Made by a program: the position numbers and the translations under genes
The notes under the pieces: model-generated
Told to the model about the DNA's origin: nothing
Databases searched by the model: none
The model's input: only the letters and a program-made list of their open reading frames with translations
Shown: in pieces, positions 1 to 48,127 of the stretch
Layout of the letters: each line of letters begins with the position of its first letter
Numbering within the stretch: the first letter of the stretch is position 1
From: Hyphochytrium catenoides
Lineage: Eukaryota > Protista > Hyphochytriomycota
DNA: 48,127 bases
Assembly: GCA_900088475.1 (NCBI GenBank)
Contig: LT578416.1
Location: 1-48,127 of the forward strand
Direction of reading: 5' to 3'

Positions 1-254
1 GTAATTGTTAAATTTTCAAAGATATCTTTGGTTTTTCTTTGGTTTTGAGAAGCGAGTCATGGGATTTGAACCCATTAAAAATGTTGAACCTGATTTTTGT
101 TTTGTCTATAAAGGAAAAAAACTCGCCTTCTTCTTCTATAAAAAAANAAAAAAAAAGTAAAAAAGTATTTTAGAAATTTTAATAAAATCTTTTGAAAAAA
201 CAAGAGAATATCATTTAAATTTCATTGAACACCTTTAATCTTTTTTAAATACTA
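1..254 (-). repeat. End of second inverted-repeat copy (IRb), reverse complement of 5690-5946
   Basis: Base-by-base reverse-complement match to 5690-5946 apart from homopolymer length differences and one N; match stops at 254/5690. Confidence 0.95.
51..126 (-). ncRNA. IRb copy of tRNA-like element 1
   Basis: Reverse complement of 5820-5896. Confidence 0.55.
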
Positions 255-284
255 AAGAAAGCTCATTTTTATTTAATTATGATT

Positions 285-1541
285 TTAATATGCAATTAAA
301 AAATAATAAATAGGAATTACAAAAACAGCAAAAAAATATCGTCGAAGATATTCATAAATATCAAAATAAATGTCAGATGACCGATAAACTAAATATTTTT
401 CTACAAGACCAGTTAATGGCACTAAAATTATAAAAAAAATAAAATAAAATGCAGTTGCAACTTGTCCAATTAAAATGATATAATCTTCTACACCTTGTTG
501 GCCGACCCATCCCAAAAGAATAAAATCTGCAAATAACATCCAATAGAAAATTTTGAAAATAGGGCGAAATGTTGTGCTTCGAACTTCTGAAGTATTTATA
601 AAAGGTAATGCTAATAAAATTAAAATAGAAACAAACATTGCAACAATTCCTCCGATTTTATCCGGAATTGATCGTAAAATTGCATAAAAAGGTAAAAAAT
701 ACCATTCTGGAACAATATGTGCAGGTGTTGATAATGCGTCTGCCATTAAATAATTATCTGGATGTCCTAATACATTTGGTTTAAAACAAATAATTAATAA
801 AAATATAAAAAATAAAGCAATAACACCTAATAAATCTTTAACATAAAAATAAGGATAAAATGGCAAATAATCTGTTTTTGCAGAAATTCCTAAAGGATTA
901 TTAGATCCTGTTTGATGTAATAAGACTAAATGAATAAAAGATAATCCCGCAATAATAAATGGTAAAAAATAATGTAAGCTAAAAAAACGATTTAAAGTTG
1001 GATTATCAATAGCAAAACCACCCCATAACCAAAGAACGATATCTTGACCAATTAAAGGGATCGCAGAAAATAAATTAGTAATTACCGTGGCTCCCCAAAA
1101 AGACATTTGCCCCCATGGTAAAATATATCCCATAAAGCCAGTGGCCATCATTAATAAAAAAATAATAACACCAGAACACCATAATGCTTCACGAGGATAC
1201 ATATAAGAACCATAATAAAGGCCTCGAAAAAGGTGAATATAAACAATCATAAAAAAAAAAGAAGCACCATTTGCATGAGCATAACGAATTAACCAACCAT
1301 ACTCAACATCTCTCATAATATGCTCAACACTACTAAAAGCATAATCAATATGTGGTGTGTAATGCATGGCTAAAAAAATACCTGTAATAATTTGTACAAC
1401 TAACATGATACCAGCTAATGACCCAAAACCATAATAATAGTTTAAATTAGTTGGCGTTGGGTAATCAATAATATGATTATTAATTAAGCTTAATAATGGA
1501 TTATTATTAAAAATGCGGTTTTTAGTATAATTAATATGCAT
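285..1541 (-). CDS. cob: Apocytochrome b
   Basis: [29 protein letters not shown] and PEWYFL motifs; about 30 extra C-terminal residues. Confidence 0.99.
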
Positions 1542-1601
1542 GCTAAACTAAAAACCAAAGCACGTACAACATAAATATATCAAAACTATATTTCTAAATT
1601 T

Positions 1602-1898
1602 TTAAAGTTTAAATAACCCGGGAATATTTCCGCGCGATGCAAAATCTTTTAAAAAATGACGTGACATTTTAAATTGACTATAAGTCCCTCGAACACGAGA
1701 CGAAAAAACACAATATTTATATTGTTTTGCAATACTTATATGTCTAAATTTGCTAAGTTTTTTAAATATTTTTTGACGTAATTCCGGTTCTAATTTTTGG
1801 TTTTTATATAAAGATTTATAAATTAAATATTTTATATAATTTTTAAAAAAAATTTCCCGTCTTTTTTTTTCTTTTCTAACAGCTCGTTTAATTAACAT
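1602..1898 (-). CDS. rps14: Ribosomal protein S14
   Basis: Basic 98 aa with C-terminal CVFSSRVRG..FKMSRHFLK..G.IPG pattern. Confidence 0.9.
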   Translation of the reverse strand: MLIKRAVRKEKKRREIFFKNYIKYLIYKSLYKNQKLEPELRQKIFKKLSKFRHISIAKQYKYCVFSSRVRGTYSQFKMSRHFLKDFASRGNIPGLFKL

Positions 1899-1926
1899 GT
1901 TTTTTTAATAATAACTAGATTTTTTA

Positions 1927-2000
1927 TGGAGATAAGCGGACTTGAACCGCTAGCCTTATGTATGCAAAACATACGCTCTACCAAATTAAGCTATACCCCC
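1927..2000 (-). tRNA. trnA: tRNA-Ala(UGC)
   Basis: Cloverleaf, TGC anticodon, G3:U70 pair. Confidence 0.95.
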
Positions 2001-2002
2001 TT

Positions 2003-2075
2003 TAGGTGCATTGGGGATCGAACCCAAGACGTTCAAATTAAAAGTCTGATGCTCTACCAACTGAGCTATACACCT
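2003..2075 (-). tRNA. trnK: tRNA-Lys(UUU)
   Basis: Cloverleaf, loop CTTTTAA. Confidence 0.95.
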
Positions 2076-2131
2076 TGTAAGATTTCAATAATTTTATTGT
2101 AACGACAGCTGAATGTTTGATTATAACAAAA

Positions 2132-2446
2132 TTATGCTTTTAATAAACACATCTCATCAATGGAAATATTCCCTCTTGTTTTTGCATATACTACTAAAAT
2201 AGCTAAACCAATGGCAGATTCTGCTGCAGCGACAGTAATAACAAAAAGAGAAAAAATTTGACCATATAAATTATTTAAGAGAATTGAACTTGCAATTAAA
2301 TTTAAATTTACAGCTAAAAGCATAATTTCAATAGCCATTAGAGTTGCAAGAATACTTTTACGATTAAAAACTATACCTAACACCCCAATTACAAATAATA
2401 TAATGGAAAGTGTTATACATTTTCTAAGAAGTCTCAAAAGAATCAT
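2132..2446 (-). CDS. nad4L: NADH dehydrogenase subunit 4L
   Basis: IEIMLLAVNLN and TVAAAESAIGLAI motifs; start moved to ATG 2446 to avoid overlap with nad1. Confidence 0.95.
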   Translation of the reverse strand: MILLRLLRKCITLSIILFVIGVLGIVFNRKSILATLMAIEIMLLAVNLNLIASSILLNNLYGQIFSLFVITVAAAESAIGLAILVVYAKTRGNISIDEMCLLKA

Positions 2447-2466
2447 CGTGGTTTTTTTATATAAAA

Positions 2467-3459
2467 TTATGAAAGTTGAATTGTAAATATTGTTACAATC
2501 ATTGAAGAGGTAATCATTGTGTAGCCCATGGCAGTCGGTAAGTGAACTTTCCAACCTAATTTCATTAATTGGTCATAACGATAACGAGGAAATGCTGCCC
2601 GAACCCAAATAAAAAGAATTAAAAAACATATTGTTTTTAATGCAAGCCAGCTACAACCTGGAATCCAGGTAAAAGGAAATATATTAAAAAGGGGTAACCA
2701 TCCACCTAAAAACAATATGGAACAAAAAGCACTCATTAAAATCATATTTGAATATTCTCCCAAAAAAAATAAAGCAAATCCCATAGAAGAATATTCTACA
2801 TTATAACCTGCAACAAGTTCAGCTTCCGCTTCAGGCAAATCAAAAGGATGTCTATTTGTTTCAGCTAGCATCGTAATAATAAACATTAAAAATAATGGAA
2901 AAAGATAATAAAAAAAAAAGCCTTGTTTCTGAGTTTCAATAATTTTAGATAAATTTAATGAACCAGTAAACTGCATTATGTTGACAAGAACAAATGCCAT
3001 AGAAATTTCATATGAAATCATTTGTGCTGTAGATCGAAGTGCTCCTAAGAAAGCATATTTTGAATTACTTGCCCAACCTGCAATAATAATACCATAAACA
3101 CCTAAAGAAGACATAGCAAATAAAAACAAAATACCTAAATCAGAATCTACATAATTTGCATCTTTTGTAAAAGGTATTACTGACCAGCTTGTAATACTTA
3201 AAAAAAAAGTCAAAACTGGAGCAAACACAAATAAAAGGATGTTTGCATGGCTTGGTAAAATAGTTTCTTTAACAAATAGTTTTAATCCATCGGCTAAAGG
3301 TTGTAATAAACCAAAAATTCCTACAACATTAGGACCTTTACGTCGTTGCATTCCTGCCATAATTTTTCTTTCTGCAAGAGTCAAATAAGCAACTGCAATT
3401 AAAAGAGGTATTACTATTAGTAAAAATCTAAAAAGTGATTCTATAATTTTAAAAATCAT
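2467..3459 (-). CDS. nad1: NADH dehydrogenase subunit 1
   Basis: [39 protein letters not shown]; ATG overlaps nad11 TGA (ATGA). Confidence 0.99.
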
Positions 3460-5444
3460 ATAAAGTTTTTAATATTTTTATTTTCTTTTGTTAATTTAGT
3501 CATAATTTTTGAATTAGATGAAATTAAGTTTGTTTTATAAAAATTTTTTATAGAAAATGTTAAAAATTGTTTTTCATAAATTAATTTTAAATGTAATTTT
3601 TTATTTAAACTTGTAAAACAATAATTATAATTTTTATTTTTATATAATTTTTGGATAAAAGTTAAATGACGAAATAATATTTTAGTTCCAACTATTGAAA
3701 AAAAATCTTTAAAATCAATAGCGTTATTTTTTGTTGGATTAATTATTTTTTTAATTTGTTGACGTAAATCTATAATATTAATATATGAGCCTGTTTTTTG
3801 AAAAGGATTCCAATAAGGTAAAATAATTTTTGTTACTTCTGTATATTCATTTCCAATAAAACTATGGCAAATACTGTATTTTGAATTTACTAATTCTTTT
3901 AATAAAGGTATATTTTTTTTATGTATATTTATAAAATAAACAAAATCACTTGTTTTTTTTGGCGTAAACATATTAATTCCTAATTCCATTTGATTAATTA
4001 AAGAACTTGTTTGAGAAATAAAATTTATTATATTTTTTTTTTTTTTACTATAAATACGAAATTGAATTTCTTTTAATAAATAAGAAATAGATTTTAAATT
4101 ATTATGGTATCCAATGAAAATTTGCGGGTTTTTTGCTTTTACTAATTGTTGACAAATTTTATGTTTACCTTCTGCAATTTGTTTTAACAGTTCTGTTGAA
4201 AGTCCGTATTGTTGCATTGGGTATGTATTTTTTAAAAAATTCCCGATATATACAATTGTTGTAACATTTTCTGTAATATTTTTTTTAATTTTAATATTTA
4301 AATTTGGAATTTCATAACGTAAATTAGAAGATATAATTAAAATAAAATCACTTGTTTCAGCCATTTCAAAATTATTTGGGAATTTATAATTAAATTCAAA
4401 ATCATAATTATTCATGTTTAAAGAGACACTTTGAATTGATTCAACTCCTAAAGAATAACCTAAATGTTGAAAGAATGCTAATGATTCTAAATCTAAATCG
4501 TTGTCGCAAATAAAACGAAATTGTGTTTTTTTATATTTTTTACAAGAATTTATTTCGTTAAGCAGTAAAAAAAAATTTAGACTTGTTTTTTTTTTCGTTA
4601 ATGTTTGTTTAAAAAAACATGAAGAAATTTGTTGTGTTTTTAAGCCATCAAAAAAATAACGTGCTTTATCTGTAATCCAAACATCATTTATATGTGGACA
4701 AGATTTCGGAGAAATACGAACAATTTCATTATTAAAAATATCGATTTTAATATTTGCTCCTGCAGCATCATTTAAATCGAAAGAATAATAAGATGTTAAA
4801 TCCCACGGACGTGCTAAAAAAGCATATGGTTTTGATGTTAATGCACCAACAGGGCATAAATCAATAATATTACCAGATAATTCATTTTTTAAAATATGAT
4901 TAATATAAAAACCAATTTCTGTTGAAACTCCACGACCAGATGTTCCTAAAGTACCATCACCTGCAATTTGTTCAATAAATCTAACACAACGGGTACATTG
5001 AATGCATCTTGTCATAACTGTTTTAATTATGGCATTAAAATATTTATCTTCTACCACTCTTTTATTTTTATGATAAAAACGCGTACGATCAGAACCATAC
5101 ATAAAAGTTTGATCTTGTAAATCACATTCACCTCCTTGGTCACAAATCGGACAATCTAGTGGATGGTTTATTAATAAAAATTCTAAAACGCTTTCTCTTG
5201 CTTTTCGAACTAAAGGTGTATTTGTATATATAACCATGTTATCTCCTGCAGGCATGGAGCAAGAAACGATTGGTTTAGGAAATTTTTCTATTTCAACTAA
5301 ACACATTCTACAATTTCCAGCAACAAAAAGTTCTTTATGATAACAAAATCTTGGGATATCTTCTTTTAAATATTCACAAACTTGTAAAACGCTATTTCCT
5401 TTATTTACTAAAAGAATTTTATTATTAATTGTAATCGTTATCAT
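3456..5444 (-). CDS. nad11: NADH dehydrogenase subunit 11 (NuoG/75 kDa homolog), unsplit
   Basis: [42 protein letters not shown] Fe-S motifs; track start 5525 lies inside trnS, so ATG 5444 chosen (5474 possible). Confidence 0.96.
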
Positions 5445-5495
5445 TTTAAAATAAAATTTTAGTTTTTTTATCATAAAAATACAATATTTTTGAAT

Positions 5496-5582
5496 TGAAA
5501 AGGATGGGATTCGAACCCATGACATATAAATATATGTTTTGGTTTAGCAAACCAACACTTTCAACCGCTCAGTCACCTTTTC
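5496..5582 (-). tRNA. trnS: tRNA-Ser(GCU)
   Basis: Cloverleaf with long variable arm, GCT anticodon. Confidence 0.95.
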
Positions 5583-5595
5583 TTTTTAAGTTTAT

Positions 5596-5677
5596 TGAAA
5601 GGGGCAGGATTCGAACCTGCGTAGACAATGTCAATAGATTTACAGTCTATCGCTTTTAACCACTCAGCCACCCTTTC
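5596..5677 (-). tRNA. trnY: tRNA-Tyr(GUA)
   Basis: Cloverleaf with long variable arm, loop CTGTAAA. Confidence 0.95.
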
Positions 5678-5819
5678 TTTCTAATATAATAGTATTTAAA
5701 AAAGATTAAAGGTGTTCAATGAAATTTAAATGATATTCTCTTGTTTTTTCAAAAGATTTTATTAAAATTTCTAAAATACTTTTTTACTTTTTTTTTTTCT
5801 TTTTTTATAGAAGAAGAAG

Positions 5820-5896
5820 GCGAGTTTTTTTTCCTTTATAGACAAAACAAAAATCAGGTTCAACATTTTTAATGGGTTCAAATCCCATGACTCGCT
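5820..5896 (+). ncRNA. tRNA-like element 1 (Gly-type acceptor stem, non-canonical D/anticodon arms)
   Basis: Acceptor GCGAGTT/GACTCGC+T; T-arm ATGGG-TTCAAAT-CCCAT; middle arm AAAAAT/ATTTTT with 10-nt loop. Confidence 0.6.
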
Positions 5897-5963
5897 TCTC
5901 AAAACCAAAGAAAAACCAAAGATATCTTTGAAAATTTAACAATTACAACAACTACCTCAAACA

Positions 5964-6323
5964 ATGCCTCAATTTGATCATTTAACCTTTGCCAGTCAGC
6001 TTTTTTGGTTTTGTACTATTTTCTCCGCTTTTTTTTTAATTTTGACTTATTTATTTTCGCCTGTATTAAGTTTATATGTGAAACTATCACAAAAAAAAAT
6101 AAAATCTCATTTTAATTTTTTGTTAAAACAAGTTTTAAATTTTTTATTTACGATTTCAGTATTTTTATTTCGTTCAAAAAAATTAAATGAGTTTAAACTT
6201 TTTAAAATTTTATTTTTTTCTAGTGTATTATTTTTTAATATTAAAGAAAGTGAAACATTTGAATTTCAAAATAAGAACATCGAGATAAAGCATGAAATTT
6301 TACTAAATCATTTAAAAAAATAA
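5964..6323 (+). CDS. atp8: ATP synthase subunit 8
   Basis: N-terminal MPQFD..F.SQ.FW followed by TM helix and basic region. Confidence 0.9.
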   Translation: MPQFDHLTFASQLFWFCTIFSAFFLILTYLFSPVLSLYVKLSQKKIKSHFNFLLKQVLNFLFTISVFLFRSKKLNEFKLFKILFFSSVLFFNIKESETFEFQNKNIEIKHEILLNHLKK

Positions 6324-6372
6324 ATTTTGCACATTGCCGTATTTATCGATGATTTAACTTTTAAAAATGTTT
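6317..6372 (+). repeat. ~56-bp dispersed repeat after atp8 stop (copy at 38938-38993)
   Basis: aaaataaattttgcacatt.c.gtat.tatcgatgatttaacttttaaaaatgttt, 3 mismatches between copies. Confidence 0.9.
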
Positions 6373-6587
6373 CATGAAACTTAAATGATATGAGATTTTA
6401 ATTTTTTTTTCCAAACAACTTTTTTAAGTATTCTTTTCTTTTATCTCTTTTTTAATTTTAAATTAAACCTTCTATTAAAGAACCAATGATAATTTGTTCT
6501 AATTTAAGTATTTTCTGGATTCCAGTCCCAGCGTTGGTCAATAGATGGCAAAGATATCGTTGAATTCCTTTTTCTAAAAAAACTCGC

Positions 6588-7373
6588 ATGTTTTTTAAAG
6601 TAATAAAACAACTTATTTTTTCAAATAAGTTTAAAATATTTCTTCTTTTAAATGTAATTAACATAATTTGTGTCTTGGTTCTATTCAATGATATAACGAG
6701 CATTTTCGAAAAACTTCAAAACTTTTTTGAAAAAAATCAAGAGACTCCGACAGGATCGGAAGTTTTAGAAGAAACTGTTCAAACAGCTGAAATAAATGAA
6801 ACAAATGAAATAAAACCAAAGGAACAAGAAAACGAGTCGGAGGTAAAACAAACCAAAGAATCATTGATCACCAAACTCAAAAAATATGCTCCTTATGTCA
6901 TCGGTGGCATCTTCATAATGGCTGCGGGATATGCGGGATACCATTTTTTTTGTAATAGTGGAAATGATGGTGGTGGTGGTGGTCCCGATTTTTCACCTAG
7001 CGAGAACATACTGTCGGAAAGCTCAGCAGAAATGACAGAAGAAATAAGACTAATTCCAGAACTGCCACTGAATTTTGTTGATCTTCGAGAAGGTTTTCCT
7101 CCTGGTACTCGAAAGGCTATGGTGTCTATCTTAAAGTATTTACAAGTCGTTACAGCTAGAGAAGACATTGATCAGATTGCTGCTATAGGTAGATACGAGT
7201 ACGCCCTTTGGAAAAATACAGATATCTCGGACTATGAGTCGAAAGAAGATTTAGATGAGCCGCTTATCCCTGAGAATTATGACTTAGACTCATTGGATGA
7301 CGAGCAAATCATAGCATTAATGAAAAAGTTACCATTGTGGGAATTCTGGGAAAATATAGACAAATTCAGATAA
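6588..7373 (+). CDS. Orphan ORF261, two predicted TM helices, paralog of ORF704
   Basis: 261-codon ORF; shares a 190-nt cassette and N-terminal TM with ORF704; acidic tail. Confidence 0.7.
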   Translation: MFFKVIKQLIFSNKFKIFLLLNVINIICVLVLFNDITSIFEKLQNFFEKNQETPTGSEVLEETVQTAEINETNEIKPKEQENESEVKQTKESLITKLKKYAPYVIGGIFIMAAGYAGYHFFCNSGNDGGGGGPDFSPSENILSESSAEMTEEIRLIPELPLNFVDLREGFPPGTRKAMVSILKYLQVVTAREDIDQIAAIGRYEYALWKNTDISDYESKEDLDEPLIPENYDLDSLDDEQIIALMKKLPLWEFWENIDKFR

Positions 7374-7374
7374 A

Positions 7375-7446
7375 GGTGGGATAGTTTAATTGGTAGAACA
7401 ATGGATTCATGCTCCATGAGTAGGGGTTCAAGTCCCTTTTCCATCG
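7375..7446 (+). tRNA. trnM: tRNA-Met(CAU), elongator type
   Basis: Cloverleaf, CAT anticodon, paired 1:72, lacks initiator D-stem. Confidence 0.9.
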
Positions 7447-7468
7447 CATGGAAAATAACAAGATATAA

Positions 7469-7864
<396 letters not shown>

Positions 7865-7869
7865 TTGTA

Positions 7870-8232
7870 ACATCTTCTTCTAAAAAGACAAAAAAAGAAT
7901 TTAGAACCCATTCTCAATTAAGTTTACTAAAAAACTTAAAAGTTGTTAAAAAGAAAAAAAAAAAAACATGTTTTTGTAAAACGAAATCTGTCTGATATTT
8001 TTTTATGGCATTTTTTATACCATTATTTATTGAAAACACATCAAAAATATTCTGTTATTCATTTTTTTAATCTTTTAAGTTATTTAATAACGCCGACCCT
8101 ACATAAATATAAACAATATTTGATAAAAAAACATGTTTTAAAATTAGTGTTAATTTCTTTACTTCCAAAGACCAAATATTGATATATTGATAACCCTCTT
8201 AGATCGAACTTTTAAACAACCTTTCTCTTTAT
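7870..8232 (+). repeat. Duplicated 3' end of rps3 plus spacer (direct copy of 26671-27032); rps3 gene fragment
   Basis: ~363 bp with 3 substitutions and one extra A in a poly-A run relative to 26671-27032. Confidence 0.95.
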
Positions 8233-8243
8233 TAATAAAACCA

Positions 8244-10301
8244 ATGATGATTAAAAGCCTTATCGGATTTCTTAGAAAAGTCTTTTTTATAATTAGTACA
8301 TTTACTATAAAAAACAAATGGAGTGTAATTATTCTATTTAACATTCTTAACATGATTTGTGTGTTGGCTATATTAAATGATCTCACAGTCATGGGCCTTT
8401 TCGAAAAACTTCAAAACTTTTTCGAAAACAATCAAGAGACTCCGACAAGATCGGAAGTTTTAGAAGAAACTGTTCAAACAGCTGAAATAAATGAAACAAA
8501 TGAAATAAAACCAAAGGAACAAGAAAACGAGTCGGAGGTAAAACAAACCAAAGAATCATTGACCACCAAACTCAAAAAACATGCTCCCACGATCATTTGT
8601 GGCCTTTTAGGGGTGGCTGGACTTGTATTCCTTGGCATATGTATTTATCAATATACTTCTGGTGGTGGTGCAGATGTTCCACCTTCTCCACCTTCTCCAC
8701 CTTCTCCACCTTCTTCACAGGTGCCATCAGGTTCTAGAGGTTTGGGGGATCTTCTAGTCGTTTCAGAACAAAACGCGCGTCTTCGAACGAGATTTATGAT
8801 TATGCAGGATATGCAGGATATGCAGGATCTTCCGGCAACTGAGAGAACTCAGGAAATGGAGGAAACGACGCAAGATCTTCCGGAGATACCGGATATTTTG
8901 AAGATTGACGTCATTGGGCCTATTCCAGAAAAGGAGGTTTCTGTTTCAGAACAAAACGCGCGTCTTCGAGAGAAACTTCTGGCGCTGGATGAATATCTGA
9001 CGTTTGACTACACGGGGCCTATTCCAGAAACGACGCAAGATCTTCCGGCAACTGAGGAAGCTCAGGAAACTGAGGAGATTGTAGACATGGAGCAGGTGCT
9101 TGAAAAGATTGAGAAAGATCTAAAACGATATGATAATATTGAACATCTGCGAGTGATGCAGGAAAATGTTCAGAGTAACCCGGAGCTTCACGAATGTCCG
9201 GAGGTTCAGCAACGTATTTTGGATTATATTTATGAACGTATTGAAGAATGTATTGAAAATCAGGGGCTTCGTCAAGATACTCGGGAGATAAAGAAGCTGA
9301 TTGAGTCGGTTGAGGAAGAGCTGAAGGGAGATCATAGTCTTGAACGTCTGAAGAAGATGGAGAATGAGTTGATGAAGAACCCGCTGGTTCAACTTTGGCC
9401 GGAGGCTCAGGAAATCCTTGAGGATAAATTTCTGGAACGTTATAAAGAATGTGAGAAGAAGCTGAATCTTCCGGCAACTGAGGAAATGGAGGAAACTGAG
9501 GAGGAAATGGAGGAAACTGAGGAGGATCTTCCGGCAACGGAGGACCTTACAGAAACTCAGCAAACGGAGCTGCTTGAGTCGATTGAGGAAGAGCTGAAGC
9601 GATATCGTAATATTGAACATCTGCGAGAGATGCAGGAATTTGTTAAGAAGAACCCACAATTACAAAATTGTCCGCAACTTCGGGAACGTATTCTTGATTG
9701 TATTCACGAACGTATTGAATACTGTCTTGATAAGAAGGGGCTTGCAGAAATTCGAGTATATGGTCGTGAAGAGCTGAAAGAACATACTCAACAATATTAT
9801 GGTGAAAAAGGGATACCTGAATCGGAAATGTCTTCTATGGATCGGTATGAGAGGTATCTTGAAGGGGCTCGGGCACGTTTTCCTATACTTCAGGAAATTC
9901 AAGAAATTCTAAAGATTCCTCGTATTCTTGAGATTCCGGGTATAAAGGAGATTTTAAATGTTAATATGGATGAGGTGCCCGATCTTCAGGAAATTCAGGA
10001 TATTGAATTGCTTCAGGACATTCTGAAACAGTTTAAAGAGCTTCCAATCAGTCAACTTTGGCCGGAGGTTCAGGAATGTATTGAGGACTATCTTGAGGAA
10101 CTTCTCTCTGAAGAGGATTTTAATAAGTTTCAGCAAGAGATTCAGAAGATGCTAAAAAAAATGCAGCGGGAGCGAGACTCGTCTGAGCTAGAGGATGAGC
10201 TATTTGATTTCGAGGAAGCGGTTCATCAAGATCTCTTAAGGCGGGTTCGAGAAACTGGCGATGTAAGTATTCTTACTCGATATTATATGAGGTCTAAATA
10301 A
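8244..10301 (+). CDS. Orphan ORF704 (685 aa from first ATG): two TM helices, Pro linker, acidic helical repeats
   Basis: 2.1 kb uninterrupted frame; TTG at 8187, first ATG at 8244; internal ~60-aa repeats; visibly GC-richer codons (GAG, CTG, CCG, CAG). Confidence 0.75.
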   Translation: MMIKSLIGFLRKVFFIISTFTIKNKWSVIILFNILNMICVLAILNDLTVMGLFEKLQNFFENNQETPTRSEVLEETVQTAEINETNEIKPKEQENESEVKQTKESLTTKLKKHAPTIICGLLGVAGLVFLGICIYQYTSGGGADVPPSPPSPPSPPSSQVPSGSRGLGDLLVVSEQNARLRTRFMIMQDMQDMQDLPATERTQEMEETTQDLPEIPDILKIDVIGPIPEKEVSVSEQNARLREKLLALDEYLTFDYTGPIPETTQDLPATEEAQETEEIVDMEQVLEKIEKDLKRYDNIEHLRVMQENVQSNPELHECPEVQQRILDYIYERIEECIENQGLRQDTREIKKLIESVEEELKGDHSLERLKKMENELMKNPLVQLWPEAQEILEDKFLERYKECEKKLNLPATEEMEETEEEMEETEEDLPATEDLTETQQTELLESIEEELKRYRNIEHLREMQEFVKKNPQLQNCPQLRERILDCIHERIEYCLDKKGLAEIRVYGREELKEHTQQYYGEKGIPESEMSSMDRYERYLEGARARFPILQEIQEILKIPRILEIPGIKEILNVNMDEVPDLQEIQDIELLQDILKQFKELPISQLWPEVQECIEDYLEELLSEEDFNKFQQEIQKMLKKMQRERDSSELEDELFDFEEAVHQDLLRRVRETGDVSILTRYYMRSK

Positions 10302-10343
10302 AAAGGACAAAGACATCACATGATTCCGGGAGATCGCGAATAT

Positions 10344-10417
10344 GGCGAATATGGCTTAATCGGTAGAGTTTTAGTTTGTGATACTAACGTGTGCGGGTTC
10401 GAGTCCCGTTATTCGCC
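10344..10417 (+). tRNA. trnH: tRNA-His(GUG)
   Basis: Cloverleaf, GTG anticodon, encoded G-1 opposite C73. Confidence 0.95.
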
Positions 10418-10495
10418 ACACAAAAAAGAAAGTTATTTTGTTTTATATATGGGAGTCATTTAGGTTTTTTTTTGGAAAACTTTCAAGTTTTTGAT

Positions 10496-10857
10496 TTTAC
10501 TTCGAGTTTGATTCTGGCTCTGAATGAACGCTAGTGACATGCTTAACACATGCAAGTTGAATGATATGACAATTGTTATATGTTATATCATAGCGAACGG
10601 GTGAGTAATATATGGGAATCTACCTTACACATTGGGATAATCATACTGGCATGTTTAAATGTTTCTAAAATTTTTATGAAATGTTGAACTTGTTGGGAGT
10701 TGACTGAAACCGTAAGGCGCCGGTCAAGTGAAAATACCAAATAAACTTAAAAAGTAAAGGACAAGTTCCGGTGTAAGATGAGCCCGTAGAGGATTAGGTT
10801 GTTGGTAAGGTAAAGGCTTACCAAGCCTGTGATCCTTAGCTGGTCTGAAAGGATGAA

Positions 10858-10890
<33 letters not shown>

Positions 10891-11072
10891 TCGTTTGAAG
10901 GCAGCAGTGGGGAATCTTGGACAATGGGCGCAAGCTTGATCCAGCAATGTCACGTGAAGGACCAATAAATTTTTCGCCTGGAAGGATTTCATTGGAAATT
11001 GACGACTAAGTCGTAAACTTCGATCATCAAGGAGGAACATGACAGTACTTAGATGAAAGTCCCGGCAAACCT

Positions 11073-11111
<39 letters not shown>

Positions 11112-12312
11112 ATTCAATTTAACTGGGCGTAAAGCGTCTGTAGGCGGCAAGTTTCGTTATTCGGTAAAAATTAAAGCTTAACTTTAAAAGACGGATAAAA
11201 CGTACTTAGCTAGAGTCATAGAGAGGAGAGTAGAATTTCTGAAATAGGGATAAAATCCGAAGATATCAGAAGGAATACCAAAGGCGAAGGCAACTCTCTG
11301 GCTATGTCTGACGCTCAGAGACGAAGGCGTGGGGAGCAAATGGGATTAGGTACCCCAGTAGTCCATGCAGTAAACGATGAGTGCTAGTCTTCAATAAAAG
11401 ACACAGCTAACGCGTCAAGCACTCCGCCTGAGGAGTACGATCGCAAGATTGAAACTCAAAGAAATTGACGGGAGCCTATCCAAGCGGTGGAGCATGTGGT
11501 TTAATGCGATAATACACGCAGAATCTTACCAGCTCTTGACATCATAATTCTTTTGATAGAGATATCAAAAGCTTCTTTATGACAGGCGTTGCATGGCTGT
11601 CGTCAGCTCGTGTTTTGAGACGTAGGGTTAATTCCCGTAACGAGCGTAACCCCTATTCAATGTTGCTGACCCATCGGACTGACTTTTCTTTTTTTTGGAG
11701 AGTGTCAGTTGTTTTATATTTGTTTGTTGACCAAAGATTTTAACAATGTCAATTTGACAAGGCTTAATAGCACGTAAAACCCTTATTTTATCAATGCCCT
11801 TTAGGTAGTCGGTGGCCTTCTGCGGATTTGTTTGGTTTAATAAGTGCGAATGGGCGGATCTCTTTGAAACAATCTGTGAAAATGGATGGAGGTGGGGATG
11901 ACGTCAAGTCCTCATGGCCCTTATGAGCTGGGCTACACATGTGCTACAATGGTAATGACAAAGGGAGGCAATAAAGAATTAAAGATCATTTGGAGCAAAT
12001 CCTTAAACATTACCTTAGTTCGGATTGTCGGCTGCAATTCGCCGGCATGAAGTTGGAATCGCTAGTAATCGTGGATCAGCATGCCACGGTGAATACTGGA
12101 AATAGGCTTTGTACACACCGCCCGTCACATTCCGGAAATTCATTTCTCTCCAAAGTTTTGTATTAACGTATGAAAACAATGTAAGATTCCGATGGTTTTT
12201 CGGAAACCCGCATTGATAAAAGAAATACGAGATATGTTCCGAAAGAGAGGTGGGTAACCAGAGTGAAGTCGTAACAAGGTAGCCGTAAGGGAACTTGCGG
12301 CTGAAGACAACT
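10496..12312 (+). rRNA. rns: Small-subunit rRNA (ends approximate)
   Basis: GAGTTTGATTCTGGCTC, GTGCCAGCAGCCGCGGTAA, GTACACACCGCCCGT, AAGTCGTAACAAGGTAGCCGT. Confidence 0.97.
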
Positions 12313-12517
12313 TTAAAATCTCCCATATCTCCTATATTCCCCAATCATCTCTAAAAGAGAAACGTCAAAGTGTCCAAAGTGTCTCTTTTTTTATGATGAT
12401 TCTTGTATTTGATTGTATTTGAAGATTGAAAAGTCGAAAAGTGTTTGAGATACACTTTAAAATTTTAGAAACACCTATATAAAATATATAAACAATTTAA
12501 ACATTAAAATGAAGAGA

Positions 12518-12589
12518 TGCGGGATAGAGCAGTGGTAGCTCAACAGGCTCATGATCTGGATGTCGTAGGTTCGAATCCTACTCCCGCGA
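12518..12589 (+). tRNA. trnM: tRNA-Met(CAU), initiator type
   Basis: GAGC/GCTC D-stem (A11-U24), U1:G72, loop CTCATGA. Confidence 0.9.
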
Positions 12590-12630
12590 CATGTCACATT
12601 TCTTAATCCATCTAACGGTTCAACTTGATA

Positions 12631-13011
12631 ATGCCAACTTTCTCACAACTTTTAAAAAATCCAAGACGACGTCCAAAAAACCGAACAAAAACTCCAGCAT
12701 TACAATCTTGTCCACAAAAAAAAGGGACTTGTTTTAAAGTGTTTACCCGAACACCAAAAAAACCCAACTCAGGTGTTCGAAAAGTTGCACGAATTCGTTT
12801 AACTAATCGAAAACGTATTACAGGATATATCCCAGGAATTGGCCATTCTTTGATGGAACATTCCATTGTTCTTGTTCGTGGGGGTCGTGTTAAAGACTTG
12901 CCTGGAGTCAAATACCATCTGATTCGCGGCAAATATGATTTTGATAACAAAACATTATTATCTCGAATTCACGCGCGTTCGAAATATGGTGTCAAAAAAC
13001 GAAGAATATAA
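12631..13011 (+). CDS. rps12: Ribosomal protein S12
   Basis: [31 protein letters not shown]. Confidence 0.99.
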
Positions 13012-13084
13012 AAAAAGGTTTGAAATCTTTTTGAAAAGTTTTTGGACACGATTTTCTTATTTTTTCTATTCTTATATTCTTCGT

Positions 13085-13156
13085 AGGGATATAATTTAGT
13101 GGTTAGAAGCGGTTTCTCCAAAAAACTGAACCCCAGTTCGAATCTGGGTATCCCTG
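13085..13156 (+). tRNA. trnW: tRNA-Trp(CCA)
   Basis: Cloverleaf, loop CTCCAAA; CCA anticodon fits standard code. Confidence 0.92.
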
Positions 13157-13176
13157 GTCTTTGGTTTGTTGAAAGA

Positions 13177-13250
13177 TCCCCAATAGCTAAGTGGTTTAAG
13201 GCGGTAGACTGTTAATCTAATGATCACAGGTTCGAATCCTGTTTGGGGAG
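13177..13250 (+). tRNA. trnN: tRNA-Asn(GUU)
   Basis: Cloverleaf, loop CTGTTAA. Confidence 0.95.
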
Positions 13251-13260
13251 CTTTTTAATT

Positions 13261-13642
13261 GCAACGGCACACGAGCGAATACACGCCCACAAAGATTCCA
13301 ACGATTTTTTTGGTGTTTTTAATATTTTCAAGAATTGCTGTCTAATCTTTTATAACATTTCTTTAAGTTAGACATTGAGAATGAAAACCTTTAAACACTT
13401 TAAAACAAGTTGGAATCTTCCCCGCTTTTAAAACCATTTCCTTTTGGTCTTTTTCACTTCTTATAACAAACCAAAAGACCAAAAAGGATGAACACAGAAA
13501 CAATCCAGTCAAATCAAAAGATTCTTTCCCAGTTTCCCACTTTTAAATGGTTTTAAAAGCACACCCAAAGAACTTTTCTTTTTTATGTGACCTTTTTATA
13601 CCGTTGTCACTTGAAAAAAGAAAAAAACCGCTGCCCCGTTGC
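13261..13642. other. Multi-arm structured non-coding element between convergent trnN and nad5
   Basis: Nested perfect helices: 13261-67/13636-42, 13292-302/13409-19, 13339-45/13368-74, 13424-39/13545-60, 13442-53/13473-84, 13574-84/13614-24. Confidence 0.7.
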
Positions 13643-13666
13643 CGAACACTCTTTTTTCAAAGAAAG

Positions 13667-15748
13667 TTAAAAAAAATGCCAATCTTCTCCATAATGAGGT
13701 CGACGTTGTTCCCAAGGAATCTCTTCTTCTGGGAAATCAATAATATGACGTGTATAATTATGTAAAACGAGACCGAGAAATAAAATGAAAGCTAATTTAA
13801 AATTTACATATACACCAAAAGAAATGGGTAATGCGGAAAGAACGGTTAACATAGTTGCACCTAATAAAATGATAAAACTTGAATGATAAATGAAACCTGT
13901 TGATAATTTTGCTACTTTTTCCATATAATAGTATAAAGTATGTGAAATTCCTAAAGGACCAAAAAGTTCAAAATAACCTTTATCTAAAATTCGGTAAGTT
14001 GTCATATAAGAAACCCGCATCATACGTTGTGAAACAAAATCATTCATCAACTTATCAAAAAACCATTTTCGATTTAAAAAATTATAAAGACTTAAACCCC
14101 AAGGAGACATTTTCCAATGATATAAGACACCAAAAAAAAAGGTATATAAATAATATGCCGTTAAAGCTCCATAAAGACTACACATTAAAATCATTTGTTT
14201 AGGAGCATCCGGAATAAATTCCGCATCCATTAAGACTAAATGTTTTGGGTGTACAAAAATAGAGTTTCCCCAAAAATCAGTTCCAAAACCAACAAACATA
14301 TCTTTTAACAAATAGCCAGAAAAAATACTTAAAAGAGCTAAAAGACCTAATGGGAATGCCATGACAAATGGAGCTTCGTGAACCTGTTCCATGATTTTTT
14401 TATAACCATTAGGTTCGGTTAAAAAAACAAGAAATAACAGTCGTGTTGAATAAAAAGAAGTCAAAAAAGCTGCCGTGGTTCCTAAAATATAAGCAAAATA
14501 TCCACTAAAACTATAAGTTGCATAAGCACTTTCTAAAATCAAATCTTTTGAATAAAACCCTGATAAAAAAGGAAATCCAATTAAGGCCAAATTTCCAATT
14601 AAGAACATACTATATGTATAAGGTAATAAAGTTCTTAATCCACCCATACGACGCATATCTTGTTCATCACCCATAGCATGAATGACACACCCTGCACTTA
14701 AAAACAATAACGCTTTAAAAAACGCATGATTCGTTAAATGAAACATTCCGGCGGCATAATTAGAAACACCGCAAGAAAACATCATATATCCTAATTGACT
14801 ACATGTAGAATACGCAATAACTTTTTTAATATCATTTTGTACCAAAGCGACGGTTGAAGCAAAAAAAGCTGTTGATGCTCCGACTATGGTCACAACGGTT
14901 AAAGCTGTAGGCGAATATTCAAAAAGTGGTGAACATCTTGTAATTAAAAAGACACCTGCGGTCACCATGGTTGCCGCATGGATCAGTGCAGAAACAGGTG
15001 TCGGTCCTTCCATGGCATCAGGCAACCATAAATGTAAACCAAGTTGTGCGGATTTTCCCATTGCTCCAAGAAATAAGAAAAGGCATATGGTATCTATAAC
15101 AGGAAATTCATCATACACAAAAAAAAAACGTTGATCTTGTAACTGATTGACCAAAGAAAAAATAATATCGTAATCGACAGCACGGAAAGAATAGAAAGCA
15201 GAAAAAATTCCAATAGCTAATCCAAAATCTCCAATTCGATTTAAGATCATTGCTTTTAACGCAGCTTTATTCGCTTGTAATCGAGTAAACCAAAAATTAA
15301 TTAATAAATAAGAACAAAGACCAACACCTTCCCACCCAACAAACATAACCATAAAGTTATCCCCAGTGACAAGGATAATCATAAAAAACGTAAATAATGA
15401 CAAATAACTCATAAAACGTGGAACATGTGGATCTTCTTTCATATAACCCGTTGAATAAAGATGAACTAACATTGAAATTGAAGTAATCACAACAAGCATC
15501 ACAACAGTTAATGTATCAAAAGAAAAGGACCAGTCACATTCAAAAAGACCACTTTCAATCCATGTAGCTAAAGTCAAGTATTTGACATGACCTTTTAATC
15601 CAATTTCCAGAAACGATTGACAGGCTAAATAAAAAGTGTACCCTATTAAAGAAGAACTCACAATCATACTTCCTGGGTGACCTAAATAACGACCAAAAAA
15701 TCCACAAAAAATGGAACTTAACAGTGGTAGAAAAAGAATTCTTAACAT
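13667..15748 (-). CDS. nad5: NADH dehydrogenase subunit 5
   Basis: GWEGVGLCSYLLI, WLPDAMEGPTPVSALIHAATMVTAG, HAFFKALLF. Confidence 0.99.
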   Translation of the reverse strand: MLRILFLPLLSSIFCGFFGRYLGHPGSMIVSSSLIGYTFYLACQSFLEIGLKGHVKYLTLATWIESGLFECDWSFSFDTLTVVMLVVITSISMLVHLYSTGYMKEDPHVPRFMSYLSLFTFFMIILVTGDNFMVMFVGWEGVGLCSYLLINFWFTRLQANKAALKAMILNRIGDFGLAIGIFSAFYSFRAVDYDIIFSLVNQLQDQRFFFVYDEFPVIDTICLFLFLGAMGKSAQLGLHLWLPDAMEGPTPVSALIHAATMVTAGVFLITRCSPLFEYSPTALTVVTIVGASTAFFASTVALVQNDIKKVIAYSTCSQLGYMMFSCGVSNYAAGMFHLTNHAFFKALLFLSAGCVIHAMGDEQDMRRMGGLRTLLPYTYSMFLIGNLALIGFPFLSGFYSKDLILESAYATYSFSGYFAYILGTTAAFLTSFYSTRLLFLVFLTEPNGYKKIMEQVHEAPFVMAFPLGLLALLSIFSGYLLKDMFVGFGTDFWGNSIFVHPKHLVLMDAEFIPDAPKQMILMCSLYGALTAYYLYTFFFGVLYHWKMSPWGLSLYNFLNRKWFFDKLMNDFVSQRMMRVSYMTTYRILDKGYFELFGPLGISHTLYYYMEKVAKLSTGFIYHSSFIILLGATMLTVLSALPISFGVYVNFKLAFILFLGLVLHNYTRHIIDFPEEEIPWEQRRPHYGEDWHFF

Positions 15749-15880
15749 CAATGTATTTGATTTATTACTTTTTTATGTTTTAAAATCTTTTAAAACATCC
15801 AAGCCAAAAATGAGTAGAAAAAGAGTTTAAAGAGTTCGCAGCTTGTTAGATGAAATGTTTTGTCATGCCATTTTTCTTCT

Positions 15881-17077
15881 TTAACGATCAATTTCACCAA
15901 AAACAATATCTTGGGTTCCGATAATGGTTACCACATCCGCAATCATATGCCCTTTGGACATAAAATCTAAAGATTGCAAATGAGCAAAACCAGGAGATTT
16001 TATTTTACAACGATAAGGACAATTAGTTCCGTCTGAAATCAAATAAACCCCGAATTCTCCTTTAGGCGCTTCCACAGCAGTATAAGTTTCTGAAGGCGGT
16101 ACACTAAATCCTTCACTAAATAATTTAAAATGATGTATAACGGCTTCCATGCTTTGTTTCATTTCTAGACGAGATGGTGGTGAAATTTTGAAGTTATCAA
16201 CCTTTACCGGTCCTTGAGGCATTTGATTAAGAGCTTGTAAAATTAAGCGCACGGATTCTCTCATTTCATAGGTGCGTATTAAATAACGATCGAAACAATC
16301 ACCATTCGTTCCAACAAAAATATCAAAGTCAAATTCATCATAAGCATCATAAGGCTGTGCTTTACGCAAATCCCAAGGAATTCCTGATCCACGTAACATG
16401 ACCCCGCTAAATCCATAATTTTCAGCATCTTGTGCACTTACACACCCAATATCGACTAATCTTTGTTTCCAAATACGATTATTGGTTAACATTTCTTCCA
16501 TTTCATCTAAACGTGTTCCGAATTGTTCACAAAAAATAAAAATATCATCTAATAACCCTTCAGGAAGATCAAAGGCAACGCCTCCAGGACGGATATATGC
16601 TGCATGCATTCTTGCTCCAGATACACGTTCATAAAATTCCATAAGCTTTTCGCGTTCTTCAAAATTCCAAAGCATGGGGGTAATCGCACCAACATCCATC
16701 GCATGGCAACCTACCGCTAATAAATGATTTAAAAGACGTGTAATTTCAGAAAAGAGAACACGAATGTATTGAGCTCTACGTGGTACAGAAGTTTGGAGTA
16801 ATTTTTCAACTGCAAGACTATAACAAGATTCTTGTGCCATCATCGAAACATAATCTAAACGATCAAAATAAGGTAACGCTTGTAAATAAGTTTTGGATTC
16901 AATGAGTTTTTCAGTCCCTCTATGTAATAATCCAATGTGAGGATCCGCTCGTTTAACGACTTCCCCATTTAATTCTAACACAAGTCTTAAAACACCGTGT
17001 GCTGCTGGGTGCTGAGGACCAAAATTAATCGTAAAATTTTTGATTTTTCGTTGCATATTATGTTTTAAAAAGGACAT
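15881..17077 (-). CDS. nad7: NADH dehydrogenase subunit 7
   Basis: [34 protein letters not shown]. Confidence 0.99.
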
Positions 17078-17165
17078 GATTCATTTTCAAGAAGAGGATC
17101 CGTTTCATTTTCGTTTCAAAAACACATGATCTTTACAAACAATTCGAACTCAAAAAGGATCAGTC

Positions 17166-17237
17166 ATGCGGGAGTAGGAATCGAACCTACGACGTTCAGA
17201 TCATGAGCCTGTTGAGCTACCACTGCTCTATCCCACG
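17166..17237 (-). tRNA. trnM: tRNA-Met(CAU), initiator type (close paralog of 12518-12589)
   Basis: C1:A72 mismatch, GAGC/GCTC D-stem, loop CTCATGA. Confidence 0.88.
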
Positions 17238-17244
17238 GAAAGAA

Positions 17245-17328
17245 TACCAGGGAAGGGACTCGAACCCTCAAAAACATTACTTTCTCAGTACCTAAAACTG
17301 ATGCGTCAACCAATTGCGCCACCCTGGT
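17245..17328 (-). tRNA. trnL: tRNA-Leu(UAG)
   Basis: Cloverleaf, long variable arm, TAG anticodon. Confidence 0.95.
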
Positions 17329-17384
17329 GAAGTTTGGTGAACCACACGGTTTCACTCAAGAGTTCCATGAAAGTTTTTAAAGTT

Positions 17385-17464
17385 TACTCGCTATCGGACT
17401 CGAACCGATAACCCGAAGGAACAAATTTTAAGTCTGTAGTGTATACCAATTTCACCAAGCGAGT
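17385..17464 (-). tRNA. trnL: tRNA-Leu(UAA)
   Basis: Cloverleaf, long variable arm, loop CTTAAAA. Confidence 0.95.
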
Positions 17465-17485
17465 TTCATGAAACAAAAAAAAATG

Positions 17486-17557
17486 AGATTAGGGGCGGAT
17501 TCGAACCGCCGTCAATTGCATTTGCAGTGCAATGCAAAACCTCTTTGCGACCTAATC
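17486..17557 (-). tRNA. trnC: tRNA-Cys(GCA)
   Basis: Cloverleaf, loop CTGCAAA, U73. Confidence 0.93.
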
Positions 17558-17582
17558 AGTGACAGTTATATAGTGATATCAT

Positions 17583-18323
17583 TTAGGAAGGTTTCGCACT
17601 TTTTTTGAAAACTGTTCGACGATAGGACGAAACAAGACAAAAAAGAAAACTTAAAAGTTCACAATAACAAAAAAACACGAAAATAAAACAAATTGCGAAA
17701 AACCAATGAATTTCAAAAAATAAAAAATTGAAACAAAAAAGGAAAACATAGGCCCATGTTTTTTGTTTTAGGAAATGAAACCAAAAGGAAGGATAATGGA
17801 AACAAAAAAGAAAATAAAAGGGGGGGAAATAAATGAAAGTTAAAAACAAACAAATAAAAAAACCCTTTGTCTTTAAAAAAGAAAAAGGATCTAAAAACCA
17901 TTTGAATTCAAAATCCAGTTGCGGATCATGGGATTGATAATAAAAGAGATCCTCAAAATAAAAAGGAAGATATAAATTGGCAAAAGTCAGACTAAGTTGT
18001 ATCGAAAGACAAACAAAGACAATCCACACCAAGAAAAGAACATTTTCTTCAAAAAAAAGACTTGAAGATACAGAAAACAAAATTATTGTTAAACAAAAAG
18101 GTAGTAAGTAATAAAGACTTGTATAATATGCAAAAACTTTAATGGATGCATAAGCCTCTGGTTGAAAAACCGTAAAACGCATTTGAGAAAATTTTTCTTG
18201 AAAGGAAAGCGTTTGCCCCTGATAAAGATATTCCCAAGAATCCAAACCACAAAAAAAAGTGAAAAAACAAGTCAAAAAAAAATAAAAGCTTTTCCAAAAG
18301 AAAAAAGAAGAGGATGTTTTCAT
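17583..18323 (-). CDS. tatC: Probable twin-arginine translocase subunit TatC (divergent)
   Basis: 246 aa, Phe-rich with about six hydrophobic segments; PEAYASIKV..Y.LP resembles the TatC 'EaF..ylk...P' segment; late ELL. Confidence 0.65.
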   Translation of the reverse strand: MKTSSSFFFWKSFYFFLTCFFTFFCGLDSWEYLYQGQTLSFQEKFSQMRFTVFQPEAYASIKVFAYYTSLYYLLPFCLTIILFSVSSSLFFEENVLFLVWIVFVCLSIQLSLTFANLYLPFYFEDLFYYQSHDPQLDFEFKWFLDPFSFLKTKGFFICLFLTFIYFPPFYFLFCFHYPSFWFHFLKQKTWAYVFLFCFNFLFFEIHWFFAICFIFVFFCYCELLSFLFCLVSSYRRTVFKKSAKPS

Positions 18324-18361
18324 AACAAAATTTCAAAATCATGGAAGTCAATCAAAAAGGA

Positions 18362-18434
18362 TAGTGGAGGAAGGACTCGAACCTCCGACCTACAGATGAT
18401 GAGTCTGTCGAGCTACCAACTGCTCTACCCCACG
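18362..18434 (-). tRNA. trnM: tRNA-Met(CAU), initiator type (third, more diverged)
   Basis: C1:U72 mismatch, GAGC/GCTC D-stem, loop CTCATCA. Confidence 0.88.
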
Positions 18435-18469
18435 TTTGTTTCCTCTTTAATGTTATTATTAAAAAAAAA

Positions 18470-18933
18470 AAAATAATCTTTTTCGAGTTTTTAGTATTTC
18501 TTAGCTGTTCTTGACATTTCAACTCTGAGCCATCAAAAGAATTGAAGTTTCAAAACAAACTTTTACACGAAACCTATTAAAGTCATGATCGTTGACAACT
18601 CTTAAAGAAAATAAATCTCAAGTTAGGTTTCTTGCTTAGATGCTTTCAGCAATTATCCCTTATTAACGTAGCTACTTGGCGCTGCTTTTGATTTAACAGC
18701 CAATACACCAGAGGTTAACCCTTCCCGGTCCTCTCGTACTAGGGTTAGATTCTTTCAATTTTCTGCTGCCTACAGTAGATAGAGACCAAACTGTCTCACG
18801 ACGTTCTAAACCCAACTCACGTACCACTTTCATCGGCGAACAGCCGAACCCTTGGAACCTTTTTCAGCTCCAGGATGTGATGAGTCGACATCGAGGTGCC
18901 AAACGATTTCGTCGATACGGACTCTTGGAAATC

Positions 18934-18969
<36 letters not shown>

Positions 18970-19123
18970 AAGCGATAGTTTTTCCGCAAAAAACTACCTG
19001 ATCACTATGGCCGACTTACGTCTCTGCGCGATATGTCTATCTAACAGTCAGGCAAGTATATATCATTGCACTCAACAACTGATTTATACAGTTTGAACTT
19101 ACCTTCGCACGCCTCCGTTACGT

Positions 19124-19154
<31 letters not shown>

Positions 19155-19437
19155 AAATTTACACGGTCCTCGAAGACAGAATTCTTCGAATTTCTTGTCT
19201 GAATCATGAGTAAGCGATAAAAAGAATGAAGGATGGTCTTTCACTTGTGTCTCGACGAGTGGCCAAAGCCAAAGTTTCAATGACAACCATCTAAACTACG
19301 CTTCTTCTTTTTATGTACAATGTAAATGTGCAGTAAAGGTTCACGGGGTCTTTTCGTCTAGCTGTAGGATATCCGCATCTTCACGGATCATTCATTTTCA
19401 TAGAGTTCATGTTGGAGACAGTGGGGAAGTCGTTACA

Positions 19438-19494
<57 letters not shown>

Positions 19495-19556
19495 GAGTTA
19501 CAGCCGCCGTTTACTGGGGGTTATATTCAATGCATCATACATTTCTTTTTAGCCTA

Positions 19557-19594
<38 letters not shown>

Positions 19595-20174
19595 ACGATT
19601 TCGCAGAGTCTTGTGTTTTTACTAAACAGTCGCCCCCCCCGATTCTGTGCCACCGGATTGGTTACCGGTACTCTTTCTCCCGAAGTTACAGAGTCATTTT
19701 GCCGAGTTCCTTCAACATGATTCTCTCTCTCGCCTTAGTTTACTCAACCCACCCACCTGTGTCGGTTTATAGTACGGTTTTAAAATCTTTACTTTTTCTT
19801 GAAACGCAGTTTNTTTTGGGTCATATCATTCNAAACAGCAAAACCCGCCACTTATTACGTTTGTCATAAACATTTAACAAGAAATGATCTTTTTCCCATT
19901 AGAGTAAGCTTTCGCTTTTTCCTTAGGGACCGTTTCACTCGTGTCAGTCGAACTTGAACAACGAAAACCTCAGGTTTGCGGCGAAAATGATTTGAACATT
20001 TTTTATCATTACTCATACCAACATGGTCACTTCTGAGTTCTCCAACCTATCTCTCGATAGATTTTCAACAAAAAACAGAATGTTCCGCTACCATCTTTTC
20101 GAAAAATTCGAAAAAGATTCGCCGTTTCGGTATACAATCTTTAGCCCCTTTACATTTTCAGTGCAAACAAACTA

Positions 20175-20207
<33 letters not shown>

Positions 20208-21420
20208 GGCTGCTTCCAAGCCTACCTCCTGGCTGTCATCATTTATTCACTTCTTTACTCACTTAGATTGTTTTGAGGACCTTAACGATCGATCTGGGCT
20301 GTATCCCTCTCGACCATTGACCTTAGCGCCAATGGTCTGTCCATACCATTCACTTTTCAATGTATTCGGAGTTTCCTTGAATTTAGTAAGACAGATGTCC
20401 CCCGCATTCAGTGAGTGCTCTACCCCATGAAAGGAAGATGATATGGTCTACCTCAATAGATTTCGCGGAAAACCAGCTATGTCCAAGTTTGATTAGCCTT
20501 TCACCCCTATCCACAAATCATCCCCGTATTTTTCCACATACGTGGGTTCGGTCCTCCATCGTAGATTAATACGAATTCAACCTGTTCATAGATAGGTCAC
20601 TTGGTTTCGGGTTTTATGATGATAACTTAATCTTGTGTTCTCATTTGTTTGTTTTTTATTTAGAGTTTCTTTTGTTTCTAATAAATGATAATACATTGAG
20701 AATGTAAAATAAGTTTTTATGTTTTTTATTTCATTGTTAAAAGACTTCAAATTATATATATAAATATAAAAAATAATTATTATAATTCTTAGGAATATTA
20801 TAGGAATTTTCATCATCATTTTCATCATTTGTTTTTTATTCTTTCATTTTTGCTTTCACTACGCTTGCGTTTATTAACTTAAGCTTGCTATCATCATAAA
20901 CTTGTTGGTCCATTATACAAAAGGTACGCTGTCACAACCTTCGTTGCATCAACTGTTTGTAAGCATTAAGTTTCAGAAACTTTTCAAGTTCTCAAATATT
21001 TTTTCACCTTTCCCTTACGGTACTCTGCACTATCGGTTATAAAAAAGATTAGCCTTTGAGGGCGGTCCCCCAGAATTCGAACGAAAATTCACGTATTTCG
21101 TTTGACTGATTGGTTTGGTGATAGGTTGATTGACAGGACTATGACCTTCTCTGGTTTATTTTTCCAAATAATTAATGAACCATATCATCAAACAAAGGCT
21201 TTGACCGGTTTCGTTCTCCACTACTTCCGGTGTCTCGGTTGATTTTTTTCAAAGGTTACTTAGATGTTTCAATTCGCCTTTTTTTTTAAGGACACAATGT
21301 CCAGTTTCCTTTTGAGAGAGTTATTAGTCAAAGCTTGTCTGCTCATTAATAACATTTCGTTGTTAAAACGTCTCTTCTTTTTTATACCTAGGCATTCCCT
21401 TAATGCTCATGTTAAGATTA
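18470..21420 (-). rRNA. rnl: Large-subunit rRNA (ends approximate)
   Basis: Reverse complements of peptidyl-transferase motifs (GCACCTCGATGTCG, GGATAACAGGCTGAT), sarcin-ricin loop AGTACGAGAGGACC, and 5' GAATGCCTAGG. Confidence 0.97.
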
Positions 21421-21619
21421 TTTTTAAAAGTTTAATGAAACCCAAAGAGTTTGAACCCAAAGATGACTCTCGTCTATAAGTCCCTTCAAAAAAGTATTTT
21501 TAGAAAAAGAATGGTTCACTAACGGGTTTGAAAAACCGTGTCCTTTTTTCTTTTAAAAAAGACATCTAGGAATCAAAAATTTCTTTGGGTTTCATCAAAC
21601 AGAAAAGATTAAAAAAAAA

Positions 21620-21693
21620 TGTCTGGGAATGGATTTGAACCACTGGCCTAAAGATTTTCAGTCTTCCGCTCTAACCAACTGAGCTACCCAAAC
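21620..21693 (-). tRNA. trnF: tRNA-Phe(GAA)
   Basis: Cloverleaf, loop CTGAAAA. Confidence 0.95.
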
Positions 21694-21717
21694 TTTTCGA
21701 TTTGTTTCTGTTGTTTT

Positions 21718-22317
21718 TTACTGTTTTTCTTGTTCAATCGCTTCTTCGACAATCCCCGATTCGCCGAGAAGCGATTGAACAAGAAAGAGCATAAACGTTT
21801 CAAAAGCCCAAAATGTTTCTTTCGCTGAAAACACAAGGGTCACGTTGATTTCAGAAAAATGGCGAAAAAAATGAGCGGTGGTTTCTAAAGCAGGAAAACA
21901 AGATGGGTCATAAAACGTAAATGTGATGCTATGTTCTTCTGCAACAATTTGAAACGAAAATTCTGCTTGATTGTTTTTTTGTTGAAATACTCCGTAAACG
22001 AGATCATTAAGAAAATTTGCCATTTTTTTTTTTCTTAAAGTCGTTGCGGCGCCGACAAAAGCATTTTTGCTAATTTTTAAAAGAGGGACTTGTTTTTTTG
22101 ATATCGTTGGATAAGCTTTTTGTTGTGTTAAGAGTTCCACCAGAAGTAAAGCGGATAAAATGAGTTTTTTATCTTGCGTAATATTGGGAAATCCGACATT
22201 AATCACCACCTTGTCAAGAATTGGAATTTCCATCGAATTTGTTATTGGCAATTTACAAGCCATTTGATAGGCTAAAATTTTTTTAAAATAATAATCAAAA
22301 GGGTTTGTTTCGATCAT
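21718..22317 (-). CDS. rpl5: Ribosomal protein L5
   Basis: N.MEIP.LDKVVINVG, LTQQKA, GA.TTLRKKKM..FL; follows rpl14. Confidence 0.9.
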   Translation of the reverse strand: MIETNPFDYYFKKILAYQMACKLPITNSMEIPILDKVVINVGFPNITQDKKLILSALLLVELLTQQKAYPTISKKQVPLLKISKNAFVGAATTLRKKKMANFLNDLVYGVFQQKNNQAEFSFQIVAEEHSITFTFYDPSCFPALETTAHFFRHFSEINVTLVFSAKETFWAFETFMLFLVQSLLGESGIVEEAIEQEKQ

Positions 22318-22384
22318 TTGAGGAATCTTATAAAAATGTTGTCAGAGTTGTAAGGTCGTGTGTTGTTTTTAATCTGTTTTCTTC

Positions 22385-22756
22385 TTAAACAAGAAAAGAT
22401 AACAGAGACACGATCTTTAAATCTTTTGACTTACGCAATTCTTGTGTAGAGGGCCCAAAAACCCGACTTCCAATGGTTTTTTTTTGTTGATTTAATAAAA
22501 TGGCGGCGTTCTCTGAAAATTGGAGAAGGCTGCCATTTTTACGTCTAAGGGATATGCTTGTTCTTATGACTAATGCTTTACACACTTGTCCTTTTTTGAC
22601 TTTAAGTTTTTGACTTTGAGACACTTTAATTTTTTTTAAAGACACAAGAATAAGATCGCCCACTTGAGCTTGTTTTTTTTTTAAAACTTTAATGCACTGA
22701 GCGACTTTTGCCCCGGAATTATCAACAATACGTAAAGAGGTTCGAGGTTGTATCAT
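22385..22756 (-). CDS. rpl14: Ribosomal protein L14
   Basis: MIQ..T.L.IVDNSGAK, F.ENAAILL, GSRVFGP. Confidence 0.97.
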   Translation of the reverse strand: MIQPRTSLRIVDNSGAKVAQCIKVLKKKQAQVGDLILVSLKKIKVSQSQKLKVKKGQVCKALVIRTSISLRRKNGSLLQFSENAAILLNQQKKTIGSRVFGPSTQELRKSKDLKIVSLLSFLV

Positions 22757-22787
22757 TGTATCATGATTGGTTTCAAATCATAAGAGT

Positions 22788-22860
22788 TAAGCCCAGTAGG
22801 AATTGAACCTACAACTTTTCCGTTATGAGCGGAACTTTCTACCTCTTGAAATATGGGCTT
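22788..22860 (-). tRNA. trnI: tRNA(CAU), probably lysidine-modified tRNA-Ile
   Basis: Cloverleaf, loop CTCATAA, AAGCCCA/TGGGCTT-A acceptor resembling Ile2 rather than Met. Confidence 0.8.
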
Positions 22861-22937
22861 CCTATATTTTATATCTTTTATTAGATTGTTTTTAGAAAAT
22901 TTGACAATATGACAATATTAGAATATTAAAGAATGTC

Positions 22938-23576
22938 TTATTCTTTTATTCGTACCACAGCATTTTTCATTTGTCGTGATAATTGTTGATAAATATATTG
23001 ACGTCGGCGTTGTTTTTGATCTTGATCTCCGGCCAACGTCACTGCACCAAGTAACGCAACTAAAAGAATTAATCCTGCAATTAAAACATCGAAAAAATAG
23101 ACATCATACAACAAATAACCAAATCCTTCTATATCTTTTTGTAAATTCATTGACGCTCGGGTTGGTGAGGGTACAAGACGATCTCCATAAAGTTTTTTTA
23201 AAGAAAAATTGAAATCAATAAAATCTGTTGTTGAAATGCCGATCTGTTGTTGCATAACATAAAAAACAGCTAAAAAAAAAACAAGTCCTATTAGAAACCC
23301 AATAGGTAAATCTTGGAATAAGGTATATTGTTTTTTTTCCTTTAATGTCAACATCATAACAACAAATAGAAATAAAATCGCGATAGCTCCAATATAAATC
23401 ACTAAAAGAAGTAATCCAAGAAATTCAACACCTAAAAAAAAAAGTAATGCAGAATTACTACAAAAAACTAAAACTAAATATAACACGGCATGTACGGCAT
23501 GTTCCACTCGGATAACCATCATGGCAGATCCAAGTAACATTGTGGTTAATGCATAAAAAAAAAAGAATTCCATCAT
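22938..23576 (-). CDS. nad6: NADH dehydrogenase subunit 6
   Basis: VHAVLYLVLVF, IYIGAIAILFLFVVMML. Confidence 0.97.
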   Translation of the reverse strand: MMEFFFFYALTTMLLGSAMMVIRVEHAVHAVLYLVLVFCSNSALLFFLGVEFLGLLLLVIYIGAIAILFLFVVMMLTLKEKKQYTLFQDLPIGFLIGLVFFLAVFYVMQQQIGISTTDFIDFNFSLKKLYGDRLVPSPTRASMNLQKDIEGFGYLLYDVYFFDVLIAGLILLVALLGAVTLAGDQDQKQRRRQYIYQQLSRQMKNAVVRIKE

Positions 23577-23650
23577 TTATATTTTTTTGTATGTTAAAAG
23601 AAAAAAAAAGAGAGAAAAAGAGAAAAAGAAGCGCATACTCGTTTGTTTGG

Positions 23651-24058
23651 TTAAATCTCTGAAGAAATCCATGTTTTGACTGACAATTTATTTGATGCGC
23701 TTTTTAAGGCATTATAAGCTAATGCGGGTTTTACGCCAGATATCACACACAAAACACGTCCTGGTTTTACACATGCAACCCAAGAGCTTACGGATCCTTT
23801 CCCTTTTCCCATACGAACTTCAATAGGTTTTTTCGTCACTGGAGTATTTGGAAAGATTTTAAATTGTAATTTTCCCATGCGTTTTAATTTCCTTGTTACA
23901 ACTTTACGTAAAGCTTCCATTTCTTTCGCGGAAATTCGCCCAAGTTCTAAGGTTTTTAATGCATGTCCTCCTGGAGATAAAATGACTTTGGCTTCTGTTC
24001 CTCGAAGTTTCCCTTTAAAAACTTTTTTATATTTCGTTTGTGCGGGTCGAGATAACAT
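23651..24058 (-). CDS. rpl16: Ribosomal protein L16
   Basis: P..TKYKK..KG, TKKPIEVRMGKGKG. Confidence 0.98.
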   Translation of the reverse strand: MLSRPAQTKYKKVFKGKLRGTEAKVILSPGGHALKTLELGRISAKEMEALRKVVTRKLKRMGKLQFKIFPNTPVTKKPIEVRMGKGKGSVSSWVACVKPGRVLCVISGVKPALAYNALKSASNKLSVKTWISSEI

Positions 24059-24353
24059 CGAAGATCCTCATTACTGAAAAAACATTTAAACTTTTGAGAG
24101 TTCTTTTCTCTGTACATTATTTCATTGATTTTTCTGTTGAACCTGCTTTGTTTCGGGCCTTTTTCTTTAAAAGCATTTCGACTTCTCAAGGCGCTTTTTG
24201 TATTTTCGAAAATTTGTAGAATATGGATAGAAAAAGCTATTTAACCTTTTACCAAATTCTATTTTTTAAGTACACAAATCCGTATTAACAAAAAAATTTC
24301 CTGTTAAGGTAGAAGCTTAACAAATTACAAAAACGTATGATAAAAATAAGATT

Positions 24354-25169
24354 ATGTTTAAAAAAATAAATCCAATAACACCTTCACAACGTCATTTAAT
24401 ACAAGTAAATTTACCAAAAATTCTTGATAAAATAAAACCTCTTAAAAATAAAACAAAACTTTTATTAAAAAAAAATGGAAGGAATCATTCTGGTAAAATT
24501 ACTGTAAGACATCGAGGAGGTGGTCATAAAAAAAAATATCGAATCATCGATTTTTATAGAACAGATAAACAATCAACCATAACTCATTTAGAATATGATC
24601 CAAATCGATCTGCTTTTATCGCAAGAATTTTAACGAAAAAAAAAGAATCTTATATTATAGCCCCACACAATTGTATTCATGGTATGAGATTACAAACAGG
24701 AGAGCATGTTCCTATTCAAATTGGAAATTGCACTTCTTTGAAACAAATGCCTTTGGGTAGCTTAATACATAATTTATCGATACATAAATATAAAAAAGGA
24801 CAATATATACGATCTGCCGGAACTTTTGGTCAATTAATACAAAAAACAGAAAATTTTGCACGAATAAAATTACCTTCTGGAGAACACCGGCATGTTTTTT
24901 TAGAATGCCGTGCTACTTATGGTAAAGTTTCTAACGAAGATCATAAATTTAGACAATTAGGAAAAGCCGGAAGATCTCGTTGGATGGGAATTCGTCCAAC
25001 TGTTCGAGGCGTTGCTATGAATCCTGTAGATCATCCACACGGTGGTGGAGAAGGTAAAACAAGTGGCGGGCGGCCTTCTGTAACGCCTTGGGCTAAATTT
25101 ACGAAAGGGCAGCCCACAAGAAAAAATAAAAAAAAGGATCTTTATCTTGTAAAAAAAAGAAAAAAATAA
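24354..25169 (+). CDS. rpl2: Ribosomal protein L2
   Basis: GRNHSGKITVRHRGGGHK, EYDPNRSA, RGVAMNPVDHPHGGGEG. Confidence 0.99.
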   Translation: MFKKINPITPSQRHLIQVNLPKILDKIKPLKNKTKLLLKKNGRNHSGKITVRHRGGGHKKKYRIIDFYRTDKQSTITHLEYDPNRSAFIARILTKKKESYIIAPHNCIHGMRLQTGEHVPIQIGNCTSLKQMPLGSLIHNLSIHKYKKGQYIRSAGTFGQLIQKTENFARIKLPSGEHRHVFLECRATYGKVSNEDHKFRQLGKAGRSRWMGIRPTVRGVAMNPVDHPHGGGEGKTSGGRPSVTPWAKFTKGQPTRKNKKKDLYLVKKRKK

Positions 25170-25173
25170 TAGG

Positions 25174-25578
25174 ATGAAAAAACCAAAAACTAAAGCAAGT
25201 TTTCAAAAATCAAATGAAAATAAAAATACCCAAAAAGAGAATCTAGTAAAACAAGAACAAATTTTATTTGACGATGAATCTGATCAAAATTTAATTATTA
25301 CAAAACAGCCAACTTGGCGTTTAAAGTATACAGATAATTGTATTTTGAAATTATCTTCTTTGATCAAGCGAGAGCGACTAAGTGAACAAGAAAATGCTGT
25401 TTCTATTTGGTCACGTCGATCTATTATTGAACCATATTTAGTCGATTGTTATGTAAAGATACATAATGGTCTTCGTTTTATTCCTAAAAAAATTACACAA
25501 GAAATGGTTGGCCATAAGTTTGGTCAATTTAGTTTCACTAGAGCAAAATATACTTATAAAAAAAAAAAGAAAAAATAA
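25174..25578 (+). CDS. rps19: Ribosomal protein S19 with N-terminal extension
   Basis: IWSRRS.I, IHNG..F, MVGHKFGQFSFTR; position after rpl2. Confidence 0.93.
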   Translation: MKKPKTKASFQKSNENKNTQKENLVKQEQILFDDESDQNLIITKQPTWRLKYTDNCILKLSSLIKRERLSEQENAVSIWSRRSIIEPYLVDCYVKIHNGLRFIPKKITQEMVGHKFGQFSFTRAKYTYKKKKKK

Positions 25579-25581
25579 AAA

Positions 25582-26982
25582 ATGGCATCAAAAAATCATC
25601 CAATATCTTTTCGTTTAAAACAACATAAAATTACAGATTCTTTATGGTATGCGCGATATAATTATCAATCTATATTACATGACGATTTAGTTATCCGTGA
25701 AATTGTTAAATATACTTATAAAAAACAGAAAATTTTTGTAAATCAAATTTTAATTCGACGTCATTTGAAAGTTTTATTTGTAGTTATCTATTTGTATAAT
25801 TATGTCAACTTGAAAAAAAAAAAAAAACGTTTTCGTGTTTCGCGAAAAAAATATATTTATAAAAAAAAAAAAATATTGTTAAAAGCAAAAAAAAGCAAAA
25901 AAAACTATAAAAAAATTCGTAAATATAAAACTAAACTAAAAAGAAAAAATATTTTTAAATCTTTGAAATATTTAACTAAAAAGAAAAAAAATTTGCATGA
26001 AGATGACATTGCAAAAATGATTCAAAAATATTGTAATATGCATGATCAAAAAATTCAGATAATTTCTTATGACTATTCAAAGATTTACAACCTCCGTTAC
26101 AATTTTATAGTAAACCGCGTAGTTAAAATGGTGCGTTACTATAAATGGATTAAAAATTATAGAAAATTAGTAGAATTAGCTTTTATTTCAGTTCAAACTC
26201 AAAACACTAGTGCATTTTGTGATTGTTTAGCTTTCGCTTTAAAAGTAAAAAAATTCAGAGATCACAGAAGAATTGTATTGTTTTCGCGTTCTCTTTTTAA
26301 AGGTTATACACGATTTTTTTATCATTTTATTGGTTTTAAAATTATAATTAAAGGCCGACTTCGTGGTCGTTTGCGTGCTAAAAAGTTTATGATTAAATAC
26401 GGATATCTTCCATTACAAACAATGGCTGCTGTTATACATTATAATTTAAAACCGATGCATTCAAAACACGGTACATTTGGTTTCCGCATTTGGTTTTGTT
26501 ATACATTTTCAAACAATTTGCAAATCGATTTCATAAACCGTTGGAAAAAAGAAGAATTTGATAAAGAGAAATCAAAAATTAAAATATTACCTAATTTTTA
26601 TGATTATTCTTTATTTCTATCAAAACAAATGTTACAAAAAGCAAGTAAAACTAATAAAATTTTATTAAATACATCTTCTTCTAAAAAGACAAAAAAAGAA
26701 TTTAGAATCCATTCTCAATTAAGTTTACTAAAAAACTTAAAAGTTGTTAAAAAGAAAAAAAAAAAACATGTTTTTGTAAAACGAAATCTGTCTGATATTT
26801 TTTTATGGCATTTTTTATACCATTATTTATTGAAAACACATCAAAAATATTCTGTTATTCATTTTTTTAATCTTTTAAATTATTTAATAACGCCGACCCT
26901 ACATAAATATAAACAATATTTGATAAAAAAACATGTTTTAAAATTAGTGTTAATTTCTTTACTTCCAAAGACCAAATATTGA
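25582..26982 (+). CDS. rps3: Ribosomal protein S3 (long, Lys-rich)
   Basis: K.HPISFRL start; GFKIIIKGRL.G..RA, G.LPLQT, G.FGFRIW; ~155-aa tail. Confidence 0.93.
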   Translation: MASKNHPISFRLKQHKITDSLWYARYNYQSILHDDLVIREIVKYTYKKQKIFVNQILIRRHLKVLFVVIYLYNYVNLKKKKKRFRVSRKKYIYKKKKILLKAKKSKKNYKKIRKYKTKLKRKNIFKSLKYLTKKKKNLHEDDIAKMIQKYCNMHDQKIQIISYDYSKIYNLRYNFIVNRVVKMVRYYKWIKNYRKLVELAFISVQTQNTSAFCDCLAFALKVKKFRDHRRIVLFSRSLFKGYTRFFYHFIGFKIIIKGRLRGRLRAKKFMIKYGYLPLQTMAAVIHYNLKPMHSKHGTFGFRIWFCYTFSNNLQIDFINRWKKEEFDKEKSKIKILPNFYDYSLFLSKQMLQKASKTNKILLNTSSSKKTKKEFRIHSQLSLLKNLKVVKKKKKKHVFVKRNLSDIFLWHFLYHYLLKTHQKYSVIHFFNLLNYLITPTLHKYKQYLIKKHVLKLVLISLLPKTKY

Positions 26983-27055
26983 TATATTGATAACTCTCTT
27001 AGATCGAACTTTTAAACAACCTTTCTCTTTATAACTAATGAAATAAAAAACTACG

Positions 27056-27577
27056 ATGTTAAACATTAATAAAGTTTATATTCAACAAGAAGATATTTTA
27101 TATAAAAAACTTTTAAAAATTCCAGGCATAGGCCCTAAACGTGCAAAAACACTTATTAATTATATTGGAATTCATCGTTCTTGTAAGTTAATGCACGTTT
27201 CTTTAGAAAATCGTACGAAATTATTAAAATTTATTGAATTTTTTTATTCTAAAACAATAGGAATGAACTTATTAGAAAAAACTCAAGAAAATATAACATA
27301 TTATTCTACAATAAATAGTTATCGTGGTATTCGACATAAATATGGTTTGCCTGTAAGAGGCCAGAATACACGTACAAATGCACGTACACGAAAATGTCAA
27401 AAGAGAAAAAAAAACTCTCTTTTTTTTAGAAAAAAACGTTTTGGGCGGGATATTATAAAAGTTCAAGTACGTTCACGTCAAAAAAAAAGAAGATCTCCTA
27501 AAAAAAAAACTGGAAAAGTTTCTTATGTCCCATACTATAAACATAAACCATTTTTTAGACGTCCTAAAAATTATTGA
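27056..27577 (+). CDS. rps13: Ribosomal protein S13
   Basis: IPGIG, YRGIRH..GLPVRGQNTRTNART; basic C-terminal extension. Confidence 0.97.
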   Translation: MLNINKVYIQQEDILYKKLLKIPGIGPKRAKTLINYIGIHRSCKLMHVSLENRTKLLKFIEFFYSKTIGMNLLEKTQENITYYSTINSYRGIRHKYGLPVRGQNTRTNARTRKCQKRKKNSLFFRKKRFGRDIIKVQVRSRQKKRRSPKKKTGKVSYVPYYKHKPFFRRPKNY

Positions 27578-27602
27578 AAAAACAAAACCAAAACAATTTT
27601 TA

Positions 27603-28505
27603 ATGCTTCACCCTATAGACCAGTTTTTTGAGATTTTAAAAGTTGTTAATAAAAAACAACAACAAAAAAAAATGGAAAGACAAATAAAGAAATATTATTT
27701 TTTAATAAACAATATAAAAAATTTAAAAGAACAAACAAATAAAAAAATGAATCAAAGTCTACAAAAAAAGGCTTTTTTGTTAACAAAAAAAACATATTCT
27801 TTTTTTTTACTTAAAAATCAAATATGTTTTTCTAAAGAACTTTTTTTAAAGAAAAAGTATAAATTAACAACAACATCTCGTTTACGAAAAATTGTTGAAA
27901 CAATGCAATATCATTTTAAACAAATAAGAAAACGAGAAAAATGGTATTTTTTTTCAAAAAAAGCTGTTTTTTTTTATTTTAAAAATTTTAAAAAAATACG
28001 AGGATTAAAAAAAAAACAACCGATTAAAGGTAAAACACAACGAGAAAAATATAGACATCGTGTAGAATTAATGATTCATCGGAATTTATCTGTTCGAGAG
28101 CTTTTTCATGAAAAACGTGCACGAAAACGAATGTTACGCAAATCTAGACGTTTCGGAAAGCGTTTTTTAGGAAAAACAGGAATTTTACATTATGTTGCGA
28201 CAACACGAAATATCAAATATACTTTTACTACCTTAAAACATCGTGTATTAATGTATTTTTCTACTGGTAATAAAAAAATTAAAAAAGGTCGACGCAAAAG
28301 TCTCGAAGCTAAAAAAATTTTGGCAAGACGAATGGCTCGTTTTGTAAAATGGAAAAAAGTAAAAAAGCTGATTGTAGTTTTGCATGCAAGTCGTGTGAGA
28401 ACAATAAATTTTCTTGTACGACTATATCGCGTTCGTCGAATTCGTTTGATTGCTATAATTGTTGATTCCAAACGACCTCATAATGGATGTCGAAAAAAAA
28501 AATAA
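27603..28505 (+). CDS. rps11: Ribosomal protein S11 with long basic N-terminal extension
   Basis: C-terminal GILH..AT.RNI..T.T and D...PHNGCR; follows rps13; start uncertain (27525 overlaps rps13). Confidence 0.85.
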   Translation: MLHPIDQFFEILKVVNKKQQQKKMERQIKKYYFLINNIKNLKEQTNKKMNQSLQKKAFLLTKKTYSFFLLKNQICFSKELFLKKKYKLTTTSRLRKIVETMQYHFKQIRKREKWYFFSKKAVFFYFKNFKKIRGLKKKQPIKGKTQREKYRHRVELMIHRNLSVRELFHEKRARKRMLRKSRRFGKRFLGKTGILHYVATTRNIKYTFTTLKHRVLMYFSTGNKKIKKGRRKSLEAKKILARRMARFVKWKKVKKLIVVLHASRVRTINFLVRLYRVRRIRLIAIIVDSKRPHNGCRKKK

Positions 28506-28538
28506 AAATTATTTCTAATATCAATTTCAATTCTTTAA

Positions 28539-28622
28539 GGACAAGTGATCGAGCGGTTGATGGTATCAGTCTTGAAAACTGAAATGCTTACAGCATCGTG
28601 GGTTCGAATCCCACCTTGTCCA
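28539..28622 (+). tRNA. trnS: tRNA-Ser(UGA)
   Basis: Cloverleaf, long variable arm, loop CTTGAAA. Confidence 0.95.
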
Positions 28623-28625
28623 TTA

Positions 28626-28699
28626 CGGAATGTGACGCAGCCCGGTAGCGTGTTTGTTTTGGGAACAAATTGTCATAGGTTCAAATCCTATCATTCCGA
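28626..28699 (+). tRNA. trnP: tRNA-Pro(UGG)
   Basis: CGG start, loop TTTGGGA. Confidence 0.95.
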
Positions 28700-28737
28700 G
28701 ATTTTTTTTTATTAACTAAGTTTTATATTAATATTTA

Positions 28738-29139
28738 ATGATGAATGATCTGATTTCAGATTTAATTACACGTATTCGAAACGGACAAATGGCACATTTA
28801 ACTGCTATTAAAGTTTGCAATTCGAAATATTCAAGAAAATTTTTAGATGTATTATATGAAGAGGGTTTTATTTGTGGTTATAGTCTTAATTATGAATCTT
28901 CAAAAAATGCAGAACACTATTTAAAAGTACATTTAAAATATATGGGCGGAAAACCTTCTATTAAAAAAATTTATAAAATTTCGAAAAACGGTTGCCGTGT
29001 TTATTGTGGTGTTGCAGAACTATGGCGTCTAAAACATGGATTTGGTCATTATATTTTATCAACATCAAAAGGATTAATGATTGATGAAAAAGCTCGCTAT
29101 TTAAGGATAGGCGGGGAAATTATTGCATATATTGAATAG
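28738..29139 (+). CDS. rps8: Ribosomal protein S8
   Basis: D.ISDLITRIRNG, L.EEGFI, ILSTSKGLM, GGEII. Confidence 0.98.
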   Translation: MMNDLISDLITRIRNGQMAHLTAIKVCNSKYSRKFLDVLYEEGFICGYSLNYESSKNAEHYLKVHLKYMGGKPSIKKIYKISKNGCRVYCGVAELWRLKHGFGHYILSTSKGLMIDEKARYLRIGGEIIAYIE

Positions 29140-29691
29140 ATGTCAAAAATAGGACGTAAAATTATAAGAATTCCAGAAAATATTAAAGTTTTATTACAAG
29201 AAAAAGAAATAATTTTGTCTAAAGAAAATCAAATTTTAAAAATTAAAAAGCCAGCTTTTTGTAGATTAGTTTTTAAAAATCAATGTTTGAGTATTGAAAT
29301 ACCTAAAAATCAATATAAAATTCGTGAAAAAGATCAAATAAATATGTTTTGGGGAACTTTTCGTAAATATTTAAATGATGCTATTATCGGATTGAGTCAA
29401 AAATTTCAAATATCATTAAGAATTATTGGTGTTGGTTATCGAATGTTTGTCGAAAATAATTATTTATGTTTAAAAATTGGATATTCTCATTTAATTTATA
29501 TCAAAATTCCCTCGGATATCTCGATCTCAACACCAAAATTAACAAAAATTTCAATGCAAAGTCATAATAAAAATTCTTTATTACAATTTGCGGCATTTAT
29601 TAAATCACATAAAGTTCCAGAACCGTATAAAGGTAAAGGCATTGTTTATAAAGGAGAACATATTCGTCGAAAAGAAGGTAAAAAAAGATAA
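29140..29691 (+). CDS. rpl6: Ribosomal protein L6
   Basis: MSKIGRK, GVGYR, IGYSH, PEPYKGKGI. Confidence 0.98.
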   Translation: MSKIGRKIIRIPENIKVLLQEKEIILSKENQILKIKKPAFCRLVFKNQCLSIEIPKNQYKIREKDQINMFWGTFRKYLNDAIIGLSQKFQISLRIIGVGYRMFVENNYLCLKIGYSHLIYIKIPSDISISTPKLTKISMQSHNKNSLLQFAAFIKSHKVPEPYKGKGIVYKGEHIRRKEGKKR

Positions 29692-29693
29692 TC

Positions 29694-30494
29694 ATGAAAG
29701 TCTTCAAAAAAAAATATATGAAATATTGCCCAGAAACATTAAAAAAAATGAAAGATAAACAAATTTTTAAAATTTTGATGGAACAAAAAATACATTTGGG
29801 ACATCATCGACAAAATATTAAAAAAGAATTTAAAACCTATTTACATTCTTTTTTTAATGATTATGGTATTATAAATTTAAAAAAAACTTTAATGCAATTA
29901 CGCATTGTAATGAATATTGTATTTAATCTTGGACTAAAAAATGGTAATATTTTAATTATTGATTCTTTTTTGATAAATGGGAAAAGTTTAGACCTTTCAA
30001 TTCCATTTGAAGGAATTTTATGTTTAAAACAATCTGATTGGATTCCTGGTTTGTTATCTAATAAAAAACATGTTAAGAATACAATGAAACAAAATCTTTC
30101 AAAAAAAAATATAAAAACTTTTCAAAAAGATTTATCTGAAACATTATTAAATCATATTGATTCTATTGATTTAATTGTTATTATAGATCCACTTGCTTGT
30201 ATAGATATTATAAATGAAGCTTCTATTACAAATACACCTATTATAGCATTAGTAGATTTAAATGGTTTTCTTCAAAATATAGATTATCCTATAATATGTA
30301 ATAATCAAAATCGAAATAGTGTTTTATTTATTTTGCAACTTCTTTTTAAAGCATATGAAAAAGGCACTTTATATCAAAACGATGTTGATAAAAAAATTTT
30401 TATGAAAAAAAAAAGAAAAAATGTTTCAATTTATTTTGAAAAACAAGATCGTAAAAAGGATTTCATTGTAAAAGAAAAAAAAAAAAATAGATGA
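29694..30494 (+). CDS. rps2: Ribosomal protein S2
   Basis: IHLGH, IINL.KT, WIPGLLSN, EA....PIIALVD.N, IDYPI..N. Confidence 0.93.
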   Translation: MKVFKKKYMKYCPETLKKMKDKQIFKILMEQKIHLGHHRQNIKKEFKTYLHSFFNDYGIINLKKTLMQLRIVMNIVFNLGLKNGNILIIDSFLINGKSLDLSIPFEGILCLKQSDWIPGLLSNKKHVKNTMKQNLSKKNIKTFQKDLSETLLNHIDSIDLIVIIDPLACIDIINEASITNTPIIALVDLNGFLQNIDYPIICNNQNRNSVLFILQLLFKAYEKGTLYQNDVDKKIFMKKKRKNVSIYFEKQDRKKDFIVKEKKKNR

Positions 30495-31264
30495 ACAGAT
30501 TATTAAAAAAAAAATTTCAAAAAAGGACAAAAATTCAATGGATTTCTTATTTTAAAAAACATTTTCGTCGAAATGGGAATGTTTTATTTGTACGTCCTTT
30601 TGTTTTTCATAAATTACATTATGATAAGTGGAAAAAATTAAAAAAATTTTCATGGAAAAATTATAGACAGTCATTATATAAATATAAAAACCCTTCTTCC
30701 CTAATTAAATATGTTAAAACAAAAAATATTTATTGTCATTCTATTTTATATCAAAAACAATTATTTAAAATTTTATATAAAATTCCATCTGAAAAACAAC
30801 TAAAAATATTCTTACGTCAATTTTATAAACGAAAAAAAACACGTCAGCGTTTTTATTCGTCAATACAAAGACGTTTAGATTTTTTTTTATTAAAAATTAA
30901 GTATGCGGGTTCTCTTGAAATAGCTCGTTTTTTAATTAAAAATCAATTTATTTTGATAAATGATAAAATTATAACGCAATCGAATTATTTAATAAGATGT
31001 CATGATATCTTATCTGTTGATTATCGTATACGGAATTATGTTTATTTTAATCTTTTAAGAAACAAAACCAAAAAGAAAAAAAAAAAAAGAAAAAAAAAAT
31101 ACAAAAATGTTTTGGGTAATAAAAAAATGTTAGGTTTACCAAAAATTTTTGAAATAAACTACCGAACATTAGATGTTATTCTTTATAATGATTTTAAAAT
31201 TAAGCATTATAAAACAAAATATGCGTTAAATCTTGATATTATACAAAAAATATATAGAAGATAA
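30491..31264 (+). CDS. rps4: Ribosomal protein S4
   Basis: KQ.FK..Y, RRLD..L, S...AR..I....I.IN S4 domain; ATGA overlap with rps2. Confidence 0.88.
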   Translation: MNRLLKKKFQKRTKIQWISYFKKHFRRNGNVLFVRPFVFHKLHYDKWKKLKKFSWKNYRQSLYKYKNPSSLIKYVKTKNIYCHSILYQKQLFKILYKIPSEKQLKIFLRQFYKRKKTRQRFYSSIQRRLDFFLLKIKYAGSLEIARFLIKNQFILINDKIITQSNYLIRCHDILSVDYRIRNYVYFNLLRNKTKKKKKKRKKKYKNVLGNKKMLGLPKIFEINYRTLDVILYNDFKIKHYKTKYALNLDIIQKIYRR

Positions 31265-31286
31265 TAATATAAAAACAACATAAAAA

Positions 31287-31354
31287 GAATTTGTTGTGTT
31301 TCCGATTCACAATCATTCAAAAATGATTTTTGGGCTCAAATCCCATCAAATTCA
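31287..31354 (+). ncRNA. tRNA-like element 3
   Basis: Perfect acceptor GAATTTG/CAAATTC+A; GTG/CAC arm; ATCATT/AATGAT arm with 4-nt loop; TGGG-CTCAAAT-CCCA T-arm. Confidence 0.65.
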
Positions 31355-31387
31355 ATAATTATTTATCATAAAAGAAAAAAAATTAAA

Positions 31388-31768
31388 ATGATTAAAAGAA
31401 AAAAAATTAAAAAATATGATTATAAATTTAAACTTGAAGCTTATGATATCAAAATTTTACAACAAGCAAATCTTTTTTGGAAAGAACTTGCAACCTCATT
31501 ACATTTAAACTTAAAAGGCCCTGTTTTTTTACCAACGAAACAAAAAAAAATTATTTTATTAAGATCACCACATATTAACAAAAAGGCTCGAGAAAAATTT
31601 ATTTTTTGTCGTTATCGTTATTTATATACTTTAAAAAGCTCTGCAGAACAAATAGAATTTGTTTATCAATTTTTATCTTTAATTCAAAAAAGTGCAATAG
31701 CTGGTTGTTCTTTTACAATACAAAAGACAATGAAAACAACACTTAAAAAACGTAAATATTATTTATAA
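31388..31768 (+). CDS. rps10: Ribosomal protein S10
   Basis: GPVFLPTK, LRSPHINKKARE.F. Confidence 0.95.
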   Translation: MIKRKKIKKYDYKFKLEAYDIKILQQANLFWKELATSLHLNLKGPVFLPTKQKKIILLRSPHINKKAREKFIFCRYRYLYTLKSSAEQIEFVYQFLSLIQKSAIAGCSFTIQKTMKTTLKKRKYYL

Positions 31769-31912
31769 AATAAAATATTGGGGTAGTTTTCAAAAAAGAC
31801 GTATTAGCTTTTTTATTTTATATTCTTTTAGAAGAAAAATTCTATAAGTTTTTTTTTGAAATACTGAAATAATTAAAAGTTGAACTCGATAGCTATGAGT
31901 TTTAATATATTT

Positions 31913-31984
31913 TTGAAGTAAAAGGATTCGAACCTTTGATTGTCCGTACCAAAAACGGATGCCTTTCCACTTGGCTATACTTCA
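31913..31984 (-). tRNA. trnQ: tRNA-Gln(UUG)
   Basis: Cloverleaf, U1-A72, loop TTTTGGT. Confidence 0.95.
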
Positions 31985-32015
31985 TTTCTAAAAAAAATAA
32001 TAATATGCATCTCCC

Positions 32016-32090
32016 GGATCTGTAACTTAGTGGTTTTATAGTGCACGCCTGATAAGCGTGAAGTCAGTAGTTCGACTCTACTCAGATCCA
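32016..32090 (+). tRNA. trnI: tRNA-Ile(GAU)
   Basis: Loop CTGATAA. Confidence 0.95.
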
Positions 32091-32092
32091 TC

Positions 32093-32165
32093 GCCCTTTT
32101 CGTCTAGTTGGTCAGGACATTGCTCTTTCACAGCAAGAACACGGGTTCAAATCCCGTAATGGGTA
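32093..32165 (+). tRNA. trnE: tRNA-Glu(UUC)
   Basis: Loop CTTTCAC; one T:T mismatch in the acceptor stem. Confidence 0.93.
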
Positions 32166-32167
32166 TA

Positions 32168-32240
32168 AAGTGATTAGCTCAATTGGCAGAGTATTTCGTT
32201 TACACCGAAAATGTTAGCGGTTCGAATCCGTTATCACTTA
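32168..32240 (+). tRNA. trnV: tRNA-Val(UAC)
   Basis: Loop TTTACAC. Confidence 0.95.
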
Positions 32241-32273
32241 AAAAATTGAAACTGTTATGTTTATATAACACTT

Positions 32274-32345
32274 ACATCCTTAGCTCAGTGGTAGAGCTGT
32301 AGCCTTCTAAGCTGAAGGTCCCTGGTTCGAGTCCAGGAGGATGTA
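32274..32345 (+). tRNA. trnR: tRNA-Arg(UCU)
   Basis: Loop CTTCTAA. Confidence 0.95.
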
Positions 32346-32363
32346 GTTTTAATTGGTGACGTC

Positions 32364-32442
32364 ACTTCTGTGGTGAAAGGGTAGACACGGTGAATTCAAA
32401 ATTCATTGCGAAAGCGTACAGGTTCGAGTCCTGTTAGAAGTA
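32364..32442 (+). tRNA. trnL: tRNA-Leu(CAA)
   Basis: Loop TTCAAAA, variable arm GC-GAAA-GC. Confidence 0.92.
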
Positions 32443-32458
32443 ATTTCAAGTGCATTTT

Positions 32459-32532
32459 GGGAACATAGCTTAATTGGTTAGAGTATTAGCCTGTCACGTT
32501 AATGGTTGCGGGTTCAAATCCCGTTGTTCTCG
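32459..32532 (+). tRNA. trnD: tRNA-Asp(GUC)
   Basis: Loop CTGTCAC, G73. Confidence 0.95.
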
Positions 32533-33333
32533 ATGCGGGTATATAAAAGGAATCAAAAATTAAAAGAAAAAAACGTTTGTTGGGGTTCTATTTCCAGCCC
32601 CCTCGAACAGTTTGATATAATACCACTTTTTATTCTTTTATGGTTAGGTTTTGATATTTCAATTACAAATTCTACACTTTTTACTTTAATCGGTACTGGT
32701 TTTTTTATTTCATTGTCTTATATGGTTTTTTTATTAAATACATTTATTATTAATCATTGGCAATATGTTTTAAAAGAACATTTTTTTGTGGTATTAGGTT
32801 TAATTTCTGAAAATATTGGAGCTGCCGGTAAAAAATATTTTTCTTTAATTTTTGCTTTATTTTCTTTTATTCTTTTTTCAAATTTAATTGGAATGGTTCC
32901 TTATAGTTTTACGATTACAAGTCATTTAATTTTAACTTTTGGGTGTGCTTTATTATTTTTTTTAGGTATTAATTATATTGGGATTAAAAAACATAAACAA
33001 CATTTTTTGAGTCTTTTTTTACCAAGTGGTTCAACAGTCTTTCTTGCCTTAATTTTAATTCCGATTGAACTTATTTCATATTTATTTCGTGTTGTGAGTT
33101 TACCAGTACGTCTTTTCGCAAATATGATGGCAGGTCATACTCTATTAAAAGTTATTGCAGGATTTGCATGGACTATGATGGCGGCAAATGTCATTATTTT
33201 TTTTTTTCACTATATACCAACACTTTTATTAATTATTTTAATGGGTCTTGAATTAGGTGTTGGGATCATACAAGCTTATGTCTTTTCGATTTTAGTTTGT
33301 ATGTATCTGAATGATGCATTACATTTACATTAA
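32533..33333 (+). CDS. atp6: ATP synthase subunit 6 (a)
   Basis: SPLEQF, NLIGMVPYSFT, VRLFANMMAGH, IQAYVF; ATG abuts trnD. Confidence 0.98.
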   Translation: MRVYKRNQKLKEKNVCWGSISSPLEQFDIIPLFILLWLGFDISITNSTLFTLIGTGFFISLSYMVFLLNTFIINHWQYVLKEHFFVVLGLISENIGAAGKKYFSLIFALFSFILFSNLIGMVPYSFTITSHLILTFGCALLFFLGINYIGIKKHKQHFLSLFLPSGSTVFLALILIPIELISYLFRVVSLPVRLFANMMAGHTLLKVIAGFAWTMMAANVIIFFFHYIPTLLLIILMGLELGVGIIQAYVFSILVCMYLNDALHLH

Positions 33334-33379
33334 TTATTGAGAGTTTTTTTTATCAAAAGATGGTGTTTTTATTGTTATA

Positions 33380-33928
33380 ATGGTTCTAAAAAAAAAAAAA
33401 GAATTATATTACACAAATATTATTCTTAATTTTTGGGATTCACCTTTTTCGCCATCTGTAAGTGTTTTTTGTCATTTTTTAAAAAATACAGAAACTTCAA
33501 AAAAAAGACAATTAGTACCGCAAATGAATGAAATGCGATTTGTAAAAAAACAAATTTTTTTAAATTTTTTAAATCAAAAAACACACCAATTTTCATCTCG
33601 TATCAACGGACGTTTGCTAATTGCTTGTGGATCTTTTTCTACAATAAATGTTACAACTTTATTGCAAATGAATGCATTTAATTTCTCTTTTATTGGTATG
33701 AATTGGAAAAATTTTTATTTTTCTGATTCTTCTTTAAAAAGTATACATTTATTTAAAAAAATATTTCAAAGCAATGATTTCCCAGAATTAAATCAGAAAT
33801 TAACAGAATATTTTATTTATAATTTATTAATGGCAACAGTGCTTACAAATTTGAATCAATATTCTTTATTCAAATTAAAAACACTAATGCTTTTTTCTTC
33901 AAATAATTTGATAAGTCCTCAAAGATAA
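33380..33928 (+). CDS. ORF182, probable divergent ribosomal protein L10
   Basis: KKK-helix, VFCHF strand, FVKKQIFLNFL and INGRLLIA are spaced like the uL10 'vvKNtl..al...l.Gp..ia' pattern. Confidence 0.55.
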   Translation: MVLKKKKELYYTNIILNFWDSPFSPSVSVFCHFLKNTETSKKRQLVPQMNEMRFVKKQIFLNFLNQKTHQFSSRINGRLLIACGSFSTINVTTLLQMNAFNFSFIGMNWKNFYFSDSSLKSIHLFKKIFQSNDFPELNQKLTEYFIYNLLMATVLTNLNQYSLFKLKTLMLFSSNNLISPQR

Positions 33929-34007
33929 TAATCACATGGAAACATGTGGGACCCGACCTCTGTTTATTATCTTTCTAAAATTTTTTATGTTTTATTAATA
34001 AAAAAAA

Positions 34008-35486
34008 ATGATGAATAATCTCTTATTTTATGTTTTAATTGCACCGCTTTTTGCAGCTATTATAATTTTAATGACTCCAAAAAAATACGATAATTTTATT
34101 CGACAATTTGGATTATACGCAAGTTGGGGAATTTTTGGATTATCTTCATGGTTATGGTTTTTATTCAATGAAAATACTTCGAAATTTCAATTTTTAAAAT
34201 CTTTTCCTATTTTTGAAGAATATAATATTCATTTTGTTATAGGAATCGATGGTATTTCATTATTTTTTATACTACTAGTTACATTTCTTTTTCCTCTATG
34301 TATTTCGGGAAGTTTTAAAAAAATAAAACTTCATGAAAAAGAATATTTTCTATGTTTTTTTATTATGGAAAGTATGTTAATTGCAGTTTTTAGTTTATTG
34401 GATATTTTATTATTTTATGTTTTTTTTGAAAGTGTTTTAATCCCAATGTTTTTAATTATTATTATTTGGGGCTCGCGTGAACGAAAAGTACGTGCTGGTT
34501 ATTTATTATTTTTATACACATTAGTTGGATCTTTAATAATGTTATACGCTATTTTAGATATTCATGCTAAGTACGGTACAACAAATTATTTAATATTATT
34601 AACAACTACATTTCCGGAAACCTATCAACATTTTGTTTGGTTAGCTTTTTTTATTTCTTTTGCTATTAAAGTACCTATGGTTCCATTTCATTTATGGTTA
34701 CCAGAAGCCCATGTTGAAGCACCAACAATGGGTTCTGTAATTTTAGCTGGAATTCTTTTAAAATTAGGAACTTATGGTATTTTGCGTTTTTTAATTGCTC
34801 TTTTCCCACTTGCAACTCATTATTATACTCCATTTGCCTATACTCTTGCAAGTATTGGCGTTATTTACGCATCTTTAACAGCTATTCGTCAAAATGATAT
34901 GAAACGTATTATTGCTTATGCTTCTGTCGCACACATGAATTTAGTTGTCATGGGTTTATTTTCATTAACTATTCAAGGAATCGAGGGTGCAATTTTACAA
35001 AGTATTAGTCATGGTTTTGTTTCTAGTGCTTTATTTTTATGTGTAGGTGTTCTTTATGATCGTCACCATACTCGTTTATTAGAATATATAGGAGGTGTTG
35101 TTTTAATTATGCCAATTTTTTCTATTATTTTTTTATTTTTTACTATGGCTAATATTGCGTTTCCATTAACAAGTAGTTTTGTTGGGGAATTTTTAATTCT
35201 TGTAGGAGTTTTTGAAAGCAATACTTTTGTTGCTGTTTTAGGATCAACTGGTATGGTTTTAGGAACGATTTATTCTTTATGGCTTTATAATCGAATTTGT
35301 TTTGGACAAATTAAAGAAAAATATATTAAACAATTTTCTGATTTAACTCATGAAGAATTATCTGTATTTGTTCCTCTAATTTTTGCGACATTATTTTTAG
35401 GGATATATCCCCGTTTGTTATTAAAAGCATTGCATTTTTCTGTTATTGCCTTGATCAGCCATACGACAATGCATATGTTTTTATGA
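34008..35486 (+). CDS. nad4: NADH dehydrogenase subunit 4
   Basis: GIDGISL, KVPMVPFHLWLPEAHVEAPT.GSVILAG, SHGFVSSALF; TGA stop. Confidence 0.99.
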   Translation: MMNNLLFYVLIAPLFAAIIILMTPKKYDNFIRQFGLYASWGIFGLSSWLWFLFNENTSKFQFLKSFPIFEEYNIHFVIGIDGISLFFILLVTFLFPLCISGSFKKIKLHEKEYFLCFFIMESMLIAVFSLLDILLFYVFFESVLIPMFLIIIIWGSRERKVRAGYLLFLYTLVGSLIMLYAILDIHAKYGTTNYLILLTTTFPETYQHFVWLAFFISFAIKVPMVPFHLWLPEAHVEAPTMGSVILAGILLKLGTYGILRFLIALFPLATHYYTPFAYTLASIGVIYASLTAIRQNDMKRIIAYASVAHMNLVVMGLFSLTIQGIEGAILQSISHGFVSSALFLCVGVLYDRHHTRLLEYIGGVVLIMPIFSIIFLFFTMANIAFPLTSSFVGEFLILVGVFESNTFVAVLGSTGMVLGTIYSLWLYNRICFGQIKEKYIKQFSDLTHEELSVFVPLIFATLFLGIYPRLLLKALHFSVIALISHTTMHMFL

Positions 35487-35589
35487 TTTCAAATATGTAC
35501 TTTATGGCAATATTAACGCATGATATTTGGTTGACACTTCAACATTTAATATTGTATTTCTAAAACGTTTATCGATTAATGAGGAATTT

Positions 35590-35955
35590 ATGTTAAAAAC
35601 AAAATATAATTATTTTTTTTTATTTATTTTTTTACTATTTAGTTTATTTTTAACGGCATTAATTTTTTCATTGTCTTATTTTATTGCAAATCAAAATGAA
35701 GATATTGAAAAAGTATCTCCGTATGAATGTGGTTTTGATCCTTTTGAGGATGCGCGAAACCAAGTAGATATTCATTTTTATTTAGTTGCAATTTTATTTA
35801 TTATATTTGATATTGAAGCCGCATATTTATACCCTTGGGCAGTTTCTTTAGCTAATTTAGATTCGTCTAGTTTATGGGTATTTATTGATTTTCTTGTTGA
35901 ACTAGCTGTTGGTTTAGTTTATGCATGGAAATGCGGTGCTTTAGATTGGGAATAA
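35590..35955 (+). CDS. nad3: NADH dehydrogenase subunit 3
   Basis: [31 protein letters not shown]. Confidence 0.98.
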
Positions 35956-36062
35956 TGTTAAATTCAAGTTCATTTTTTTTTTTTCAATTTAACATTTCAT
36001 TAAATTTATTTTTTAACTCATATGTTCTATTCCTGTTTATAAAATTTATTATTCAACAATTT

Positions 36063-36866
36063 ATGATGAAAAAATATCAAACATTACATCCATATCATAT
36101 TGTAGATAAAAGCCCATGGCCTTTTTTATCAAGTATTTGCGTTTTTTCATTAACAGTAGGAGGTGTTGCTTATATGCATTTTTATCTTAAAGGAAAAACT
36201 TTGTTTTTTATGAGCCTTCTGTCTTTAACTTATGTTTTATCAAAATGGTGGAGAGATATTATTCGTGAAGGAACTTTCGAGGGACAACATACACGTGCCG
36301 TTCAAAAAAGTCTTCGAATTGGTATGATTTTATTTATTGTTTCAGAAATTATGCTTTTTTTTGCTTTTTTTTGGGGATTTTTTCATTCAGCTTTAGCACC
36401 AGTACCTGAAATTGGATCGGTATGGCCTCCTTTAGGTATTGAAACACTATCTCCATGGGGAATTCCGTTATTAAATACTTTAATTTTATTAACTTCAGGA
36501 GCAACAATTACTGTAGCACATCATGCTATTGTTGCAGGTAAATATGACTGGGCAGTTTTTTCTCTTTTAGCCACAATTGGTTTAGGAATAATTTTTACTT
36601 TTTTACAATATGAAGAATATAAACATACCACTTTTACAATGGCAGATGGTGTATATGGTTCTACATTTTTTTCTTTAACAGGTTTACATGGATTTCATGT
36701 TTTAATAGGAACTATTTTTATTGCTGTGACCACATCAAGAGTTTTTCTTGGCCATTTTTCCCGACAACACCATTTTGGCTTTGAAGCCAGTGCGTGGTAT
36801 TGGCATTTTGTTGATGTAGTATGGATTTTACTTTACATCACAATTTACTGGTGGGGCGGTAAATAA
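36063..36866 (+). CDS. cox3: Cytochrome c oxidase subunit 3
   Basis: HPYHIVD.SPWP, TGLHGFHV, WYWHFVDVVW. Confidence 0.99.
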   Translation: MMKKYQTLHPYHIVDKSPWPFLSSICVFSLTVGGVAYMHFYLKGKTLFFMSLLSLTYVLSKWWRDIIREGTFEGQHTRAVQKSLRIGMILFIVSEIMLFFAFFWGFFHSALAPVPEIGSVWPPLGIETLSPWGIPLLNTLILLTSGATITVAHHAIVAGKYDWAVFSLLATIGLGIIFTFLQYEEYKHTTFTMADGVYGSTFFSLTGLHGFHVLIGTIFIAVTTSRVFLGHFSRQHHFGFEASAWYWHFVDVVWILLYITIYWWGGK

Positions 36867-36872
36867 TATTAC

Positions 36873-37919
36873 ATGACGAAAATGATGAAAATGATGAAAA
36901 TGACGACAATGTTACAAAATTATAAAAACAAAATTCTAATATATTTTCAAATTTTCCCTTTTTTTTTCGTCTTGTTTGCATTTTTTTTCCTAACAAGTTA
37001 TGGGATTTTATTCTATTTTTTGGTAAACCGTTCTTCAGAAACAGCAGAAATTTTGACGGCTCATTTAAATTTTTGTTTATCTGATGGTTACATAAATTTA
37101 AAAGAAGAAGAACAATCTTCAAAATCATCTAACATTGAAATCATTCGTGTTCAAAAAAATTATGTTCTTCAAGTAAATACAGAAACGGCTGATATTACAA
37201 TAACATTGACCGATGAAATGCAAGAGGAATTAACTCGAAATATGAGTATAAAAACGAACCTCGAAAATATTATGGAAGATTTTAAAAATCCTGAATATCG
37301 TCAAAAATTTATGAGCCACCCTCTGATGGATAAAGCTATTATGAATTTGCAAAAATCTTTTGAACTTTCAAAACAAGATAATATAGATCCAAAAACTTTT
37401 CTAATCGTGGCTTTTGTAACTATAGGTCTTTCAATTGCTGGTGGATATTACATTCATTATTCTTTTAAAAATGAAATCATGTCTTTTTTAAATTCTTTAA
37501 ATTTAAACAAAAATGATATGTCTTCTATTGCAGATCAAGAAAAAGCTATAAAAAATTTTATAAAAAGTTGTTTTGAAACACAGATTGCTTTGCTTAAAGA
37601 GGAACTGTCTGCACTGAAACAAGAATCCATTCCTGTTGGAAAGATATTAGTAGGTCAAAAAGGAATATTTGATCAAGATCAAAAATTGTTTAAACTGACT
37701 ATGTCACGTTTTTCAGTTTTTGATGCTCGTATAACAAATTTAGAGGGTGCTATACAAAATTTAGATTCTCTTGTTTTAAATTTAGAAACCCTTTTAAATA
37801 TACAAGAAAAAATTTTAAAATCTGTCGCAGCAAAAAAAGAAGAATCATTTGATAAAAATGATATTATAATTAGTATCGTATCAGAAATTTTTGATATGTT
37901 GAAATCTAAAAAAAAATAA
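36873..37919 (+). CDS. Orphan ORF348, two TM helices plus coiled-coil tail, paralog of ORF310
   Basis: 348-codon frame; shares FKNPEYR.KF..HP and IHYSFKNEI.SFLNSLNL with ORF310. Confidence 0.8.
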   Translation: MTKMMKMMKMTTMLQNYKNKILIYFQIFPFFFVLFAFFFLTSYGILFYFLVNRSSETAEILTAHLNFCLSDGYINLKEEEQSSKSSNIEIIRVQKNYVLQVNTETADITITLTDEMQEELTRNMSIKTNLENIMEDFKNPEYRQKFMSHPLMDKAIMNLQKSFELSKQDNIDPKTFLIVAFVTIGLSIAGGYYIHYSFKNEIMSFLNSLNLNKNDMSSIADQEKAIKNFIKSCFETQIALLKEELSALKQESIPVGKILVGQKGIFDQDQKLFKLTMSRFSVFDARITNLEGAIQNLDSLVLNLETLLNIQEKILKSVAAKKEESFDKNDIIISIVSEIFDMLKSKKK

Positions 37920-38011
37920 CAACCTTCCCTTTTATTTTATAAACGGAGCCTATCGACCGACAGATAGTCCCCGTTCTCTTCTCCTATTTCCTTTCCCGTA
38001 TTAGACTATAA

Positions 38012-38944
38012 ATGATTTTTTTTCCGAACCAGTTACAAGAAAAGTGGTACTATTGGTACCATACCCTTAAAATTTCATCAACGGTTTTTTTCTTATTTTT
38101 ATTTCTGGTGATCCTTATTTTAAATATCGTAAGTCGTCAAAGCTTTTTTGACAATGCAGAAAATTTCATAGTTTCTTTAAACTCTATTTTATCTGAAGGG
38201 TCGTTAATTTTGGATGAACATGAGAATTCAACTAATTTAACAAATGAGACTAAAGAAAATACTGCAATATCTGACGATATTCAAAAGGAAGAAATTGAAA
38301 CTCCAGAAGATTCTATAAAAATGACTTTAGATGACATTTTGGAAAATTTTAAAGATCCAGAATATCGTAAAAAGTTTATTAATCATCCTGCCGTAGAAAA
38401 AGCTGTTTTTAATTTACAAAAAGCTATTGAAAATACAAAACAAGAGGATATTGATATAAAAGTTTTTCTAGGGATAACCGCTATATGTGTAATTGTTACA
38501 CTTGCTGGTACAATTATAATACACTATTCTTTTAAAAACGAAATCATATCTTTTTTAAATTCTTTAAATTTAAAAAAAGATGATAGTTCGATGTCTAATC
38601 TAGAAAAAGCTTTAAAAGATTTTATACAAAGTTGCTTACAAACTCACTCAGAAATCTTAAAACAAGAAGCTGATCATATTAAAGAAATTTTAAATAATCA
38701 AGAGGTAAATAAGAATTTAACAGATGTTCTAATTAACCGTCTTTATGTTATTAATGATCAAATCAAAAATGTTGTCAGTTCACTAAAGAGGTTGGAAGAC
38801 TTTGAGAAAAGTATCAATAAGCTTTTAAAAGCGCAACAACCAATTTTTATAGATTTAATAGCGAAAAATGACGCTGCTTGTGAAAAAGTGGATGCTGTTC
38901 ATAATGTACTTTCTCAATTGCTACAATCGAGACCGAGAAAATAA
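38012..38944 (+). CDS. Orphan ORF310, tandem paralog of ORF348
   Basis: 310-codon frame with the same architecture and motifs. Confidence 0.8.
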   Translation: MIFFPNQLQEKWYYWYHTLKISSTVFFLFLFLVILILNIVSRQSFFDNAENFIVSLNSILSEGSLILDEHENSTNLTNETKENTAISDDIQKEEIETPEDSIKMTLDDILENFKDPEYRKKFINHPAVEKAVFNLQKAIENTKQEDIDIKVFLGITAICVIVTLAGTIIIHYSFKNEIISFLNSLNLKKDDSSMSNLEKALKDFIQSCLQTHSEILKQEADHIKEILNNQEVNKNLTDVLINRLYVINDQIKNVVSSLKRLEDFEKSINKLLKAQQPIFIDLIAKNDAACEKVDAVHNVLSQLLQSRPRK

Positions 38945-38993
38945 ATTTTGCACATTACTGTATGTATCGATGATTTAACTTTTAAAAATGTTT
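38938..38993 (+). repeat. Copy of the atp8 stop/3' flank (6317-6372)
   Basis: 56 bp, 3 mismatches, begins at the stop codon in both places. Confidence 0.9.
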
Positions 38994-39039
38994 AATTAGA
39001 TTTAAATTATATTTTTTTTTATTATAATAAAATAACATC

Positions 39040-39110
39040 CCGAGTTTTTGTTCCGGTTCAAAATACTTAAACTTCTTTTAGTATCTTTGGGCTCAAATCC
39101 CATACTCGTT
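39040..39110 (+). ncRNA. tRNA-like element 2
   Basis: CGAGT/ACTCG acceptor core; TTTG/CAAA arm with TTCCGGTT loop; ATACT/AGTAT arm; TGGG-CTCAAAT-CCCA T-arm. Confidence 0.6.
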
Positions 39111-39304
39111 AAATATCTATGTCAAAAAATATTTAAAAAACTTAATATATTGAAACATATTTTTGTTGCAAAACAATCTAAGTCAATGTTTTATTTCGGT
39201 GGGGGTAAAACATCAACCGACTTCTTCAAAAAAAAATGTCCCGACGGCATTTTGCCTTTTTTTTTTGTTGAAGTACCTGCCTTTTTTTTCAAATTTTAAA
39301 AACT

Positions 39305-40792
39305 ATGATGATTTTTGAATTTTATTATTTAATTGTTCTTTTGTTCGGATTAATTTATTTTGTTATAATTTCAAATAAAATAGTTAGAAATTATCATCTT
39401 GCGTGTTATTTTGGTATTTTATTACTTTTCAATGGTTTTTTGATTACTTCATATGAATCTGGAACTATTCCTCAAATTTTTTTTGAAGGTTCCTTTATTT
39501 TAGATACGTTAGCAAAATACGGTAAAAATTTAATTTGTTTTATTTCCATTCTATGTTTTTTAATTAATTCCGTTTTTGTAAAAAAAACTGATGGTTCTTT
39601 TGAATATATTTTTATACATCTTTTTGCTATTTATGGTATGTGTTTATTGGTTGGTGCATATGATTTTATTTTAATTTATTTAGCTATTGAATTACAAAGT
39701 TTAAATTTATATATTTTAGCTACAAGCCGACCTAAATCTGCATATTCTGTCGAAGCTGGAATTAAATATTTTATTTTAGGTTCATTAGCTTCGGGTATCC
39801 TTGTATTTGGTTTAGCATTGATTTACCTAGCAACAGGTATGCATACTTTAGGTGATTTATCAACGTACATGTCTTCATACGCATCCATTTCTTTAGAAAA
39901 TGATGATTTACTATTATATCCTCCATTATTTGTTTTTGTTGGTATTGGCTTATTTTTATGTGGTTTATTATTTAAACTTGGAGCAGCACCTTTCCATACT
40001 TGGGTAGCTGATGTTTATGAAGGTGCTCCATTGCATATTACCATGTTTTTTGCTTCTGTTCCTAAAATTGCCATTTTATTTTTTCTAGTACGTTTTTGTG
40101 GTATTATTTTATCTGATTGTATTTATGTTTGGAGTTCAATTATTGCAATGTCATCATTATTCTCTTTTTTATTTGGGAGTTTAGGTGGTATGTATCAATT
40201 TAAATTAAAAAGATTATTTGCATTTAGTTCTATCAATCATGTTGGTTATATGCTTATAGGTTTGTTAACATACAGTCAATTGGGATTAAGTGGTTTAATT
40301 TTATATTTAGTCGTTTATGTTTTGGGTGTTTTGGGATTATGGATTTTATTAATGTCTTTTGAACAATCAAATATTTCTAATAAATTTGTTCCGAAATCGA
40401 TTCAATATATTACAGATTTAGTAGGATTAGGAAAAATACATCGTTTTTTTGCAATTCTTTTTGTTATTTTTTTATTTTCAATGGGAGGTATCCCCCCATT
40501 TGGCGGTTTTTATATTAAAGCTTATTTATTTTTCGGTGCATTAGATTCAAAATTAAATGCTTTGATTTTTTTTGCAATATTATCAAGTATGGTTTCAATT
40601 TTTTATTATTTACGTCTTGTAAAAATTATTTATTTTAAACCAAAAAATATGAGAGAATCAAAACTTTTATATATGCCTCAAATTAAAAGTGAAATGGCTT
40701 GGATTTTATCTTTTATTTTAGTTTTTTTAGTTTTTTTTCTTTTTGCTTCTGAAACATTACTTTATTTTTGTCAAGATTTAATAGCATTCTAA
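39305..40792 (+). CDS. nad2: NADH dehydrogenase subunit 2
   Basis: EAGIKYFILG, FKLGAAPFH.W..DVYEGAP, SMGGIPPF.GF. Confidence 0.98.
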   Translation: MMIFEFYYLIVLLFGLIYFVIISNKIVRNYHLACYFGILLLFNGFLITSYESGTIPQIFFEGSFILDTLAKYGKNLICFISILCFLINSVFVKKTDGSFEYIFIHLFAIYGMCLLVGAYDFILIYLAIELQSLNLYILATSRPKSAYSVEAGIKYFILGSLASGILVFGLALIYLATGMHTLGDLSTYMSSYASISLENDDLLLYPPLFVFVGIGLFLCGLLFKLGAAPFHTWVADVYEGAPLHITMFFASVPKIAILFFLVRFCGIILSDCIYVWSSIIAMSSLFSFLFGSLGGMYQFKLKRLFAFSSINHVGYMLIGLLTYSQLGLSGLILYLVVYVLGVLGLWILLMSFEQSNISNKFVPKSIQYITDLVGLGKIHRFFAILFVIFLFSMGGIPPFGGFYIKAYLFFGALDSKLNALIFFAILSSMVSIFYYLRLVKIIYFKPKNMRESKLLYMPQIKSEMAWILSFILVFLVFFLFASETLLYFCQDLIAF

Positions 40793-40989
40793 GATCTTGT
40801 ATTTTTAAAACAAAATTATAATCGTAATTAAACATTCTTATTTTCTTTAATATGATTAACCTTATATATCCGTCATATATATTTTTTCTATGAAAAAAAG
40901 AAAATTCATAAAAATTTTATATTTTGTTTTTTGTTGTTAAGTGTTTTAGAAGGAAATTCACTTTTTTTAATTTCTATATTTTATTTTTT

Positions 40990-41559
40990 ATGAAAAACAA
41001 ATCGAATCATTTACTAAAGCAAGAATTTATTAATTATTTGCAACGTGTGCTACCAATCTATTCTTGGTATATCCAACATAATGAATTGTATCTTTATGTT
41101 CCACCATCATTAATTCAAAAGATAGTATTTTTCCTTAAATACCATAGTTTAACTCAATATAAAATTTTAGTAGATATCGCTGGTGTAGATTATCCAACAA
41201 AAGGGTTCGATCGTTTTGATGTTGTTTATCATTTTTTAAGTATTCATAGTCATTCACGAATTTCTTTAAAAATTCGTGTAAATGAAGTGGTTCCTATTCC
41301 TACACTTATAGAGGAATTTCCTAATGCAAATTGGTTAGAGCGCGAAGTGTTTGATATGTTTGGTGTAAGATTTGAAGGTCATCCAGATTTACGTCGTATT
41401 TTAACAGATTATGGTTTTAAAGGACATCCTTTACGTAAAGATTTTCCATTAGTTGGTTTTTATGAATTAAAATATGATAATATTAGTTCACGTATTCTTT
41501 ATGAATCGATTGAACTTGACCAAAATCCTAAAATGGAAATACAATATTCGCCTTCTTAG
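40990..41559 (+). CDS. nad9: NADH dehydrogenase subunit 9
   Basis: WLEREVFDMFG, HPDLRRILTDYGF.GHPLRKDFPL. Confidence 0.98.
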   Translation: MKNKSNHLLKQEFINYLQRVLPIYSWYIQHNELYLYVPPSLIQKIVFFLKYHSLTQYKILVDIAGVDYPTKGFDRFDVVYHFLSIHSHSRISLKIRVNEVVPIPTLIEEFPNANWLEREVFDMFGVRFEGHPDLRRILTDYGFKGHPLRKDFPLVGFYELKYDNISSRILYESIELDQNPKMEIQYSPS

Positions 41560-41613
41560 GATTAAGGTTTTAATTTTTTTTTTTCTGATATATTTATTTT
41601 TAAATTCGTTTTT

Positions 41614-41633
41614 TTGCGTAAAATTTTACGCAA
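41614..41633. repeat. Perfect 20-bp palindrome upstream of cox2
   Basis: ttgcgtaaaa|ttttacgcaa. Confidence 0.9.
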
Positions 41634-41669
41634 TCTTGAATCTCTTTTTTTTATGAAATAACGTAATCA

Positions 41670-42992
41670 ATGATGTTTTATTTTTTTCCACAACAAGATG
41701 CTGCCGTAAGATGGCAAATGGGATTTCAAGATCCTGCAACTCCAGTAGCCGAAGGTATTTTCGACTTTCACCATGAATTATTTAATATTATCGTTTTTAT
41801 TGTTGTTTTTGTCGGTATATTATTAGCTCGTTGTATTCAATTATTTAATTCTAAACAAAATCCAGTTCCAGCTAAGTTTGTTCATAATACTATGGCAGAA
41901 ATTATTTGGACATTAACACCAGCATATCTTTTATTAGTTATCGCAATACCATCATTTGCTTTATTATATTCTATGGATGAATGTATTGACCCACAAATTA
42001 CTATAAAAGCAATTGGTCATCAATGGTATTGGTCATACGAATATTCTGATTACAATACAAAAGAAAAAGATGATTTCGCTTTTGATAGTTATATGATTAA
42101 TGATAATGATTTACAAAAAGGACAACTTCGTTTATTAGAAGTAGATCGTCGCGTTGTTGTTCCTATAAATACGCATGTTCGTGTCTTGACAACATCTGCA
42201 GACGTTATACATAGTTGGGCAGTTCCTTCATTAGGTGTAAAAATAGATGCATGCCCTGGTCGTATAAATCAAACCTCTTTTTTTATTAAACGTGGAGGAA
42301 CTTTTTATGGACAATGTAGTGAAATTTGTGGAGTAAATCATGGATTTATGCCAATTGTAATCACCGCTGTCAAATTAAGTGAATATTCAGCTTGGTTATC
42401 CAATAAAGGTAATGTTATTACAGAAATTCCAAACACAACGAATGTTTCCGAAAGTCTTTCCGAAAGTCTTACAGAAAAGACAAATGACTCACAAAATGTG
42501 CAACAAAATTTAGAAAATCTACCAGCAATTCTTAAACCAAAACAACAAAACCAAAATACATTTGTTGAAAATAAAGCTTTAGCAGAAAACAAATCGACCC
42601 AGGCTTCTGAAACCACAATTGTTCGAAAAGATCCTCCATCTTTTAATCGAAATCGTTTTTTTTCAAGACCAGAACCAACAAATCCATTTGAGCAGTTTCT
42701 TAAAATTAAGCCACGTACAGCAGAAGATAAAAAACTTCACGAAACAATGCAAAGACTTTCTGAGGAATTTAAAAAAAATGTGGAAAAAGAAACTTCAAAA
42801 TTAAGGGCTTCAAAAACAGAAGCTCCAAAAACAGAAGCTCCAAAAACAGAGGTTAAAAAAGATAAATTAGGAGATCCTATTAAGCCAGTAAGTCAGTGGG
42901 AACCAGTTCCATTTAATCCAAAATGGAAAGATAAATTGGGAGATCCAGTAGAAAAACCAGAATCACAATCTACAGAAAAAAAAAATGATTAA
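41670..42992 (+). CDS. cox2: Cytochrome c oxidase subunit 2 with ~195-aa C-terminal extension
   Basis: [17 protein letters not shown], CuA motif HSW..CSEICG.NH.FM; frame continues far past the normal end (~aa 245). Confidence 0.97.
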
Positions 42993-43100
42993 ATAACAAA
43001 TATGTTTTAAGGCTATATATTTTAAAATATCAATTTTGACCATATGCTATTATGCATTCTTTTAGATTTTTTGAAGGAATTTTGGAAAAAAAAAAACTAA

Positions 43101-44690
<1,590 letters not shown>

Positions 44691-44750
44691 TTACATCTCA
44701 TTATAATTTTTTTTATGTTAATGTTCAATTTAATTCTGTTTCAGAAATGA

Positions 44751-44790
44751 AAATAAAAATGCAATATATTAATATATTGCATTTTTATTT
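44751..44790. repeat. Perfect 40-bp palindrome between cox1 and atp1
   Basis: aaataaaaatgcaatatatt|aatatattgcatttttattt. Confidence 0.95.
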
Positions 44791-44849
44791 AAGTCTTTTT
44801 TTATTTCTGTGTTAACATTTAACATCAAAAACTTTGTTAAAGGTGTAGG

Positions 44850-46514
44850 TTGAATGTGGGACGTTTTGTGGCAAAATCGAAGTCAAAACCTTCTTTAAAA
44901 AACAAAAAAAACACTTCTGCGCCAAAAACGAATCCATCTGAAATACAAAAATCTGCAACAAAATCTGCAAGTGCTGCTCCTAGTGAATTATCAAGTTTAA
45001 TACGTCATAAAATTAAATCTTTTTCATTTAAAGAAAAAAAAAAAGGATCTCGTTCTGATGAAGTTGGTAAAGTTCTTTCAATTGGTGATGGGATTGCGCG
45101 AGTATATGGTTTAAAAAAAGTACAAGCGGGTGAAATGGTTGAATTTGCAAATGGAATTAAAGGAATGGCTTTAAATTTAGAACCAGATAATGTTGGGGTT
45201 GTTGTTTTTGGAAATGATCGAGATGTTGTAGAAGGTGCAATTGTTAGAAGAACTGCTTCTATCGTAGATATTAATGTTGGTACAGAAATGTTAGGTCGTA
45301 TTGTAAATGCATTAGGGGAATCTATTGATGGTTTAGGAAAAATCGTAACATCAAAAAAGCAACGTGTAGAGGTAAAAGCACCTGGTATTATGCCAAGACA
45401 AAGTGTTTCTGAACCAATGCAAACAGGCCTAAAAGCAGTTGATAGTTTAATTCCAATTGGTCGCGGACAACGTGAATTAATTATTGGTGATCGCCAAACG
45501 GGTAAAACAGCAATTGCTATTGATACTATTTTAAATCAAGTAAATATACATGCATCTAATGATGAAAATAACAAATTGTATTGTGTTTATGTTGGAGTAG
45601 GTCAAAAACGTTCAACAATTGCAGATATTGCAAGAACATTAACAAAAACAAATTCATTTAAATTTACATGTATTGTTGCAGCAACAGCTTCAGATTCAGC
45701 GCCATTACAATTTTTAGCGCCATATTCAGGATGTGCTATTGGAGAATATTTTAGAGATAATAAAAAACATGCTGTAATTTTTTATGATGATTTATCAAAA
45801 CAAGCTGTTGCGTACCGTCAAATGTCATTGTTATTAAGACGTCCACCGGGTCGTGAAGCTTACCCCGGTGATGTTTTTTATTTACACTCTCGTTTATTAG
45901 AAAGAGCTGCTAAAATGAGTCAAAAAATGGGAGGTGGTTCTTTAACAGCATTACCAATTATTGAAACACAAGCTGGTGACGTTTCAGCTTATATTCCAAC
46001 AAATGTAATTTCTATTACAGATGGTCAAATTTTTTTAGAAACAGAATTATTTAATCAAGGACAAAGACCAGCAATTAGTGTAGGATTATCAGTAAGTCGC
46101 GTTGGATCTAAAGCACAAATAAAAGCAATGAAACAAGTTGCTGGAAGCATGAAACTAGAATTAGCGCAATTTCGAGAAGTACAAGCTTTTGCACAATTTG
46201 GTTCTGATTTAGATCCAACAACACAACAACAATTAAATCGTGGATCTCGTTTAACAGAAATGTTAAAACAAAATATTAATGCTCCATTGCCAGTTGAAGA
46301 TCAAATTATTATCATTTTTGCAGGTGTTTATGGTTTTTTAGATCGTATTGAAATTAATGCCATTTCAGAATTTGAAGTTTCATGGTTAAATTATATTAAG
46401 TCAAATCATTCAAATCTTTTAAAAACAATAAGAGAAAAAAAAGTATTAAATGTATCAGAAATTGATTTTTTAAAAGATCTTTGTGATAAATATGTGAATC
46501 AGTTTAAAAAATAG
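44850..46514 (+). CDS. atp1: ATP synthase F1 alpha subunit, non-ATG start
   Basis: GDGIARVYG, Walker [31 protein letters not shown]; start codon TTG 44850 or GTG 44856/44868. Confidence 0.97.
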
Positions 46515-46716
46515 AATTTGGTAAAAGGTTAAATAGCTTTTTCTATCCATATTCTACAAATTTTCGAAAATACAAAAAGCGACCTTGAGAAGTCGAAATA
46601 GCTTTTAAAGAAAAAGGCCCGAAACAAAGCAGGTTCAACAGAAAAATCAATGAAATAATGTACAGAGAAAAGAACTCTCAAAAGTTTAAATGTTTTTTCA
46701 GTAATGAGGATCTTCG

Positions 46717-47124
46717 ATGTTATCTCGACCCGCACAAACGAAATATAAAAAAGTTTTTAAAGGGAAACTTCGAGGAACAGAAGCCAAAGTCATTTTATCT
46801 CCAGGAGGACATGCATTAAAAACCTTAGAACTTGGGCGAATTTCCGCGAAAGAAATGGAAGCTTTACGTAAAGTTGTAACAAGGAAATTAAAACGCATGG
46901 GAAAATTACAATTTAAAATCTTTCCAAATACTCCAGTGACGAAAAAACCTATTGAAGTTCGTATGGGAAAAGGGAAAGGATCCGTAAGCTCTTGGGTTGC
47001 ATGTGTAAAACCAGGACGTGTTTTGTGTGTGATATCTGGCGTAAAACCCGCATTAGCTTATAATGCCTTAAAAAGCGCATCAAATAAATTGTCAGTCAAA
47101 ACATGGATTTCTTCAGAGATTTAA
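46717..47124 (+). CDS. rpl16: Ribosomal protein L16 (IRb copy)
   Basis: Protein identical to 23651-24058. Confidence 0.97.
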   Translation: MLSRPAQTKYKKVFKGKLRGTEAKVILSPGGHALKTLELGRISAKEMEALRKVVTRKLKRMGKLQFKIFPNTPVTKKPIEVRMGKGKGSVSSWVACVKPGRVLCVISGVKPALAYNALKSASNKLSVKTWISSEI

Positions 47125-47197
47125 CCAAACAAACGAGTATGCGCTTCTTTTTCTCTTTTTCTCTCTTTTTTTTCTTTTAACATACAAAAAAATATAA

Positions 47198-47833
47198 ATG
47201 ATGGAATTCTTTTTTTTTATGCATTAACCACAATGTTACTTGGATCTGCCATGATGGTTATCCGAGTGGAACATGCCGTACATGCCGTGTTATATTTAGT
47301 TTTAGTTTTTTGTAGTAATTCTGCATTACTTTTTTTTTAGGTGTTGAATTTCTTGGATTACTTCTTTTAGTGATTTATATTGGAGCTATCGCGATTTTAT
47401 TTCTATTTGTTGTTATGATGTTGACATTAAAGGAAAAAAAACAATATACCTTATTCCAAGATTTACCTATTGGGTTTCTAATAGGACTTGTTTTTTTTTA
47501 GCTGTTTTTTATGTTATGCAACAACAGATCGGCATTTCAACAACAGATTTTATTGATTTCAATTTTTCTTTAAAAAAACTTTATGGAGATCGTCTTGTAC
47601 CCTCACCAACCCGAGCGTCAATGAATTTACAAAAAGATATAGAAGGATTTGGTTATTTGTTGTATGATGTCTATTTTTTCGATGTTTTAATTGCAGGATT
47701 AATTCTTTTAGTTGCGTTACTTGGTGCAGTGACGTTGGCCGGAGATCAAGATCAAAAACAACGCCGACGTCAATATATTTATCAACAATTATCACGACAA
47801 ATGAAAAATGCTGTGGTACGAATAAAAGAATAA
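47198..47833 (+). CDS. nad6: NADH dehydrogenase subunit 6 (IRb copy; apparent frameshifts in poly-T runs)
   Basis: Matches 22938-23576 but is 3 nt shorter through poly-T runs, probably consensus errors. Confidence 0.85.
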
Positions 47834-47910
47834 GACATTCTTTAATATTCTAATATTGTCATATTGTCAAATTTTCTAAAAACAATCTAATAAAAGATAT
47901 AAAATATAGG

Positions 47911-47983
47911 AAGCCCATATTTCAAGAGGTAGAAATTTCCGCTCATAACGGAAAAGTTGTAGGTTCAATTCCTACTGGGCTTA
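47911..47983 (+). tRNA. trnI: tRNA-Ile(CAU) (IRb copy)
   Basis: Reverse complement of 22788-22860 with one substitution. Confidence 0.8.
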
Positions 47984-48014
47984 ACTCTTATGATTTGAAA
48001 CCAATCATGATACA

Positions 48015-48127
48015 ATGATACAACCTCGAACCTCTTTACGTATTGTTGATAATTCCGGGGCAAAAGTCGCTCAGTGCAATTAAAGTTTTAAAAAAAAACA
48101 AGACTCAAGTGGCGATCTTATTCTTGT
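48015..48127 (+). CDS. rpl14: Ribosomal protein L14, partial (IRb copy, truncated by window end)
   Basis: MIQPRTSLRIVDNSGAK start; error-prone last ~50 nt. Confidence 0.85.

Follow-up and report, generated by a model that had tools for sequence, protein, structure and literature searches.

The window, meaning the whole stretch of DNA analysed here, comprises 48,127 nt of contig LT578416.1 (GCA_900088475.1) from Hyphochytrium catenoides, a stramenopile protist whose mitochondrial genome is compact (48 kb). Three tRNA-like elements, termed E1, E2 and E3, and an inverted copy of E1 lie at the positions assigned to them in a preliminary description (Table 1). The T-arm said to be common to them, TGGGYTCAAATCCCAT, has four exact matches in the window (59–74 on the minus strand, 5873–5888, 31331–31346 and 39088–39103) against 0.02 expected from shuffles. 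The acceptor stems pair as described, over 7 bp in E1 (GCGAGTT/GACTCGC, one G-U) and in E2 (GAATTTG/CAAATTC) and over 5 bp in E3 (CGAGT/ACTCG), and both sequence and fold bear out that a 7-nt anticodon loop is missing from all three. Each element is co-oriented with both neighbouring genes and lies 34–195 nt 5′ of a start codon, and the genes reported downstream on the same strand, atp8 (Pfam YMF19) for E1, rps10 for E2 and nad2 for E3, are indeed found there. A TTCC in the first loop is also present in the three elements, but it does not hold as a conserved feature, as the E2 of the sister species carries TTTCG and that of the related contig L006 GAAAGG.

Table 1. Coordinates in the window of the elements, their neighbouring genes and associated repeats
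Feature	Position	Strand	Relation or evidence
E1, acceptor stem and T-arm relic	5820..5896	+	68 nt upstream of atp8
atp8	5964..6323	+	downstream of E1; Pfam YMF19
E1 inverted-repeat copy	51..126	-	~160 nt downstream of cob, minus strand
Inverted-repeat arm carrying the E1 copy	1..254	.	repeat search
Partner inverted-repeat arm carrying E1	5690..5946	.	repeat search
trnH(gtg), working gene of the genome	10344..10419	+	ARAGORN; best acceptor match to E1 of 60 tRNAs
E2, cloverleaf identified as trnR(ucg) relic	31287..31354	+	sequence, fold, Rfam 21.0 bits, orthologues, slot
rps4	30491..31264	+	stop codon 22 nt 5′ of E2
rps10	31388..31768	+	start codon 34 nt 3′ of E2
E3, apparently a young copy	39040..39110	+	195 nt upstream of nad2
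nad2	39305..40792	+	downstream of E3
E3 upstream flank	38938..39021	+	86% copy of 6317-6400 (atp8 stop codon and following sequence)
E3 downstream flank	39118..39181	+	83% copy of an internal rps14 piece (reverse complement of 1717-1780), sense

Architecture of the elements and their scores as tRNAs

The four-arm layout of ordinary mitochondrial tRNA genes (RF00005) is displayed by E2 and E3, and an acceptor stem with a T-arm bearing a (T/C)TCAAAT loop by the elements in general. In E2 the 7-bp acceptor stem is followed by a D stem of 3–4 bp, by an arm in the anticodon position with a 5-bp stem and a 6-nt loop (or 6 bp and 4 nt) and by the T-arm TTGGG-CTCAAAT-CCCAT. The anticodon-position arm of E3 consists of a 5-bp stem and a 12-nt loop, and its first loop, TTCCGGTT, fits the ordinary D-loop pattern Y16-Y17-G18-G19; the minimum-energy fold of E3 is not a cloverleaf. 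Folding of E1 gave no convincing D or anticodon arm: just the acceptor stem and T-arm survive, while the D/anticodon core has decayed. The inverted copy differs from E1 by one T within a T-run.

In contrast to ordinary tRNA genes, the elements have neither a 7-nt anticodon loop nor a conserved anticodon, their scores are sub-threshold, and E2 of the window has lost the D-loop GG. The preliminary description had called for scores from tRNA finders and covariance models, and on these no element passes as a tRNA. ARAGORN detects 26 tRNAs over the whole window, none at E1, E2 or E3, and Rfam at its gathering threshold reports no tRNA at any element. Sub-threshold scores were obtained from short-window Rfam searches (thresholds of 29 bits for tRNA and 47 bits for tRNA-Sec). 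With the tRNA model E2 reaches 21.0 bits and its L006 counterpart 18.3 bits, compared with 49–71 bits for genuine tRNAs of this genome; the only match of E1 is to tRNA-Sec at 19.2 bits, and E3 returns nothing up to E=10. No genes for tRNA-Arg(CGN), tRNA-Gly or tRNA-Thr are present in the genome, which uses 274 CGN, 482 GGN and 442 ACN codons without an encoded tRNA, so that these tRNAs would have to be imported. In annotation, their absence should be treated as real, implying import, and the elements should not be labelled as odd tRNAs.

Ancestry and conservation

Three distant relatives carry a true trnR(ucg) gene in the slot occupied by E2 (L088:749-822, L089:978-1053 and L091:13383-13458). 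The order rps4 - trnR(ucg) - rps10 - trnQ - trnI - trnE found in L088, L089/L090 and L091 corresponds to rps4 - E2 - rps10 - trnQ - trnI - trnE in the window, and among 60 tRNAs the best acceptor match to E2 is trnR ((A/G)CATTTG/CAAATGT, 11/14). By slot and gene order, E2 is identified as the orthologue of trnR(ucg). Its T-arm is closer to those of trnH and E1 (15–16/17) than to that of trnR(ucg) (9–10/17), thus the histories of the elements are partly mixed or convergent. Orthologues of E2 that likewise have no usable anticodon lie at L004:783-850, in the sister species, and at L006:24-97. A further one is suggested by the ORF P0122, whose start, MGSSPIEFNK, matches the translation of an E2-type T-arm and 3′ acceptor strand; here the element is deduced from the translated ORF start only, which covers those two parts and not a full cloverleaf. 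In the rps10 tree the lineages with an anticodon-less E2 group as a clade with support of 96/96. Within the same clade the rps4-rps10 spacer of L087 measures just 22 nt and the E2-slot element has been lost, thus the element is dispensable.

Judged from its T-arm and slot, E1 most likely represents what is left of a trnH copy at its former site upstream of atp8. In L092 the order is rps14 - trnH - atp8, with trnH(gtg) immediately 5′ of atp8, and the T-arm of this trnH(gtg), ATGGGTTCAAATCCCAT, is identical to that of E1 (17/17). In the sister species (L005:1726-1868) the core of E1 is 67 nt longer. The two species agree at 27/31 positions of the acceptor stem and T-arm, which is borderline relative to neutral expectation (P 0.02–0.08), and the core, at ~50% identity, is neutral-looking; two acceptor pairs have been lost in the sister E1 and its T-stem has acquired a mismatch. 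In E3 an E1-like acceptor stem of 5 bp is joined to a D-arm and T-arm (CTCAAAT) of E2 type; copied gene fragments flank the element, and no orthologue was found in the nad2 spacer of the sister (L001). From its sequence, E3 is regarded as a recent, species-specific copy in a patchwork spacer.

The idea that the three elements derive from retired tRNA genes is thus well supported, as three relatives have trnR(ucg) where E2 resides, one has trnH at the site of E1, and the genome is devoid of tRNAs for Arg(CGN), Gly and Thr. Differing slots, ancestry and age speak against one uniform family. Similarly, acceptor stems that differ in sequence and still pair, previously read as covariation within a family, are more readily accounted for if the elements come from distinct tRNA genes. 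The best reading is that E1, E2 and E3 are leftovers of mitochondrial tRNA genes that no longer decode, not one designed family; the source of one is trnR(ucg), that of another most likely trnH, and the third is a recent copy.

Conservation was compared with that of other sequences of the window and its sister, between which real tRNAs are 94–100% identical, spacers 69–90% and 4-fold degenerate sites 60–71%. E2 is identical at 64/68 positions (94%; binomial probability <1e-4), and 4/4 differences fall in unpaired positions. Relative to L006, whose flanks of E2 are unalignable with those of the window and whose rps10 protein is 59% identical, no change is seen in the D, anticodon and T stems or in the T-loop, and each of the three stem changes keeps or creates a pair, whereas 5/7 D-loop positions have changed and the anticodon loop has 6 nt in one and 11 nt in the other. 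Because its identity of 94% contrasts with 60–71% at 4-fold sites and all changes between the sisters are unpaired, E2 appears to be under purifying selection acting on the cloverleaf, a case that rests on rates and placement of changes in three sequences. Among the elements, such comparisons reveal clear purifying selection only on E2.

Proposed processing signals and competing explanations

The genes would be co-transcribed with the elements between them, and mitochondrial RNase P and RNase Z would still recognise a cloverleaf, or its acceptor/T-arm half alone. Cuts at the 5′ and 3′ edges of an element would free the 3′ ends of the upstream mRNAs (rps4, cob) and the 5′ ends of the downstream mRNAs (rps10, atp8), as plant t-elements do. 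The proposed history starts in the ancestor of the clade to which this organism belongs, where trnR(ucg) would have lost its usable anticodon loop and kept four helices and the T-loop, the decoding of CGN having been taken over by other tRNAs, at first by trnR(acg) and later by import; import would now supply tRNA-Arg(CGN), tRNA-Gly and tRNA-Thr alike. Afterwards E2 would have changed at a rate similar to that of the slowest-conserved real tRNAs, with the D-loop, anticodon loop and variable region free to change, and E1 would have been duplicated within a short inverted repeat, placing a second copy after cob. The conserved D and anticodon stems of E2 exceed the usually stated needs of RNase P and RNase Z. 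The available public reads, which consist of sparse, low-depth assembled contigs, showed nothing at E2 and yielded no transcript ends.

Neutral decay is one alternative for the elements as a whole, which would then be tRNA pseudogenes without a present function that are slow to vanish. It agrees with E3, species-specific and set in patchwork DNA, and with E1, whose core has decayed and changed in length by 67 nt between sisters and whose stems are weakened in the sister; the empty E2 slot of L087 points the same way, as does the outcome of the search for compensatory changes that the preliminary description had suggested, since among the E2 orthologues (three sequences) no double-sided covariation was found. 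A neutral pseudogene, however, should change at the neutral rate with substitutions spread over stems and loops, which is not the behaviour of E2: the 94% identity between sisters exceeds that of the neighbouring spacers as well as of 4-fold sites, and stems and T-loop are intact in L006 despite the divergence of rps10 and of the flanks. In addition, nothing recognisable is left in the rps10-trnQ spacer of the window, the place of trnR(acg) in relatives; on this timescale a truly unused tRNA gene vanishes. Neutrality of all the elements is considered unlikely. Still less probable is an action at the DNA level, with the elements behaving as short repeats, dispersed over the mitochondrial genome, that promote its recombination and inversion, are copied in the process and are not selected as RNA. 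E1 does sit within an inverted repeat with arms of 254/257 nt bracketing a 5.4-kb segment, the ancestral rps14-trnH-atp8 order is broken exactly there in the window, and copied fragments of atp8 and rps14 flank E3. E2, on the other hand, is single-copy and fixed in position across the clade with no associated rearrangement, and the avoidance of paired positions by its changes is a signature of RNA structure and not of a repeat.

Two further explanations assign the elements a role as RNA. Working tRNAs of an unconventional kind for Arg(CGN), Gly or Thr, made functional by editing or by an anticodon in an odd loop, would match three missing specificities with three distinct elements in a genome where the codons concerned are heavily used. 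E2 occupies the slot of trnR(ucg), and its first hairpin loop (UUCCGAU in the window, UUUCGAU in the sister) resembles an Arg anticodon loop, with YCG between U and A in both species. The corresponding loop of L006, GAAAGGU, nevertheless shows the GG typical of D-loops and lacks an NCG, and the window version would read CCG, which fits only 13/274 CGN codons. The non-canonical or edited tRNAs put forward in the preliminary description are further disfavoured by a would-be anticodon loop that shifts in sequence and length among close relatives (UCAAAA in the window, UAAAAA in the sister and the 11-nt UAUUGAUUUUU in L006), by the rejection of every element by ARAGORN and Rfam, by the lack of internal arms in E1 and by the absence of E3 from the sister, and this explanation is the most improbable of those weighed here. 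Only marginally more credible, and still very improbable, is that E2 forms a stable small RNA that has an independent role, such as a structural one in the mitoribosome, and is not a mere cutting mark. In mammals, tRNA-Val and tRNA-Phe are structural RNAs of the mitoribosome. Conservation of all four helices and the T-loop of E2, beyond the acceptor/T-arm half commonly stated as the requirement of RNase P and RNase Z, would suit such a role, and Rfam at its gathering threshold found no 5S rRNA in the window; against this, L087 does without the element, and standard models often miss mitochondrial 5S rRNA, so that the blank says little about its absence.

Overall, retirement of tRNA genes, with E2 and possibly E1 serving to direct processing by RNase P/RNase Z, is held with moderate confidence to be the best explanation. 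A cutting mark is the most likely role of E2, perhaps shared by E1, and the punctuation system envisaged earlier is a plausible hypothesis. The fuller proposal, that E2 is a long-lived anticodon-less cloverleaf born from trnR(ucg) and selected clade-wide either as a dedicated mark for cutting by RNase P/RNase Z or for a separate function as stable small RNA, for example in the mitoribosome, is advanced tentatively, at slightly below even chances. If true, E2 would represent, in a protist, the equivalent of a plant t-element, with an origin from an identified tRNA gene that can be traced stepwise. The case illustrates a possible fate of a mitochondrial tRNA gene once its decoding has been taken over, namely survival as a shape and not as an adaptor. 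One small clade and its outgroups present the true gene (outgroups), the selected anticodon-less relic in four lineages (one of them, P0122, known from its translated ORF start only) and full loss in one lineage (L087), a clean natural series in which to ask whether a cloverleaf can be maintained solely for the formation of mRNA ends.

Relation to known tRNA-derived signals

In the tRNA punctuation model (Ojala et al. 1981, as cited in PMC11886574 and PMC3790967), intergenic cloverleaves in a polycistronic transcript set the mRNA ends, as proposed here; the marks of that model, as those two articles present it, are working tRNAs, whereas the present ones would be former tRNAs with punctuation as their only task. 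The sponge mitochondrial trnX(nnn), as described in the available text of PMC11886574, is tRNA-like without an anticodon loop and occurs in lineages that have lost many tRNA genes, and tRNA pseudogenes persist in ancestral positions of sponge mtDNAs. According to the same text, sponges share with the present genome the loss of mitochondrial tRNA genes with import inferred, and cloverleaf-like relics without a usable anticodon arm at ancestral gene positions. The hosts there are animals, and rate-based evidence of selection on the relic does not appear in that text.

The closest parallel is provided by plant mitochondrial t-elements (Hanic-Joyce et al. 1990; Forner et al. 2007, PMC1920247; PMC11658184), which serve as substrates of RNase P and RNase Z, are CCA-tailed and not aminoacylated, and have borders that coincide with mRNA ends made by the two enzymes (PMC1920247, PMC11658184). 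Both kinds of element are non-decoding, adjoin protein genes on the same strand and form non-canonical tRNA-derived cloverleaves with a conserved T-arm motif. The plant motif GGTTCRANYCC is exact in E1 and its inverted copy and has one mismatch in E2 and E3 (GGCTCAAATCC); derivation from a tRNA is indicated for E2 by the trnR(ucg) slot and for E1 by the trnH slot and identical T-arm, and the elements also resemble t-elements in position and strand beside a gene. The present elements differ in that their host is a stramenopile protist whose 48-kb genome is compact, that their cleavage, CCA-tailing and agreement with transcript ends are putative, and that the ancestry of two of them can be followed by synteny to the lost trnR(ucg) and trnH. 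By analogy with plants, E2 and perhaps E1 would be a further instance of such tRNA-derived processing signals.

Genome setting and features shared by the elements

The mitochondrial genome (~48 kb, AT-rich, 30.5% GC in the window) has large and small rRNA genes of bacterial type, 26 tRNA genes and the customary genes for respiratory and ribosomal proteins; tRNA-Met(CAU) is encoded by seven genes. Soil metatranscriptomes are among the runs containing DNA of the organism. Codons for Arg(CGN), Gly and Thr are used by the protein genes of the window (274 CGN, 482 GGN and 442 ACN) but none of the corresponding tRNA genes is encoded in it, thus these tRNAs must be supplied from outside the organelle. 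In contrast, trnR(ucg) and trnG(ucc) are still present in the distant relative L091, and trnR(acg) in L089 and in L087, a lineage of the window's own clade, a distribution that points to recent, stepwise gene loss accompanied by import.

The elements E1, E2 and E3 lie upstream of atp8, rps10 and nad2, respectively, each on the strand of its neighbours. E1, its inverted copy (one T shorter), E2 and E3 have TGGGYTCAAATCCCAT in common, giving four exact matches against 0.02 expected. The acceptor stems pair over 7 bp in E1 and E2 and over 5 bp in E3, while a 7-nt loop in the anticodon position is absent from all three. The cloverleaves of the preliminary description are thereby confirmed in their coordinates, T-arm matches, paired acceptor stems, non-7-nt loops and gene positions. 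Recognition by tRNA finders and covariance models, proposed as a check, failed: in the window none of the elements was called by ARAGORN or found by Rfam at the gathering threshold. When short windows were searched with Rfam, the tRNA model gave E2 a score of 21.0 bits, below the threshold of 29 and the 49–71 bits of real tRNAs in this genome; E1 gave only a weak tRNA-Sec match and E3 no match. A relaxed scan for more acceptor-plus-T-arm elements revealed no convincing extra member, nor did a scan with the plant T-arm motif. Global alignment of the elements against all tRNAs was non-discriminating because the resemblance of their T-arms to that of trnS(gcu) dominated the result, and was replaced by synteny and arm-by-arm comparison.

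Coordinates of the elements, repeats and associated features (window positions; L001, nad2 region of the sister species)
Feature	Position	Detail
E1	5820-5896 (+); inverted copy 51-126 (-)	upstream of atp8
E2	31287-31354 (+)	upstream of rps10
E3	39040-39110 (+)	upstream of nad2
Short inverted repeat	1-254 / 5690-5946	carries E1; brackets 5.4-kb block (cob to trnY)
~1.6-kb inverted repeat	22644-24269 / 46504-48127	tRNA-Met(CAU) gene and ORFs
TAAAATACTTTTTT	5772-5785; 159-172 (minus); 21488-21501 (minus)	
Paralogous ORFs	36873-37919; 38012-38944	~310-350 aa, no Pfam match
nad2 leader conserved blocks	39190-39305; L001:1575-1693	GGTGGGGGTAAAACAT, TCCCGAC, ACCTGCCTTTTTTT

Origins of the three elements

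Judged by gene order and stem sequence, E2 is a former trnR(ucg). Relatives were retrieved by nad2, rps10 and rps4 protein searches, and three distant ones (L088, L089/L090 and L091; rps10 36–39% identical to that of the window) display the order rps4 - trnR(ucg) - rps10 - trnQ - trnI - trnE, which in the window reads rps4 - E2 - rps10 - trnQ - trnI - trnE. The E2 acceptor, GAATTTG/CAAATTC, is close to the (A/G)CATTTG/CAAATGT of the relatives' trnR(ucg), the best acceptor match among the 60 tRNAs compared. E2 occupies the same rps4-rps10 slot in the sister species (Logan run SRR30502219, locus L004; nad2 91% and rps10 78% identical to the window) and in L006, another lineage of the clade (rps10 59% identical). 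In the lineage P0122 the ORF start MGSSPIEFNK corresponds to the expected translation of the E2 T-arm and 3' acceptor strand, the only parts of the element inferred from that translated start. The rps10 tree groups the E2-bearing lineages in one clade (support 96/96) and places the trnR-bearing genomes outside it. L087, within the clade, has an rps4-rps10 gap of only 22 nt, which shows that the slot element can be lost, and retains trnR(acg) beside trnQ. Both trnR(ucg) and trnR(acg) are present in L089, a redundancy that would have let trnR(ucg) stop decoding. The rps10 reading frame of L087 (L087:1551-1900) is continuous only if a frame shift is allowed at an A-run. The Logan contig is probably misassembled at this point, and the sequence was entered in the tree with X at the frame break. 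The first hairpin of E2 was also considered as an Arg anticodon arm (UUCCGAU/UUUCGAU) and rejected, since at this place L006 carries a normal GG-containing D-loop and a CCG anticodon would serve just 13 codons.

For E1 the most likely ancestor is trnH, as suggested by the relative L092, in which the order is trnK - trnA - rps14 - trnH(gtg) - atp8 and the trnH T-arm, ATGGGTTCAAATCCCAT, equals that of E1 at 17/17 positions. Of the tRNAs compared, the one whose acceptor stem comes closest to that of E1 is the trnH encoded in the window at 10344 (10/14), and a G directly precedes E1, like the extra G-1 of tRNA-His. E1 marks the exact point at which the window departs from the ancestral order rps14-trnH-atp8, with one copy after rps14-cob (minus strand) and the other before atp8, inside the 254/257-nt inverted repeat. 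In the sister species E1 is found in the same place before atp8: the 5' acceptor strand is identical, and 15/17 positions of the T-arm and 5/7 of the 3' acceptor strand match. The sister's interior sequence is ~50% identical and 67 nt longer, which leaves the acceptor/T-arm half as the sole part retained, with conservation no more than marginally above neutral (P 0.02–0.08). The preliminary proposal of retired tRNA genes is therefore well supported, by E2 in the trnR(ucg) slot and by E1 most likely in the trnH slot.

The 5.4-kb block between the short repeats could flip. Both ends of the window may be assembly breaks, as each falls within a repeat. In each copy of the short repeat, TAAAATACTTTTTT stands ~35 nt before E1; it is shared with the sister and recurs upstream of the large rRNA gene with one mismatch. 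With 2 mismatches allowed, its frequency in the window does not exceed chance, and it is retained only as a weak promoter candidate.

E3, by comparison with the sister species, is young. The sister's nad2 spacer (130 nt) aligns with the nad2-proximal part of the window's spacer, and E3 with ~240 nt around it is absent. The extra DNA is a patchwork in which E3 is preceded by a piece 86% identical to the atp8 stop region and followed by one 83% identical to an internal part of rps14; atp8 and rps14 are the former neighbours of trnH. E3 has its acceptor stem and 5' stretch (CGAGTTTTTKTTCC) in common with E1, and its D-arm and an unusual C at the first T-loop position in common with E2. Behind this mixture may lie gene conversion, an earlier E1 that was still intact, or coincidence in AT-rich DNA. 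Since E3 mixes E1-like and E2-like parts and the E2 T-arm resembles trnR(ucg) less than it does trnH and E1, the common T-arm is, on these resemblances, partly convergence or exchange. Of the earlier idea of one shared T-arm, the four exact matches stand and a single origin is not proved.

Around nad2, the leader blocks are conserved with the sister to a far greater degree than the spacer around them, and may serve as a promoter, processing site or binding site. The paralogous ORFs share a stretch (37429-37518 / 38496-38585) that is 83% identical, and related ORFs of ~305 aa occur in the sister before nad2 (L001:646-1563) and after atp8 (L005:2281-3207).

Selection on the structure of E2

As judged from the rate and location of changes in a small sequence set, E2 is shown to be under selection as a structure, in its helices and T-loop. 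Between window and sister, identity is 60–71% at 4-fold sites, 69–90% in intergenic spacers and 94–100% in real tRNAs; E2 is 94% identical (64/68; binomial P < 1e-4 at a neutral difference of 25–30%). All four changes are unpaired (D-loop, anticodon-position loop, variable region and T-loop position 54), with a chance, taken alone, of ~0.03. In L006, where the flanks are no longer alignable with those of the window, E2 keeps the same D, anticodon and T stems and the same T-loop. Stem differences number three, of which two keep the pair (A-U to G-U) and the other creates one, while the D-loop differs at 5/7 positions and the anticodon-position loop comprises 6 nt in the window and 11 nt in L006. 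MAFFT misplaced the 3' strand of the anticodon stem, and a scripted manual alignment of the arms was used in its place. Compensatory changes, also suggested earlier, did not appear, as RNAalifold detected no double-sided covariation among the three E2 orthologues. An internal contrast is provided by the rps10-trnQ spacer, the site of the relatives' trnR(acg), where nothing is recognisable in the window and identity to the sister is 69%. At most, this spacer (31769-31912; minus strand, ~31866-31905) contains a faint, internally deleted trnR(acg) trace, ATAGCT...GAGTTCAACTTTTAA, not conserved in the sister.

Proposed processing role and known systems

The tRNA ancestry of the elements and the loss of their decoding features are shown, and two functions had been put forward, punctuation of transcripts and odd or edited tRNAs. 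The latter is unlikely, since the anticodon-position loop of E2 is UCAAAA in the window and UAAAAA in the sister, so that no anticodon is being preserved. Punctuation is the best candidate mechanism. The elements would be co-transcribed with the neighbouring genes, RNase P would still cut their 5' edge and RNase Z their 3' edge, and these cuts would yield the 3' ends of rps4 (and cob) and the 5' ends of rps10 (and atp8). In all lineages E2 lies about equally far from the rps10 start codon (~25–34 nt). Public-run matches at E2 were sparse assembled contigs with depth from A-rich matches, and none bridged or ended at E2; a metagenome scan with the rps10 alignment was swamped by bacterial S10 genes and gave no useful locus. 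The D and anticodon stems of E2 are conserved beyond what is generally considered necessary for recognition by RNase P and RNase Z, and this leaves room for an additional role.

The proposed cutting role of E1 and E2 would match that of plant mitochondrial t-elements, tRNA-gene homologues found through the motif GGTTCRANYCC, whose borders are mRNA ends and which are CCA-tailed and not aminoacylated (PMC1920247, PMC11658184). Similarly, tRNA relics with an incomplete anticodon arm are described from sponges whose mitochondria have lost many tRNA genes (PMC11886574), and the present elements resemble these in lacking a usable anticodon arm. The kind of element is already known from plant t-elements, and it is the evolutionary series from trnR(ucg) to E2 that is instructive.
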